Source: Myxococcota bacterium
GTDB taxonomy: Bacteria > Myxococcota_A > UBA9042 > PHBI01 > JAWLBL01
Assembly (NCBI GenBank): GCA_041687695.1
Contig: JAWLBL010000019.1
Coordinates: 64,001-128,000, forward strand
DNA: 64,000 bases
Direction of reading: 5' to 3'
Made by a program: the position numbers and the translations under genes. Shown one piece after another: positions 1-64,000 of the stretch. Position 1 is the stretch's first letter. Each line of letters opens with the position of its first letter. The notes under the pieces were generated by a model that did not search any database, was not told where the DNA came from, and was given only the letters and a program-made list of their open reading frames with translations.

Positions 1-1
1 C

Positions 2-1006
2 GCCGCCGAGCTGGTCCGCGCCGTCCGCGCCGAGGGCGGCCTCTGGACGACGGACGACCTGGCCGGCTATCGCGCGGTCGAGCGGGAGCCGGTGCGGGGC
101 CGCTACCGAGGCCGGGAGATCGTCAGCATGGGGCCGCCCAGCTCGGGGGGGCTGCTGCTCGTACAGATGCTGGGCGTCCTCGAGCGCTTCGACATGGGGG
201 CCTGGAGCCTGAACGCGCCGCGGCGCCTGCACGTCCTGGCCGAGGCCATGAAGCGCGCCTACGTCATGCGCGCTGGCGAGCTGGGTGACCCCGACCACGC
301 GCAGGTCGACCGCGCCAGCTTCATCGGGCCCGAGGTCCTCGAGCGCCTGGCGAACGAGGTCCGGGCCGCGGACCGGGCCACGCCCGCCGAGGCGCTGTCC
401 ACCTTGCAGGTCCACCCGGATCAGAAGACCCACACCAGCCACTTCGGCGTGCTCACGGCCGCCGGGGACGCCGTGGCGATGACGCAGACCATCAACCTGA
501 CCTTCGGCTCGGGGCGCGTCGCCGGCGCCACCGGGGTCATGCTCAACAACGAGATGGACGACTTCTCGGCGCTGCCGGGCGCGCCGAACGCCTTCGGTCT
601 GGTCGGGACCGAGGCCAACAGCGTGGCCCCGGGCAAGCGTCCGCTGTCCAGCATGACGCCCACGCTGGTGCTCGACGGCGCCCGCGCGGTCGGCGCCTTC
701 GGCACGCCCGGCGGCTCTCGCATCATCACGACGACCCTGCAGACGCTGCTCAACGTGCTCGATCACGGCCTCGACGCGGCCGCCGCGCTCGCCGCCCCCC
801 GCGTCCACCACCAGTGGTACCCCGACGAGATCCGCTACGAGCCCGGCGGCCTCGACGGCCCGACGCGCGCCGCCCTCGAGGCGCTCGGGCACACGCCCCG
901 CGAGCGCGCGCCGATGGGCAACGCGATGGTGCTGTGGCGCGCCGCCGACGGCGTCCTGACCGGGGCGGCGGACCCGCGCGGCGAGGGCGCGGCGGGCGGC
1001 CTGTGA
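2..1006 (+). CDS. ggt: Gamma-glutamyltransferase, 5'-truncated by the window edge
   Basis: Frame is open from base 2 (DDLAGYRAVEREPV). Motifs include PPSSGG, the TSHF nucleophile Thr, TQTINLTFGS, LNNEMDDFS, PGKRPLSSMTP, GGSRI and the C-terminal ADPRG. Confidence 0.93.
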   Translation, partial: AAELVRAVRAEGGLWTTDDLAGYRAVEREPVRGRYRGREIVSMGPPSSGGLLLVQMLGVLERFDMGAWSLNAPRRLHVLAEAMKRAYVMRAGELGDPDHAQVDRASFIGPEVLERLANEVRAADRATPAEALSTLQVHPDQKTHTSHFGVLTAAGDAVAMTQTINLTFGSGRVAGATGVMLNNEMDDFSALPGAPNAFGLVGTEANSVAPGKRPLSSMTPTLVLDGARAVGAFGTPGGSRIITTTLQTLLNVLDHGLDAAAALAAPRVHHQWYPDEIRYEPGGLDGPTRAALEALGHTPRERAPMGNAMVLWRAADGVLTGAADPRGEGAAGGL

Positions 1007-1081
1007 GCCGCGCCCGAACCGCTTGACGCCCCATCCCGCAGTGCAGACTCTACGACCGCTCAACGCCCATGGGAGCCCAGG

Positions 1082-2014
1082 ATGCCCGCCAAGGACTACT
1101 ACGCCATCCTCGGCCTGACCCGCGAGGCCAGCGCCGACGACATCAAGAAGGCGTACCGCAAGCTCGCGCTCAAGTACCACCCGGACCGCAACGCCGACGA
1201 CAAGGAGGCCGAGGACCGCTTCAAGGAGGTCAACGAGGCCTACGCGGTGCTGTCGGACGCCGACAAGCGCAAGCAGTACGACATGTTCGGCGCCGAGGGC
1301 TTCGGCCAGCGGTACAGCCAGGAGGAGATCTTCCGGAACTTCGACTTCGGGCGGATCTTCGAGGAGTTCGGGATGGGCGGCGGGGGCGGCCGCTTCTTCG
1401 ATCTCGGCAGCCTCTTCGGGCGCGGGGCCCAGGGCGGCGGGCGCCAGGGGGGCTTCAACCCGTTCGGCGGGCCGCAGACGCGCCCACCGACACCGGGTCA
1501 CGACCTCGAGAGCGAGCTCGAGATCGGCTTCCACGAGGCCTTCCACGGCGGCGAGCGGACCTTCCATCTGGCGGGCCCCGACGGGCCCGAGGAGCTGAGC
1601 GTCAAGATCCCCAAGGGCGTCCGCACCGGGCAGAAGCTGCGCGTGCGCGGCAAGGGGCAGCCGGGCGGCTTCGGCGGGCCGCGCGGCGACCTGATGCTGC
1701 GCGTGAAGGTGGCGCCGCACCCGACCTTCCGGCTGCTCGAAGGCGACGACGTCGAGATGGACCTGCCCGTCGCGCTGACCACGGCCGTGCTGGGTGGCTC
1801 GGTCGAGGTGGCGACGCCCAGCGGCGCGCAGCACTCGGTCCGGGTGCCACCCGGGACGGGCAGCGGCAAGCGGATTCGCCTGCGGGGCGAGGGCTTCCCC
1901 AAGCGCCACGGCGGCGCGGGCGACCTGTACGCGCGCGTCCTGGTCGAGGTCCCGGCCGAGCTGACCGACGATCAGCGGGCCCACTTCGAAGCGCTCCGCG
2001 ACACGGGCCTCTGA
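1082..2014 (+). CDS. DnaJ-class chaperone without zinc finger (CbpA/DnaJ2-like)
   Basis: J-domain KDYY...YHPD...[10 protein letters not shown]-rich linker, DnaJ C-terminal domain (GDLMLRV, GDLYARV), no CxxCxGxG repeats. Confidence 0.9.
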
Positions 2015-2148
2015 CCCGGGCGCGGCACCCCCGGCGCTGACCGGGGCGGTTGCGCCGGCGTGCGCCCGGCGGGTAGATCAGGGGCCGCTCTGCGCGCCGA
2101 TCGAGCGCGCGGCGGCGTCCCGACTCGCAGCCCGTGGGAAGCCCGTCG

Positions 2149-3357
2149 ATGCCTCAGTGGGTCATCCTCCTCCTCGTCTTTCCGGCCGTTTGCGCGCTCA
2201 TCGGTTGGATCACCAACGTCCTGGCCGTGAAGATGATCTTCCGGCCGCACGATCGGGTGCGCGTGCTGGGGGTGGCCTTCCAGGGCGTGCTGCCCAAGCA
2301 CCAGCGGCACTTCGCGGCCGAGCTGGCCAAGGTCATCCACCGCGACTTCATCCAGACCGACGATCTGGTGCGCGTCCTCGAGGATCCCAAGGTCCAGGAC
2401 GAGGTCGAGGTGCTCGCGCGCGAGCTGTGGACGCGCGTCGTCGAGGACCTCAAGGAGGCGCTCGAGCCGTCACGCCGGACGCTGCTGTCGCCGCCCTTCG
2501 TCGAGGCGTTGCTCGGCCAGATTACGCGCGAGGTGCGGCAGCTGACGCCGCGCCTGGTCGAAGAGCTGCGCGCCCGGTCGGCCGAGGCCTTCGATCTGCA
2601 GGCCTACGTCACGCAGAAGGTGGTCGACCTGGGGCCGCGTGGCCTCGAGCAGGTCATCTACGAGGTCTCGCGCCGCGAGCTGGTCTTCATCGAGTACTAC
2701 GGCGGCATCTTCGGCGCCCTGCTCGGCCTCGTGCAGTGGGGCGTCCTGCAGGTCATCGGCGACTCGGCGCTGCCCATCGTCGGCGCGGCGGTCGGCACCG
2801 TCACCAACTGGCTGGCCATCCAGATGCTGTTCTACCCGCGCGAGGCGACGCGCTACCTCGGGCTCGTCGAGTACCAGGGCATGTTCCCCAAGCGCCAACA
2901 GGAGATCGCCGGCAACCTCGGCACCGTCGCCGCCCGCGACCTCATCCGCCCGGCGGAGATCTTCGACACCCTCTTCGATCGCGTGGTCCCCAACGCCGTC
3001 GCGCCCGAGCACCTCGCGCTCGCCGAGGCCACGGTCCGCGACAGGTGGCCCCCCGTGGCCCAGATGCTCGATCGCATGCTCACCGAGGACGAACGCGACG
3101 CCCTGCGCCAGCGCGCCCTCGAGCGCCTGCCGGCCTATCTGCCCGAGGCGCGCGCCGCCTTCGTCGACCTCGCGGCCCGCAACATCGAGGTCGAGGCCAT
3201 GATCTCCGACAAGGTGCGCGGGCTCGACAAGTCGGCCTTCGAGGGCCTCCTGCGCGGCCTGTTCGAGCGCGAAGAGGTCTACCTCATCATCTACGGCGGC
3301 CTGCTCGGCGGCCTCATCGGCTTTCTGCAGCTGCTGATCGTCGACCTCGTGGCGTGA
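2149..3357 (+). CDS. DUF445 family membrane protein
   Basis: Two copies of the motif IGWITNxLAVKMIFRP / TNWLAIQMLFYP plus FQGVLPK/YQGMFPK; C-terminal GGLLGGLIG hydrophobic helix. Confidence 0.8.
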   Translation: MPQWVILLLVFPAVCALIGWITNVLAVKMIFRPHDRVRVLGVAFQGVLPKHQRHFAAELAKVIHRDFIQTDDLVRVLEDPKVQDEVEVLARELWTRVVEDLKEALEPSRRTLLSPPFVEALLGQITREVRQLTPRLVEELRARSAEAFDLQAYVTQKVVDLGPRGLEQVIYEVSRRELVFIEYYGGIFGALLGLVQWGVLQVIGDSALPIVGAAVGTVTNWLAIQMLFYPREATRYLGLVEYQGMFPKRQQEIAGNLGTVAARDLIRPAEIFDTLFDRVVPNAVAPEHLALAEATVRDRWPPVAQMLDRMLTEDERDALRQRALERLPAYLPEARAAFVDLAARNIEVEAMISDKVRGLDKSAFEGLLRGLFEREEVYLIIYGGLLGGLIGFLQLLIVDLVA

Positions 3358-3380
3358 GCGCGGCGCGCGAACAATCGTCC

Positions 3381-3408
3381 TTGACACCCCAACGGGCATG
3401 ACTACTAT
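3381..3408 (+). promoter_or_regulatory. Sigma70-type promoter for tRNA-Phe
   Basis: TTGACA (3381-3386), 16-nt spacer, TACTAT (3403-3408), about 50 nt upstream of the tRNA. Confidence 0.6.
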
Positions 3409-3456
3409 CGCGCGCACGCCAGCACGGCTCCGGGCCTCACGGCACGCGACGCGCAC

Positions 3457-3532
3457 GGCCAGATAGCTCAGCAGGTAGAGCAGGGGACTGAAAATCCCCG
3501 TGTCGGCGGTTCGATTCCGTCTCTGGCCACCA
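3457..3532 (+). tRNA. tRNA-Phe (GAA)
   Basis: GGCCAGA/TCTGGCC acceptor stem, anticodon arm GGGGA-CTGAAAA-TCCCC, GGTTCGATTCC T-arm, encoded CCA; 76 nt. Confidence 0.97.
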
Positions 3533-3560
3533 AGGCCCCGACCCCACGGTCGGGGCCTTT
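3532..3560. terminator. Intrinsic (probably bidirectional) terminator hairpin
   Basis: Perfect 12-bp stem AAGGCCCCGACC-CCAC-GGTCGGGGCCTT between the tRNA and the convergent TPR gene. Confidence 0.75.
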
Positions 3561-3660
3561 CGCGTTTCTGGGGCAGCATGACGCCGCCGCGTCGCCGGTG
3601 GACCCCAGTCGTGGAGCCCACCGGCCGCGGCGGTCATGTCGGTTGGCCAGCGGCCACCGG

Positions 3661-6600
3661 CTACAGCCGCGCGAGCATCGCCTTGGCCTCGGCGTGGTCC
3701 GGGCTCTGCTTGAGCAGCCGGTTCAGGTACTGCTTGGCCTTGGTGACCTCGCCCAGCTCGCGCGAGGCCATCGCCAGGTTGAAGAGCACCTGGCTGCGCG
3801 CCGCCTCGCCCTCGAGCTTCTGGCTCTGCATCAGCAGGTTCTGGTGCACGCGCAGCGCGCGCTCCCACTGCTTGTGCTCGACCAGCAGGCGCCCGTAGTC
3901 GACCAGGTTGGGCACGTACATGCCGTCGGCCTGCAGCGCCATCTTGTAGTAGTCGAGCGCCTTGGCCGTCTGCCCCAGCCGCTCGAGCAGCCGCCCGAGC
4001 TCGTGCGCTCGCCGCGGCAGCTCCTCGACGATCTTCTTGCCCTCGAGGTAGCTCACCAGCCACTCGAGGCGCGGCGCCACCTCGGCCCACATCTCGCGCT
4101 CGGTGTAGTAGCCGATGAGCGCCTCGGCGACCTCCGGGCTGTCGCGCCGCGCCGCGCCCGCCTTGTCGACCCAGGCCAGAAAGCCCGCGTCGTCCTGCAG
4201 GTGCTCGCGGCTCAGCCGCGCCAGCGCCAGCGCCCGCTCGCACTTGTCCAGCGGCGTCGCGGCGGCCTCGTACTCGGCGGCCAGCACGTCGCGGAGATCG
4301 CTCCAGCTGCCCGTGACCTCGAAGACCTGGCGCAGCAGCGGCTTGAGGTCGGGGTGCGCGGGGTTCACCTGCTGCGCCTCGAGCAGCACCCGCAGCGCGT
4401 CGTTCGGCCGCGTCAGCCGCTCGAGGTACAGCCGCCCCAGGCTCATCAGCGTCTCGAAGCGCTGCGTGCCCTTGGACTGCTTGAGCAGCCCCTCGAGCAG
4501 GGCGGCCGCCTCGAACCCGCGCCCTCGGCTCGCCTCGATGTGCGCCCGGACCGCCAGCGCCTTGGGGTGCTTGGGGTCGGCCGCCTCGATCTCGGCCAGG
4601 AGCGTCTCGGCCCGATCGACGTCGCCCAGCCGCTGCGCGTGGATCTCGGCCGCCAGCACCTTCAACGTGCGCTTGTCGGCCACGGCGCCCGTGATGTCGG
4701 CCTTGCGCTCGTACAGCCGCGCCAGCGGCTCGTGGCGCTGGTGCCGGTGATAGATGCGCAGCAGCTCGTCCATGGCGCGCTCGTTCTTGGGATCGCGCTC
4801 GAGCGCCGCCTCGTACAGGCGGATCGCCTCGCCCACGTCCTCGAGCCGCGTCTCGGCCAGGCTCGCCGCCTCGACCAGCAGCCCGACCGCCTGGCGCTTG
4901 TCGCGCGACCGCTCGCCGCGCGACGCCAGCAGCGCGAACAGGCGCGGCCAGTCGTCGCGCTCGCGGTAGTGGGCCTCGAGCCGCTCGGCCGTGTCGGTCA
5001 GCGTCGGGTCCAGCGCCCAGGCCTCCTCGTAGGCCGACAGCGCGCCGTCGAGATCCTTGAGGTGCTGCTCGCGGATGCGCCCGAGGCTCAGCCGGATGCT
5101 CGCCACCCGCTTGGGATCGACGGCGCCCTCGGCCTGCGTCGCCAGCAGCTTCTCGAGCTCTGCGTACCGCCCCGCGGTCTCGTACAGCCCGACCAGCCGC
5201 ACGCCCAACAACTGGTCGTACGGATCGGCCTCGAGCCCGGCCTCGCAGGCCTGCGTCATCGCCGCCCGATCCTGCCGCGCCTCCGCCACGCGCAGCACGT
5301 CGTGCCAGAAGCGCTGGCGCTCGCCCGCGTCCAGCGCCAGCTCGTCGCAGCGCGCCGTCACCTCCATCAATTCGGGCAGCTGCCCCAGCTGCAGGTATAG
5401 CCGCCGCAAGCCCATCAGCGCCCCGCGGTGATGGTCCTCGAGGGCCAGCACCTCTTGCAGCGCGTCGACGGCGCGGTCCGGCTTGGACAGCTTGATCTCC
5501 TGGAGCTGCGCCAGGTGGAGCAGCAGGTCGCGGCGCGCCTCGAGGTCGTCGGACGCGGGGATGACCCGCTCGAGCAGGGCGCACATGCGCCCCCACAGGT
5601 TGTGCTTGTGCGCGATGCGGCCCAGGCGCCGCAGCACGTCCCCGGTCTGGGGCCGCGCCTCGAGCGCGTGTCCATAGGCCTCGAACGCCCGCAGCTCGTC
5701 GTCGAGCCGCTCGTCGAACAGATCGCCGACCTCGGCCCACGTCGCCGCCCGCGCCTCGGCGTCCCCCACGCCGCGCGCCCGCAGCTCCAGCACGTTCGCC
5801 AGCCCCGCGAAGTCGCCCGCCTCTCGCAGCACGGGCTCCAGCACCTCGGCCGCGGCGGCCGCCGCCTCCCCATCGCTCAGCAGCCCCACGAGCCAGGCCC
5901 GCGCCTCGGCGTGGGTCGGGTCCAGCGCCAGCACGTCCCGCAGCAGCGGCACCGCCGCCCGCGGGCCGTCCTGCTCGGCCACCACGCGCGCCATCTCGAG
6001 CAGCCGCGCCGGCCGCTCGGCCGCGGGCACCGACTCGAGCGTCGCCTGCGCCAGGGCGAACAGCTTGTCCCACTGCTTGAGCTGCCGATACAGCCCCTCC
6101 AGCGCCTCGCGCGCCTCGGCGTCGTCGGCGTCCAGCGCCAGGATCTGCTCGTAGGACCGCGCCGCGGCCGCTGCGTCGTCGAGCCCGCTCAGCTGAAGGG
6201 TCGCCAGCCACCGGGTCAGGGTGACGGTCACCCCGGCCGCCTGCTGCCGTCCGATGAGATCCTCGACGACGGCGACCAGCTCCTGCCATCGCCCGGTGCG
6301 CAGCGCCACGTCGGTCAACGTCTCGCGCAGGACCGCGGATCCGGGCTGGCTGCTCAGCTCGTCCGCGAGCACGTGCAGGGCCGCCTCCGGGTCACCCAGG
6401 CGCGCCTCGGCCAGCTCGGCCATCTCCATCGCCAGGAGCGCGCGCTCGTCCGGGCTCGCCGACGCTCGGCGCAGATCGAGCACCGCCACCAGCCCGTCCC
6501 AGCGCGCGAGCGCGCGATAACGCGGCTCGAGCCAGGCCGCCGCCGTCAGCCGCGTGCTGTCGTGGTCGCACAGCGCCTCCCACGCCTTGAGCAGCCCGTC

Positions 6601-9600
6601 CGGCAGCGACGCCTCGCCGGCCAGCGTCGCCGCCTCCTCGAGCAGCGGGACCGCCGCCTCGGGGCGCTCTCGGCGCGACATCGCCACCTGGGCCCGCTCG
6701 ATGAGCACTCGCAGACGCTCGGCGTCGTCCTCCGCCGCCTGGCCCCGCCGCGCCAGCACCGCGTCCACGGCCTCCCAGTCGCCGCGCGCCCGCTCGATGC
6801 GCTCGAGGCTGGTCAGGCCGAACTTGTGAGTCCCGTCGATGGCCAGGATCGCCTGACAGGCCGCCTGCGCCGCGTCCAGGTCCCGCAGCCGCACCTCACA
6901 GAGCTGCGCCTTCTTGGCCAGCAGCTCGATGCGGGCCGGATCGGGGACCTCGCGCGCGAGCGCCGCGTCGTACAGCGCCACCAGGGACGCGAAGTCCTGA
7001 CGCGCCCCGTACAGGCGCTCGAGGCGCCGTCGCAGCTCGGGGTCGGCGCTGCCTTCGGGCAGGCAGGCCTCGAGCGTGGCCAGCGCGGCCTGCTCCTGCG
7101 CGAGGTGGTCCATCTGCAGGGTCGCCAGCCGCACGCGGCGGGCCAGCGTCTCTTCGGGGACCGCCGCCAGCGCCGCGTACCGCTCGAGGACGCGCGCCTC
7201 GTCGGCCTTGGCCCCCGAGTCGCGGTAGTGTCGCGAAAGGGCCGCCAGCGCCCGCTCGTGGGTGGGCTGCGCCTCCAGCACCTTCTCGAACCACCGGACC
7301 GCCTCGGCCCCGCGCTCGAGCCGCCCGTCCAGCAGCTCGGCCAGCCGCAGGGCGTAGCGCCCCACGATGTCCGGCTGGCTCGCCGCGGCCGTGGCGCAGC
7401 GGTCCCAGAGCGTCGCCAGCCCCTCGAGCAGCCCGTTGGCCTCGGCCAGCGCCGCGATGCGCGTGGCCAGCGGCTCGTCGGCCGGGTGCTCGACCAGCCC
7501 CAGCGCCCCGTACTTGAAGGCCTCGCGCGCCTGGCCCGCCTCCTCGTACAGCGCCGCCAGCTGGCGCAGCACCTCGGCGCGCTCCTTGCCGTCGGGCGTC
7601 CCCGGCAGCCGCGCCCTCAGCAGCGCCGCCCGCTGTTGCGGCGTCCCGTCCTCGCCCAGCAGCTCGCCAAGCACGCGCGCGACGAAGGTCGACGCCGCCC
7701 GCCAGTGCTCCAGCTCGCGTCCGGTCGCGCCCTTGGCCTGGGTCTCGGCCAGCTCGACGACCGAGGCCATCGCCTCGAGCGCCTCGACGTGGTCGGGGGC
7801 CGCCCGCAGCACCTGCTCGAGCTCGTGCAGGCCCGCGCCGACCGTCTCCGGCTTGAGCGACAGCGCCCGCCCGAGGCGCGCCTGCACGTCGCGGGCCATG
7901 CGGTCGTCCGGCGCGCGCTCGAGCCAGCGGCGGTAGTGCTCGATGAGCCGGTCCTGCTGGCCGGTGGCCTCGAGGATGGCGCCGACCTCGACGCGCGCCT
8001 CGGTGTTGTCGGGGTCCAGCTCGACGATGCGCTCGAGCACCCGCACCGCGTCGTCGGGGCGGCCCAGGCGCCGCCGCAGCACGTCGGCTTCGGCGCGGTA
8101 CGCGGCCACCTTGTCGGCCAGCGCCAGATGCGTCTCGGCCGCGTGGTGCAGGTGCAGCGACAGCTCCTCCCAGCGGCCGGCGCCCGTCAGCAGGCGCGTC
8201 ATGTCGTCGCGCGCGGCCTCGAAGTGCGGCTCGCGCGCCAGCACCAGGCGATGGAAGCGAAGCGCCCGATCGACGTCGCCACGTCGCGTCTCGTGCAGCG
8301 ACGCGACGCGATGCACGAACGCGGGCTCGCCGCGCCCGGCCGCGACCTGCTCCTCGTAGAAGCCGACCAGATCGTCCCAGACCCCCAGCTGCTCGGCCAG
8401 CGCCTCGATCTCGTCGAGCCACGGCTCCATCGGCTCGGCGCCCGAGACCAGGATCTTGAAGGTGCCGTAGGCCGCCTCGGGCCGCGCGAGCTGGTGCAGC
8501 TCGATGCGCGCCATCTTGGCGAGGCAGATCGTCTGCAGCTCGGCCTCGCCCTCCTGCTCGAGCGTGCTGTTGTACAGGGCCACCAGCCGATCCCAGTCGG
8601 CCCGCGCCTCGTACAGCGGCTCGAGGATCCCCAGCAGCGGCTCGCGCTCGACGCCCTCGCCCCACATCGCCTCGAGGGCCTCGGCGGCCTCGGCGTCGTC
8701 GGGGTGGTCCTTCAGCACGCGGGCGTACAGCGCGATGGCGCGGTCGACGTCGCGCAGCCCCTGCCACCAGGTCAGCGCCAGCTGCTTTCGGACCTCGCGC
8801 TGCTCGTCGGGCGCGGCGACGTCGATGCGCCGCTCGAGCAGGTCGGCGAGGTCCGCGTGGCGGTCCAGCTCGCGGTAGAGCCCCTCGAGCTGCTCGAAGA
8901 CGGCGTGGCTGTCCGGCTCCTGCGCCAGCATGGCCTCCAGGAACGGGACCGCCTCGGGGCGACGGCCCGCGCTCGACAGCAGCAGGGCGACCAGCTCCTC
9001 GCGGGCGCCGCGCTGCGCGTCGGCGTCGACCTCGGTCGCCTCGCGGGCGCGCAGCACGGCGATGAGATCGTCCACGTCGCCGCGTTCGCGCGCGGCTTGC
9101 TCGAGGCGGTCGAGCGCCTCGCCATGGCTCGGATCGTCGGCCAGCAGGGCCTTCCAGAAGGGCAGCAGCTCGGCCTCGCCGACGCCCCGGTCGCGCAGCA
9201 GGGCGACGTCGGCCTCTCGGCGGGCCCGGCGCTCGGCCGCATCGGTGATCCCGAGGCTGGCGCGCAGCAGCACGCTGGCCAGCCCCTCCTCGACCGCCGC
9301 GGCGGCGGCGGCCTCGAGCATCAGCGCCCGCCGCGCCTCGCCGGCCTCGCCGGACGGCCCGGCCAGGTACGCGCGCGAGGCGTGCGTCCAGCCCTGCTCG
9401 GCCGCGCCGCGGGCCAGCAGCAGGCGCGCCAGCTCGCCGTGGATGGCCGCGACGTCCAGCCGCGGCGCGCCCGAACCCAGCACCTGGGTCAGCAAGGCCA
9501 CCACCTGCTCGGACTGCCCGATCGCCTCGTAGCCGGCGACCAGGAGCGGCAGGGCGCGCTGCGCCTCGTCCGAGTCGCTGGTCAGGCGCATGCGCAGCGC

Positions 9601-12600
9601 CGCCAGCGCCGGCACGAAGCCGGGGGTGAGCGTCAGGATCCGCTGATAGGCCGCGAGCGCCTCGGCGTGGCGCCCGAGGCGGTTGTCGCAGATCTGGCCA
9701 AGCGTGAAGAGCCACCGGGTCTGCTCCTCGACCCGCTCCCCCTCGGCGAGCAGCTCGAGGCGCTCGGTGATGAGCGCGACCTTGTCGGCCCAGCGGCCGG
9801 CCGACTGGTACAGCCGGTCCAGGGCGTCGAGGGCCCCCTCGTGCCGCGGCGCCTGGCGGTGGACGTGCTCGAAGAGCGCGAGGGCGCCCTCCGGGTCGTC
9901 GAGGTGCTCCTCGACGACCCGCGCCGCCTCGAAGCGCAGCTCCAGCGCGGCCGCCGGGTCCTTGGCGCGCAGATCGTCGGCCGTCTCGACGAGGAACTGC
10001 CGCAGCTCGTCGTAGCGGCCCGCCTCGGCCATCAGCTCGGCCGCGTGGCGCACCGCGTCCTTGCGGATGTCCAGCAGATCGCTCTTCGTCGCCGATTGCG
10101 TCTCGGCCAGGATCGCCCGCAGGGCGACCATCGCCTCGTCGGTCTTGCGGATGCGATGCTGCAGCCGGGCCTCTTCGGCCAGCAGCGGCAGCCGCACCGT
10201 CGGCTTGCGCACGGCCGCCCGCCGCATGCGCAGGATGCGGATACGCTCGGCGTGCTGCTCGGTCACGTCGTAGAGGCGATCGAGCGCCTCGATGGCGCGC
10301 ACGGCGTCTCCCGAGCCGTCCTTGGCGCTCTGGACCAGGCGCTCCCAGGCCGCGATGGCGCGCGGCAGGTCACCCAGGCGCTCCTCGGCGGCGGTCGCCT
10401 CGCGCTGCCACAGGGTGTGCGCGACCGCCGGCACGTCGGCCTTGTCCGCGCAGACCGACATGATCTGGACGTAGCTGGGCCAGTTGTCGAGCGGCCCCGC
10501 CAGGGCGTCGAGCCCGTCGAGCGCGCTGCGATCGCCCGGGTGCTCGCCCAGCGCGCGCGCGAACAGCGCGAAGGCGCGCCGCGGCCGCTCACCGGCGGGC
10601 AGCTCGGCGCCCTCGGCCGGCGCCAGCAGGCTCGCCGCCTGGCGAAGGACGCGCGCCCGGGCGGGCCCCGGCTTGGCCTCGATGGCGTGGACCAGCAGCA
10701 CCTCGGCGTACGCCTCGGGGTCCGCCTCGATCCGGCCCTCGGCCTCGAACCAGGCGTCCAGCGCCTTCAGGATCCGCAGGCGACGCTCGGACGTCGTGTC
10801 GTCGGAGCGCGCGATCCCCAGCAGGTCGACGCGCGCCTCGGCGCCGACCGCCGCGCTGCCGACGAGGTCCGTCAGGCGCTCCTGGGCCGCCTCGGCCCGC
10901 CCCAACACGTCCAGCTCGAGCCGCGCCAGCGTGAGGGCCTCGCGATCGCGCGCCTCGCCCGCGGGCAGCGCCTCGACGCGCTGCAGCAGCAGGGCCCCCA
11001 GCTCCTCCCAACGCTCGAGCCGCCGCACCAGGGCCTCGGCCCGCGCCCCCACCTGCGCGTCCGCCGGATCCTCGTCCAACAGGCGGCAGTACTGCGCGAG
11101 CGCCTCGTCGTCCCGCCCGAGGGCGTCCTCGAGCAGCACCGCCGCCTGCAGCACCTTGTCGCGCCGGTGCACGCCGCTGAGCGCGGCCTCCCCGGCCGCC
11201 AGCAGCACCGGCACCAGCGCCTCGTGGGCCCCGGCCGCCTCGTAGAGCCCCTCGAGCGCCTCGAGGACGTCCGGGTGGTCCGCCGCGCGCTCCGACTCGG
11301 CCAGGATCCCCTCGTAGACCGCGGCGATCTCCTCCTCGTGCGCGCCGGTCCGCGTCAGCAGCGCCGCCATGGCCAGCCGCAGCGCCTTGCGATCTTCGGG
11401 CGCGTCGACGCAGGCCGCGTCGTCCCCCTCGGGCGGCGCCAGGGCCTCGGCCCACAGCGCGACCAGGCCGTCCACGGCGGCCGTGCGCTCGGCCAGCGCC
11501 GCCAGCTCGCTCCACGTGTCGCGATCGTCCGGCACCAGCCGGAAGCGGGCCGTGTGCCACGTGAAGGCCTCGAGGTCGTCGCCGCGGACCTCCTGCGCCA
11601 GCAGCGCCAGCTCGCCGAGGATGGCCAGGCGGTCGTCCAGCGTCGTCGCCACCTGCAGCTTGGTCTCGAGCAGCTCACCCAGCCGCTCGAGGTCCCCCAG
11701 CCGACGCAGCGCCGGCTCCAGGGCGCCGATGACCGGCTGGGCGTCCCGCGCCGATCGCAGCAGCGCCACCAGGGCCTCGACCACCTCGGCGTAGCGCTCG
11801 CCGCCTTCGGCTTCGGCTGCGGCCAGCGCGATCCGCAGGTGCTCCAGCGCCGCGGCCGCGTCGTCCAGCGGTCCCGCATACAGCCCGGCCAGCTCGAGCC
11901 GCAGCGGGTGCGCCTCGGGCGAGGCGCTCAGCCGGCCGAGCAGCTCCTCGAGCGCCTCGGCCAGCTCGGCGTGCGCGTCGACGCTGCCGAGCACCGACCG
12001 CAGCGCCGCGAGGGCCTCGGCGTCTTCCGGCCGCTCGGCCAGGATACGCTGGTAGGTCGCGGCCGCCCGCTCGGCGTCGGCCAGCACGTCCTCGTACAGC
12101 CGGCCCAGGCGCTGCAGGGCCGCCAGGCGAACGGCCGCGTCCGCCGCGGTCTCCGCGCGCGCTCGCAGGACCTCCTCGAGCCCCTCGAAGTCGTTGCGGC
12201 TGAGGTGGATCTCCTCGAGGGAGGCCAGCGCGTCCGCGTCGCCCGGCGCCAGCTGCAGGACCCACTTGAAGTGCGGGATGGCCCGCTCGGGATCCAGCAG
12301 GCGGTGGCGGGCCAGGTGGCCCAGGGCGCGATGCCCTCGGATCCGGGCCTCGACGGCCTCACGCGGGAGCCGGCCGAGCGCGTCCGACAGGACGCTGGCC
12401 ACCTCGGGCAGCGCGTCGGCCTTGGCGGCGGCCTCCTCGACCGCGCTCAGGTGCGCCAGCTCGCCGGCTTCGGCGCCGCACAGCAGCGCCTCGGTCCACG
12501 CCGCGAACGCCCCGGCCGCGTCACCCGCGCCCTGGCGCAGCTCGGCCAGGCGCGCCCAGGCCTCTCCACGCTCGCGTGTCTCCTCGGCGTGGCGCGCGAC

Positions 12601-15228
12601 GCTCTCCCAGGCCGCCATGCGCCGCGGCGCGGGCGTCGAGTCGGAGAAGCGCTCGAGCAGCATGCGCGCGACGTCGACCCGCTCCGGCGCGGCGGCCAGC
12701 GCGCTCTCCAGGCTGCCGACCGCCCGGCGCGGATCCTCGAGGTGCGCCTCGTGCACGCGGGCGATCTCGACGTGGAGATCGGCCAGCAGGGCCGGGTCGC
12801 TGGTCTTGCCGGAAAAATCCACCAGCAGCGCGGCGTAGGCCTTCCAGTCCTCGCCCGGCGTGTACAGGCGCGCCAGCTCGTCCCAGGCGCGGCGCGCGAC
12901 ATAGATCCGCTGCAGGAAGTTGCGGGCCTGGGTGTTGAACGGGCTCAGCTCGCAGATCTCGGCGAAGATGCTCCGCGCGCGCTCGTCGTCGCCGAGGCGC
13001 CCGTAGAGGACCTCGCCCAGCTCCTGCAGCACCTCGACGCGCTGCTTGCGCGTCCCGGCGGCCTCGAGGCGCTCCTCGAGCACCTTGACGTAGCCGTCCC
13101 AGTCCTCGCGCTCGGCGTGCAGCTCCTTGAGCGCGGCCAGCGCCCGCTCGTGCGTCGGCTCGATGGCGAGCACCTGCCGCCACCAGGCGACGGCCTCGCC
13201 CTGGCGGAGCAGCTCGTCCGAGGCGAGGCGCGCCAGCTCGACCAGGACCTCGAGGCGCTCGGCACCCTCGAGGAGCTCCAGCTCGCGCTGGTAGGTGCGG
13301 TACAGCCGCTCGCCGTCATGGCGCCGGGCGTGGATGTCGCGCAGCCGCCGCACGACCTCCAGGTTGCCCGGGTCGAGCGCCAGGATGCGCTCGAGCGCGG
13401 GGATCGCCTCGGCGTCCGAGCGGACGTGGTCGATGAGCAGGGTCGCGATCTGTCCGAAGACCTCGAGCAGCTCTTCGGGCGAGTCGGTCGCCTCGACCCG
13501 CCGGCGCAGCAGCCCCAGCAGGTCCTTGTAGCGCTGGCGGTCCTCGTAGCGCGTCGCCAGGTGCTTGGCGGCGCGGGCCTCGGCGGGCGCGAGGCGCACG
13601 ATGCGCTCGTAGGTCGCCGTGACCATGTCCTCCATCGGGAGGCGATCCGGCGCCTGATAGACCTCGATGAGTTCGAAGAGCAGCGCGGTCTTGCGATCGA
13701 CCGCCGCCTCGGGGAGCCGCGCGAGCCAGCGCTCGAGGTGCTCGACCAGCGCATGCCAGCGCCCCGCGGCCGCGAGCCCGTCTCGCAGGGCGGCCAGCGC
13801 CTCCTCGTGGTCGGGATCCTCGGCCAGGACGCGCCGCCACGCGTCGATCATCGGGTCGACGCCCTCGAAGGTCGCCGCGAGGCGCGCCATCTCGGCCGAG
13901 ACCTCGATCCGCTCGGCCGCCAGCTCCGGCCCCTCGAGCACCTCGAGCAGCTGCGCCAGCGTCGCGTGCGCCCGGCGCGCGTCGCCCTGCGCCGCGTACC
14001 AGCCGCGATAGAAGGTCAGCGCCGCCAGGCTCCGCGCGTCGAGCACGCGGACGCGACGGTAGAGCCGCTCGGCCGCCTCGGCGTCGCCGGCCTGCTCGTC
14101 GAGCACCCGGGCGGCCGCTTCCAGGAGCGCCAGCCGGTCCTGGGGCGTCCTCGCCCCCGCCTCGGCCTCCTCGAGCCGGGCCACGGCCTGGGCCCACGCG
14201 CCGGCCTCGGCCTCGGCCTGGGCCGCCTCGAGCGCCGCCCTCGCGTCCACCGTCGCCTGGTCGGCCGGCACGATCAGCAGCCGCTGGGCCTCGTCGGGGC
14301 GGCCCAGATCCTCGCGCAGCAGCCTGACCAGCTTGCGGCGCAGCAGGACCCGCACGCCCCCGCGGCCGGCCTCGTCGGCGCGCTCGAGCCGCTCGCGCAG
14401 GAAGGCGGCCAGCTCCTCGAGCCGCCCCGCCCGCCGCAGCAAGGCCTCCAGCTCGGCCTCGGCGCGGCCCGCCGGCCCCGCCGCCAGCGCCTTGCGCAGC
14501 GCCTGCTCGGCGCCGGCCTCGTCGCCGGCCGCGCGCAGCTCCGCGGCGTAACGGGTCCAGGCCTCGGCGGCCTCGCGTCCCTCGTCGCCCGCGCTCCTGG
14601 CCGCGGCCTCGGCCGCCTGACGCGCCTCGACCCGCTCCCGCTCGAGCCGCTCGACCGTCTCCAGGCCCTCGCGGGCCCGGCGATCGTCGGGGCGCGCCGC
14701 GGTGATCGCCTCGAGCAGCTCGCGCGCCTCGGCGAACCGCTCCGCCTCGAGCCGGCGGGCCGCCAGCTGGTGCAGCGCCGCCACACGGCCGTCGCCGTCG
14801 TCGGTCGCGGCGCGCGCCTGGAGCAGGAACTCGGGGGCCCGCGCGGCCTCCGGGCGGCCGAGCTGCGCCCAGACCCGGTCGACCACGCGCGCATCGGGCA
14901 CCACCGCCCACGCCGCCGCCAGCAGGCGCGCCGCCGCCTCGGGGTCGTCGAGCGGGCCGGCCTGGAGATCCGCCGCGCGCAGCAGCAGCTCGACCCGCTC
15001 GCGGGGCGCCTCGGTCACGCCGGCCGCCGCCTCGGCGAACCGGGCCACGCGCGCGAGCAGCTCGCGTCCGGTCGCGGCGTCGGCCGCCCCTGCGAGCCCC
15101 TCGAAAGTGGCGCGCAGCGCGGCGAAGTCGCGGGTCTCGAGACACTCGCCTTCGAGGCGGCCGAGCGCGTCAGCGTCGGTCGGGTCTTGGGCCAGCTGGG
15201 TGCGTAGTTCTTCGAGTGCGGAGGCCAC
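3661..15228 (-). CDS. Giant TPR-repeat protein (3855 aa), AgmK-like
   Basis: Continuous ORF of helical repeats (A..YE.IL..DP.D.EAL.ALE.LY...RW..L); size and repeat style resemble myxobacterial AgmK-type proteins. Confidence 0.8.
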   Translation of the reverse strand: MASALEELRTQLAQDPTDADALGRLEGECLETRDFAALRATFEGLAGAADAATGRELLARVARFAEAAAGVTEAPRERVELLLRAADLQAGPLDDPEAAARLLAAAWAVVPDARVVDRVWAQLGRPEAARAPEFLLQARAATDDGDGRVAALHQLAARRLEAERFAEARELLEAITAARPDDRRAREGLETVERLERERVEARQAAEAAARSAGDEGREAAEAWTRYAAELRAAGDEAGAEQALRKALAAGPAGRAEAELEALLRRAGRLEELAAFLRERLERADEAGRGGVRVLLRRKLVRLLREDLGRPDEAQRLLIVPADQATVDARAALEAAQAEAEAGAWAQAVARLEEAEAGARTPQDRLALLEAAARVLDEQAGDAEAAERLYRRVRVLDARSLAALTFYRGWYAAQGDARRAHATLAQLLEVLEGPELAAERIEVSAEMARLAATFEGVDPMIDAWRRVLAEDPDHEEALAALRDGLAAAGRWHALVEHLERWLARLPEAAVDRKTALLFELIEVYQAPDRLPMEDMVTATYERIVRLAPAEARAAKHLATRYEDRQRYKDLLGLLRRRVEATDSPEELLEVFGQIATLLIDHVRSDAEAIPALERILALDPGNLEVVRRLRDIHARRHDGERLYRTYQRELELLEGAERLEVLVELARLASDELLRQGEAVAWWRQVLAIEPTHERALAALKELHAEREDWDGYVKVLEERLEAAGTRKQRVEVLQELGEVLYGRLGDDERARSIFAEICELSPFNTQARNFLQRIYVARRAWDELARLYTPGEDWKAYAALLVDFSGKTSDPALLADLHVEIARVHEAHLEDPRRAVGSLESALAAAPERVDVARMLLERFSDSTPAPRRMAAWESVARHAEETRERGEAWARLAELRQGAGDAAGAFAAWTEALLCGAEAGELAHLSAVEEAAAKADALPEVASVLSDALGRLPREAVEARIRGHRALGHLARHRLLDPERAIPHFKWVLQLAPGDADALASLEEIHLSRNDFEGLEEVLRARAETAADAAVRLAALQRLGRLYEDVLADAERAAATYQRILAERPEDAEALAALRSVLGSVDAHAELAEALEELLGRLSASPEAHPLRLELAGLYAGPLDDAAAALEHLRIALAAAEAEGGERYAEVVEALVALLRSARDAQPVIGALEPALRRLGDLERLGELLETKLQVATTLDDRLAILGELALLAQEVRGDDLEAFTWHTARFRLVPDDRDTWSELAALAERTAAVDGLVALWAEALAPPEGDDAACVDAPEDRKALRLAMAALLTRTGAHEEEIAAVYEGILAESERAADHPDVLEALEGLYEAAGAHEALVPVLLAAGEAALSGVHRRDKVLQAAVLLEDALGRDDEALAQYCRLLDEDPADAQVGARAEALVRRLERWEELGALLLQRVEALPAGEARDREALTLARLELDVLGRAEAAQERLTDLVGSAAVGAEARVDLLGIARSDDTTSERRLRILKALDAWFEAEGRIEADPEAYAEVLLVHAIEAKPGPARARVLRQAASLLAPAEGAELPAGERPRRAFALFARALGEHPGDRSALDGLDALAGPLDNWPSYVQIMSVCADKADVPAVAHTLWQREATAAEERLGDLPRAIAAWERLVQSAKDGSGDAVRAIEALDRLYDVTEQHAERIRILRMRRAAVRKPTVRLPLLAEEARLQHRIRKTDEAMVALRAILAETQSATKSDLLDIRKDAVRHAAELMAEAGRYDELRQFLVETADDLRAKDPAAALELRFEAARVVEEHLDDPEGALALFEHVHRQAPRHEGALDALDRLYQSAGRWADKVALITERLELLAEGERVEEQTRWLFTLGQICDNRLGRHAEALAAYQRILTLTPGFVPALAALRMRLTSDSDEAQRALPLLVAGYEAIGQSEQVVALLTQVLGSGAPRLDVAAIHGELARLLLARGAAEQGWTHASRAYLAGPSGEAGEARRALMLEAAAAAAVEEGLASVLLRASLGITDAAERRARREADVALLRDRGVGEAELLPFWKALLADDPSHGEALDRLEQAARERGDVDDLIAVLRAREATEVDADAQRGAREELVALLLSSAGRRPEAVPFLEAMLAQEPDSHAVFEQLEGLYRELDRHADLADLLERRIDVAAPDEQREVRKQLALTWWQGLRDVDRAIALYARVLKDHPDDAEAAEALEAMWGEGVEREPLLGILEPLYEARADWDRLVALYNSTLEQEGEAELQTICLAKMARIELHQLARPEAAYGTFKILVSGAEPMEPWLDEIEALAEQLGVWDDLVGFYEEQVAAGRGEPAFVHRVASLHETRRGDVDRALRFHRLVLAREPHFEAARDDMTRLLTGAGRWEELSLHLHHAAETHLALADKVAAYRAEADVLRRRLGRPDDAVRVLERIVELDPDNTEARVEVGAILEATGQQDRLIEHYRRWLERAPDDRMARDVQARLGRALSLKPETVGAGLHELEQVLRAAPDHVEALEAMASVVELAETQAKGATGRELEHWRAASTFVARVLGELLGEDGTPQQRAALLRARLPGTPDGKERAEVLRQLAALYEEAGQAREAFKYGALGLVEHPADEPLATRIAALAEANGLLEGLATLWDRCATAAASQPDIVGRYALRLAELLDGRLERGAEAVRWFEKVLEAQPTHERALAALSRHYRDSGAKADEARVLERYAALAAVPEETLARRVRLATLQMDHLAQEQAALATLEACLPEGSADPELRRRLERLYGARQDFASLVALYDAALAREVPDPARIELLAKKAQLCEVRLRDLDAAQAACQAILAIDGTHKFGLTSLERIERARGDWEAVDAVLARRGQAAEDDAERLRVLIERAQVAMSRRERPEAAVPLLEEAATLAGEASLPDGLLKAWEALCDHDSTRLTAAAWLEPRYRALARWDGLVAVLDLRRASASPDERALLAMEMAELAEARLGDPEAALHVLADELSSQPGSAVLRETLTDVALRTGRWQELVAVVEDLIGRQQAAGVTVTLTRWLATLQLSGLDDAAAAARSYEQILALDADDAEAREALEGLYRQLKQWDKLFALAQATLESVPAAERPARLLEMARVVAEQDGPRAAVPLLRDVLALDPTHAEARAWLVGLLSDGEAAAAAAEVLEPVLREAGDFAGLANVLELRARGVGDAEARAATWAEVGDLFDERLDDELRAFEAYGHALEARPQTGDVLRRLGRIAHKHNLWGRMCALLERVIPASDDLEARRDLLLHLAQLQEIKLSKPDRAVDALQEVLALEDHHRGALMGLRRLYLQLGQLPELMEVTARCDELALDAGERQRFWHDVLRVAEARQDRAAMTQACEAGLEADPYDQLLGVRLVGLYETAGRYAELEKLLATQAEGAVDPKRVASIRLSLGRIREQHLKDLDGALSAYEEAWALDPTLTDTAERLEAHYRERDDWPRLFALLASRGERSRDKRQAVGLLVEAASLAETRLEDVGEAIRLYEAALERDPKNERAMDELLRIYHRHQRHEPLARLYERKADITGAVADKRTLKVLAAEIHAQRLGDVDRAETLLAEIEAADPKHPKALAVRAHIEASRGRGFEAAALLEGLLKQSKGTQRFETLMSLGRLYLERLTRPNDALRVLLEAQQVNPAHPDLKPLLRQVFEVTGSWSDLRDVLAAEYEAAATPLDKCERALALARLSREHLQDDAGFLAWVDKAGAARRDSPEVAEALIGYYTEREMWAEVAPRLEWLVSYLEGKKIVEELPRRAHELGRLLERLGQTAKALDYYKMALQADGMYVPNLVDYGRLLVEHKQWERALRVHQNLLMQSQKLEGEAARSQVLFNLAMASRELGEVTKAKQYLNRLLKQSPDHAEAKAMLARL

Positions 15229-15411
15229 GTGTGTCCTTGCCCGTCGCCGAAAACGTGACCGGGGGGCCCTCGGCCCGGGCGGCCGGACCCGTTATAGTCC
15301 AGGGTCACCGGGGCGGACAACCGCGCCGCCGGTCCCGCGGCCCCCGGCTCGGCAACCCGCGCCCCGCCAGCCCTTGCCAAGCCGCCCCTCACCAGCCCCT
15401 GGCAGCCCTCG

Positions 15412-16347
15412 ATGAACATCCCCGGCGACATCCTGCCCATCGTGTACGTCGACGGCGCCTTCGTCCCGGCCGGCGAGGCGCGGGTCAGCGCCTTCGACCG
15501 CGGCTTGCTGCTCGCCGACGGGCTCTTCGAGACCCTCCACGTCGTCGAGGGCGTCCCGCTCGAGCTTCAGCCCCACCTGGAGCGGCTCGAGGGTTCGGCC
15601 CGCTTCATGCGATTGAGGGTCCCGTTCGATCGCGCCGGCTTTCGTGTTCTGGCGGCCGAGCTGCTCCGGCGCAACGGCGTCGGTCCCGACCCCGACGATC
15701 CCGGCCTGCGTGAGCTGGCCTTGCGCGTGACCTTGACCCGCGGGACGACGCCGACGGGGCCGCCCACGCTCACCATGTTCCTCAGGCGCCTGACCGAGGG
15801 GCACCGGCGCAAGCGCTCGGAAGGGGTGCTCGCCCAACGGCTGCCATTCGTCCGCCACGCGACGGACGCGCTGGCGCAGCACAAGACGCTGGCCTACCTC
15901 GCCAGCGCGCTGGGCCAGATCGTCCTGCGCGAACGCACGGACGACCCGCGCGTCGAGGGGCTCTTCGTGACCGATCGCGGCGAGGTGCTCGAGGGCGCCG
16001 GCTCGAACGTCTTCGCGGTCGAAGGGCGCCGCCTGGTGACCCCGCCGGTCGACCTGGGGCTGCTGCCGGGCACGTCGCGGCGCGCCGTCCTGGCCCTGGC
16101 GGCCACCCTCGATCTGACCGCCCACGAGGAGCCGCTGCCCCTCGCCCGCGTGCGCGCCGCCGACGAGGTGTTCATCACGTCCAGCACGCTGCCCGTCGCG
16201 CCGGTGGTCGCGCTCGACGACGCGCCCGTCGGAGGCGGGCGGCCCGGGCCGGTCACGCGCGCGCTGCAGGCGGCCTTCGCGGCCCGTGTCCAGGCCGAGA
16301 TCGCGGCCTGGCGCGCCGATCCGCCCGAGGCCAGCGCGGGCGGCTAG
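15412..16347 (+). CDS. PLP-dependent aminotransferase class IV (IlvE/PabC/Dat family)
   Basis: VSAFDRGLLLADGLFET, HLERL, HKTLAY (PLP Lys), EGAGSNVF, LLPGTSR, ADEVFITSS, GRPGPVT. Confidence 0.9.
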   Translation: MNIPGDILPIVYVDGAFVPAGEARVSAFDRGLLLADGLFETLHVVEGVPLELQPHLERLEGSARFMRLRVPFDRAGFRVLAAELLRRNGVGPDPDDPGLRELALRVTLTRGTTPTGPPTLTMFLRRLTEGHRRKRSEGVLAQRLPFVRHATDALAQHKTLAYLASALGQIVLRERTDDPRVEGLFVTDRGEVLEGAGSNVFAVEGRRLVTPPVDLGLLPGTSRRAVLALAATLDLTAHEEPLPLARVRAADEVFITSSTLPVAPVVALDDAPVGGGRPGPVTRALQAAFAARVQAEIAAWRADPPEASAGG

Positions 16348-17033
16348 GCGCCGTGGCGCTCGCGGAAGCGCCGCTCCTGCTGGCGCATGGTCTTCCAGAT
16401 GAGCTCGGTCAGCTCGTCCTTGTCGACCTTGGGCTCGCCCGCCGGCTGGGCGGGCCCGGCGGCCGCCGGCGCGGGCGCGGTCATCCGCTCGACCTCGGGC
16501 GCGGGCTCCTCGCGGGCCTCGCGCGCGAACTCGCGCTCGACCTCCTGCGCGAAGCGCTCGCGGTCGCTGGTCGCGCCGCCCGAGCGCGCCGACAGGGCGA
16601 AGCCCGTCGCCGCGTCCCGCGTATGGGCGACCTCGTGGGCGAGCAGGGCGGCGCCGCCCGGCGAGTTCGGATCGTACTCGCGTTCGTCGACGAAGATGTC
16701 CTGGTCGCCGATGGCGAAGGCGCGCGCGTCCATGGCGCGGGCCGCGGCGGTCGCCATCGCGCCGCGGTGGACGCGCACGTTCGACACGTCACCCAGCAGC
16801 GGCGTCAGGCGCTGGGCGATGCGCGGGTCGAGCGAGCTGGGCAGGCTGTCGGACAGCAGGCGCTTGCCGTGTCCGAGGTAGCGCTCGAGGATGCGATCCT
16901 GCAGCCCCGGCTCCTCGACGCGCGCGGCCAGCTGCTCGAAGGCCGCGACCTGCTCGCGGTCTTCGGGGCGCTCGTCCTCCGCGAGCTGCTCCAAGCCTTC
17001 GTCGATGAGCTCTCTGTCGTCCTGGCCGGCCAT
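16344..17033 (-). CDS. DUF4157 (eCIS-core-type) domain protein
   Basis: DVSNVRVH...AARAMDARAFAIGDQDIF...ALLAHEVAH (HExxH) signature. Confidence 0.75.
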   Translation of the reverse strand: MAGQDDRELIDEGLEQLAEDERPEDREQVAAFEQLAARVEEPGLQDRILERYLGHGKRLLSDSLPSSLDPRIAQRLTPLLGDVSNVRVHRGAMATAAARAMDARAFAIGDQDIFVDEREYDPNSPGGAALLAHEVAHTRDAATGFALSARSGGATSDRERFAQEVEREFAREAREEPAPEVERMTAPAPAAAGPAQPAGEPKVDKDELTELIWKTMRQQERRFRERHGA

Positions 17034-17167
17034 GCTCGTCTCCGCAAATCGGTCGGCGCGCCCTGGGCGAACCAGGCGGCGCGCGCTGGCAGATCACCCC
17101 CAGCGAACCCGAGACGGTGCCAGCATAGCGGGCCCGCCGTCGGATGCAAAGCCCCCATCCGCGCCGC

Positions 17168-18379
17168 TCAGGGGACGACCTCGAAGACCACGCCGTCCAC
17201 CGTGAGGCCGCCGGCCGCCCCCGCGACCGTGTGCGTGCTGCGCCGGCCCTGCTCGACGCTCACGTCGGGCGACAGGGGGTCGTCGCCGGGGATCTCGGTG
17301 GTCTGTCGGAAGTCGATGTGCAGCCGGCCGTCCTCGTGGAGCATGTAGCGGCCCGTGCGCTTGACGCGCTTGCCGGCGTCCTCGACCCGCTCCCAGGTGA
17401 AAAAGCCCGTCCCCTTGAGCTGCAGCTCCTCGATGGCGCCCTCGACGCGCGCCCGCAGCCGCGGACCCACGAAGGCCTGCAGGCTCGGCGCGCCCCCCTC
17501 ACCGGGTCCGGCGGCCTCGGCCGACGCGGGCGCCAGGACGGCCACGACGGGGCGGTCGCCTTCGAGCTGGGCGTGCTCGCGGCTGCTGGCCGCCCCGAGG
17601 GCCTCGCGCGCCTGCTCGGCCAGGGCTCGGGCCCCCTCGACGTCGGCCCGGTACAAGACGACCGTGCCTTCGACCGCGTCCGGCCACACCGTGCCGAGGG
17701 TCGCGGGAATCCGGGCCTCGCGCAGCGCCGCGATGCGCGCCAGGGCGGCGTTGCGGTCGACCCCAGCCGAGGCCCACGAGACCGTGACGGGCAGATAGCC
17801 GGTGAGGCGGCGGAAGGCGTCGCTGCCGGCCAGGCCGTCGAAGTCCGGGTCCAGGCGCGCGGCGGACAGCCGGGCGACGCTCGCCTCGGTCTCGAGGCTG
17901 GCCAGATCCGACAGGCGCGCGATGGCGCCCTCGGCGTCGCCGAGCAGGGCGAGCGCGCCGGCGAGGCCGTAGTTGGCCTCGGGCGAGCCGGGCCACGCGG
18001 CCAGGGCCCGCTCGTACTCGGCCACCGACGCGCGGACGTCGAGCTTGCGGTGGAGCCTGCGGGCGGCCGCGGTGGCGACGGTGGCCGCCTCGGCGGCCTC
18101 GGGCGAGGGCGCCTCGCGGAGCCGCGCCAGGCGCGCCTCTTCGGGCGACACGGAGGTGGCGTCGCCGACGTCGAGTCCAGCCGCGACCGACGTGTCCGCT
18201 TCGGCCGAGGCGTCGGGCGCGTCGAGCGGACCGGCGTGGAGGGGGCCGTCGGTCGGGCCGACCACGGGAGAGGCCGGCGGGCGGCGCTGCGGCTCGCTGT
18301 CGGGCTTACAGCCGGCGAGCGCCATCAGGGCCGCGGCGGCGAGGGCGAGGAGGCGGGTGGGCGGGGCCGTCGATTTCAT
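17168..18379 (-). CDS. Lipoprotein with TPR-like segment
   Basis: ATG at 18379 gives a signal peptide with lipobox LMALAG-C; YERALAAWPGSPEANYGLAGALA TPR followed by ARLDPDFDGL. Confidence 0.65.
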   Translation of the reverse strand: MKSTAPPTRLLALAAAALMALAGCKPDSEPQRRPPASPVVGPTDGPLHAGPLDAPDASAEADTSVAAGLDVGDATSVSPEEARLARLREAPSPEAAEAATVATAAARRLHRKLDVRASVAEYERALAAWPGSPEANYGLAGALALLGDAEGAIARLSDLASLETEASVARLSAARLDPDFDGLAGSDAFRRLTGYLPVTVSWASAGVDRNAALARIAALREARIPATLGTVWPDAVEGTVVLYRADVEGARALAEQAREALGAASSREHAQLEGDRPVVAVLAPASAEAAGPGEGGAPSLQAFVGPRLRARVEGAIEELQLKGTGFFTWERVEDAGKRVKRTGRYMLHEDGRLHIDFRQTTEIPGDDPLSPDVSVEQGRRSTHTVAGAAGGLTVDGVVFEVVP

Positions 18380-18698
18380 GGCGCCCTGTATAGTGGTGGG
18401 AGTGCCGCCCCGTCCACCCGGGGGCGCTGCGCAACGGGGCGGTCGCGCAGGTGGGAATGGATCGTCCGAGCCGCGCGCTTGTGCCCCGGTCGCGGACCCG
18501 CTCGGACCAGGGGGCGCGCGTCGCCCGACCCGCGTGAGAGCGCATGGAGCGCCAGCGTCGAGCCTGCCGCGCCTCCTCGGCGGCGGGAAGGCGGCGCCGC
18601 CGGCAAGATTGACACGATGGGCCCGCTCCTCTACTGATAGCGGCCGACGGAGTCCAATGATGGGGAACCCATCCGCTGTGAAAGGACGACACCACCTC

Positions 18699-19637
18699 AT
18701 GACGCCCAGCATGCCCTCGAGGCGCGGCGGTCGCGCGGTCCGCGCGATGGCGTTCACGCTGGTGGCCGTGACCTCGCTGGCGTTCGGCGCCACCGGCGCG
18801 CGCGCGGCCGATACGCCCCAGGATCAGTTCCAGCTCGGCAACGAGTACTTCAACGCCAAGCTGTACGACAACGCGGTCGAGGCCTACGAGAAGGCCGTCG
18901 AGCTCAAGCCCGACTACAAGGAAGCCTGGTACAACCTGGGCATCGCGTACGCCAAGCAGCGCAAGTACAAGCGCGAGATCACGGCGTATCGCAAGGCCAT
19001 CGAGGTCGACCCGCGCTACGCCAAGGCGCTGTACAACCTGGCGGTGGCCTACGAGGACCTCGGCCAGTTCGAGGACGCGCTCGACACCTACAAGCGCGTC
19101 GTCGAGGTCAGCCCCGAGGCGGCCGACGCCCTCGTGAACATGGGCATCCTGCAGGCGCGCACCGGGGATCTCGACGCCGCCATCGCCTCCTACAAGAAGG
19201 CGCTCGACAAGGACGCCGAGATGGCGGACGCCTGGTTCAACATGGGCATCGCGTACGCCCGCCTCGGTGACAAGGCCGAGGACGAGCAGGAGCGGACCCG
19301 TCTGCTCGAGCTCGAGCAGCAGGCGTACGGCAGCGCCGTGAAGGCCGACGCGCGCTACTACAAGGGCTGGTACAACCTCGCCATCGCCTACAACAAGATG
19401 GGCAGAATCGACGAAGAGATCGGCGCCTACGAGAAGGCGCTCGAGGCGCGTCCGAACTATCCGCAGGCCTTGTACAACCTCGCGTACGCCTACGAGGATC
19501 GCAAGGACACCGCCAAGGCCATCGACGCCTGGCAGCGCTACGTCTCGGCGGCCGAGAAGCTGCCGACCGAGCAGCAGTACGTGGCCACGGCGCGCGAGGA
19601 ACTCAAGCGCCTCATCGAAGGGCGCGTCGCAAATTAA
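18699..19637 (+). CDS. Secreted TPR-repeat protein
   Basis: AAAGGA RBS before ATG 18699; signal peptide ending ARA-A; several canonical TPRs (AWYNLGIAY, ALYNLAVAY). Confidence 0.85.
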   Translation: MTPSMPSRRGGRAVRAMAFTLVAVTSLAFGATGARAADTPQDQFQLGNEYFNAKLYDNAVEAYEKAVELKPDYKEAWYNLGIAYAKQRKYKREITAYRKAIEVDPRYAKALYNLAVAYEDLGQFEDALDTYKRVVEVSPEAADALVNMGILQARTGDLDAAIASYKKALDKDAEMADAWFNMGIAYARLGDKAEDEQERTRLLELEQQAYGSAVKADARYYKGWYNLAIAYNKMGRIDEEIGAYEKALEARPNYPQALYNLAYAYEDRKDTAKAIDAWQRYVSAAEKLPTEQQYVATAREELKRLIEGRVAN

Positions 19638-19682
19638 GCACGCAGGGGTAGGGCGCGGCCGAACGCGCCGGATGGGGACGAC

Positions 19683-21062
19683 ATGAGCACGTCGAGGTGC
19701 TTCGCGCTCTGGCTCGCTGGGGCCGCGCTACTGGTGCCCTCCGTCGCCACGGCGGCCGACCGCTTCGTGCTCCTGGTCACGCAGGACCTCCCTCATCGCG
19801 ACTTCGTCCAGGCCGCCGCCCGAGAGGGCGCCGCGACCGGGGACGTGCCCGAGGCCGCCATCGTCCTGCAGAAGCTGACCAGGGCCTACCCGGCCCTGCT
19901 CGAGGGGCCGGCGCCCCGCGATCTGGCGTCGGTGATCGAGGACTTCCGGGCGGCCTCCGAGGCCCACTACGCCACCCAGCTCGACCAGGCCGAGAAGCAC
20001 TTCGCGCGCGGCTTCGGCCTTCTGTACCAGCGCCCCGACATCCTCGGGACGCAGGCCGAGGCGCTCGAGGCGATCGCCGACGCGGCCGCGCTGCGCTTCC
20101 GCAACGCGGCGGCCTCGGGCCAGGAGGCCGAGGGCCGGCGCGAGCTCGAGGCGTTCATTCGGCGCTATCCGGACGCGCTCCCGCCTCGGGCCAACCACCC
20201 GCCCGCCCACTTCGAGCTGTGGGAGGTCATCCGTCGCGCGGTCATGGCGAACGAGGGGGCGCTGACGGTGCACGCGCTGCCGCTCGAGTGGGAGCGGGCC
20301 GGCGACTGCTCGGTGTTCGTCAACGGCGCCGTCCGCGGGACGCTCCCCCAGGCGGGGCGGCTGCGCCTGCCGGCCGGTCCGCACCTCGTGCAGGTGCGTT
20401 GCGGCGCGCGCGTCGGCTGGCTGCAGCGGGTCGAGGTCGGCGCTCGGCCGGTCACGATCACGGTCCCGGTCCGCGCCCAGCTCGCGGCGCAGGTCGATCC
20501 GGGCACCGGCGTCGTCACGCTGGTGCGCCCCTCCGAGGGCGACGCCGCGCAGCTGGTCGAGTCCATCAGCGCCAGCGCGGGGTTCCAGGGCGCCAACGTC
20601 GTGCGCACGGCGATCGGGCGCGCGCTCATCGGCACGTGGACCCCGGGCGCGGACAGCCCCAGCGACCGGCGCCAGGGTGAGCTCGTCTCGCAGGGCTCCG
20701 ACGCGCGGCCCTCGGGCATCGTGCGCGTCACCTCGGTGATGGCCAGCCACGACGCGTCGGCCCCGTCGCGCACCTGGACCTGGGTCAGCGGCGGCACCGG
20801 CCTCGCCCTGGTGGCGGGCGGCCTGGTCACCCAGCTGTACCGCGAGGGCACCATCGAGGATCGCGGCGGCGCGGCCAACCTGACCGAGAACGATCGCGCC
20901 GTGGCAAGCGACCTCGAGACGCTGTCGACGGGACTGTACGTGGGCGGCGGGCTGCTGGTCGGCGCCGCCATCGTCCTGTACTTCGTCGAGGGCGCCCAGC
21001 CCAGCCCGGACGCCGCGACGGTGCGTGGGCCGGGGCAGGTCGAGCTGACCTGGCGCTTCTGA
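19683..21062 (+). CDS. Hypothetical secreted/membrane protein with PEGA-like domain
   Basis: Signal peptide; CSVFVNG...LPAGPHLVQV PEGA-like segment; two C-terminal hydrophobic helices; ends in WRF. Confidence 0.55.
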   Translation: MSTSRCFALWLAGAALLVPSVATAADRFVLLVTQDLPHRDFVQAAAREGAATGDVPEAAIVLQKLTRAYPALLEGPAPRDLASVIEDFRAASEAHYATQLDQAEKHFARGFGLLYQRPDILGTQAEALEAIADAAALRFRNAAASGQEAEGRRELEAFIRRYPDALPPRANHPPAHFELWEVIRRAVMANEGALTVHALPLEWERAGDCSVFVNGAVRGTLPQAGRLRLPAGPHLVQVRCGARVGWLQRVEVGARPVTITVPVRAQLAAQVDPGTGVVTLVRPSEGDAAQLVESISASAGFQGANVVRTAIGRALIGTWTPGADSPSDRRQGELVSQGSDARPSGIVRVTSVMASHDASAPSRTWTWVSGGTGLALVAGGLVTQLYREGTIEDRGGAANLTENDRAVASDLETLSTGLYVGGGLLVGAAIVLYFVEGAQPSPDAATVRGPGQVELTWRF

Positions 21063-21269
21063 GCGACGCGGGGCTCGGCGGCGGCGCGTCTCATGCGAAG
21101 GGCGGCGCCAAGCGCTTGCCGCTGAGGCCGCAGTTTGTCTAACATGCGCCGCGAGCGACGCGCGCACGTGATCTGACCTGAACACGAGCCACGCGCGCTC
21201 TATTCTCACGAACTCACCCAACCCCCATACCCAACGTTCGGCGGGCCGACCCGGCCCAGGAGGTGTCCT

Positions 21270-21794
21270 ACGAAAGGCCAGCAGCGCGCAGCGGGTCCGG
21301 CCCCTGCCAAGCATCGCGTCAATCGGGAGATTCGCATCCCGACGATCCGTGTCATCGGTGCCGATGGCGAGCAGCTCGGGATCATGAACCCCGACGACGC
21401 TCGGCGGATCGCCATGGAGCAGGGCCTCGATCTGGTCGAGGTCGCGCCCGACGCCAGACCGCCCGTCTGCAAGATCATGGACTACGGGAAGTTCCGCTAC
21501 GAGCAGTCGAAGCGGTCCAAGCCCCAGAAGACCGCCAAGACGAAGACCATCAAGCTTCGTCCCAAGACGGACGACCACGATCTCGAGACGAAGTTCAACA
21601 TGGCGCGCAAGTTCCTCGCGGACGGCGACCGGGTGAAGTTCGTCATGCGCCTTCGCGGTCGCGAGAACGCCTACATCGAACGGTGGTGCGAGGCCCTCGA
21701 GAAGGATCTCGCCGCGCTGAACGACGCAGGGCTGCTCTCGCAGAGGCCGCACCAGGAGGGCCGCGCCATCGTGGCGCAGTACGATCCGAAGTAG
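21270..21794 (+). CDS. infC: Translation initiation factor IF-3, with probable non-canonical ACG start
   Basis: HRVNREIR...VIGADGEQLG, GLDLVEVAP, PPVCKIMDYGKFRYE, GDRVKFVMRLRGRE. Conserved N-terminal residues lie upstream of the first ATG (21384); AGGAGGT sits 5 nt before an in-frame ACG. Confidence 0.9.
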   Translation, partial: TKGQQRAAGPAPAKHRVNREIRIPTIRVIGADGEQLGIMNPDDARRIAMEQGLDLVEVAPDARPPVCKIMDYGKFRYEQSKRSKPQKTAKTKTIKLRPKTDDHDLETKFNMARKFLADGDRVKFVMRLRGRENAYIERWCEALEKDLAALNDAGLLSQRPHQEGRAIVAQYDPK

Positions 21795-21988
21795 CGCCTT
21801 CGGTCGTGCGCCCCACGTGTTCGCGCGCCGCGCGGCCGCGCGCCTTGCCTGGGCGCGGCCAGTGCGAGGGGGCGAGTAGGGGAGAGCGAGGCCCGCGACC
21901 GAGTTCGGTGCGGGCCTTCGACCGACCTCGACCGGCCCTGGCGCGATCGCGTCGTGTTCCAGCGCGGGCCGTCAGTCCCCGCGCGTGA

Positions 21989-23338
21989 TCAGCCCGCCTC
22001 GGAGCGAGGACCACGTCCGCGTCGCGGCCCCCTCCGGCGCCGGCCACCGCGCGGCCGGCCTCCGCCATCCTCTCCGTCGGGGCCGCCTTCGTCGGGCGGG
22101 GGCGGGCTCGGGTCGTCGGTGACGCTCTGCTCGGTCCGTGGCTCGAAGGGCGCGGCCCACACGCCGTGCGCCAGGGCCGCGTCGGCCCAGCGCTCGTAGG
22201 TCTCGCGGTGCTCGCCGGTCCGGACGTAGCCCTGGCGCAACAGCGCCAACGCGAGCGGCAACGACGGGGACATCAGCATCGGACGGGTCGCGCGGAAGCG
22301 GCGCGGCGGGTGCAGCAGGCGGCGCATCAGGCCGGCGACCCCGCGCAGGCGCTGGCGCTGCCGCAGCGGGATCGCCATGCGCGCCGCGAGGGACGCGGTC
22401 AGCTCGGTGGCGATGTCGGCCCAGTCGCCCGTCTCGGGGTGCTCGAGCTGCGCGATCGCGTGCTGGACCAGGGGCCAGGTGAGCAGCGTGTAGACGCTCT
22501 CGCGGGGCAGCGTGCCGTGGGCCGCGGTCAGACGGTCCAGATCGCTCAGCCCGTCGAGCCATGGCGCCACCAGCTCGGGCGCGCGCGACAGGTGCGTCTG
22601 GATCTCGGGCAGGAGCGTCTCGAGGAGGCCGAGCTCCATCATGATCTCGAAGCCGCGTCGGGCGCAGCCGGACTCGGCGATGCGGAAGATCTCCTCGGTC
22701 ACTCGGGCGACCGGGCACTGGTGCACCAGCTCGACGAGGCTGCGCGAGGCGAGCGCGACGGGGGGATCGAGTTCGAAGCCGAGCCGGGCCGCGAACTTGA
22801 TGGCGCGCAGGATGCGGACCGGGTCCTCCCGGAAGCGCTGGTCCGCCGCTCCGATGGTGCGGATGCGCCGGCGATCGATGTCCGCGCGCCCGGCGACGTA
22901 GTCGATGATCTCGTCGCGCATGGGATCGTAGAAGAGCGCGTTGATCGTGAAGTCGCGGCTGTGCGCGTCCTCCTCGGGCGTGCCGAAGGTGTTGGCGCGC
23001 ACGACGAAGCCGGAGTCCCCCTCGGACTCCTGCTCCTCGGGCGCGCCGCGGAAGGTCGCCACCTCGAGGATCTTGGGCCCGCTGCGGACGTGCGCGAGGC
23101 GGAAGCGACGCCCGATGATGCGGCAGCGGCGGCCGAACAGCTCCTTGAGCTCGTCCGGGCTCGCGTCCGTGGCGATGTCGAAGTCCTTGGGCGTGCGGGC
23201 GAGCAGGAGATCCCTGACGCAGCCGCCCACGAGGTAGGTGGTGTAGCCCGAGCGTTGGAGGCGCTCCACGACCTCGATGGCGTCCCTGTCGAGGTGCTCG
23301 CGCGGAAACAGCATCTTGGCGGATCCTGGGTCGGTCAT
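21989..23338 (-). CDS. pcnB: Poly(A) polymerase
   Basis: [23 protein letters not shown]-specific [35 protein letters not shown]. Confidence 0.9.
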
Positions 23339-23390
23339 TGGCGGCGGCGGAGCATAGCAGGCCGCGCGCCCGACGGGAACGGTCCCGATG

Positions 23391-23580
23391 GCCGTGGCGG
23401 AGACCGAGGCCGAGGGCCGTGGCGGTGGCGGAGGCCGGGGCCGTGTCCGAGGCCGAGGCCGTGGCGGTGGCGGAGGCCGTGGCCGTGTCGGAGGCCGTGG
23501 CGGTGACGGAGGCCGTGGCGGTGGCGGAGACCGTGGCCGGGTCGGAGGCCGAGGCCTTGGCGGAGGCCGAGGCCGGAGCG
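23391..23580. repeat. Degenerate 6/18-bp periodic intergenic repeat
   Basis: Tandem units of GCGGAGGCCGTGGCGGTG type (hexamers GCCGWG/GCGGWG) between pcnB and the TSP3 gene. Confidence 0.7.
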
Positions 23581-23700
23581 CGATCGGGTGAGCGGCAGGG
23601 CCAGAGCCGGCCGCGGTGGATTCCTCGGCCTCGCTTCCGCTATAAGGTGGCGGGTTCGCCGGCCTTGGGAAGGGACCGGTGTGTCCAGGAAGGGGGAATC

Positions 23701-26700
23701 ATGCGGACTCGCCAGCTACGCCACGCGCTCGGGACCTTGCTGCTCGTCGCCTGGCCCGCGTCAGGGCTCGTCACCGGCTGCGGGACGGACGCGAACGTCG
23801 GCGGGGACTCCGACGCGAAGGCCACGCTCGACGCGCAGGTCGATGGGGCCGACGGGGCGGGGGACGCCCGAGCGGACGGGACGGCGACAGACGGCCAGGG
23901 CGACGGCGAGGACGCGACGCCGGGCTTCGTGTGCGAGGCCGCGGGCGAGTTCGGCTGCGAGTGCGCCAGCGACGCCGACTGCATCGACGGGTACTGCCAG
24001 CCGATGGCGGGCGGCTATCGGTGCAGCAAGACCTGCCAGGAGACGTGCCCCAACGGGCTGACCTGCGCGCTCGTCACCAAGAGCGGCCAGTCCGTCTACC
24101 TGTGCGTCGACGTCGGGGCGTGGCTGTGCTCGCCGTGCGAGACGTCCGCCGAGTGCGTGGTCGAGGGCGCGCCGCAGGGGGCGAGCTGCGTCATGGGGCC
24201 GGGCGGCGGCTTCTGCGGCGTCGCGTGCGAGAGCGGCAAGTGCCCGAGCGGCTATCAGTGCGCGCAGCCGGCGGGGCTCGATCAGCCGCAGTGCGTGCCC
24301 GCGAACGGCGAGTGCGGCTGCTCGCCGCTGGCGGTGGCGGACGCGCGGCAGACGACCTGCTCGGTGAGCAACGAACACGGCAAGTGCGAGGCGACGCGCG
24401 TGTGCGGCCCCGACGGGCTCTCGGCGTGCGCGGCGGCGACGCCCGCGGCCGAGGTCTGCGACGGCGTCGACAACGACTGCGACGGGCAGGCGGACGAGGG
24501 GCTGACCGGCGCGCCCTGCCAACGCGACAACGACTACGGGTCGTGCAAGGGGACGGCCGTGTGCGACGGGTCGGCGCTCAGCTGCGGCGCCCCCGAGCCG
24601 GCGCCCGAGGTGTGCGACGGGATCGACAACGACTGCGACGGCGAGACGGACGAGGGCGAGCTCGACACGGACCTCGACGGGGCCGCCGACTGCGTGGACC
24701 CGGACGACGACAACGACGGCGTCCCGGACGTGGCGGACAACTGCCCGACCGTGAAGAACCTCGAGCAGACCGACACCGACCTGGACGGGCAGGGGGACGC
24801 CTGCGACCCCGACATCGACGGCGACGGCGTCCCGAACGAAGCGGACTGCGACCCGCTGAACAAGAAGGCCTACCCGGGCGCCGAGGAGGTCTGCGACGGG
24901 GTGGACAACGACTGCAACGGCAAGACCGACGAAGGGTTCCCGAACGCCGACGGCGACAAGCTGGCCGACTGCGTGGACCCCGATCAGGACAACGACGGGT
25001 GGCTGAACACGCAGGACAACTGTCCGCTGCACCCGAACGTGAGCCAGTCGGACAACGACGGGGACGGTCAGGGCGACGCGTGCGATCCGGACGACGACAA
25101 CGACGGCGTGCCCGACGCGTCGGACAACTGTCAGTTCGTGAAGAACGCAGGTCAGGCGGACAACGACAAGGACGGCAAGGGCGACGCCTGCGACCCCGAC
25201 GACGACAACGACGGGCTGCCGGACGAGTCGGACAACTGCCAGTTCGTGGCGAACCCGACCCAGTCGGACGTCAACGGCGACGGCGTGGGCGACGTGTGTG
25301 ATCCCGACGCCGACAGCGACGGCGTCCCGAACGCCGAGGACAACTGCCCGCTGGTGCCCAACCCCGACCAGGAGGATCTGAACGGGGACGGCAAGGGCGA
25401 CGCCTGCACCGACGACAAGGACGGCGACGGGATCAAGGACGCCGTGGACAACTGCCCCGACGTGAAGAACACCAGCCAGACGGACACCGATCAGGATGGG
25501 CTCGGCAACGCCTGCGACCCGGACGACGACGACGACGGGATCGCCGACATCTACGACAACTGCACGGTGGTCGTGAACCCCGACCAGACCGATCAGGACG
25601 GCGACGGGCTGGGCGACGCCTGCGACGACGACATGGACGGCGACGGCGTCCCGAACGGCCAGGACAACTGCCCCAACCTGCCGAACCCGACCCAGGGCAA
25701 CGTCGACGGCGACGGGCTGGGCGACGCCTGCGACCCCGACATGGACGGCGACTCCATCCCGAACGCGATGGACAACTGCCCCAAGGCGGCGAACGCCAAC
25801 CAGCTCGACAGCGACGGGGACGGCCTCGGCAACGCCTGCGACGCGGACGACGACAACGACGGCATCCCGGACGCGAGCGACAACTGCCCGCTGGTGGCCA
25901 ACCCCTTCCAGGAGGACGTCGACGGCAACGGGGTGGGCAACGCCTGCGACAACGACATGGACGGCGACGGGGTCATCAACGTGGGTGACAACTGCCCGCT
26001 CGTCTTCAACCCGGACCAGGCGAACACGGACGGCGACGCGTTCGGCGACGCCTGCGACGCGGACGACGACAACGACGGCGTGCCGGACGTCGCGGACAAC
26101 TGCCCGACCCTCAAGAACGCGACGCAGCAGGACACGGACGGCGACGGCGTCGGCGACGTGTGCGACCCGGACATCGACGGGGACGGGGTGCCCAACGCGC
26201 AGGACAACTGCCCGACGGTCGTGAACCCCAGCCAGAGCAACGCCGACAAGGACGCGCTCGGCGACGCGTGCGACGACGACGACGACAACGACGGGCTGCA
26301 GGACGGCGTGGACAACTGCCCGACGGTGGCCAACGTCGACCAGAAGGACACGGACCTCGACGGCCTCGGCGACGCCTGCGACGGCGACGACGACAACGAC
26401 GGCGTGCTCGACGTGGTCGACAACTGCCCGAAGACGTGGAACCCGGACCAGAAGGACTCGGACAAGGACGGGCTCGGCGACGCCTGCACCACCGACAAGG
26501 ACGCCGACGGCGTCCCCGACGAGAGCGACAACTGCCCGACGGTGAAGAACCCGGCGCAGCAGGACCAGGACGGCGACGGCATCGGCGACTTCTGCGATCC
26601 CGACACCGACGGCGACGGCGTCGACAACGAGGTCGACAACTGTCCGCTCATCCCGAACGTGACCCAGATCGACACCGATGGCGATGGCCTGGGGGACGTG

Positions 26701-29292
26701 TGCGACTCCGACGACGACAACGACGGCTACCCCGACGCGACGGACAACTGTCCGCTGGTGGCGCAGCCGATGGGGCAGATCGACACCGACAAGGACGGCA
26801 TCGGCGACGCCTGTGACCCGGACGACGACAACGACAGCGTGCCCGACGCGGCCGACAACTGCCCGCTGATCTACAACCCCGACCAGGGGGACCTCGACGG
26901 CGACGGGCTGGGCGACGTGTGCGACCCCGACGACGACGGCGACGGCATCGACGACCTGTTCGACATCTGCCCCAAGCACTACGATCCCGAGCAGCTGGAC
27001 CTGGACTTCGACGGCTTCGGCGACGCGTGCGACCTCGACGACGACGACGACGGCGTTCCGGACGCGGTCGACAACTGCCCGACCGTCCAGAACCCGTCCC
27101 AGCTGGACCTCGACGAGGACGGGCTGGGCGACGCCTGCGACGAGGACATCGACGGCGACGGCGTCCCGAACAACAAGGACAACTGCAAGAGCGCCTTCAA
27201 CCCGGACCAGGCCGACTTCGACCAGGACTACGTGGGTGACGCCTGCGACGTGGATGACGACGGCGATCTCATCATCGACATCTACGACAACTGCCCCTAC
27301 TTCCCGAACACCGATCAGGCGGACCTGGACGGTGACGGGCTGGGCGACGCCTGCGACGACGACATCGACAACGATGGCGTCCCGGACGCTACCGACAACT
27401 GCAAGACGACCTACAACCCCGACCAGGCCGACTCGGACAAGGACGGGCTGGGCGACGCCTGCGAGAACGACTCGGACAACGACGGCGTGGGCGACGCGGT
27501 CGACAACTGCCCGTTCGATCACAACTCGGACCAGACCGACAGCGACGCCGACGGCCAGGGCGACGCGTGCGACGACGACATGGACGGCGACGGCCTGCCC
27601 AACGAGGACGACAACTGCCCCAAGGTCAGCAACGACCAGCAGACCGATCTGGACGGCGACGGCAAGGGCGACGCCTGCGACGATGACATGGACGGCGACG
27701 GAATCCCCAACGTCGTCGACAACTGCGAGAGCGTCTACAACCCGCAGCAGGCGAACTTCGACGGCGACGTCTTCGGTGACGCCTGCGACTCGGACGCGGA
27801 CGGCGACGGCGTGAACGACACGGGCGACAACTGCCTGTGGCTCAAGAACTCCGACCAGCTGGACACCGACGGCGACGGGTTCGGCGACGCCTGCGACAAC
27901 GACGACGACGGCGACGGCGTCCTCGACACGCAGGACAACTGCCCCAAGGTCTTCAACCCGGACCAGAAGGACACCAACGGCAACGGGCAGGGTGACGCCT
28001 GCTCGAGCGACCGCGACGGCGACGGCGTGCCCAACGGGCTCGACAACTGCCCCGACTTCCCGAACCTGGACCAGCTCGACAACGACAACGACGGGCTCGG
28101 CGACGCGTGCGACCCCGACGACGACAACGACAACGTGCCCGACGCCATCGACAACTGCCCGCTGCTCGCCAACGCCAACCAGAAGGATCTGGACGGCGAC
28201 GGGTACGGTGACGCCTGCGACGAAGACGACGACGGAGACAACGTCCTCGACGGCAACGACAACTGCCCGACGACGTTCAACCCGACGCAGGCCGACTTCG
28301 ACGTGGACGGGCTGGGCGACGCCTGCGACCCCGACGACGACAACGACGGGGATCCGGACGCCTCGGACTGCGCGCCCAAGAACAAGGACGTGCACCACGG
28401 CGCCAAGGAGATCTGCGGCAACGGCGTCGACGACGACTGCGACGGGCAGCAGGACACCGTCGGGGCCCAGGGCTGCGTCAACCGCTACTACGACGGCGAC
28501 GGCGACAACTACGGCAAGCCGAACAGCCAGGTGTGCATCTGCAACCCGGTCTACCCGCACACCGCGACGGCCGGCAACGACTGCAACGACACCGACAGCG
28601 CCATCTTCCCGGGCGCCAACGAGGTCTGCAACGGCAAGGACGACGACTGCGACGGGCAGACCGACGAGGTCGGCGCGGCGCCGCTGCCCAACTGCGTGCA
28701 CTACTACGAGGACAAGGATGGCGACGGGTTCGGCAACATGGCCGTCTCGCAGTGCCTGTGCAAGCCGACCGGGTTCATGACGGCCAAGCAGGCCAACGAC
28801 TGCAACGACTCGAACGCGGCCATCAACCCCAACGCGGTCGAGACGTGCGACGGCAAGGACAACGACTGCGACGGCGTCACGGACGGGCCCGGCTCGTATG
28901 GGTGCACGACGCTGTACAAGGACCAGGACGGCGACGGCTACGGGCGTGACGAGACGGCGTGCGTGTGCGCAGCGGCGCATCCGTGGACGGCGACCAACAA
29001 GCTCGACTGCGACGACGCCAGCCAAGAGGTCTACCCGAACAACCCCAACTACTACTTCCAGCCGACCAACGGGTCGTGGGACTACAACTGCGACGGGGTC
29101 GTGACCAAGAAGGACGAGGCGATCGGCAAGTGCTCCGGGACCGTCGGCTGCAGCACCGAGAAGCTCGGCTGGAACGGGTCGGTGCCCGAGTGCGGCCAGA
29201 CCGGCACCTGGATCCTGGACTGCAAGTGGAAGATCTCCAGCCTCAGCTGCAAGATCGACGACGACGAGAGCCGCCAGCAGTCTTGCCGCTGA
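23701..29292 (+). CDS. Large cysteine-rich lipoprotein with thrombospondin type-3 repeats and MopE-like metal-binding motifs
   Basis: ATG 23701 follows a purine-rich RBS; lipobox LVTG-C; about 32 units of roughly 36 aa (DNCP..NP.Q.D.DGDG.GDACD); several [14 protein letters not shown] motifs. Confidence 0.88.
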
Positions 29293-29388
29293 GATGGGCG
29301 GCGGTCGGGGCCCGCGCGAGGACGGGGGCCCCGACCCCGCGCGCCCTGATCTCGCTTCGAAGGCCCACGTCGGCGTGAGACGCAAGAA

Positions 29389-29433
29389 AGCCCGCGGTTC
29401 GCGGACGGCCTGGCCGCCGCGAACGCGCGGGCT
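29389..29433. terminator. Terminator-like hairpin between convergent genes
   Basis: AGCCCGCG-GTTCGCGG...CCGCGAAC-G-CGCGGGCT stem, followed by a T-rich run on the minus strand. Confidence 0.55.
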
Positions 29434-29473
29434 GGATGCGGGGCGCTTGGGCGGGCCGCGGGGCCCGCGCCGC

Positions 29474-29722
29474 TCAGCGCTTGCGCTCGATGGTCCCGGC
29501 GAGGACGAAGTTCGCCAGCTCGCTGGCCAGCGTCTCCGACGTGAAGTCCTCGTCCGTCGCGGTCACGTGGACCGTCCAGGCCTCGTCGCCCTTGTCGACC
29601 GTCAGCTCGGCGAGCGACGCATAGGCCTCGAGGGCGTCCTGGATGGCCGCGATCGCGTACACGCGCTTGTCGAAGGTGCGGGTGGCGGGCGTCGCCGCCG
29701 GGGCCGCCTCAGCCGCGCTCAC
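29474..29722 (-). CDS. HxsD-like small protein
   Basis: FDKRVYAIAAIQDALEAY...LASELANFVL resembles the HxsD pattern; 4-bp overlap with the upstream gene. Confidence 0.55.
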   Translation of the reverse strand: MSAAEAAPAATPATRTFDKRVYAIAAIQDALEAYASLAELTVDKGDEAWTVHVTATDEDFTSETLASELANFVLAGTIERKR

Positions 29723-30240
29723 GCCTCACCCCCGCCGACCGGGCTGTGCCCGCCGCTGTCGCCGGGGCCGGCGACGCGCTCGGTGTCGGGGCCGGCCGCC
29801 ACGGGGGCGCTGCCGCTCTTCTTGAAGCGCTCCTCCCACGGGACGGCGATGCCGAGCGGATCGTCGAGGAAGTCGAGATCGTCGTCGTCCTCGTCGTCGA
29901 CGAAGGCCGCGGGCAGGGCGGCGCCGGTGGCGCCTGCCAGCGCCTGGGAGACGATGCTCTCGAGGATCGCCTGGTTGTCGGCGGTGATCCGTCGACGCAG
30001 GGCCTGGCTGAGCAGCTCGTTGCCGAACTCGCCCGCGAGCGCGCGCAGCGCGGCCTCGTCGGCCGGGGCCTTGGTCGCGATCTCGACCGTGATGTCATCG
30101 TCCGAGCGGCCCAGCAGGACGTAGGCCCGGTCGATGAACACGTAGGCGGCGCCATAGACCGCCTCGAGAGGGTAGAGGGTCTTGTCCAGGCTCAGGACGA
30201 GCTTTCCATCGGTCGCAGTCAGGATTTCGGGCGCGCTCAA
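29719..30240 (-). CDS. His-Xaa-Ser system protein HxsD-like
   Basis: TTG start after GGAGG; LDKTLYPLEAVYGAAYVFIDRAYV, GEFGNELLSQALRRRI, acidic tail DDPLGIAVPWEE. Confidence 0.7.
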   Translation of the reverse strand: MSAPEILTATDGKLVLSLDKTLYPLEAVYGAAYVFIDRAYVLLGRSDDDITVEIATKAPADEAALRALAGEFGNELLSQALRRRITADNQAILESIVSQALAGATGAALPAAFVDDEDDDDLDFLDDPLGIAVPWEERFKKSGSAPVAAGPDTERVAGPGDSGGHSPVGGGEA

Positions 30241-30353
30241 CGTGTCACCTCCAGAGCACCACGGCGGGCAACCTAACACCCCGCGGGCTTCGTGTCAGCA
30301 GGGGGGCGACCCGCCGGTTGCGACGACTGGACCGATGGGGCCATGCTCGCGGC

Positions 30354-30857
30354 ATGGACGCCGAGACACTCGAACGGCTGCGCCGCAACAGCGGCCTGCG
30401 CCTCGACCGCGAGGGCACCTTCCATTTCCAGGACGCGCCGGTGCCGAACCCGCGTGTGCAACGCCTGTTCCACGAGGGCCTGGCCGTCCGCGACGACGGC
30501 GAGGTCGTGCTGCACGTCGGGGAGATGTGGGCCTACGTGGGCTGCGACGGCGTGGCGCGCTTCGTAGACGGCGTACGGTTTTTTCGGGATCGCCTCGCGC
30601 TGCGCCTGCGCGATGGACGCGAAGTGGAGGCCGACGCGCGTCACCTGGCGATCGGACCGGACGAGCGCTTCTACGTCTGGGCGACCGTGGACGGGCCGCC
30701 GGCGGTCCTGTCGCGTCCGGCGCACCAACAGGTCGCTGGACGGCTGACGGCCGACGACGACGGGCGGCTGCTCCTGGAGCTCGCGTCGGGGCTGGTCGCG
30801 ATCCGCGCGCTGGCGGCGGCCCCGGGGCCGTCGACGGCGTGGTCCGAGGGGCCGTGA
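30354..30857 (+). CDS. Hypothetical protein (DUF1285-like)
   Basis: LRLDREGTFHFQDAPVPNPRVQRLF N-terminus; GC3-biased codon usage. Confidence 0.5.
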   Translation: MDAETLERLRRNSGLRLDREGTFHFQDAPVPNPRVQRLFHEGLAVRDDGEVVLHVGEMWAYVGCDGVARFVDGVRFFRDRLALRLRDGREVEADARHLAIGPDERFYVWATVDGPPAVLSRPAHQQVAGRLTADDDGRLLLELASGLVAIRALAAAPGPSTAWSEGP

Positions 30858-30870
30858 GCCGACCGGCCGC

Positions 30871-31566
30871 TCAGGGGGCGGCGATCGGCGGCTGCTCGTC
30901 GTCCACGGGGAGCGGCGGCGGCGCCTGCCGCGCGGCGTAGCGCTCCTTGAGACCCGAGAGGCGGGCGCGCGCCTCGAGCAGGGTCTCGTTCTGGGTCGAG
31001 GCGTCCCGAAGGAGGCGAATCGACAGCTCGTAGGCCTCCTCGGCGCGCAGCTTGAGCAGCTCGCGCAGGTCGACGGCGCGCGAGTGGTACAGGGACTCGG
31101 CCTGCTCGCGCATGACGAAGGTCTGGCCGCTGGCGCCGCCCATCTGATCGAGGAAGACCGCCATGCCCTCGTAGAGCCGGCCCAGGGTCAAGGCCGTCCG
31201 GGGGCGATCCGGGGCCGCCCGCAGGCGCAGCATCAGCTGCGCGAGATCGCTGAGCTGCTTGATGCGCGCCACCTCGCGGTTGAGGCGGGCCCGCGGCATC
31301 GCCCGATCGGCGACCGGCACGAGCCCCTCCCAGTCTTTGTCCACCCGCGCGACCGCCGCGGCCTGGACCAGCGCGCAGCCGGGCTCGGCGTCCATCACGC
31401 GCTCGAGGCGACGTCGGGCCTCGAGCGGGTCGAGCCGGCGGGTCGTCTCGAACCACTTGGCCGTGGCGCGGCACAGGCGCGAGGGACCGTCGGCGCGCGC
31501 CGACGGGGGCGACGCCAGGCCCGCGACCACGAGCGCCAGAGCCGACAACAGGGTTCCGCGGTTCAT
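30871..31566 (-). CDS. Hypothetical secreted helical protein
   Basis: Signal peptide ending SARA-D; helical TPR-like content. Confidence 0.55.
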   Translation of the reverse strand: MNRGTLLSALALVVAGLASPPSARADGPSRLCRATAKWFETTRRLDPLEARRRLERVMDAEPGCALVQAAAVARVDKDWEGLVPVADRAMPRARLNREVARIKQLSDLAQLMLRLRAAPDRPRTALTLGRLYEGMAVFLDQMGGASGQTFVMREQAESLYHSRAVDLRELLKLRAEEAYELSIRLLRDASTQNETLLEARARLSGLKERYAARQAPPPLPVDDEQPPIAAP

Positions 31567-31709
31567 AGGCATCCTCACGAGATCGTCCGCCCAGGATAGC
31601 GGCCGCCGAGGCGGCCGTCGAGGCCACCTTCCCCCGGTTTGGACCGCTGTCCCGACGCCTGAAGGGGCCGCGTTGACAGGGCGCCGCCACCTTCACTACG
31701 GTCACGCCG

Positions 31710-33671
31710 ATGAACCGTAACACCTCGCGGCGTTTCGCGCCCTTACGTCGAATTTCAGCGGGGCTGCGAGCCGGGACGGTCGCCTGCCTGGGGGTCGCGA
31801 CCCTGCTCACGGCGGGGCCGGCGCGGGGCGATCTGGCGCGCTTCGACCTCGCGGGTCGCATCTACACCAAGTGGATGTACACCAACGACGACTCCCAGGG
31901 CCTGCTGACCTGGGGCAACCCCTTCTGGCCGGACAACATCGCCGGCGGCAACGGCGTCGGCAGCGAGTTCGAGCTGAAGATCCGCGGGGCCGTGGCCAAC
32001 GCCGTGCGCGCCGAGGTGCGCCTCAAGAGCCGGTTCGGAGCGCTCTGGCAGGACTGGTGGGAGAACGGCGACGTCAACTACCCCGAGCCCAACACCTCGG
32101 GCGAGTCGCTGGGGATGAACCACGCCGAGTACATCCGCCTGCGCGGCGCCTTCATCGACGCCAACCTGCCGCTGCCGACCGTGCGCTCCGTGCTGATCGG
32201 ATCGAGCGATCTCGGGATGTTCAACCCCTGGACCATCGGGAAGGTCCGCTACATCGACCGCGACAACGCCAAGGGCGCCTTCCTGACGGGCGGCAGCGAC
32301 GAGGGCGAGCTGGGCTACACCGTCGCCGCCATCGCGCTGCCGAAGCTGTTCGCCGGCCCGGGCTGGTCGACGGGCGTCGGCGACGCGGCCCTGGACCATC
32401 CGTTCTGGAGCTCCGACTGGGCGTACGCCGTCAAGCTGGACTGGCAGCCGCTGGACTTCGGCCAGGTGACCCTGGTCGGCACGGTGACCCGCGACCACGA
32501 GATCGACGTCGCCGACCCGGACGCCCAGGGCAGCGTCAACCCGAGCTGCCAGGACGCCCTGGGGTACCCCATCCCCGGATGCGTGCGGGACCACGCCGTC
32601 GAGCGGGTCACCCGCTACTCCAACGCGGTCGGCACCCTCCAATACAAGGGCATGCCCCTGGACTTCCTGTCGCTCGACGCGCTGGTCGGCGTCAGCCGCA
32701 GCGACGTGAACGAGGCGGTCACCTTCAACGGCGTCGCTGGCAACGCGGGCGTCTTCCCCATCGTCTTCGACGACGTCACCGACTTCGCCACGGTCGTCCG
32801 CGCCGATCTCCTCGACCCCTTCGAGGCGGGGCTGTCGCTCAAGGCCGAGGTGTTCTCCATCGGCGAGCACTGGAACAGCATCTTCGGCGCGCGGCGCGAG
32901 GCCGACGTCCTGCTGACCGACGGCTTCGTCGACGGCGGGCAGCTGCCGACCCTGAACATCGCCAACGAGTTCATGGACTTCGACGAGCCGTGGTTCGAGA
33001 GCGCCATCGGCTGGTACGGCGCCACCGTCGTGCCCGAGCTCGAGCTCGATCGGCTGCGCCTCGCCGCCGAGGCGACCTACATCGGCTACCACACCAACGG
33101 CCAGGAGCGGGACGTCGAGCACGTCTACCCCGACTTCCTGCACACCGACGGCTTCACGGACACCGACCTGTACGACTTCGCGAACACGACCGACCGGGGA
33201 CGTGACCCGCGCAGCGTCTACAGGCGCAACCAGGACCGCCAGAGCTTCATCGGGGTCGTCCAGGGCCGCTACGACGTCGGCCTGGGTGTGGACCTGGGCG
33301 TCGAGGTCAAGCTCAAGACCGTCATCGACCGCGACGCGCGCAGCCACGCGACGACCTCGGACGACTACGCGGGCGACCGTTACATCGGGCGCTTCGCGCT
33401 GGACGCGCGGGTCACCGACGAGCTCGGCGTCAAGGTCGGCACCCAGCTCGAGCATTGGGACGAGCGCAACCGCCGCGGGACCCTCGAGCTGGGTTACGGC
33501 GACGACACCACCGACAAGGCCAAGGTGTTCGCCGGCCTGGTCTACGCGTGGTCGGGCTTCAACCTGCGCTATCATCTGGAGATGGTCCACAAGGACCAGC
33601 AGCGCGAGCGCGAGCCCGACCAGCTGTGGCGCGTGTTCCGCTCGAAGGCGACCGTGGAGGTGCTGTGGTGA
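31710..33671 (+). CDS. Probable outer-membrane beta-barrel protein
   Basis: Signal peptide; many amphipathic beta-strands; C-terminal KATVEVLW aromatic-ending strand (BAM-signal-like). Confidence 0.6.
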   Translation: MNRNTSRRFAPLRRISAGLRAGTVACLGVATLLTAGPARGDLARFDLAGRIYTKWMYTNDDSQGLLTWGNPFWPDNIAGGNGVGSEFELKIRGAVANAVRAEVRLKSRFGALWQDWWENGDVNYPEPNTSGESLGMNHAEYIRLRGAFIDANLPLPTVRSVLIGSSDLGMFNPWTIGKVRYIDRDNAKGAFLTGGSDEGELGYTVAAIALPKLFAGPGWSTGVGDAALDHPFWSSDWAYAVKLDWQPLDFGQVTLVGTVTRDHEIDVADPDAQGSVNPSCQDALGYPIPGCVRDHAVERVTRYSNAVGTLQYKGMPLDFLSLDALVGVSRSDVNEAVTFNGVAGNAGVFPIVFDDVTDFATVVRADLLDPFEAGLSLKAEVFSIGEHWNSIFGARREADVLLTDGFVDGGQLPTLNIANEFMDFDEPWFESAIGWYGATVVPELELDRLRLAAEATYIGYHTNGQERDVEHVYPDFLHTDGFTDTDLYDFANTTDRGRDPRSVYRRNQDRQSFIGVVQGRYDVGLGVDLGVEVKLKTVIDRDARSHATTSDDYAGDRYIGRFALDARVTDELGVKVGTQLEHWDERNRRGTLELGYGDDTTDKAKVFAGLVYAWSGFNLRYHLEMVHKDQQREREPDQLWRVFRSKATVEVLW

Positions 33672-35173
33672 GGGGGCGTGCCGAGCGAGGGACGGGGGCC
33701 CGGGTCGCGGCGGCCCTGGCGGCGGCGGCCGGGCTCTTCGGCTGTGGGCTCGAGAACGAGCTCATCGGCCTCGCGACCGACCGCGGACACGTGGTGACCC
33801 CGGCGCCGCGCCCGACGGTCCTGCACGGTCGCAGCACCGGCGCGGCCGGCGGCGAGGCCACCTTCGTGACCGGGGCGGGGCAGGCCATCGACGGGGCCGT
33901 CGCCGTCATCGCCGAGGACGGTCGGTTCACGCAGACCTTCTCGGGCGCCGAGGGCCATCGGGGCCTGGGCCTCTGGGCGACCAGGGGCGATCGGTCCCTC
34001 ACCGGGCTGCTGCCCGAGCTGCCTCGCCAGCCTTCGGTGTACCACGACGTGCAACACGTCTTCGCCTGGGACGCCCACTCGGCGCTGGGAGACCTCAACG
34101 CCGCGTCGACCGCGCTCACCCTGGTGGTGGTCGAGGCGGCGCGCCGCCAGGGCGTCTCGCTGTCGGGCCTCGAGCCGGGCGTCCTCCGCGAGGGGCTGGA
34201 CGCCGCCGCGGACGAGCTGGCGCGCCTGGGGAGCCCCGTGCAGGTGTTCGCGCAGGTGCTCGATCGGGTGGACGCCGCGTCGGCGGCCAGCGCCGTCGGC
34301 GAGCCGGCCTTGAGGCTGGCCGGCTGGAAGGGGCCGGGCTCGTGGCTCTCGGCTCAGTGGCTGGACGCCGCCGGGGTCGACTACACCGGCGACGGCGTCG
34401 CCGACCTCGACACGCAGCCCTTCGACGCGGCCCTGGCGGCGGCCGCCGCCGAGATCGAGCTGGGCGTCTGCTACCCCGACGACACCATCCGGGTGGTGTT
34501 CCAGGTCGACCTGCGTAGCGGCGTGAAGAACCGAAACTGCTCCGAGGTCGACGCCCACAAGTGGGCGTCGGAGGGGACGCAAAAGGCCGTCTTCTTCACC
34601 GGCGGGGTCCACACCGACGCGCCGATCTGTGGCGCCGGGCGCACGGACCATTGCCTGACCGAGGCGCAGGTCGACGCCATCAACGGCGTCCTGGGCAATT
34701 GGGTGCCGAACCAGGTCGCGATGTTCGACGACGGGACCGGCGGCGACGCCAAGGCCGGCGACGACGTGTGGACCGTCGCGTTCGACCTGCCCTACATCCC
34801 GACCGCCACCTCACCGGACGGCGCCGGCGTGCGCCTCGCCTACAAGTACACCTACGGGCTGCCGGGGCAGGGGTGGACCGACACCGAGGAGTGGCCCGGC
34901 AACCAGCGGCTGCTCGAGCTCGAGGACCTCAACGGCGACCACCTCGTCGTCCGGTACGACCTGTTCGGCGACGAAGCCGCCAACAAGGACAAGGTCAACG
35001 CGCTGAAGCTGTCGAAGGGCGGCTGTGGGACCATCGCCTGGGAGGCCGTGCGCGACCCCGCCTGCGCGGGTGACTCCCGCGAGAACCGGGTGGACACGGA
35101 CGGCGACTGCGAGCCCGACGCCTGGGCCGCGCCGGGCCCGGTCACACCGCTCTCGGTGCCTTGTAACCCGTAA
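33668..35173 (+). CDS. Lipoprotein with choice-of-anchor-X-like motif
   Basis: GTGA overlap with the upstream stop; lipobox GLFG-C; MFDDGTGGDAKAGDDVWT motif; YKYTYG. Confidence 0.65.
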   Translation: MRGRAERGTGARVAAALAAAAGLFGCGLENELIGLATDRGHVVTPAPRPTVLHGRSTGAAGGEATFVTGAGQAIDGAVAVIAEDGRFTQTFSGAEGHRGLGLWATRGDRSLTGLLPELPRQPSVYHDVQHVFAWDAHSALGDLNAASTALTLVVVEAARRQGVSLSGLEPGVLREGLDAAADELARLGSPVQVFAQVLDRVDAASAASAVGEPALRLAGWKGPGSWLSAQWLDAAGVDYTGDGVADLDTQPFDAALAAAAAEIELGVCYPDDTIRVVFQVDLRSGVKNRNCSEVDAHKWASEGTQKAVFFTGGVHTDAPICGAGRTDHCLTEAQVDAINGVLGNWVPNQVAMFDDGTGGDAKAGDDVWTVAFDLPYIPTATSPDGAGVRLAYKYTYGLPGQGWTDTEEWPGNQRLLELEDLNGDHLVVRYDLFGDEAANKDKVNALKLSKGGCGTIAWEAVRDPACAGDSRENRVDTDGDCEPDAWAAPGPVTPLSVPCNP

Positions 35174-35307
35174 CCGCTCGCCGTCCCGGCGTGTGGCGCG
35201 GCGCGCGCGTGGTCGGCGTTGACCCTGCCGAGAGCCGATCGCTATAGTGCCTCGCCTTCGGCGCTGGCCGGGGTTGGCGAATTGGGTGTCCGGTGAGGAG
35301 AAAGCCG

Positions 35308-38016
35308 ATGAGCTCGAGTTTCGATGTGTTGCGCGCCCTGAGGGGGTTCGGCTGCCTCGCGGCGCTGACGCTCCTGGTCACGGCCTCGGCGTGCTCGGAC
35401 CCGGAGACGGTCGGAGGCGACAAGGACGAGGGCGCCGACGTCGAGACGGACACACCCGACATCAAGGGCGACGACCTCGACATGCCGGACGTCCTCGAGC
35501 CCGACGGCGACGACGACGTCGACGAAACGGACGTGCCCGACGCGACCCCCGACGTGCAGCTCGACGTGCCGGACGAGCCCGACGGCGGACCTATCGAGGA
35601 GCCGCTGGACAAGGGCTACCCCGCGGGCGAGCTGCTCATCAAGATCACCAGCCCGGGCGGCCGCCTGCACGAGGCGGTGGTCGGCGGGACGACCATGGTC
35701 GCCGGACTGCTCTTCGGCGAGGCCGACCAGATGTTCTGGCAGTCGTCCAAGGGCCAGGACGGCGAGATCGACGTCGCGACCTTCTGGCGCAGCGGCCCCA
35801 TCGCGCTCGACCCGGGCGACAACACCATCACCGTCACGGCCGTCAAGGGCGACGTCGTGGTCACCGACACCATCGTCGTGACCTACAACCCCCTGTTCAA
35901 GTTCGACGGCCCGGTCAACGTGCGCCCGAACGTCGTGTGGCTCGATCAGCCCATCGACGGCATCTTCACGGTCGCCATGGGCCTGTACGCCAACTTCGAG
36001 CCGAGCTCGGTGGCCCTCGTCCAGGTCGACGCCGACGGCAACGTCATCAAGGAAGTCGGCCAGATGTACGACAACGGCCAGGTCGGCTCGACGGGTGACG
36101 AGATCCAGGGCGACGGCGTCTACTCGCGCAAGTACAACATGAGCTGCTCGGACACCAAGCCGCTGTGGTTCCGCGCCAAGGTCACGGTCAAGGGGGCCAG
36201 CTCCTACACCGCCTATTCGGCGCCAGTGCCGGTTTGGTGCGCGCAGCACCTGACGGCGACCGAGTGCCAGTCGCACCATGCGGTGGTGATGCAGGCCGAG
36301 GCGCAGATCCTGGCCGGCACCAGCGCCGAGGACGTTGTCGACGCGCTGCTCGGCAACCCGCAGGTCGCCGACGCGGGGCAGTCCGAGGGCGACGGCCACA
36401 CCATCTGGATTCAGTTCACCAACGGCCTGCTCGGCGCGGTGCTCGCGCCGCCGGCGGGCATGCGCGGCGCCGGGGGCTCGGGCTTCGACGCGCCGCCGGG
36501 CTTCGATCCCCAGCCGATGGGCGTGCAGACCGTCGAGATCGGCTCGCGCAACGCCATCGTCCTCGCGCCCTTCCAGCAGGAGTTCGGCGCGACCGACGAC
36601 GGCCCGGCGGTCGCGGCGGCCATCGCGGCCAGCGCCTGCCCGTCCTTCGCGCTCGAGGGCGGCGCCGCCCTGTCGGGAGTGGCGGCCTCGCTCAGCCGCT
36701 TCCGGTCGATCTCGAACTTCGGCATCACCTCGATCAGCACGCACGGCGACGCGCTGTTCGGCGATCTCGACCCCGCGGCCAAGAAGGACGAGTACCACTG
36801 GGACCACATGGGCGCGCAAGAGGTGGTCTGGTCCGGCGAGCCGGTCGTCTGCTCGCAGATGCTGCAGGAGAAGAAGAGCTGCACCGTGACCGGCGCCAAC
36901 CCGACCGGCGGCTGCCCCTCGGGCAGCGTGTGCGTCGTGACCCAGGGCACCGGCGGCGGCTCCAGCTCGGGCACCTGCCTCGACCAGACGCAGGCGGATC
37001 TGCGGCTCGGGCGGCTCGTCCTCACGAACAAGGGCTACGCCATGACGCCCTCGTTCTTCGAGGCGTACGCAGGCGCTGGCTACCCGAACAGCCTGGTGAA
37101 CCTCGGCGCGTGCCGCACCTTCTGGAACGGGTCGCTGGCCACGACGCTCTTCGCCTTCGGCGCCAAGGCCATCACCGGGTTCTCGGACTACGTCGACAGC
37201 AACTGGGCGCGCGCCAAGGTGACCAAGCTCATCGAGGGCTCGGTCGGGCAGGGCATGGTCGGCCACGCCCACGACGGCGGTCGCGACCCGTCCAACCCCG
37301 CCACGGCGTGGCGGATCCTCGGCGCGACGAACCTGGATCTCTCCAGCTCCGACATCATCAACGCCAGCTTCGAGACCGGTGACACGACCGGCTGGCGCCG
37401 CGACGGCGACGGCCGCGTCATCAGCCAGCTCGGCAGCTCGGCCGCGGTGCACGGCAAGTTCATGGGCCTGGTCTCGACGGGCCTCGGCTTCACCGTTCAG
37501 ACCGGCACACTCGAGCAGGATTTCTGCATCCCCGAGTCGCGCACCGAGATCGAGGTCTACTGGAAGTTCTTCTCCGAGGAGTTCAAGGAGTTCTGTGGGT
37601 CGTCCTTCCAGGACACCTTCCAGGTCACCCTGACGGGCGCCGCCGGCAAGCTCACCGTGGTCGACGTCAAGGTGGACGACCTGTGTGGCTACTCGGACGG
37701 GAGCTGCGGCAGCTGCGCCAACCCGGTCGCCTGCGACGAGGTGTGCATGGGGACCGGCGGCTGCAAGGCCGACATCAACACCGGCCTGTGCACGGGCACC
37801 TATCCGTGCAACTGCGGCAAGTACTTCGTGGGCTTGACGCCCAGCGACGTCAGCTTCGACGTGGGCGGCGTCTTCAACGTCCTGTGGCAGAAGACGGTCA
37901 AGAACATCCAGGCGCTCGCCGGCGCCGGCAAGGTGAACCTGCGCATCTACGCGACGGACACCGGCGACTCGATCTACGACACCGCCATCCTGGTGGACGC
38001 CATCAAGTTCAACTGA
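35308..38016 (+). CDS. Large lipoprotein with choice-of-anchor-X-like motif and Cys-rich segments
   Basis: GAGGAG RBS; lipobox TASA-C; acidic linker; MYDNGQVGSTGDEIQGDGVYS; C-terminal INASFETGDTTGW...DTGDSIYDTAILVDAI jelly-roll-like domain. Confidence 0.7.
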   Translation: MSSSFDVLRALRGFGCLAALTLLVTASACSDPETVGGDKDEGADVETDTPDIKGDDLDMPDVLEPDGDDDVDETDVPDATPDVQLDVPDEPDGGPIEEPLDKGYPAGELLIKITSPGGRLHEAVVGGTTMVAGLLFGEADQMFWQSSKGQDGEIDVATFWRSGPIALDPGDNTITVTAVKGDVVVTDTIVVTYNPLFKFDGPVNVRPNVVWLDQPIDGIFTVAMGLYANFEPSSVALVQVDADGNVIKEVGQMYDNGQVGSTGDEIQGDGVYSRKYNMSCSDTKPLWFRAKVTVKGASSYTAYSAPVPVWCAQHLTATECQSHHAVVMQAEAQILAGTSAEDVVDALLGNPQVADAGQSEGDGHTIWIQFTNGLLGAVLAPPAGMRGAGGSGFDAPPGFDPQPMGVQTVEIGSRNAIVLAPFQQEFGATDDGPAVAAAIAASACPSFALEGGAALSGVAASLSRFRSISNFGITSISTHGDALFGDLDPAAKKDEYHWDHMGAQEVVWSGEPVVCSQMLQEKKSCTVTGANPTGGCPSGSVCVVTQGTGGGSSSGTCLDQTQADLRLGRLVLTNKGYAMTPSFFEAYAGAGYPNSLVNLGACRTFWNGSLATTLFAFGAKAITGFSDYVDSNWARAKVTKLIEGSVGQGMVGHAHDGGRDPSNPATAWRILGATNLDLSSSDIINASFETGDTTGWRRDGDGRVISQLGSSAAVHGKFMGLVSTGLGFTVQTGTLEQDFCIPESRTEIEVYWKFFSEEFKEFCGSSFQDTFQVTLTGAAGKLTVVDVKVDDLCGYSDGSCGSCANPVACDEVCMGTGGCKADINTGLCTGTYPCNCGKYFVGLTPSDVSFDVGGVFNVLWQKTVKNIQALAGAGKVNLRIYATDTGDSIYDTAILVDAIKFN

Positions 38017-38186
38017 GGTCCGACCGGGAGCGCGGTGGGGTGATCCGCCGCGCCGCCGCGCCAGATGGCCAACGTGATGCGGCCCGGTCACCCCCAGGGG
38101 AGGCCGGGCCGCTTTCGTTGGTGCGTCGAGGGCGCGTGGCCTGGGCGCGGGCGCGCCCAGGACGGGTGCGAGGCTTGGGCGTCGCC

Positions 38187-38963
38187 TCAGACGGGGTTGT
38201 CGACGTCGATGAACTCGACCGCGAGGTGCGGCCACTCGGCGGCGAGGCGCTCGGCGAGCGCGCGCGGGCCGAAGCGCTCGGTGCGGTGGTGGCCCGCGGC
38301 GAGGAAGTGGATGCCCTCCTCGCGCGCCGTGGCTTGCGAGTACTCGCCGGCCTCGCCCGTGAGGTAGGCGTCGCAGCCGGCGTCGATGGCGCGGCGCACG
38401 TCGCGGGCGGCCCCGCCGGTCACGATGCCAAGCCGCGCGACGCGCTCGGGGCCGTGCGCGAAGTGGTGGAGGGTCGGCGAGACCGCGCGGCGCACCCGGT
38501 TCGCCAGCTCGGACGCCGAGATGGCCGGCGAGAAGGTGCCGATGCAGCCGACGGGGATGCCGCGGTGCTGGAAGTCGGGCGTCGGCTCGCCCAGGCCGAG
38601 CGCGCGGGCCAGGGCCGCCGCGTTGCCCACCTCGGGGTGGGCGTCGAGCGGCAGGTGGTAGGCGGCCAGGCTGACGTCGGCTCGCACCAGGGCGCGGATG
38701 CGCCGCCCGAGGGCGCCGGTGACCGTGACCGGGGCGCCGTCCCAGAACAGGCCGTGGTGCACGACCAGCAGATCGGCGCCCCAGCGGACGGCGGCCTCGA
38801 TGAAGTCGAGGTTGGCGGTGACGCCGGTCGCGACGCGGCGGACCTGAGGCCGACCTTCGACCTGGAGGCCGTTCGGGCCGTAGTCGCGGACGTCGTGGGC
38901 GCTCAGGAGCGCGTCGAGCCAGCCGACCAGCGTCGCCAGCGGGACTTCGTCTACAGTGGCCAT
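38187..38963 (-). CDS. Nif3-like dinuclear metal centre hexameric protein (YbgI family)
   Basis: DYGPNGLQVEG, VHHGLFW, YHLPLDAHPEVGN, YLTGE, AGHHRTERFG, FIDVDNPV. Confidence 0.92.
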   Translation of the reverse strand: MATVDEVPLATLVGWLDALLSAHDVRDYGPNGLQVEGRPQVRRVATGVTANLDFIEAAVRWGADLLVVHHGLFWDGAPVTVTGALGRRIRALVRADVSLAAYHLPLDAHPEVGNAAALARALGLGEPTPDFQHRGIPVGCIGTFSPAISASELANRVRRAVSPTLHHFAHGPERVARLGIVTGGAARDVRRAIDAGCDAYLTGEAGEYSQATAREEGIHFLAAGHHRTERFGPRALAERLAAEWPHLAVEFIDVDNPV

Positions 38964-41887
38964 CACCAGACCAGGGTGAGGGTGGCGGCCTCGGTCGAGA
39001 CCTCGTGGGCCGAGCCCGAGGTGCCCTGGGGCAGGCTCTGGTTCGAGAGGTAGGCGCCGTCGGCCGTACCGAGGCGGGCGACGAGCGCGACGGTGCGCAG
39101 GGCGCCGGTCGGGGGCCCGAAGAGCACCTGGAGCGGCAGGTAGGCCTCGAGGCCCTGGGCGCTGGAGATCACGGCGCCGTCGAGCAGCCACGGCAGGTCC
39201 TGGGCGGGGGCGAGCCCGCGCCAGCCCGCGCCCTTGGCGGCCGGGTCGTCGACCGCGGGGAGATAGCTGGCCTTCTCGATGGCCGCGAAGGCCACCTCGG
39301 CGCCGAAGCCGTCGATGTCGAAGGTGAGGACGCCACCGAGGGCGTCGTCGACCGCGCCGTCGCTCTCGAGGGCGGCGGTCGAGGTCAAGCCGGTCCCGGA
39401 CCCGTAGTCGGCGTCGACGTAGACGGTGATGGCGTTCTGGCCGAGGTCGCTGTGGGCGAATCCCTGGACGGCGACGTACAGCGTCTGGCCGTCGGTGGCG
39501 GCGTGGAGCGCCTGGAGGTGGTTGTCGTCGGGGCCCCAGGCCGACGCGGTCGTGGCGGTGGCGAGCAGGGAGGAGGCGGGCCACTCGCCGAGATCGCCGT
39601 CCCAGGCGCCCGCGATCTGCAGCGTCCCGGCGGCGCTGAAGGCGTCGCAGGTCACCGTGAGTTCGGCGCTGCCGGGCGGGTGCGCCGGGACCAGGACGGT
39701 GAGCGTGGTCGCGTTCGTCACGTCGACGTCGGTCGGCGAGACGGCGAGGTCGTCGAGGCTGACGGTGCAGCCGGCCTCGAAGCCGGCGCCGGAGACCTGG
39801 ACCGGGACGCCTCCGAGCGGCGAGACCGTGGCGGGCTCGAGCGCGGTGACCGAGACCGGGCCGGCCGGGGCCACCGTGAGCTTGGTCACCTGAGCGGGGT
39901 CGAAGCCGTTGTCGGCGCCGTCGCGATCGACGTACAGCCACGAGGTGCCGCCGTTGACGCTGAAGCGCAAGGTGACGGCCCAGACCCCGGTCGGGGCGAT
40001 GAGGCTGGCCGACCAGACGTCGTCGTTGCCGACATCGTGCGAGTACGTGGCGGAGGACCAGTCCCAGCCGTCATTGGCGGTGGGGTCGGTGCCCCACGGG
40101 CCGTACCCCACCTCGGCGGTGAGGCCGAAGCCGGCGCCCGGTTGGTCGGTGACGCCCCCTTCGTAGACCTGCGCCTCGATGATCGCCGAGGGCTGGCCGG
40201 CCGAGGCCGACAGCTGCGCTCCGCTGAGGAGCTGGCCCCAGTCGGGGAGCTCGGCGACGAAGGAGAAGGCCGACGCGAGCGTGGCCTTCTGGCCGTCCTC
40301 GGTCGTGACGGTCACCGACACGGAGCCGATGGGCGCGGCCGGCGTGGTCGCCTTGACCCAGGTGCCGTCGGCGGCGGCCTCGACGTCCGTGGCCGTGGCC
40401 GTGCCGAACAGGACCGAGTCGACGGTGGCCAGGTTGGCGCCGTTGAGGGTCACCTGGGTGCCGCCGCCCATGGGGCCGCTGCTGGGCGACAGGCCGGTCA
40501 GGGTCGGCGCGGCCGCCGCGTCGACGTACGTGAAGCCCTGGGGGTAGGTCGCGGAGGCCCCGTCCGCGAGCGTGACCTCGACGTCGACCTTGCCGGGCGA
40601 GCCGGGCGGGGTGGTGACGGCGATCTGCGTCGCGTCGAGCGAGACGACGGTGGCCTGCGCGCCGCCGAAGGTGACCGTGGCCCCTTCGGTGAACCCTTCG
40701 CCGTGGAGGGTCACCGCGGTGCCGCCGTTGGCGCCGCCGGTGCTCGGGACGACCAGGTGCAGCTCGGGCGCCTCGCCGGTCGACGTGTCGGGGACGCACG
40801 CGCCGTCCACGCAGTGGGTGTTCGGGGTGGCGCACGGGTTGCCGGGGCCGCACTCGGGGGTGGGCTCGTCGCCCGGGCAGGCGACGACCGCGGTGTTCAT
40901 GCTCTTGCCCTTGCTGTCGAGCGCCAGCGCGACCGGGTGGTCGACCCAGGCTCCGCCGCACAACCCCGCGGCGCTCACGCCGTCCAGGACGGCGTCGCCG
41001 TCGACCTTGTACTCGAGGCCAGCGTCGGGGTCCGTCTCGCCCTTGGTGAAGACGAAGACGAACTGGGCCTCCTGGCCGGGCGCGAGCAGGCCGTCGTGCG
41101 CGCCGAGGAACCGCGAGTGCTGATAGGTGACCACGCCATCGCCGGCGGCGGCGTCGCCGTTGGCGCCGTCGTCCAGGAGCTGGATGGGCGTCCAGGCGTT
41201 CATGGTGCCCTTGACCCACACGCGATAGGTGGCGAGGTCGACGCCCTCGAAGTCCGGGTGCAGGCCCGCCATGTCCAGGTGGACGCGGAAGTCCCGGTCG
41301 CCATGGGGTGTGATGGTCATGCCCGGGACGTCGATGACCTCGGTGGAGCCCTTCGGGATGTCGAACACGCCGTTCGGCCCGACCCAGATCCAGCGCAGGT
41401 CGTCGTTGAGCGCGCCATAGGCGAAGGTGCGGTCCTGGTCCGCCTGGTAGCAGACGGCGACGCCGAAGACGTGGTCGCCGGCCGTGGCGCCTTCGGGCTC
41501 GTGGCCGCCTTCGCTGCGGGGGCCGTCGTCGTGCAGGGTGGGGTAGGGGCCCTCCTCGGGGAGCCAGCTGGTCGCGTACTGGAGGGTGTTGGTGGCTTCG
41601 TCCCAGGCGAAGGAGCCGGTCCAGATGAGCTCGCCGGCCCCGTAGGTCTGGTTGGCGCTGTCGTCGACGCTGAACGTGAGCGTGGCGAAGCCCGCCGGGC
41701 ACAGCCCAGTCGGCGACTTGGTGTCGGTCGCGACCTCGGGGTCGGCGTCGTCGCCAGGCAGGTCGGCCGCGTCCTGCACGTCGGCGACTGCAGCGTCGGC
41801 GGGGGCCTGTTGGGGACCGCTGCCGCAAGCCGTGTTGACGGTCAGGGCGACGGCGAGGGCGAGCGCGGGCGAAAGACGAACGGACAT
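38963..41887 (-). CDS. Multidomain surface lipoprotein: choice-of-anchor-X-like motifs, three IPT/TIG domains, putative glycan-binding domains
   Basis: Lipobox NTA-C; LHDDG...AGDHVF and LLDDGANGDAAAGDGVVT; IPT repeats (PSSGPMGGGTQVTLNG); QVYEGGVT...AEVGYGP module; C-terminal WDGDLGEW...LYVAVQG. Confidence 0.75.
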   Translation of the reverse strand: MSVRLSPALALAVALTVNTACGSGPQQAPADAAVADVQDAADLPGDDADPEVATDTKSPTGLCPAGFATLTFSVDDSANQTYGAGELIWTGSFAWDEATNTLQYATSWLPEEGPYPTLHDDGPRSEGGHEPEGATAGDHVFGVAVCYQADQDRTFAYGALNDDLRWIWVGPNGVFDIPKGSTEVIDVPGMTITPHGDRDFRVHLDMAGLHPDFEGVDLATYRVWVKGTMNAWTPIQLLDDGANGDAAAGDGVVTYQHSRFLGAHDGLLAPGQEAQFVFVFTKGETDPDAGLEYKVDGDAVLDGVSAAGLCGGAWVDHPVALALDSKGKSMNTAVVACPGDEPTPECGPGNPCATPNTHCVDGACVPDTSTGEAPELHLVVPSTGGANGGTAVTLHGEGFTEGATVTFGGAQATVVSLDATQIAVTTPPGSPGKVDVEVTLADGASATYPQGFTYVDAAAAPTLTGLSPSSGPMGGGTQVTLNGANLATVDSVLFGTATATDVEAAADGTWVKATTPAAPIGSVSVTVTTEDGQKATLASAFSFVAELPDWGQLLSGAQLSASAGQPSAIIEAQVYEGGVTDQPGAGFGLTAEVGYGPWGTDPTANDGWDWSSATYSHDVGNDDVWSASLIAPTGVWAVTLRFSVNGGTSWLYVDRDGADNGFDPAQVTKLTVAPAGPVSVTALEPATVSPLGGVPVQVSGAGFEAGCTVSLDDLAVSPTDVDVTNATTLTVLVPAHPPGSAELTVTCDAFSAAGTLQIAGAWDGDLGEWPASSLLATATTASAWGPDDNHLQALHAATDGQTLYVAVQGFAHSDLGQNAITVYVDADYGSGTGLTSTAALESDGAVDDALGGVLTFDIDGFGAEVAFAAIEKASYLPAVDDPAAKGAGWRGLAPAQDLPWLLDGAVISSAQGLEAYLPLQVLFGPPTGALRTVALVARLGTADGAYLSNQSLPQGTSGSAHEVSTEAATLTLVW

Positions 41888-42063
41888 GACCTCTCCTCGG
41901 GAGCGCAGCGCAGGCTATCGACCGCCTCGGCGCGGCGTCAAGGCGCCCCAGGACCGGGGATGGGGCCGGGGACGCGCAGCGCCGGCACTGTCTCAGGGGT
42001 GTCCCGTCCGGCGCCGCCGCGGAGCGCCGTAACCCCTCGAAATCGCATTCATTCGCCGGAGAG

Positions 42064-42160
42064 GGTGTCCCAGCTGTGTCAGAGGGATGGGACAGTGGGA
42101 CACCTGCGCTGATGCAAGTGCGCTGAATCATTGAGGGCGCGTCCTGGAACGCCCCTTGCT
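42064..42160 (+). promoter_or_regulatory. Sigma54 (-24/-12) promoter with upstream inverted-repeat activator site
   Basis: CTGGAACGCCCCTTGCT at 42144-42160 (GG-N10-GC); GGTGTCCCA (42064-72) and TGGGACACC (42096-104) form an inverted repeat. Confidence 0.65.
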
Positions 42161-42185
42161 CTCGCCGTCGCCCGGGAGGTGCGAC

Positions 42186-43745
42186 ATGGCGGTAAAGGCA
42201 TCGGGAGTGGGGCTGGTCGGGATCGACGGCGTGCTCATCGAGGTGGAGATCGGCGCGCAGGACGGGCTGCCCGGACTGGACATCACGGGGTTGCCGGCGG
42301 CGAGCGTGCGCGAGGCGCGGTTTCGGGTGAAGTCGGCCTTCCGCCGCAGCGACTATCCGTGGCCCGAGGGGCGGCTCGTGGCGAACTTCGCGCCGGCGGA
42401 CCTGCCGAAGGCGGGGACGGCCTACGACCTGCCGCTGGCCATGGCGGTCCTCGCCTTCAGCCGCGAGTCGCTCCGCGCGCGCCTGGCCGACTTCGTCTTC
42501 TATGGCGAGCTGGCGCTCGACGGCAGCGTGCGTGAGGTGCCCGGCGCCGTGAACGCGGCGTTGGCCACGCGTGCCGGCGGGCGTCGCGCCCTGGTCGTGG
42601 GGCCCGGGAACGCCGACGAGGCCGCGGCCGTGCCGGGCATCGAGGTCTACGTCGCGGAGACCCTGTACGAGCTGGTCGAGGCCCTCGAGGGCCGAGCGTC
42701 GCTGCGGCGCGCCGAGCCGGTCTCCGAGGGCGAGGCGCGTCGGCCGACGCTGGATCTCGCCGACATCCGCGGACAAGCCAGGGCGCGGCGGGCGCTCGAG
42801 GTCGCCGCCGCGGGCGGGCACAATCTGCTGATGGTGGGCCCGCCGGGCTGCGGCAAGACGCTGCTGGCGCGGGCGATGGTCGGGATCCTGCCGCCGATGA
42901 GCCTCGAGGAGCGGCTCGAGGTCACGCGCATCCACAGCGTCAGCGGCCTGACGCGCGGCAGCCGCGGCCTCGCCAGCGTGCGGCCGTTTCGGGCGCCGCA
43001 CGCGACGGCCAGCTTCGCGGCCCTGGTCGGCGGCGGCAACCCGCCGCGCCCGGGCGAGCTGAGCCTGGCGCACCGGGGCGTCCTGTTCCTGGACGAGACC
43101 CCCGAGTTCAACCGCCTGGCGCTCGAGTCCCTGCGGGCGCCGCTCGAGGACCGCGCCGTCACCATCACCCGGGCGGCCCGCGCGGTGACCTTCCCGTCGG
43201 CCGTGTCGCTGGTCTGCGCCATGAACCCGTGTCCGTGCGGCCACAAGGACGACCCGACGCGGCCCTGCCGGTGCACGCGCGGGCAGGTCGAGGCCTACCG
43301 GTCGCGGCTCAGCGGGCCGCTGCTCGACCGCATGGACATCCAGGTCGCGCTCAGCCCCGTGCCGCCCGAGCTGTTGGCGCAGGCGACGCCGGGCGAGGCG
43401 TCGGAGCCGGTGCGGGAGCGGGTCATGGCGGCGCGCGAGCGGCAGCTGGCCCGGCGCGAGGAGGCCGGCGGGGCGGCGACCAACGCGGAGCTGGCGCCCG
43501 GCGCGCTCGAGCAGGTCGCCCCGCTCGGACGGGCCGAGCGCCGGCACCTCGCGAACGCCGCGCGGACGCTGGGGCTGACCGCGCGCAGCTGGCATCGGGT
43601 CATCAAGGTGGCCCGCACGGTCGCGGACCTCGAGGGGGCCGAGCGGGTGGACGCGCGGCACCTGTCGGAGGCGCTGACCTACCGGCTCTTCGAGCGCGAA
43701 GGGAGCGCGACCGCGCGGGGCGCCTTCGCGCCGCGCGGACGATGA
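42186..43745 (+). CDS. comM: ComM/YifB Mg-chelatase-like AAA+ ATPase
   Basis: [83 protein letters not shown]; appears intact. Confidence 0.93.
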
Positions 43746-43837
43746 GGGTGGCCGACCGACCGGCGCGCTCGACGGGCGAGCGGCCGAGATCGCGTCAGGC
43801 CGAAACGGGTCGCTTCGGCGGCCGGAGGGAGTGGGCG

Positions 43838-44416
43838 ATGAAGAAGGGCAGCAACCTCGACAAGCTCAAGGATCTCATGGGCATGGTCGACAAGAAGTTC
43901 GGCAAGGGGACCATCATGAACATGGACGATCAGGACAGCGCCAAGGTGAAGGTGTTCTCGACGGGCTCGCTGGGCCTCGACGCGGCGCTGGGCGTGGGCG
44001 GCCTGCCGGTCGGGCGCGTCATCGAGATCTACGGGCCCGAGTCCTCGGGCAAGACGACCCTGTGCCTGCACGCGGTCGCCGAGGTGCAGCGCGCGGGCGG
44101 GACCGCGGCGATCATCGACGCCGAGCACGCCCTGGATCTGTCGTACGCCGCGTCCCTGGGCGTGGACACCTCGCGCATGCTCGTCAGCCAGCCCGACTGC
44201 GGCGAGCAGGCGCTCGAGATCGCCGAGATGCTGACCCGCAGCGACGAGATCGACCTCGTGGTCGTGGACTCCGTGGCCGCCCTGACGCCTCGCGCCGAGA
44301 TCGAAGGCGAGATGGGCGACAGCCACGTCGGCCTGCAGGCCCGCCTGATGAGCCAGGCCCTGCGCAAGCTGACCGGCTCGGCCAGCAAGCACGGGACGAC
44401 CGTCATCTTCATCAAC
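43838..44416 (+). pseudogene. recA: 5' part of recA (193 codons), interrupted by an inserted element; the frame reads on 36 non-RecA residues to a stop at 44527
   Basis: [91 protein letters not shown]. The expected QxRxKIG...GGxALKFY is absent. Confidence 0.93.
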
Positions 44417-44682
44417 GAAAACCGTGGGTCTGGAAGATGGTTGGGACTCCACCGTTCTCCGGTTTCGGCTGGTCGTCTAACCCGCGCAGTCGATTGCGCG
44501 ACCCGATCCCACTACGATCGGTGGTGACCGAGCCCAACCTCGACCCTGTCAACCCAACGAACCGTAACCCCCCGAAAGGAATACCAAGGGCTATCGGGGT
44601 CATGAGGGTGAACTTGACACCGTCACCCAGGCCGGGGTTCTTGGCCCCCATGCGTGGATGAGGAGAGAGGAGCCTCCAGTCG

Positions 44683-45138
44683 ATGACCAACGAAGAGCCC
44701 AGACTTGATCCGCTATCTCCGATTCAGAGAAGCGAGCGGATGTCAAGGGTTCGTTCGGGGAACACGAAGCCCGAGCTCGTGGTCCGCCGCATGGTTCATG
44801 CGATGGGGTACCGCTACCGCATCCACGGCAAGCGCGGGAAGACGCGACTTCCTGGCTCGCCCGACCTGGTCTTCGGTCCGAGGAGGAAGGTCGTCTTCGT
44901 GCATGGGTGCTTCTGGCATCGGCACGAGGGATGCCCCAACGACCGTCCGCCGAAGTCGCGCCAGGACTTCTGGCTCCCCAAGCTCGAGGCCAACCGTCAA
45001 CGCGACGAGGTCAACCTCAAGCTCCTGTGCGAGCTGGGGTGGGAGAGCCTGGTGGTATGGGAGTGCGAGCTGAAGAACCTTCCCGCTCTGGAGGAGAGGC
45101 TTCGGACCTTCATCGAAGGGAAAGCTGGTCGAGCATGA
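44683..45138 (+). CDS. vsr: Very short patch repair endonuclease
   Basis: RSERMSRVRSGNTKPE, LPGSPDLVF, VFVHGCFWHRH, FWLPKLEANRQRD, WESLVVWECE. Confidence 0.93.
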   Translation: MTNEEPRLDPLSPIQRSERMSRVRSGNTKPELVVRRMVHAMGYRYRIHGKRGKTRLPGSPDLVFGPRRKVVFVHGCFWHRHEGCPNDRPPKSRQDFWLPKLEANRQRDEVNLKLLCELGWESLVVWECELKNLPALEERLRTFIEGKAGRA

Positions 45139-46334
45139 GAGCGGTCGAGTTGTTTGCGGGCGCGGGCGGTCTGGGGATCGGCACCGGTCGAGCGGGCTTC
45201 AAGCACGAGGTGGTGGTCGAGTGGGACCACGACGCCTGCGAGACGGTGCGCCACAACCAGCGGCGCCAGGTGCCTGACGTCCAGGGGTGGTCGGTCTTCG
45301 AGGGCGACGTACGGGCCTTCGACTTCGGGACCGTCGCGCCAGGCGTAACGCTGGTTTCGGGCGGTCCGCCCTGTCAGCCCTTCAGCCTGGGCGGCAAGCA
45401 TCGCGCCTTTAAGGACTCGAGGGACATGTTCCCGATGGCGGCCGAGGTCGTGCGTCAGCTGCGACCGGAAGTCTTCATCTTCGAGAATGTCAAGGGTCTT
45501 CTTCGAGAGGCCTTCTCGACCTACTTCGGCTACGTCATCCTCCGGCTCACTTATCCCGAGATGGTTCGCAAGGATCGAGAGGAGTGGCAGGACCACCTGG
45601 CCCGGCTCGAGCGACACCACACGGGCCCGCGACATGATGATGGTCTCCACTACCGGGTGGTCCACCAGCTCCTGAACGCGGCCGACTTCGGTGTTCCGCA
45701 GAGTCGGGAGCGGGTCTTCATCGTCGGGTTCAGGTCGGACCTACAGATGGAGTGGTCCTTCCCTCGAGCGACGCACTCGGCCGAGGCCCTGCTCCACAGC
45801 CAGTGGGTGACCGGCGAGTACTGGGACCAACACAAGATCTCGAAGAAGCGCCGACCTCAGCAGCCGACCCGGTACGCCGGCCGCATCACGCGCCTGAAGT
45901 CCACCGAGCCCGCCTGTCTTCAGTCGAGGTGGCTGACGGTTCGCGACGCCATCTGCGACCTGCCCGACCCTGAGCGCGAACCGCTGCTGGCTCAAGGAGT
46001 GCTGAACCACCGGTTCAACCCTGGAGCTCGGTCGTACCCAGGCCACACGGGCTCGCCTTGGGACTGGCCAGCCAAGACCCTGAAGGCGGGTGACCACGGA
46101 GTTCCGGGTGGTGAGAACATGCTGGCCCGAGAGGACGGCACGGTCCGGTACTTCACTGTCCGGGAGTCGGCGAGGCTCCAGACGTTCCCGGACAACTACG
46201 AGTTCCAGGGCTCGTGGTCGGAGGCGATGCGCCAGCTGGGCAACGCCGTCCCGGTCAAGCTCGCCCAAGCGGTCGCCGACTCGGTTCGATCCCACCTAGA
46301 GGATCGGAAAGCGGGTGGTCGAGGTGAGGCGTGA
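45135..46334 (+). CDS. C5 DNA cytosine methyltransferase
   Basis: Motif I LFAGAGG, IV GGPPCQPFS, VI FENVKGL, VIII QSRERVF, IX RESARLQTFP, X QLGNAVP; ATGA overlap with vsr. Confidence 0.95.
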   Translation: MRAVELFAGAGGLGIGTGRAGFKHEVVVEWDHDACETVRHNQRRQVPDVQGWSVFEGDVRAFDFGTVAPGVTLVSGGPPCQPFSLGGKHRAFKDSRDMFPMAAEVVRQLRPEVFIFENVKGLLREAFSTYFGYVILRLTYPEMVRKDREEWQDHLARLERHHTGPRHDDGLHYRVVHQLLNAADFGVPQSRERVFIVGFRSDLQMEWSFPRATHSAEALLHSQWVTGEYWDQHKISKKRRPQQPTRYAGRITRLKSTEPACLQSRWLTVRDAICDLPDPEREPLLAQGVLNHRFNPGARSYPGHTGSPWDWPAKTLKAGDHGVPGGENMLAREDGTVRYFTVRESARLQTFPDNYEFQGSWSEAMRQLGNAVPVKLAQAVADSVRSHLEDRKAGGRGEA

Positions 46335-46935
46335 ACCCGTCTTCAACCCGCTGGACAAGCGACACCTGGGCGAGAGCGTAGCCGAGGCGACGCTTCATCG
46401 GCCAGTCGGACCTCTTCCGCCCGAGGAGCCGTTCATCGCGGCGGGCGTGTATGCGATCTACTACGCTGGCGACTTTCCGGTTTACGAGCGCATCGCCGAG
46501 CGGAACCGAGAGGGGCGGTTCGAGGTCCCGATCTACGTCGGCAAGGCAGTGCCGGCTGGTGCTCGACGAGGCGGGTTCGGGCTCGGTGCTGACCCTGGAC
46601 AGGTCCTGTTCCGACGCTTGTGCGAACATGCCGAGTCCATCAGGGCGACACCAACTCTGGACATCGATGACTTCTACTGCCGGTACCTGGCGGTCGACGA
46701 CATCTGGATTCCGCTCGCGGAGTCAATGCTGATTGAGATGTTCCAGCCCCTCTGGAACCGGGTGGTCGACGGGTACGGGAACCACGACCCTGGACGCGGG
46801 CGACACGGCCAACAACGGTCCGCGTGGGACGTACTCCATCCTGGGCGGGTCTGGGCCGATAGGCTTCAGCCCGGCCGGGACATGGTCGACATCATCATGG
46901 ACATCAACGCCTACGTCGCAGGCAGAGGTTGGTAA
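46324..46935 (+). CDS. Eco29kI-family GIY-YIG type II restriction endonuclease
   Basis: GVYAIYY...PIYVGKAVPAG, LAESMLI, PLWNRVVDGYGNHDPGRGR, SAWDVLHPGRVWA. Confidence 0.88.
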   Translation: MRREPVFNPLDKRHLGESVAEATLHRPVGPLPPEEPFIAAGVYAIYYAGDFPVYERIAERNREGRFEVPIYVGKAVPAGARRGGFGLGADPGQVLFRRLCEHAESIRATPTLDIDDFYCRYLAVDDIWIPLAESMLIEMFQPLWNRVVDGYGNHDPGRGRHGQQRSAWDVLHPGRVWADRLQPGRDMVDIIMDINAYVAGRGW

Positions 46936-46937
46936 GC

Positions 46938-47432
46938 ATGCCAGCAGAAGAAGCAGGGCTACATCCTGCGCTGATTGCGGCCCTCATCTCAGCGGGAGTT
47001 ACGCTGTTTGTTGGTCCTCTGACTGCCGCATTCGTGACTCGTCGCGCTAACGGAAAGGCCCGAACGGCTGATCTGACTTTGCGATTATATGAGAGATACG
47101 CGGCCATATTGCCCGATCTCGCGGTGATCGTATCGGCGATGCGGGACCAGAACCTGACACCAGAGACATACGAGAAGTACCTTCATACGCGAAAGATTCT
47201 CCTGCTCGAAGAAGTCGGAGCCTTGGTTAAGCACAAGCGCTTGGACGATGCCCTTGTAAAGGAGCTGTTTCGCCAGCCGGTGAAGAAGGACGTCGTCCCC
47301 TGGCTCGAGGAAAAGACCGACGGCTACAAGATCGATATCAAACTCGGTGAGCAGAGAAGGGAAAGGTTCAAGATTCTCGGTCGAACTGTCGGTGTCCAAC
47401 TACAGTTCCCGGCAGTAGGGGCTGCAGAGTAG
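46938..47432 (+). CDS. Membrane-anchored hypothetical protein (DUF4760-like)
   Basis: N-terminal TM helix; LLLEEVGALVKHKRLDDALVKELF; lower-GC codon usage. Confidence 0.5.
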   Translation: MPAEEAGLHPALIAALISAGVTLFVGPLTAAFVTRRANGKARTADLTLRLYERYAAILPDLAVIVSAMRDQNLTPETYEKYLHTRKILLLEEVGALVKHKRLDDALVKELFRQPVKKDVVPWLEEKTDGYKIDIKLGEQRRERFKILGRTVGVQLQFPAVGAAE

Positions 47433-47474
47433 GTCGAGTAGCAGGGGCATCGATAGACGAAGGAGCCTTCGGTA

Positions 47475-48287
47475 ATGGAACGTCTATACGCCCGCATCTG
47501 GCTGCACCTCCCGAAGTATGTGGCCGCGATTCTGATCTTCATCGAGGTCGCGATCCTTGTCGGAGGGAACGCGACTTGGGCGTATTCGAGCGCTGCTTGG
47601 GAGTGGTTTCGGGCCAATACTGATGGCGGGACGAGGCTCCTCATACTGTTCTCAAGCGGGCTGGCGATTTGCGGTTTGGGAGTCTTCGTCGCCTTGCTGC
47701 TTCGAGAGGGGCTGGCGGCCGTGACCATAGGCCTCTCGAGGGCGGTGCTGACATCTCGGCCCCGGTGGGTGGCATCATTCCCAGGCGTGCTCTTGCCTCG
47801 CTCCGCCCAGGTGGTTCGGCTCCTCAACAAGGACAAGCAGTTCCTGGTCGACTACGTGGTTGCACGATCGGCGACCCAGCCGGACACATCTCAAGAGCAG
47901 GAGAAGTTTGTCCGGGACCTGATGACCAGAATCTCGAAGTCCCTCATGAAACCAGAGCATCACGAGTTCATCGCGGAACTCGCGCATGCCACGAGCTTGA
48001 CCCAGGACCAGCGCAAGTACGAACTGCTTGAAGACCAGATGCGCACGTTCGAGATGTTCGGCGCGGCCTTGCTGCTCTACGTCTGGATTTCGGCGCTGGG
48101 TTATCCTGGGGCAGCGCGAAGCACGGCAGGCGCTCTACTCGTTTTCGTCCTGCTCTGCCTGCTGATAGCCGCTTGGATGCGTCTACGGCGCAGGCTGGTG
48201 CGGGTGCTGGCCTGGGCGTACATCGAGATCTTCGTCGTGGCCGAGGGCGCCGACATCGAAGATCGAGAAGGCGAGGGCCCTCTCTGA
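47475..48287 (+). CDS. Hypothetical membrane protein (about 4 TM helices)
   Basis: AAGGAG RBS; two N-terminal and two C-terminal hydrophobic segments around a soluble region. Confidence 0.65.
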   Translation: MERLYARIWLHLPKYVAAILIFIEVAILVGGNATWAYSSAAWEWFRANTDGGTRLLILFSSGLAICGLGVFVALLLREGLAAVTIGLSRAVLTSRPRWVASFPGVLLPRSAQVVRLLNKDKQFLVDYVVARSATQPDTSQEQEKFVRDLMTRISKSLMKPEHHEFIAELAHATSLTQDQRKYELLEDQMRTFEMFGAALLLYVWISALGYPGAARSTAGALLVFVLLCLLIAAWMRLRRRLVRVLAWAYIEIFVVAEGADIEDREGEGPL

Positions 48288-48293
48288 AGAAGC

Positions 48294-48701
48294 TTACTCC
48301 TCAGGCTCCGTCAGCTTCTTCCTGACCTTGGTCAGCGCCAGGTCGATCGCGGCGTCAATCCTCATCTGAGCACGCTGGTCAGCTCTCACGTGCCGCAGGT
48401 GACCGTTCTGATACACCTCGTTGGCCAACGCGACCCGGCCCATCAGTGAGTCGACCGCGTCCTCGATCGAGTGGAGCGAGGCCGGCGTCGTGACCATCTC
48501 GATCTCAGGGTCGTACTCGAAGCAGGTGTGCTGGTCCGGTCCGTCGAAGGCGTCGATCCACTCGGGCGGTGGGGTGCGGGAGAGCTTGATGGCCAGCAGG
48601 ACGTTGAAGCCGTCGTAGACAGGAGCGCTGTAGAGCTCGCGGTCGATGGGCTCGATCTTCACGTCGTCAGCGATCAGGGTGATGGGTGTCCAGGTCGACA
48701 T
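48294..48701 (-). CDS. Hypothetical protein
   Basis: GGAG RBS before ATG 48701; globular composition. Confidence 0.55.
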   Translation of the reverse strand: MSTWTPITLIADDVKIEPIDRELYSAPVYDGFNVLLAIKLSRTPPPEWIDAFDGPDQHTCFEYDPEIEMVTTPASLHSIEDAVDSLMGRVALANEVYQNGHLRHVRADQRAQMRIDAAIDLALTKVRKKLTEPEE

Positions 48702-48881
48702 GGTGGACTCCATTGTTCAGTGCGTGTTCGGCATCGATATGGTCCGAATGTGACTCGGCTGAGTAGCCAAGGCAAACTGTAGTCGCACTGGCTCCGCAGA
48801 CCAACGCCTTCGATGGGCGCGGCTGCTTGCATCTCAGGAAGTCTCTCCTCCGTTCCAAGGAACGGGACTACCCATCCACAA

Positions 48882-49385
48882 TCACTTCTTGATAACGTCC
48901 CTTTCCACTTCGTCCGCTGCAGCAGATACCTCCGTCAAGTAAAAGCTCGGAAGCTCCTCGTTTGCGAACGTGACTTCTTGCCCGTCTTCAATTCGGGATG
49001 TGGTGGTTCCATATGAAATCACTACCTTCGAGCGAGTACCGGTTGCCGCTGGAGTGAGCGAAGTTGGCCGTGGTGGGCTCGAATCGAGCTTCTGTTTGAG
49101 CGCTTCGTATCGCAGTTCAAGTTCCATCAGCTTAGTCTTTTCGTTGCTTCGCTTGCTAAAATCTGCCCTGATTGCGCGAGCAATCCCGGTAGAAATCAAG
49201 CTGGCCGACACCGCAGCAAAGATGATGGCCAATTCGACCAGCGACTTCGGAGCGCCCTCACCGGAAACTGTCCCGCCATACACCAGGAATGTGGTGCCGA
49301 CTATCGCCAATATCGGGACCACGCCACCAATTATTCCGATACCGGCTGCAAGTAAGTTGATTTGAAGCGGAGTGGACGGTCTCAT
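48882..49385 (-). CDS. Hypothetical 2-TM plus coiled-coil protein
   Basis: Two hydrophobic helices then KTKLMELELRYEALKQKL; ATG overlaps the upstream stop. Confidence 0.55.
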   Translation of the reverse strand: MRPSTPLQINLLAAGIGIIGGVVPILAIVGTTFLVYGGTVSGEGAPKSLVELAIIFAAVSASLISTGIARAIRADFSKRSNEKTKLMELELRYEALKQKLDSSPPRPTSLTPAATGTRSKVVISYGTTTSRIEDGQEVTFANEELPSFYLTEVSAAADEVERDVIKK

Positions 49386-49858
49386 TTAAGCATCCTACGG
49401 AGCAGTGCCTTCAGGAAATCCACGAGACCGCCGTAAAAGAGTCCCTTCACGAGGGCCATGCTGAGGCTCTCGCCGGCCAAGGCCGCGACAATCGGGCCAG
49501 CGGTCATGCCCGAAAAGGAGCCGACAAGCAAGTCATGGAGCAACCCTTCAGGCTCGGTCTTGGCGAGCCGGGCTGTGACAGCCTTGAGCCCCCGAGGGAA
49601 GAAGGCGTCAAGGATCTGATCCGTACGCTTGACATGGTCGTTGATCTTCGCATGCAGCGCGTCGATCTCCTGGGGTGAGGCGGCTGTAGTGAGATCGTCC
49701 CTCAACTGGTCGATGTCCGAATCGATCTGATCGAGCACAAAACTTTGCTCGGGCGAAGCCTTACGGCGCGCTTCGTTCAGCCGACGTCTCAGTCCGCTGA
49801 GCGCCGTGCGGCCTTCATCCACCTTCGTGACGGGCCTTGGTCTAGCCGGAACTGTCAT
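49382..49858 (-). CDS. Hypothetical coiled-coil protein with hydrophobic C-terminus
   Basis: Heptad segment LDQIDSDIDQLRDDL; C-terminal glycine-rich hydrophobic hairpin. Confidence 0.5.
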   Translation of the reverse strand: MTVPARPRPVTKVDEGRTALSGLRRRLNEARRKASPEQSFVLDQIDSDIDQLRDDLTTAASPQEIDALHAKINDHVKRTDQILDAFFPRGLKAVTARLAKTEPEGLLHDLLVGSFSGMTAGPIVAALAGESLSMALVKGLFYGGLVDFLKALLRRMLK

Positions 49859-50086
49859 GGTCGGGCAACCGATCGTCCATGCCCATCGGGTCGTGCCAGC
49901 CGCTCCCCGCGTGCTGGCACGTACCACCGCCCCTCGGTGCTGGTGCGATCCTTACCAAGAACTCGGCTCGACGCAAGCGACCCGCCACGGCGAGCCCGCG
50001 CAATCGGATTGCGCGACCGGAGACTTGACTAACGCGGGCATCCGTGATCCGGTCGGACGTCTCGATCACGATCACGGAGGCTCAAC

Positions 50087-51055
50087 ATGGTCCCCCCCTA
50101 CCTGCTCCCGATCCTGCTCTTCCTTGGTTCCGACCTAGACCACGTTGTATCGCATGATCCTGCGACGCACCTCTGCCGGGAAGGAGGGGAGCCTAGGCAG
50201 TACCCTCTTGAGGGCAAGAGGGACGCGATACATGCATGTATCAAGGAAGCGACTGTGAAGCGACACAGCTGTCCTGCCAAGACCGAGAAGCGGGTGAGCT
50301 ACGATCCTCAGGACGGGACCTTCGGGGTGTGGTGCGCAGATGATCGAGGACGTCGCCAGGGGCTCGAGGTCTCCTGGGCGGTCGACCATCAGCGCCGTTG
50401 GGAGTTCGAGTGGAAGGACGATCATAACCTGGTGCGGAGGTGGTGGAAGGACGGCCACCTCACGGCGATCGACTGTTTCGACGAGCACCGGAACGAAGTC
50501 CTGTGCCCCTGCCCGAAGGGAACCGAGAAAGTCTCGGATGGCGACCTATCTACTGAGTGGTGCGCTGATCGTCGCGGGAGGCGGACCGGGCCGATCGTCA
50601 CCTGGAGCGCTGGCAAGGGGGACGCCAAGTTCATCGCCGAGTCGGGCTACTACCTGAACGACAAGCGAGATGGCCTGTGGACCAGCTACACCTTCCTGGA
50701 AGGTAGGCTGACGTCGGCTGGCCACTACCGGGCGGGGAAGAAGGAAGGTCTGTGGCGCACCTTCCACGAGGACGGCTCAGTTGAGTGGGAGGCCACCTAC
50801 TCGCGTGGTCGATTCGAGGGAGTCATGCGCAAGTGGCACGCCAACGGCCAGCTCGCGAAGGAGCGGAGCCATCGTAGAGGCAAGATCGTAGGGACGGTAC
50901 GGACCTGGCATGAGAACGGGCAGCTCGCTTCCGAGGTGATGGTCCGCAAAGGTCGAGCCCACGGGCAGCGACGCTACTACGATGAGGACGGAGTGCTGAT
51001 CAGGACCGAGTGCTGGGTTGGCGGTCGGCAGGCGCCGTGTAAGCTTGAACCGTGA
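50087..51055 (+). CDS. MORN-variant repeat protein (YwqK-antitoxin-like)
   Basis: GGAGG RBS; repeats GKKEGLWRTFHEDG, EGVMRKWHANGQL, GTVRTWHENGQL, HGQRRYYDEDG. Confidence 0.75.
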   Translation: MVPPYLLPILLFLGSDLDHVVSHDPATHLCREGGEPRQYPLEGKRDAIHACIKEATVKRHSCPAKTEKRVSYDPQDGTFGVWCADDRGRRQGLEVSWAVDHQRRWEFEWKDDHNLVRRWWKDGHLTAIDCFDEHRNEVLCPCPKGTEKVSDGDLSTEWCADRRGRRTGPIVTWSAGKGDAKFIAESGYYLNDKRDGLWTSYTFLEGRLTSAGHYRAGKKEGLWRTFHEDGSVEWEATYSRGRFEGVMRKWHANGQLAKERSHRRGKIVGTVRTWHENGQLASEVMVRKGRAHGQRRYYDEDGVLIRTECWVGGRQAPCKLEP

Positions 51056-51079
51056 TAGGACGTGGATACCGGTCCAAAG

Positions 51080-51487
51080 ATGAACTCGCCAAAGCAGACC
51101 AGGGTCAGGATCCACAACCTGGCCGACACCATCCGGACCGGCTGGTACGAGCTCGCGTTGCTCATGGCCGAGGCGAAGGAGCGTGAGCTGTACCGCGACT
51201 GGGGGTACGAGGACTACCTCGCCTGGGCGAGCGAGGAGCTCGGGTACCAGAAGCGGATCACCCAGTACATGGTCGCGGTCGCGGAGCACTTCGGGACCGC
51301 GAGCCCCAAGGTCCAACAGTGGATCGCCGAGATCGGGGTGGCGAAGGCCAAGGAGCTGATCGGGCTGGTCGACGAGAAGAACCTCGTCCGCTGGCAGCGT
51401 GAGCTCCGAGAGGCCAATACCCCAATGGTGGCCGCTATCGCTCGAGCGGTGCGGGAGACCCTTGCCGAGCCCGAACCAGCGCAGTGA
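51080..51487 (+). CDS. Hypothetical phage protein
   Basis: ELYRDWGYEDYLAWASEELGY helical segment; GC3-biased codons. Confidence 0.6.
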   Translation: MNSPKQTRVRIHNLADTIRTGWYELALLMAEAKERELYRDWGYEDYLAWASEELGYQKRITQYMVAVAEHFGTASPKVQQWIAEIGVAKAKELIGLVDEKNLVRWQRELREANTPMVAAIARAVRETLAEPEPAQ

Positions 51488-51623
51488 CCTCGTCGATCAG
51501 GTCGGCCGCATGAGCCGCGATCCCGCTCGGGTCGCCCATCTCACGGAGGGTGCCGGCCCTCAGGTCGAGCGCGACCTCGAGCTCAGCCAGCAGAGACGTC
51601 ACGGTATCGAGCTGTTCAGTCAT
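51435..51623 (-). CDS. Small hypothetical protein
   Basis: AGGAGA RBS before ATG 51623; amphipathic helical sequence. Confidence 0.45.
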   Translation of the reverse strand: MTEQLDTVTSLLAELEVALDLRAGTLREMGDPSGIAAHAADLIDEVTALVRARQGSPAPLER

Positions 51624-51675
51624 AACAGGTCTCCTGGGGCTGGCTGTGGGTGAAGGCACGGGATAGCGGACGGTA

Positions 51676-51873
51676 TCAAGTGCCCAGGTCGGCCAGAGCA
51701 GAGATGAGCCGCTTCCGAATGTGGGGGTCCTCGACCACGGGCCCGATGTAGCGGACGCCCGGGACGACCGGCTCGGGCTCAGGCTCGGGGCGGACGACGC
51801 GCAGGTGGCCACGGCGAACCAGGCTGGCGATGCGGGCAAGGGTCGGGTGGATCGCGGTGGCGGGCTGGGTCAT
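51676..51873 (-). CDS. Small hypothetical protein
   Basis: GAGGA RBS before ATG 51873. Confidence 0.4.
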   Translation of the reverse strand: MTQPATAIHPTLARIASLVRRGHLRVVRPEPEPEPVVPGVRYIGPVVEDPHIRKRLISALADLGT

Positions 51874-52062
51874 GGGCGTGGCGTCCTCGCGCGCGGCGTT
51901 CTTCTTGGCGTGTGGCCCTTCGGGCCTTTGACGAGATCTACCCCGGGTCCGGAGCTCGGTGCAAGTGATTGCACTTTTCAACGGAAGTGCCAACTCGGCG
52001 CGAGCGTCAGCTCGCCCCCTCTAGGTCCCTCTCTTTCAACCTCTCTCCTCTCTTTCTATGGG

Positions 52063-52145
52063 GTCTCATCTGGGGGACGAAACCGTCTCATCTGGGGGAC
52101 GGACCGTCTCATCTGGGGGACGCTGACCGTCTCATCTGGGGGACG
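52063..52145. repeat. Four perfect 17-bp direct repeats (iteron-like origin)
   Basis: GTCTCATCTGGGGGACG at 52063, 52085, 52106 and 52129 (periods 22, 21, 23), preceded by a pyrimidine tract. Confidence 0.9.
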
Positions 52146-52273
52146 CTTTGACTCTGAGGAGGAACTTGTCACCCGTGACCGGAGGAGGCTACTCTCGTCG
52201 AGTAGACAAAGAAAAACCCCGGCAGGCTGCTTTGGTCGGTCGCCTACCGGGGTCAAAAGGAAAAGAAACTGAT

Positions 52274-52996
52274 ATGAAGAATACGGTCGCGCGTGTCGGC
52301 AGTCCAGCCTGCGCTTCGATTCAAAGAGACTTCAGCAAGGTGCCCTGGACCACGACGTTGATCCCTGAGGACCTGCTCGACTGGGCCGATGAGGACAAGG
52401 CCCGTGTTACAGCGTTCGCATTGGCCGCGCTGCTGTACTGTTCGAGTCGGGGCGGCGAGGTCACGAGATGCGTCGCGACGTCGGCCGAACTGCTAGGGAT
52501 CAGCAAGGCGACCAGTTGGCGAGCGGTCTCAATGCTCAAGGAGATCGGCATCGCTCGCGACGAGACCGGGACGTGGCACGGGATGCGCGTGCCCACTCGA
52601 GAATCCATCAGCGGCTGGCTGGCCATCCCGAGTGAGATCGTCGTCGACCCTCGCCGCAAGCCCATCGATATCATCTGGCTCGCGCGCTTGCTCCGCTTGT
52701 GCGAGCAGGAGAGCCAGGCAGCTGGGGGAGAGGACCGCCGCGAAATGGTTCACCCGCGCGCATGGGTCCTGAGGTCGCAGTACGCCGTCGCGACCAAGCT
52801 GGGCACCTCAAGGAACACCACCCACAAGGCGATCCAGAGGCTGGCCGAACTCGGCTACGTGGACGTGCGCGGACAGGGGGTGAACGTACAGCCCCACATG
52901 CCCCGGCAGCTCGGGCTCGTCGGTGGGATCGTCCAGGCCCTGCGCGGTCAGGCCGACGTTGTCCGGCTTGAGGATTGGCGGCGGCATGAGTCGTAA
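52274..52996 (+). CDS. Double winged-HTH protein, putative replication initiator
   Basis: Two HTH motifs, SAELLGISKATSWRAVSMLKEIG and SQYAVATKLGTSRNTTHKAIQRLAELGYV; immediately downstream of the iterons. Confidence 0.65.
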   Translation: MKNTVARVGSPACASIQRDFSKVPWTTTLIPEDLLDWADEDKARVTAFALAALLYCSSRGGEVTRCVATSAELLGISKATSWRAVSMLKEIGIARDETGTWHGMRVPTRESISGWLAIPSEIVVDPRRKPIDIIWLARLLRLCEQESQAAGGEDRREMVHPRAWVLRSQYAVATKLGTSRNTTHKAIQRLAELGYVDVRGQGVNVQPHMPRQLGLVGGIVQALRGQADVVRLEDWRRHES

Positions 52997-53019
52997 GAAG
53001 TGCAATCGATTGCGCGAGT

Positions 53020-53328
53020 TTGATCGGGGATGATGAGTGCATCCGGTATCGGGAAACCCCACACCGGAGGCCTCCCGTGGACGACGTCAATCGCACCCGC
53101 ATGCGCGCGCTGATCGACCTTTGGAAGCGCAGCCGCGCACGCAGAAACCCAAAGCAACTCCGAGTGCTGATGCTCATGAAGAGGACCGGTGTACGCTGTC
53201 GCAAGTGCCGAAAGGAGATCCCTGTCGGGGACCGGGTGTTGTGGGATCCACGCGACAAGTCGTGTGAACATGAGCTCTGCCCAAATGTGATTGACTTCGT
53301 GGCCTGGCGAGAGGAACGGAATAGATAA
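53020..53328 (+). CDS. Small zinc-ribbon protein
   Basis: CRKC...IPVGDRVLW...HELC. Confidence 0.5.
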   Translation: MIGDDECIRYRETPHRRPPVDDVNRTRMRALIDLWKRSRARRNPKQLRVLMLMKRTGVRCRKCRKEIPVGDRVLWDPRDKSCEHELCPNVIDFVAWREERNR

Positions 53329-53548
53329 CCGCTCGAAAGCTGCGTATCTGTTGACGACTACGCCATCCGCCTGCGATCATTAGTCGTCGACTTCGGTCAT
53401 TGGGGATGCGTTAGTCCATGAGGTGGCGTATGGCGTGGGTGTTGGCTTGGCTTTGCTTGACCTGCGCGCCGCCTGGTATGGCCGACGTCGACCAGCAGCT
53501 TCGCAGCATCGAGTCACGGCTCGAGCTGCTCGCTCAGGAACTCGGGCG

Positions 53549-54052
53549 ATGAGCAGCAAGTGGTGCAGCGGAGCCTGTGGTGAGCTACTCCCGCACTCCC
53601 ATTTTGCGCGGGACAAGAGTAAGAAGGATGGCCTGTCGTCCCGGTGCCGGGCCTGCGCCAAGGCAGCGACCAAGGCCTGGACCCAGGCAAACCCAAAGCG
53701 AGCCGCCGCAGCCAAGCGTCGGGCCTACGAGCGCGGCAAGAAGCACGTGGTCTATCGGCTGACCCACGTCCCGACCGGCCAGTACTATGTGGGCTCGACG
53801 CACCAGCCCACCTCGCGCGAGCAGAGCCACCGCTACGCGCTACGAACCGCCACTCACTGGAACCCTGGCGTGCTGGCCATCATCGCCCGAGAGGGCTACC
53901 ACGCGGACGACTGGACGTTTGAGGTGGTCGCGGTGGGATCGTCGGCGGAGGAGGTCCGGAGGCTGGAGACGCAGGTCATTCAGGACCTGGAGCACGACTC
54001 CTTGGTCTTGAATCGGATGGCTGGTGGCGGCCCGATGGCGAGAGCCCACTGA
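53549..54052 (+). CDS. GIY-YIG nuclease with N-terminal zinc finger (free-standing homing-endonuclease-like)
   Basis: KWCSGACGE...KDGLSSRCRAC; VVYRLTHVPTGQYYVGST...REQSH; FEVV...LE...LN. Confidence 0.75.
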   Translation: MSSKWCSGACGELLPHSHFARDKSKKDGLSSRCRACAKAATKAWTQANPKRAAAAKRRAYERGKKHVVYRLTHVPTGQYYVGSTHQPTSREQSHRYALRTATHWNPGVLAIIAREGYHADDWTFEVVAVGSSAEEVRRLETQVIQDLEHDSLVLNRMAGGGPMARAH

Positions 54053-54098
54053 TGGTGCGCTCGGACGTCAGTCTCCCTCGGGCTGCGGCAATACGGCC

Positions 54099-54731
54099 AT
54101 GAGCGCGTTCGAGGCGCAGGTCTCATGGCAGGCGTACAGGACATGGGGGGCTGTCGACCCACAGGTCTGGTGGCCATCCACCGCTCGGTCGTCGGATGCC
54201 GAGCTTGAGCGCCTCGGCTGGGCGATGTCACGTGTGACGCTGCGACATCGTGCAGCCCTAGCGCCGCTCCCGCAGGCGGCGATCGCGCGCGAACTGGGCG
54301 TCAGTCAGCCGACGGTCTGCGCGCGTCGTCGGGTGACCTTGGCCGGCCTGAGGAAGCTCCTAAGCTACCGGGGCGACCCAGACCGCGATGCCGCCATCGT
54401 GGTCGAGATGGCGAGGGGCGAGGATCTGGTGACCAGGCTGGCGGTCAGGACATGGGCCGCGACTGGTCGTCGTGCTCCAGTCGCAGGGGTGCTCGACGAG
54501 GCCTACACACCCGACCATCGACGCGCGAGCGAGGCCTTGGTCGAGTGGCTGGCGGACCACGCCTCGAACGCGACGGTTCGTCGTCTTGCGGGAGTGCATT
54601 TGCCGGCAGGTCCGGTGCTCATCGTGGGGCCTGACGTGGATGCATGGTCTCGATGGGATGCGGCCCGGAGTACGGCAGCCGAGCGACTCCTGGCGTGGAG
54701 GTCCATGGCCGAGGACAGCAGGGCGGCATGA
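54099..54731 (+). CDS. HTH protein with sigma70 region-4-like motif
   Basis: LPQAAIARELGVSQPTVCARRRVTLAGLRKLL; lies just upstream of the packaging genes. Confidence 0.55.
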   Translation: MSAFEAQVSWQAYRTWGAVDPQVWWPSTARSSDAELERLGWAMSRVTLRHRAALAPLPQAAIARELGVSQPTVCARRRVTLAGLRKLLSYRGDPDRDAAIVVEMARGEDLVTRLAVRTWAATGRRAPVAGVLDEAYTPDHRRASEALVEWLADHASNATVRRLAGVHLPAGPVLIVGPDVDAWSRWDAARSTAAERLLAWRSMAEDSRAA

Positions 54732-55084
54732 GGCGGGGCACGAACGCATGCGGCACGGGATTGATTAGCCGTCCTCCAGCGGAGGCGACCATGGAGCTGG
54801 ACAGGGTCAAGCGCGAAACAGTCGAACACGTACCGCTGCTAGTGGTCATGGTGCGCTCGGTGCTGCGCCTTGGTGACTGGTTCCGGTGTTTGCCCACTAG
54901 AGCGAGCAAGGCGAGGAGGCCCAGGAAGACGGGCTGTCGCCATGGTGGTGCCTCAGGGTGAGGCAGGGGAGGGCGGACACCCCCCCGTTTGGGTCTCATG
55001 GTGAGACACCGAGCCCGGCCTCTCTCCCCTCCGATTTAGCGGCGGATCCGAAGAAAAAATCCTGAACCGGAAAACGAGCCCGGG

Positions 55085-55555
55085 ATGAGCAAGGGTCAGA
55101 GCAAGATGGAGACCGCGCGAGCGATGGCTGATCGTGGCCTGTCCAGGGCATCTGCGCCTCCAGAAGCCGACGAGACGGTCGACCTGCTGCTCGAGCACAT
55201 CTCGCGGGGGATCGACAAGCGGACGAGCGCGGGGAAGGCGCAGCTCGCGTTGCTGCGTCAGGTGCGGGAGCGGGGGATCTCGCTGCGCCAGCTGCAGGCC
55301 TGGGAAGTGAGCCGAATGTTCGAGCTGGAGAAGCAGTTCCGCGACGAGAAGATCGAAGCCGGCAAGATGCACGTCCAGGTGGCGAAGATCATCGAGTCGC
55401 TTCGGAAGCTGGCGGAGGCGGATCAGGAGCCCGACGAGACCGTCCCGGGCAACATCGAGATCACGGTGACGCTGGACCCGTCGCTGAGGGATGACGGCCC
55501 CGGCGACACCATCTCGGTGGCGAGCCCGAGAGGCGAAGGACTGGCGAGCGAGTAG
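55085..55555 (+). CDS. Putative terminase small subunit
   Basis: Position directly before terL; helical coiled-coil core with a C-terminal beta-strand IEITVTLD. Confidence 0.5.
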   Translation: MSKGQSKMETARAMADRGLSRASAPPEADETVDLLLEHISRGIDKRTSAGKAQLALLRQVRERGISLRQLQAWEVSRMFELEKQFRDEKIEAGKMHVQVAKIIESLRKLAEADQEPDETVPGNIEITVTLDPSLRDDGPGDTISVASPRGEGLASE

Positions 55556-55602
55556 GCCCTTGGACGGGGCCGGGTGAACCGGTGGGGTCGGGAAGACCCT
55601 GG

Positions 55603-57075
55603 TTGGCGCAGCGGAGACGAAAGCGAGCGGACCTTCGGCATTTCAACGCCGACACGCTCCAGTGCGACTTCGTCCGGATCTTCTGGGGCGACAAGGCCGA
55701 GAAGGCGCGTCAGCAGGTCCGCTTCGTGGTCGCGAGCGGGCGCCGGTACCAGCTTGCGTTGTGCGGGCGCGGGTTCGGGAAGAGCTGGTGTCTGGCGCTG
55801 AAGTGTCTCTGGCTCGCGCTGATCAACCCGGGCGTCGACGGCGCCATCCTCGGCCGGACCTATCAGGAGGCGAAGTCCGGGCCGCTCCTGACCAACCTGC
55901 TCGCGCACCTTGAGACGTTCGCGCAGGTGACGGGAATCGACCTCGTCGCCTCGTTCAACAAGGGCGAGAAGTGCCTGACCCTCACCAACGGGTCTCGAAT
56001 CCACATCCGTGGGTTCGAGACGATGGCAAAGCTCCGCTCGCTGTCGCTGGGGTGGGCGGTGGCCGACGAGCTCGACTGGAGCCAGTCGGTTGCGGCCGAC
56101 GTATTCGACTCGCTCCAGAAGCTGATTCGCGAGCCCTGCCCGATGCCCTGCCTGGCCCTCGGGACCTCCCCGGCCGGGATCTCTGGCATCGGCGGCCTGT
56201 TCCTCTCGCGCCTTAACGGGAATGACCCGGTCGAGGCAGCGCGCTACTTCGTGATCACCGGGACCGCCGAGGACAACCCGCACCTGGCCGGGACCGACTA
56301 CCTCGACACGATCCGACGCGGCAGCTCCAAGCGGAGCTGGATGCAAGAGGGCCTGGGGCAGGTCCTGACCGCGTCCGAGGCCGTCTTCCCCGAGTTCGAC
56401 TTGGCGAAGCACCGCATCCCGTGGACCTGGGACAAGTCGCTGGACTACCTGGTCGGGGTCGACTGGGGGACCTCGGCCGCGTCGGCGCTCTTCGTCCAGG
56501 TGCAGAAGGACGGGACGTGGATCGTGGCCGACGAGATTCGGGCGGTCGAGGGCTCGTATCAGCAGTTCCGTGACGCGCTGAGCCGCAAGGTCCGGTCCAT
56601 CGGGTACCTCCCGAGCTTGCTGGCGGCGGACAAGGCCGTGAAGTCGGAGAACGCCTGGGCGCGCGAGCACTTCACCGCGAAGTGCTGGGTGGCGACGCTG
56701 GACGGCGGTGCCGAGCAAGAGCTGGTCTACGGGCTCGAGTGCCTGCGGGCGCTGCTTGACCCAGCAGCGGACGACGAGCCGCCGCGTCTCCTGTTCGCCG
56801 ACTCCCTGGCCTACGACCCGCATGATCCGAACCCCGGAATCGTGGGCTCCCTCCTGTCCTACTCGTACATGAGGGGGCGGAATGGGGTGCTGACGAACAT
56901 CCCGATCAAGTCAGCGACCGACCCGTACAAGCACGCGGTTGACGCGCTCCGTTACCCGATCGTCGCGACGGCGAAGAAGCCTCAGTTCCACGGCGGACGC
57001 GCGCTGCCCTTTGCGGCGGCGGCGTCCCGTATCGACTTCAAGGCGTCCTACGAGCCCAAGGAGTTCGCTGCATGA
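55603..57075 (+). CDS. Terminase large subunit
   Basis: Walker A CGRGFGKS, Walker B WAVADE, nuclease motifs VGVDWG and KHAVDALRY; TTG at 55603 chosen as start from the conserved leader motif. Confidence 0.9.
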   Translation: MAQRRRKRADLRHFNADTLQCDFVRIFWGDKAEKARQQVRFVVASGRRYQLALCGRGFGKSWCLALKCLWLALINPGVDGAILGRTYQEAKSGPLLTNLLAHLETFAQVTGIDLVASFNKGEKCLTLTNGSRIHIRGFETMAKLRSLSLGWAVADELDWSQSVAADVFDSLQKLIREPCPMPCLALGTSPAGISGIGGLFLSRLNGNDPVEAARYFVITGTAEDNPHLAGTDYLDTIRRGSSKRSWMQEGLGQVLTASEAVFPEFDLAKHRIPWTWDKSLDYLVGVDWGTSAASALFVQVQKDGTWIVADEIRAVEGSYQQFRDALSRKVRSIGYLPSLLAADKAVKSENAWAREHFTAKCWVATLDGGAEQELVYGLECLRALLDPAADDEPPRLLFADSLAYDPHDPNPGIVGSLLSYSYMRGRNGVLTNIPIKSATDPYKHAVDALRYPIVATAKKPQFHGGRALPFAAAASRIDFKASYEPKEFAA

Positions 57076-58550
57076 ACCTCATCGGCAACCTGTTCCGGCG
57101 CCTGACGAGGGTCCGCCGCTACGAGATCGATTCCCGCGACCGGGGGGCGCACCGGTCCAACAGCCTCCGTCTCGAGGCGTTCAGGGCCGGCGACTTCGCG
57201 ACCGCCATGGATGGCGTTTTGGAGGCCATCTTCAGCGACACGGACGGGCTGCAGCCGAGGTACGCGCCGCTGATCCAGCGCATCGCGTCCGACGGGGCGA
57301 GTCAGTACGTGCGTGCGCCGCGCCGGCGGTTCGACGGGGTGTCGCCGACGCAGGCTGAGAAGCTGGCGAGCGTGTACCGCGCTTCGCGGGTCGACCGCGT
57401 CCTGTTGAAGGGGCAGCAGAAGAGCGTCCCGCAGAACGCCGTGCTCATCACGGCGGACCCGACGCCCGACTTGGACCGCCTGCAGCTCCAGTCGTGGGTG
57501 CCCGGCGAGGTGCTCGACATCGTGATGCCGAACGCGCTCGAGACCGACATCCGTCGGGCTGTTCGGGTGGAACTCGAGTGCCCGGTCGCGAAGGATGCGA
57601 AGGGCAACCTGGTGATCGGGAAGCGGGTCTACACGCCCACGGAGGCCTACACGGAGCATCCGAGCGGGGAGGGGGAGCCGCTTCGGGTCGGCATCTTCCG
57701 GCCCGACCTGACCCACCCGTTCAGGTCCGTCCCGATCGTGTTGGTGCGGCTGGAGGAACCGCGTCGCGGTGAAGTCCTGCCGGCGTTGCGTCTGGACCTG
57801 TTGGCGTTGAACGAAGCCTTGTGCGCGGCGCTGTCGGATCAAGAGTTCATCGCTCGGACCCAGTCGGCGGGCGAGCGCATCCTGACCGGGCCGGGCGCCA
57901 TGCAGGCGGTGACAGCGCTCTATGACGCGCAGAACAACCCCGAGCTGGCCGATGTGGGGAGCGCGTTGGCCGCCGACGCCATCAAGGCGTTTGACGGCGA
58001 GGACCTCGAATACAAGGTGGTCAACTCGAACCCGGACCTCGAGGGCTACCGAACCACGGTCGGTTCGATGGTGGAGCTGGTCGCCCGGTACGGGTACGCG
58101 CAGCCCGAGGGGTTGCTCGGCAGCACTGGCATCACGGGCGCGGCGAAGGAGGCCGAACGTCTCGAGGTGGTCGAACACCAGCGCCGGATGGAGGGGATCT
58201 GGCGCGACGCCGAACAGGACCTCCTGACGCTGATCGTCCAGGTGCTGAACGCGGGGCAGGTGGCGTTGCGGCTGCCCGAGTCCGCGACCGTGGAGGTGGA
58301 TCACCTGTATGTGGCCCCGAGGGCGAACGACCTGCAGACCGCGCAGGCCCGAGAGATCGATCACGCGCGCGGCCACTCGTCGGAGATCGAAGACGTGGCG
58401 CGCGCCGAGGGCCTGACGCTGGAAGAGGCCGAGCGGCTCATTCGGTGGCGGCTGCAGAAGCGGCGGGAGCTACTCGAGCTTGCGGGTCCGCAGACCCCGC
58501 AGGGGCTGAACCGCGTGGCCGACCTGAGCGCGAAACAGCTGCCCGGGTAG
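57072..58550 (+). CDS. Putative portal protein
   Basis: 492 aa directly after terL (ATGA overlap); TGAAKE...WRDAEQDLLTLI portal-like segment. Confidence 0.7.
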   Translation: MNLIGNLFRRLTRVRRYEIDSRDRGAHRSNSLRLEAFRAGDFATAMDGVLEAIFSDTDGLQPRYAPLIQRIASDGASQYVRAPRRRFDGVSPTQAEKLASVYRASRVDRVLLKGQQKSVPQNAVLITADPTPDLDRLQLQSWVPGEVLDIVMPNALETDIRRAVRVELECPVAKDAKGNLVIGKRVYTPTEAYTEHPSGEGEPLRVGIFRPDLTHPFRSVPIVLVRLEEPRRGEVLPALRLDLLALNEALCAALSDQEFIARTQSAGERILTGPGAMQAVTALYDAQNNPELADVGSALAADAIKAFDGEDLEYKVVNSNPDLEGYRTTVGSMVELVARYGYAQPEGLLGSTGITGAAKEAERLEVVEHQRRMEGIWRDAEQDLLTLIVQVLNAGQVALRLPESATVEVDHLYVAPRANDLQTAQAREIDHARGHSSEIEDVARAEGLTLEEAERLIRWRLQKRRELLELAGPQTPQGLNRVADLSAKQLPG

Positions 58551-58598
58551 CGGCACCGATCCTATCGGACCACCCATGGTGAACCGGTGGAGGGTCTC

Positions 58599-59144
58599 AT
58601 GTCAGGAGCCAACCAGAACACGAACACGGCGCCCGCTCAGCAGGGCGGGGCCGACCAGTCAGGGAGCCCGGGGGCGGGGTCGGGCGCGTCTCACCAGACC
58701 CCACCGGCGTCCGAGCCCCACGTCCAGCCCCCGGGCTCGCCTGCCTCGGCCGAGAAGCCGAAGCAGGAGACCAAGCCCAAGGACGGTGGGGAGGCGCCCG
58801 CGAAGGGCGATGGCGCCGAGGCGGCGACGGCGCAGCCGCAGGGCGACGACGAGACGGCGAAGCGGCTGGCCGCGTTGGAGGCGGCCAACCAGGAACAGGC
58901 CAAGACGCTGGAAGCGGCGAAGCAGGCGATGCGGGACACGGTGCTCGAGGGGCTGGGCATCCTCCCGACGTATCGGAGCTTCGTCCCCGAGTTCGACCCC
59001 TTCAGCGAGAAGGGGAAGCGGGCGGCGGAGGAGTGGGCGGGCAAGCACCCCGAGGTGCGCCGGCCTCAGCAGAACCAGGCGCCGGCTCGGAAGGAGCGCG
59101 ACCCGGCGAAGGCCAAGAACAAGCTCTTCGGACGCAGAGGCTGA
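58599..59144 (+). CDS. Putative capsid scaffold protein
   Basis: Disordered acidic N-terminus, coiled coil, W..KHPE motif; lies between portal and capsid. Confidence 0.6.
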   Translation: MSGANQNTNTAPAQQGGADQSGSPGAGSGASHQTPPASEPHVQPPGSPASAEKPKQETKPKDGGEAPAKGDGAEAATAQPQGDDETAKRLAALEAANQEQAKTLEAAKQAMRDTVLEGLGILPTYRSFVPEFDPFSEKGKRAAEEWAGKHPEVRRPQQNQAPARKERDPAKAKNKLFGRRG

Positions 59145-59146
59145 CG

Positions 59147-59512
59147 ATGGCGGACGTGAAGCAGGACAAGGCGGCGAAGGCCGAGATGGCGCCGTCGGAG
59201 CGCACCAAGCGGTGGATCGAGTCGCGGAAGAAGGGGAGCGTGGCCGACGTGCTCGGCACGACCCCGGGATACCGCTACTACGTGGTCGACCCGAACGGTC
59301 GCAAGCCGGGGCCGCTGACCGCGCTCCGCTCGCGCCTGTACGAGAAGGGCTACGAGCTGTGCTCCAAGGTGGGGGACACCGCCTACTCGCCGACGGTGCC
59401 GGGCGGGGAGGTCTGGCGCATCTCCGAGGCCGACTACAAGGCGCTGTTCGCGGACCGGAAGGACCGTGACGACGCCGCGCGACGCGCCGCCGAGGCGCCG
59501 ACCGAAGCCTGA
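59147..59512 (+). CDS. Hypothetical head-region protein
   Basis: ATG 2 nt after the scaffold stop; GC3-biased codons. Confidence 0.6.
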   Translation: MADVKQDKAAKAEMAPSERTKRWIESRKKGSVADVLGTTPGYRYYVVDPNGRKPGPLTALRSRLYEKGYELCSKVGDTAYSPTVPGGEVWRISEADYKALFADRKDRDDAARRAAEAPTEA

Positions 59513-59586
59513 CCCGAAGGGGTCGCTCCCTCTGGACGGGGAGTCGTCGAGAACCAGGTGGGGTCATTCGTTAGGAGTGACCCAAA

Positions 59587-60471
59587 GTGCCGACCAACAA
59601 CGATTTCTCGCACCTCCTGGAGACCGTCGTCGAGATGGTGGAGGACGGACTCGACGCAACTCGCCTCGAGTTCGAGGACATCTGCCAGATCAAGACGGTC
59701 GACTCCCCGACCCTGCAGCTCTCGGACCTCTACGGCGTCGGGCACTACTCGACGACCGTCGCCAGCCCGAACGCCGACGCGATGTCGTCGTCGAGCAAGG
59801 TCCTGTCGAGCGTGTCCCGCGAGAAGAAGCTGATCTTCTTCCGCAAGGACGTGCGCGACCGTCCGGACCTGCCGCAGCACCTGGCGAAGCAGGTGATCCA
59901 GGCGGCGACGAGCACGGTCCGCAACCTGTTCTGGGCGGGCTTCGCCGGTCTCCCGACGCTGGCCCACCCCGACGAGGCCTACGCGGGCGCGGGCAAGTAC
60001 TTCGTCGACTCGTTCAGCGAGACGGTCACGCAGTCGAACAAGCTCACCGTGAGCCTGTCGGCGGACAGCCTCGCGCTCGCGCGGACGCGCCTCCGCGCCT
60101 ACAAGAACAAGAAGGGCCTGCCGCTCTCGCTGGACGTGTCGTCCAGCAACCTGGCGCTGGTCGTCCCGTCGACGATGCTGACGGAGGCGATGGACCTGGT
60201 CGCGGTGCGCGAGCCGACCTACGACGGCACCGGGCTGACCACCGGCACCTTCCACGGGATGCAGGTGATCGACTCGCCGTACCTGTCGGACAGCGACGAC
60301 TTCGGCGTGATCCACAAGCCGACGACCCCGCTGATCATGTGGATGCGGAAGGCGCCCGACCTGCGGATCGAGCCGATCCCGGGCACCAACACCGTCTCGC
60401 TCATCAGCGAGATGGAGTGCGTGTTCGGCGTCGACCCGTTCGAGGCCGGCATCGTCATGTCCGTGGTCTGA
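59587..60471 (+). CDS. Major capsid protein (Mu gpT-like)
   Basis: AGGAG RBS; LSADSLALARTRLRAYKNKKGLPL...LVVPSTM...VIDSPYLSD resembles the Mu-like gpT C-terminal half. Confidence 0.65.
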   Translation: MPTNNDFSHLLETVVEMVEDGLDATRLEFEDICQIKTVDSPTLQLSDLYGVGHYSTTVASPNADAMSSSSKVLSSVSREKKLIFFRKDVRDRPDLPQHLAKQVIQAATSTVRNLFWAGFAGLPTLAHPDEAYAGAGKYFVDSFSETVTQSNKLTVSLSADSLALARTRLRAYKNKKGLPLSLDVSSSNLALVVPSTMLTEAMDLVAVREPTYDGTGLTTGTFHGMQVIDSPYLSDSDDFGVIHKPTTPLIMWMRKAPDLRIEPIPGTNTVSLISEMECVFGVDPFEAGIVMSVV

Positions 60472-60492
60472 GCGAGCGCAGGGGCGGCCACG

Positions 60493-61065
60493 GTGATCGG
60501 GATACACTACAGCTGGGCCAAGTCCATCACGGACGACGAGCGCCGGTTCACGATCCCGCTCTCCGTGGCCACGTCCTGGCTCGCGAAGTCCATCCGGGCG
60601 CGCGTGTCCAACCGGGGCGAGACGGCCGACGGCGGCCAGTTCTCGCCCCTGGTTGCTCGCAGCCGGACCAAGCCGACCCGGAAGGTCCGGCGGTTCTACA
60701 AGTCGGGCGAGCTGTGGCGGAGCCTGCACGTTCACGCCACGCAGCCCGGCCGCGTTCGGGTCATGTTCCGGGGGAAGCGGACCCAGCGCGGGAAGTCGGC
60801 GCTGACGAACCCTCAGCTCGCCTGGTTGCTGCAGCGGCCGGAGCGAGCCGAGCTACTGGCCCCCAGCCGGCGCGAGGAAGCGCAGTTCGTTGAGCACCTG
60901 GCGACCCTGGCGCCGGGCCAGTGGCTGGACCGGACGGCGAAGATGGCCGGGGACTTCCGGCAGCGGCAGCAAGATGACCGGGCCGCTCGGGCGGTCGCGA
61001 AGGCGCAGAAGCTGCGGGCGCAGCTGCGGGCGCTCGGGGTGGAGATCGTAGGGGAGGCGGCGTGA
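60493..61065 (+). CDS. Putative virion morphogenesis/neck protein
   Basis: Basic protein after the capsid gene; G.TADG.QFSPL...FYKSGELWRSL pattern. Confidence 0.5.
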   Translation: MIGIHYSWAKSITDDERRFTIPLSVATSWLAKSIRARVSNRGETADGGQFSPLVARSRTKPTRKVRRFYKSGELWRSLHVHATQPGRVRVMFRGKRTQRGKSALTNPQLAWLLQRPERAELLAPSRREEAQFVEHLATLAPGQWLDRTAKMAGDFRQRQQDDRAARAVAKAQKLRAQLRALGVEIVGEAA

Positions 61066-61955
61066 TGGCGGTGGAGCTGCTTCAGTCGCGAGACTGCCCG
61101 GTCAGCTACGTGCCGACGGTCCGCCCGGCTTCGGCCGAGCTCGTCCTGGTCGACGACTCCGGCGCGGAGGTCGCCAGCCCGGCCGTCACCGTCGACGCGA
61201 TCGGGGCTGGGGGGACCGCCACGATCGCCAGCCTGACCAACCAGGCGACGTTCGAGGTCGACGACGCCACGAACATCCGGCCGGGTCAGCGGCTCTGGCT
61301 GCAGCCTCAGAGCGGGTCCGGGAGCGTGGTGAAGGTGTCGACGGTCAGCGGAACGACCGTCACTGTGGACGGGGCGCCGGCCGCGACGGTCCTCGAGGGG
61401 GACACGCTGCACGGAGCGACGCTCCGCGCGACCGTCTCCGCTTCCGCGCTGGGGATGCGGGGCCTGCACTGGTCGCTTCGGTGGACGATCACGGACGCGG
61501 ACGGACGGGTTACGGTTGAGCAAGAGACCGCGCACGTCGTCCGCCAGCGGTTCCGCGACGCCTGCACGCCCGACGAGGTGTCGCGCTACGTGGGGCAGCT
61601 CTTCCCGGGGATGACGAGGGGCAGGGACGCCGGGTGGTACGCCGACCTGGCCGAGCGCGCGTCAGACCGGGTGCGTCGCTTGCTGCAGGCGAAGGGGTGC
61701 TACCCGCACCTGGCGGGCGACCCGCTGGCGTTCCGTGAGGCGGGGCGCCTGGCGCTGTTGGCGGAGCTGGCGCTGCAGGGGCAGCGGGCGCCGGGGTACC
61801 AAGGGGTCGCGCTCGAGGACATCGACAAGGCGGCGCGGCGCGCGGTCTACGAGGCGGCTGACGGGCTCCAGTGGCACGACCGCAACGACGACGGGGCGGT
61901 CCAGGCGTCGGAGGTCGCGAAGCCGGTGGCCCGGGTGGTGAGGCTGCGACGATGA
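61065..61955 (+). CDS. Putative head-tail connector protein
   Basis: Position; beta-rich N-half and helical C-half. Confidence 0.5.
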   Translation: MAVELLQSRDCPVSYVPTVRPASAELVLVDDSGAEVASPAVTVDAIGAGGTATIASLTNQATFEVDDATNIRPGQRLWLQPQSGSGSVVKVSTVSGTTVTVDGAPAATVLEGDTLHGATLRATVSASALGMRGLHWSLRWTITDADGRVTVEQETAHVVRQRFRDACTPDEVSRYVGQLFPGMTRGRDAGWYADLAERASDRVRRLLQAKGCYPHLAGDPLAFREAGRLALLAELALQGQRAPGYQGVALEDIDKAARRAVYEAADGLQWHDRNDDGAVQASEVAKPVARVVRLRR

Positions 61956-62380
61956 GGGCGAGCGAAGTACGCCGGGCGATCATCGCGGCCGTGGAGGCGA
62001 TCCAGCCCGATCACCGCGCGACACCGGCTGACGTGTTTCGTCACGTCGACCTGGGGCAGATCACCGCCGGGGTGTCGCTCCCGGACCGGTCGTTCTACGT
62101 GGCCCTCGAGTCGCCGCCGCGCGACATGGCGGACATGACGGACAACCTGTTCCAGGTCGGCTACTCGGTTCAGGTGTTCTACGCGGCGTCGCCGACGATC
62201 GATGACCGAATCGGGGCCGACGTGGAGAAGCTGATCTGGGCGCTGCCTCAGATCCCGGCCGGCCACAACGAGGTGGCGTCGGCATCGGTCCTATCGACCT
62301 CGGTTGGTGAGGACGAAGGCGGGATCGATGTCGTCGTCTTGGTCGAGGTGACGTACCGGCTGGACGACCTGTCGGCCTGA
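61952..62380 (+). CDS. Putative tail terminator/completion protein
   Basis: ATGA overlap; 142 aa; SEVRRAIIAAVEAI start and VEVTYR end; directly before the tail tube gene. Confidence 0.55.
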   Translation: MRASEVRRAIIAAVEAIQPDHRATPADVFRHVDLGQITAGVSLPDRSFYVALESPPRDMADMTDNLFQVGYSVQVFYAASPTIDDRIGADVEKLIWALPQIPAGHNEVASASVLSTSVGEDEGGIDVVVLVEVTYRLDDLSA

Positions 62381-62431
62381 GCCCCTTGGACGGGGGCGCG
62401 AAGAACACGGTGGGGTCAGGAGTGACCCCGG

Positions 62432-63640
62432 ATGGCTTACTCGCAGACACGGATCGGCAGGGCTCGGATTCGCCCGCAGACCGATTGGGGCTTCGACAAC
62501 GCGGTGGCTGCGGGGTCGTTCGTCGCCGGGGACACGCTCGGCTGCGAGGTCTGGGTCCCCCAGCTGGTCGAGGAGGCGCTGCGGTCGGAGACCTTCAGGG
62601 GCGCGTTCCACGCCCACCGGGTCGTCGGCGGCTCGCGCAAGGGCGTGCAGATCACCGTCTCCATGCCGGCGCACGGGCTGTCCAGCTCGGCCCCGTCGGG
62701 TGAGCCGACCCGCACGCCGGACATCCTGCTGTTCGAGTCCGCCCTGGGGTTCGGGGCGGCGACGACGGCCGGGTTCGACGCCACCAACCTGGTCGGCGGG
62801 ACCGCTGCGAGCGTTCAGTGGACGGACGCCACCGGGCTGAACCCCGGTCAGGCGCTCCTGATCCCGCTCGCGTCGGGCCACTCGTTCGGGTGGCTGCAGA
62901 CGATCACCCCGGGGACGCCGGAAGAGCTCGTCCTGGTGACGGAGCTGTCGGGGGCTCCGGCGGCGAGCGGTCAGGTGTTTGGGTCCTACGGGGTCGCGCT
63001 GTCGACGGCGCAGTCGGCGCCGCTGAGCCTGCTGTGGGTGGGCTCGCGCGGTGAGCAGATCCGCCTGTACGACGGCGCGGTGAGCCAAGCGCAGCTGACC
63101 CGGGAGCCGTCGGGGCGGCTGATGATCTCGGCGACGCTCCAGTTCGGCGGCTGGATCGTCGACGCCGGTTCCGGGACCGCGCCCGGCCAGTATGCGTTCG
63201 GGCTCCCCGACCTGCCGGCGGCGATCGGGCGCAACGGGGCGCGCGTCATGGTGGACGGGGCGGCAATCCCGCTCTCGAGCTTCGAGCTGAGCATCACCAA
63301 CACGCTCGCCGAGGCCCCGGACATCGGCGCCCGTGAGGGCCTGGGCGCCTACGTGACGACGGACCGCGCGGTCCAGCTGACGGTGACGGGGCGCCAGCCC
63401 GACGTGTCGGCGCTCAGGAGCCCCGGTGACGAGCTCGGGACGGTCCAGGTCGACTGCGGGAACACGCCCGGCAAGGCGCTGAGCCTGCTGATGCCGGCGG
63501 CGGTCGTTCAGGAGTTCGAGCCGCTGCAGGACAGCGAGGGGGTCGTCGGCAACCAGCTGACGCTGGCCCCGGGCAACTACACGGGCGACGGCAGTTCGAC
63601 CGAGCCCGGCAACACCGTCTTCCGCATGGCGTGGAGCTGA
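62432..63640 (+). CDS. Putative major tail (tube) protein
   Basis: Strong RBS; beta-rich; LSSFELSITNTL...TDRAVQLTVT, GNTPGKALSLLMP tail-tube-like segments. Confidence 0.65.
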   Translation: MAYSQTRIGRARIRPQTDWGFDNAVAAGSFVAGDTLGCEVWVPQLVEEALRSETFRGAFHAHRVVGGSRKGVQITVSMPAHGLSSSAPSGEPTRTPDILLFESALGFGAATTAGFDATNLVGGTAASVQWTDATGLNPGQALLIPLASGHSFGWLQTITPGTPEELVLVTELSGAPAASGQVFGSYGVALSTAQSAPLSLLWVGSRGEQIRLYDGAVSQAQLTREPSGRLMISATLQFGGWIVDAGSGTAPGQYAFGLPDLPAAIGRNGARVMVDGAAIPLSSFELSITNTLAEAPDIGAREGLGAYVTTDRAVQLTVTGRQPDVSALRSPGDELGTVQVDCGNTPGKALSLLMPAAVVQEFEPLQDSEGVVGNQLTLAPGNYTGDGSSTEPGNTVFRMAWS

Positions 63641-63641
63641 C

Positions 63642-64000
63642 ATGGCGATCCAGCTGATCCGTAAGACCGACACGGTGGCCCTGGTCTGCACGGCGGACGA
63701 ATCGGTCACCCTCCCCGAGGGCGCCTCGCGCGAGCCGGTCCAGTGGGTGGAGGCGGACAAGTTCCCCCACGGGGCCGACGCGACCGTGGTCACCATCCGT
63801 CCGCTCGTTCACCTCGAGGTCCACGGCCTCGCCGGGAGGGACTTCCAGGAACAGTGCCACCTGGCGGTGAGGGCCGGGCTGGTGAGCCTGTCGGGGGTGG
63901 AGACGCGCGACGAGGCGGTCGACGCTATCCCGTACAAGCTCGCCCCCTCGCTGGGGGCGGCGATCCTCTCCTACACGTTCGGGGCCGTCGACCCTTTCGG
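63642..64000 (+). CDS. Putative tail assembly chaperone, 3'-truncated by the window edge
   Basis: ORF MAIQLIRKTD... open to the window end; follows the tail tube gene; VVTIRPL motif; slippery-type heptamer at 63992-63998. Confidence 0.55.
   Translation, partial: MAIQLIRKTDTVALVCTADESVTLPEGASREPVQWVEADKFPHGADATVVTIRPLVHLEVHGLAGRDFQEQCHLAVRAGLVSLSGVETRDEAVDAIPYKLAPSLGAAILSYTFGAVDPF

Follow-up and report, generated by a model that had tools for sequence, protein, structure and literature searches.

A serine-integrase prophage within an accessory recA gene of a Myxococcota bacterium, and related integrases at the same site in other bacteria

Elements that insert into recA are already known. According to passages of the reports on the recA mobile element (RME) of Vibrio, this genomic island of ~20-33 kb integrates site-specifically inside recA, at nt 491-494, by a phage-integrase/XerS-type (tyrosine) recombinase, brings along a complete recA as substitute (together with umuDC in V. 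cholerae S24) and restores recA upon excision, as shown for S24 (PMC4405046, PMC4334540, PMC7820670). The element described here likewise lies within recA, and its excision, performed in silico only, restores the frame. However, a serine-integrase prophage without a replacement recA is different from the RME as portrayed in those passages: it is a tailed phage, sits at the Asn codon of the IFINQ motif (nt 577-578), and its host has two recA genes. A second body of work, in the parts consulted, describes competence genes (comK, comYC, comGA, comFA, ssbB and comM) disrupted by prophages or islands, which has been proposed to block chromosomal curing (PMC12378983, PMC12637031, PMC10083194). Like the disruptors described there, the present element makes a site-specific hit in a transformation-type cluster and leaves the target unrepaired; unlike the comM disruptors, it spares comM and hits the neighbouring recombinase. 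recA is absent as a target from review passages covering 12 of 21 places, and PMC10083194, main text plus 8 supplements, contains the term 0 times.

With its serine integrase, a gene split without replacement and a precise restoration, here read from sequence alone, the element resembles those of active lysogeny, but no directionality factor was found. Well-known cases of such regulated gene integrity are the comK prophage of Listeria, the sigK skin element of Bacillus and SPbeta in spsM. The myxophages Mx8 and Mx9 use tyrosine integrases and tRNA-type sites, whereas the present element has a serine integrase and integrates into a protein-coding gene. In the portion of the Mx8 and Mx9 report consulted, attP lies inside the integrase gene, which acquires a new 3' end on integration (PMC6070905); the present element is similar in that its attP is in the integrase gene and integration alters the integrase tail.

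The window analysed is a 64,000-nucleotide stretch of contig C19 (JAWLBL010000019.1), in which a position equals the C19 coordinate minus 64000 (Table 1). The accessory recA starts with an ATG at 43838 (+ strand), is canonical through ATC TTC ATC AAC ending at 44416 and diverges beyond. GC drops from ~0.73-0.75 before this break to 0.58-0.65 after it (0.671 for the whole element vs 0.727 and 0.738 in the flanks), and terminase, portal, capsid and tail tube genes follow, as an earlier sequence-only reading had noticed. That reading had also seen neither a recA 3' half nor an integrase in the window, correctly so (0 of 25 scanned window ORFs is an integrase), and had proposed to look for both at the far end of an extended contig. 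There they indeed lie side by side, the recA 3' half at C19:143717-144190, 35,306 bp downstream and beyond the window. In the lysogen, the 5' half continues to a stop at 44527 and would encode 229 aa. The crossover is the AA dinucleotide inside the Asn193 codon (recA nt 577-578), within a 6-bp core found at both ends; the insertion thus falls in the IFINQ motif as first read, although inside the Asn codon and not exactly before the Gln. In silico excision at the shared core gives a 348-aa RecA with 0 internal stops and 10 of 10 checked motifs. The sequence supports the earlier proposal that recA is the attB of the prophage, and that precise excision would restore an intact recA frame.

Table 1. 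Features of the split recA locus and its prophage (plain numbers, window positions; C19, contig coordinates beyond the window)
Feature	Position	Strand	Basis or remark
comM (Mg-chelatase-family helicase)	42156..43745	+	Pfam Mg_chelatase/ChlI/Mg_chelatase_C; 92 bp 5' of recA
Accessory recA 5' half, codons 1-193	43838..44416	+	in the lysogen, stop at 44527 (229 aa)
attL core ATCAAC	44411..44416	+	central AA at 44414-44415; same 6 bp at attR
Prophage, part inside window	44411..64000	.	extends to attR on C19
P' arm of attP, also coding the last 21 integrase residues (end LRFRLVV)	44417..44480	+	rejoins integrase upon excision
Cargo: Vsr, C5 methyltransferase, Eco29kI-family endonuclease (type II restriction-modification set)	44683..46935	+	Pfam, PADLOC
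Replication-initiator-like HTH protein, endonuclease VII/GIY-YIG protein, candidate weak sigma70-r4-like protein	52148..54731	+	
Terminase large subunit	55582..57075	+	PHROG 2, E 2e-28
Portal protein, SPP1 type	57072..58550	+	Atlas score 0.98, 10/10 family matches concur; no match in Pfam or PHROG
Major capsid protein candidate	59587..60471	+	Pfam Phage_capsid_4, E 1e-4, under cut-off
Tail tube protein	62432..63640	+	Pfam Phage_tube_2, above cut-off
Tape-measure-like gene (tail-region genes also lie beyond the window)	C19:128338-130863	+	weak match
Two DUF4145 / PD-T7-4-like genes	C19:140064-140780, C19:141316-142017	-	
Large serine integrase	C19:142089-143747	+	Resolvase + Recombinase + Zn-ribbon domains, catalytic motifs intact
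attR core	C19:143717-143722		
ssb, begins 22 bp past recA stop	C19:144213-144653	+	

With its virion gene set (terminase, portal, capsid and tail, the capsid and tape-measure matches being weak), the element is a tailed prophage and resembles a full virion-making phage, not a reduced skin-like element. A search of this element revealed no recA of its own, and no SOS-box match occurs within it. It may be defective, given that no repressor (no S24 or HTH_3 match within the element), endolysin (no Pfam or PHROG match within it) or directionality factor was recognised; no small gene is held in common with relatives. Neither the terminase, used as a query, nor the P' arm matched anything in viral contigs. 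No promoter or terminator consensus was found in 41900-44700. The integrase stop overlaps an ATG that could start a C-terminal RecA fragment; the arrangement is not conserved in 2 other same-strand cases and was taken as chance.

As the sequence-only reading had it, the split gene is paired with comM: it lies between comM and ssb, which the insertion now parts while leaving comM itself intact. That reading held that lysogeny would turn off this recA copy; the cell is not recA-null, however, since the second recA that it proposed to look for is present and intact on contig C27 (63.6 % identical to the split copy). The main recA has the context cinA-recA-alaS and an SOS box, and the split copy has none. 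Within the same order, all 9 genomes retrieved have an unbroken comM-recA-ssb run (one with a frameshift elsewhere in recA), and an SOS-box-like motif precedes 13 of 14 main copies vs 0 of 10 accessory copies, with a pattern tuned on main copies and uninformative in the genus of the second locus described below (0/28, 0/8). In M. xanthus, an SOS box precedes recA2 and not recA1 (PMC7029660, PMC9705874). A search with an M. xanthus recA1 (MXAN_1441) primer matched 2 of 401 genomes, both times chance non-recA genes and neither of them from M. xanthus, and the M. xanthus RecA N-termini were not seen among the recA copies listed for 15 large genomes. Arginine at E. coli position 33, the residue diagnostic of the RecA1 type, is not cleanly seen in either host copy when judged by eye. 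The host also encodes comEC and lexA.

The insertion is not an isolated event. Twenty distinct integrases of the family, the present one included, lie directly beside a recA half, and each time the break is at this AA dinucleotide: 17 come from 42 distinct complete-tail loci (again including this one) and 3 from one family searched whole, in which the integrase occurs in 11 of 138 genomes and 5 of 12 copies adjoin recA. Among junction halves chosen because they are recA-adjacent, all 19 5' halves end in ATC AA and all 9 3' halves begin with AA (QLRQKIG type); the 19 aligned recA halves contain 0 stops. Both orientations and unrelated phages are represented, and the split copy is the accessory paralog in every locus that could be typed. 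The other 6 of 23 cut loci in the complete-tail survey are at non-recA sites, one of them in a gene that looks EVE-like by motif. At a second locus (G303), another phage, 45,367 bp long, inverted and with only the integrase in common (39 %), splits a recA whose join yields a 344-aa RecA; the two ends share AA alone as att core, and an intact second recA is present. A recA is absent from the element described here, from that of G303 and from 5 of 5 viral records, 2 of which are relatives in the form of complete phage genomes with terminal repeats. A reduced element of 16,224 bp (G486) retains the integrase and a restorable recA. An integrase scan of genome contigs returned only distant relatives (best segments 20-40 %, mostly Bacillota), and among the tails of 134 further, more distant representatives one weak recA-frame signature was seen, a result that is uninformative at the protein level. 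What look like recA splits in G003 and G437:C125 turned out to be contig ends, and the one in G016 a frameshift; all were left out of the counts.

At the level of these junctions, the recA site is shown to be a trait of the integrase family, and site-specific integration by a recA-targeting family can be held with very high confidence. In other bacteria, too, related integrases break recA at these two nucleotides, which suggests a phage family that would switch off a spare recombination gene of its host until departure. Our main reading, to which we assign a probability of roughly 0.6, is that a temperate tailed phage integrates at the IFIN/Q codon of accessory recA, the attB of its large serine integrase, and that the loss of this RecA hampers curing. 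The sequence shows that recombination at AA splits recA at Asn193 and that the phage supplies no replacement copy; the reverse reaction would restore both frames, recA and integrase. Lysogens would survive because the main recA is intact. The lost copy being the recombinase of a transformation-type cluster, lysogeny should reduce uptake-driven recombination and with it the chance of the prophage being cured; avoidance of curing by recombination is a plausible inference, against which it counts that the intact main RecA may still provide recombination. If the split copy acts like M. xanthus RecA1, LexA-dependent SOS would drop as well. recA would be regained as a by-product of excision at induction.

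How much of this reflects an advantage to the phage depends on the alternatives. The IFINQ codons might be a neutral landing pad, among the most conserved DNA in these hosts and thus open to one integrase in many of them. Insertions into the main copy would be lost and those into the spare copy would persist, with no further gain to the phage from the knockout. Around the site, the DNA hardly varies across both paralogs, and the main recA carries an identical GAAGA half-site, so that survival of the host, and not a strategy, may account for the paralog bias. Both orientations and the cuts elsewhere also fit, as does the genus of G303, in which no comM match lies near the targeted paralog and which thus shows that the transformation link is not universal. 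Such neutrality is nonetheless rather unlikely: no replacement copy is carried, whereas, according to part of one source, the target is as a rule repaired by attP, and cases that depart from this tend to be regulatory (PMC10111431); passages of another describe serine integrases as enriched at competence genes (PMC10083194); and the uninterrupted accessory copies in all 9 relatives suggest a gene kept by selection. The most likely view is that the phage exploits a site which is conserved and whose loss the host survives, and that insertion there disables transformation-linked recombination as well; whether loss of the accessory RecA was selected for the benefit of the phage is about an even bet.

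A reversible switch serving the host, comparable to the Listeria comK and Bacillus skin elements, in which DNA damage, competence or development would prompt a non-lytic excision that turns on the accessory RecA, is improbable. It would agree with the precise in silico restoration, the stop-free recA halves, the reduced G486 element, the two tail states of the integrase and the lack of a recognised cleavable repressor or endolysin in this element; head-and-tail genes, relatives that exist as complete phage genomes, and insertions that are scattered (in one family, 5 of 138 genomes), made by unrelated phages and not lineage-fixed argue against it. An assembly chimera or a chance insertion into a dead gene is already largely refuted and barely credible. 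No same-genus or same-family relative was among the genomes compared, but the integrase tail is located at the far junction, the split copy has a branch length of 0.34, not long among its paralogs, and its halves have host-like GC3 (0.97 and 0.98). A chimera in particular is very unlikely, since the halves are ordered on one contig and fit together in frame, and 19 other integrase loci show this break again.

RecA can rid a cell of a prophage by recombination, and it is also what usually triggers induction. Its repeated knockout without replacement allows the chromosomal-curing hypothesis to be tested directly on the recombinase, and the lysogens are natural knockouts for the question why such bacteria retain two recA genes. 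The loci also make available some 20 diverse serine integrases for which a highly conserved attB has been mapped, and caution against taking the halves of a split recA in such genomes for pseudogenes. A bolder and doubtful extension is that two-recA bacteria host a widespread temperate phage clade in which one serine integrase operates a double switch: integration would silence the recombination- and SOS-triggering RecA paralog and strip the conserved integrase tail, and excision, possibly without lysis, would restore both. If so, lysogens would themselves tune, by way of the recombinase of the host, how often they are cured and at what threshold they are induced, and reduced elements like that of 16 kb in G486 may be en route to host-run recA switches.

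The integrase frame runs across attR, its last 8 codons being host recA DNA; attP thus lies inside the integrase gene and integration replaces the integrase tail. Around AA, the best centre tested, attP matches its own mirror at 13 of 27 positions, a modest symmetry that attB equals (13/27) at another centre. GAAGA stands at position 18 in both attP half-sites vs 13 in B', the 5-bp offset expected between attP and attB of serine integrases; it is not clear in G303. A tail similar to that of this integrase, scored with a loose pattern, occurs in 65 of 119 homologues, and the conserved tail often ends in LVA or VVA, presumably resembling a degradation tag.

In the sequence-only reading, recA runs canonically to position 44416 and then gives way to unrelated DNA, a description that is confirmed: the gene is family-like through ATC TTC ATC AAC, after which its frame enters unrelated DNA and meets a stop at 44527 (229 aa). 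The 3' half of the gene and an integrase, sought at the far end of the element, are both found on contig C19, of which the window is positions 64001-128000 (G000:C19). The two junctions are 35,306 bp apart and share a 6-bp core, ATCAAC; removal of the element in silico joins the halves into a 348-aa RecA with no internal stops and 10/10 checked motifs. GC3 is 0.97 and 0.98 in the two halves, and the element has 67.1 % GC vs 72.7 % and 73.8 % in its flanks. A whole-genome search returned three RecA matches (Table), i.e., the two halves and the second, intact copy that the earlier reading had proposed to look for; this main copy, flanked by what we take from motifs to be cinA and alaS, is 63.6 % identical to the rejoined protein. 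The earlier interpretation, with recA as a restorable attB, is supported in part, and its scope now takes in a whole integrase family instead of a single prophage.

The split copy lies between comM and ssb; in a midpoint-rooted tree it clusters (98/97 support) with the second of the two paralogs that genomes of the same order carry. The comM-recA-ssb arrangement is uninterrupted in 9/9 same-order genomes fetched, and in several further families of the phylum the second paralog likewise stands after comM. In two compared genomes the comM-linked recA is apparently frameshifted near profile position 235 (G016:C33, L118; G388:C25, L262). With the SOS box of M. xanthus as motif model (PMC9705874), a similar box precedes 13/14 main copies vs 0/10 second copies in the order, the pattern having been tuned on main copies; it is absent before both recA copies in the genus of G303, a genome carrying a related insertion. 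The M. xanthus copy that lacks the box is RecA1; cells grow without it, yet it is responsible for recombination and LexA cleavage (PMC7029660). Two recA genes, the SOS box, about 73 % GC and a size of 8 Mb together suggest that the host belongs to Myxococcota.

With a 40-sequence alignment, 7 viral, 79 metagenome and 25 genome loci of the family were gathered. Junctions were surveyed in 81 loci (6 viral, the first 72 metagenome and 3 genome, one of these three coming from a separate fetch; the most distant rows were left out). The integrase end is complete in 51, and merging 9 identical or near-identical pairs leaves 42 distinct loci. This element included, 17/42 adjoin a recA half, two of them judged on less than 100 bases of flank, another 6 are cut at non-recA sites, and the remaining 19 count as uncut or unclear. 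The 17 integrases share 29–94 % pairwise identity (median 46 %) and occur in many parts of the integrase tree. A search through every genome of G303's family (138) yielded 12 copies in 11 genomes (5 adjoining recA, 4 uncut, 2 running off contigs, 1 distant), adding three for a total of 20 distinct recA-adjoining integrases. Three, this one among them, have the present orientation; the remaining 17 lie the other way round, and there the stop codon of the integrase is on the core. Among junctions selected as recA-adjacent, ATC AA ends 19/19 recA 5' halves and AA begins 9/9 3' halves; for three of these halves (G446, one; G430, two) the DNA retrieved shows no integrase. As judged from sequence, recA insertion is a trait of an integrase family, not of one prophage.

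Every 3' half that is visible (9/9) belongs to the QLRQKIG type. In G303's genus the site is broken in 4/41 genomes (G417 counting only in the denominator), and no break was seen in the QIRMKIG copy among partial matches fetched from the 41. At the ends of the G303 phage (45,367 bp) the shared sequence is AA alone, and the integrase is the only gene it has in common with this element; the recA halves around it join into a 344-aa RecA. A reduced element of 16,224 bp in G486 gives 351 aa. Besides the integrase, the latter (G486:C25, L333) holds another serine-recombinase-like gene, one that is primase-like, and head and tail genes at scattered positions, with no terminase or capsid seen among 12 ORFs scanned. 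Viral records with uncut integrases have terminal repeats in 2/5 cases and recA in 0/5, and G511 has uncut integrases on phage-gene contigs and two whole recA genes; both fit a free attP state. In L175, past the integrase stop, an off-target insertion has used a look-alike core close to the start of a gene whose motif suggests an EVE-domain protein. Two recA 3' halves with the same start site occur in one assembly (G430:C241 and C753; L295, L296), which also holds an unbroken stretch of that paralog, pointing to mixed strains or repeated integration.

The rebuilt attP shows its highest symmetry when centred on AA in the Asn codon (13/27 positions). GAAGA stands at position 18 in both attP half-sites and at 13 in the B' half-site, an offset between attP and attB that is expected of serine integrases. 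The integrase frame runs across attR, so that the integrated form (552 aa) ends in host recA DNA, and the excised form (565 aa) has a tail encoded at window 44417-44480. By a loose pattern, the tails of 119 homologues divide into 65 like the excised tail, 22 short ones in AG/SG/TG, one ending in out-of-frame recA and 31 others. Among the homologues P0002-P0120, LVA or VVA is a very frequent ending of uncut tails; such endings resemble ssrA-type degradation tags, and integration removes them. Mx8 and Mx9 are precedents for an integrase tail swap on integration (PMC6070905).

As the junction sequences show, integration at AA splits the accessory recA, parts comM from ssb and trims the integrase; excision would reverse all three. 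The main recA would keep lysogens viable, while loss of the comM-linked recombinase might lower transformation-driven curing and perhaps SOS too; the host genome carries comEC and lexA. comM adjoins the targeted paralog in 4/10 metagenome loci checked. It is not beside it in G303's genus, which weighs against an anti-curing role, as do the non-recA sites among cut loci (6/23). Host survival alone could explain the bias toward the accessory paralog, because the main copy holds the same GAAGA half-site. A recA switch serving the host is possible but less likely.

Insertion into recA as such is already known from the Vibrio recA mobile element, which enters at nt 491-494 with a phage-integrase-family recombinase, brings its own recA as replacement and leaves by precise excision (PMC4405046, PMC4334540, PMC7820670). 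This element differs from it in integrase class and insertion site and in lacking a replacement gene. Prophage disruption of competence genes is likewise known (PMC12378983, PMC12637031). The word recA has no match in the main text and 8 supplements of a serine-integrase survey (PMC10083194), and none of the literature matches listed describes a family of serine-integrase phages that targets recA, although catalogues or subscription papers may include the site.

The ORF scans covered 42 ORFs with Pfam, 30 with PHROGs and 16 with PADLOC. The type II restriction-modification set with Vsr at the left edge of the prophage looks complete (Eco29kI family) and is followed by five low-GC ORFs lacking a family match (46929-49927), a possible defence slot.

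Features of the split recA and its prophage
Feature	Position	Basis
recA 5' half	window 43838-44416	RecA profile 3-189
recA 3' half	from C19:143717, same contig and strand as 5' half	RecA profile 185-261
complete recA	C27	whole-genome RecA search
Vsr, C5 methyltransferase, Eco29kI-type endonuclease	window 44683-46935	Pfam/PADLOC
replication-initiator-like protein	in element	ORF scans
terminase	in element	ORF scans
portal	in element	Atlas 0.98
capsid candidate	in element	weak match
tail tube	in element	ORF scans
tape-measure-like protein	in element	weak match
two DUF4145 proteins	C19:140064-142017 (L004:14064-16017)	ORF scans
large serine integrase	right end of element	catalytic and zinc motifs intact

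No S24 or HTH_3 repressor was found in the element, no endolysin among its ORFs scanned and no close relative of the phage in viral contigs. Window 50087-51055, within the prophage, encodes a MORN-repeat-variant protein that has a hydrophobic stretch at its N-terminus. The DUF4145 genes are paralogous (80 % DNA identity over 122 bases) and both PD-T7-4-like; the 124-aa ORF between them, just before the integrase, is a candidate directionality factor. C19:138782-138945 (164 bases, lacking a clear gene) matches C19:155447-155607 outside the element (85 %), and a neighbouring stretch matches C1:6914-7079 (71 %). Elsewhere in the genome, C24:27179-28153 encodes another serine recombinase, which is distantly related (29 % identity).
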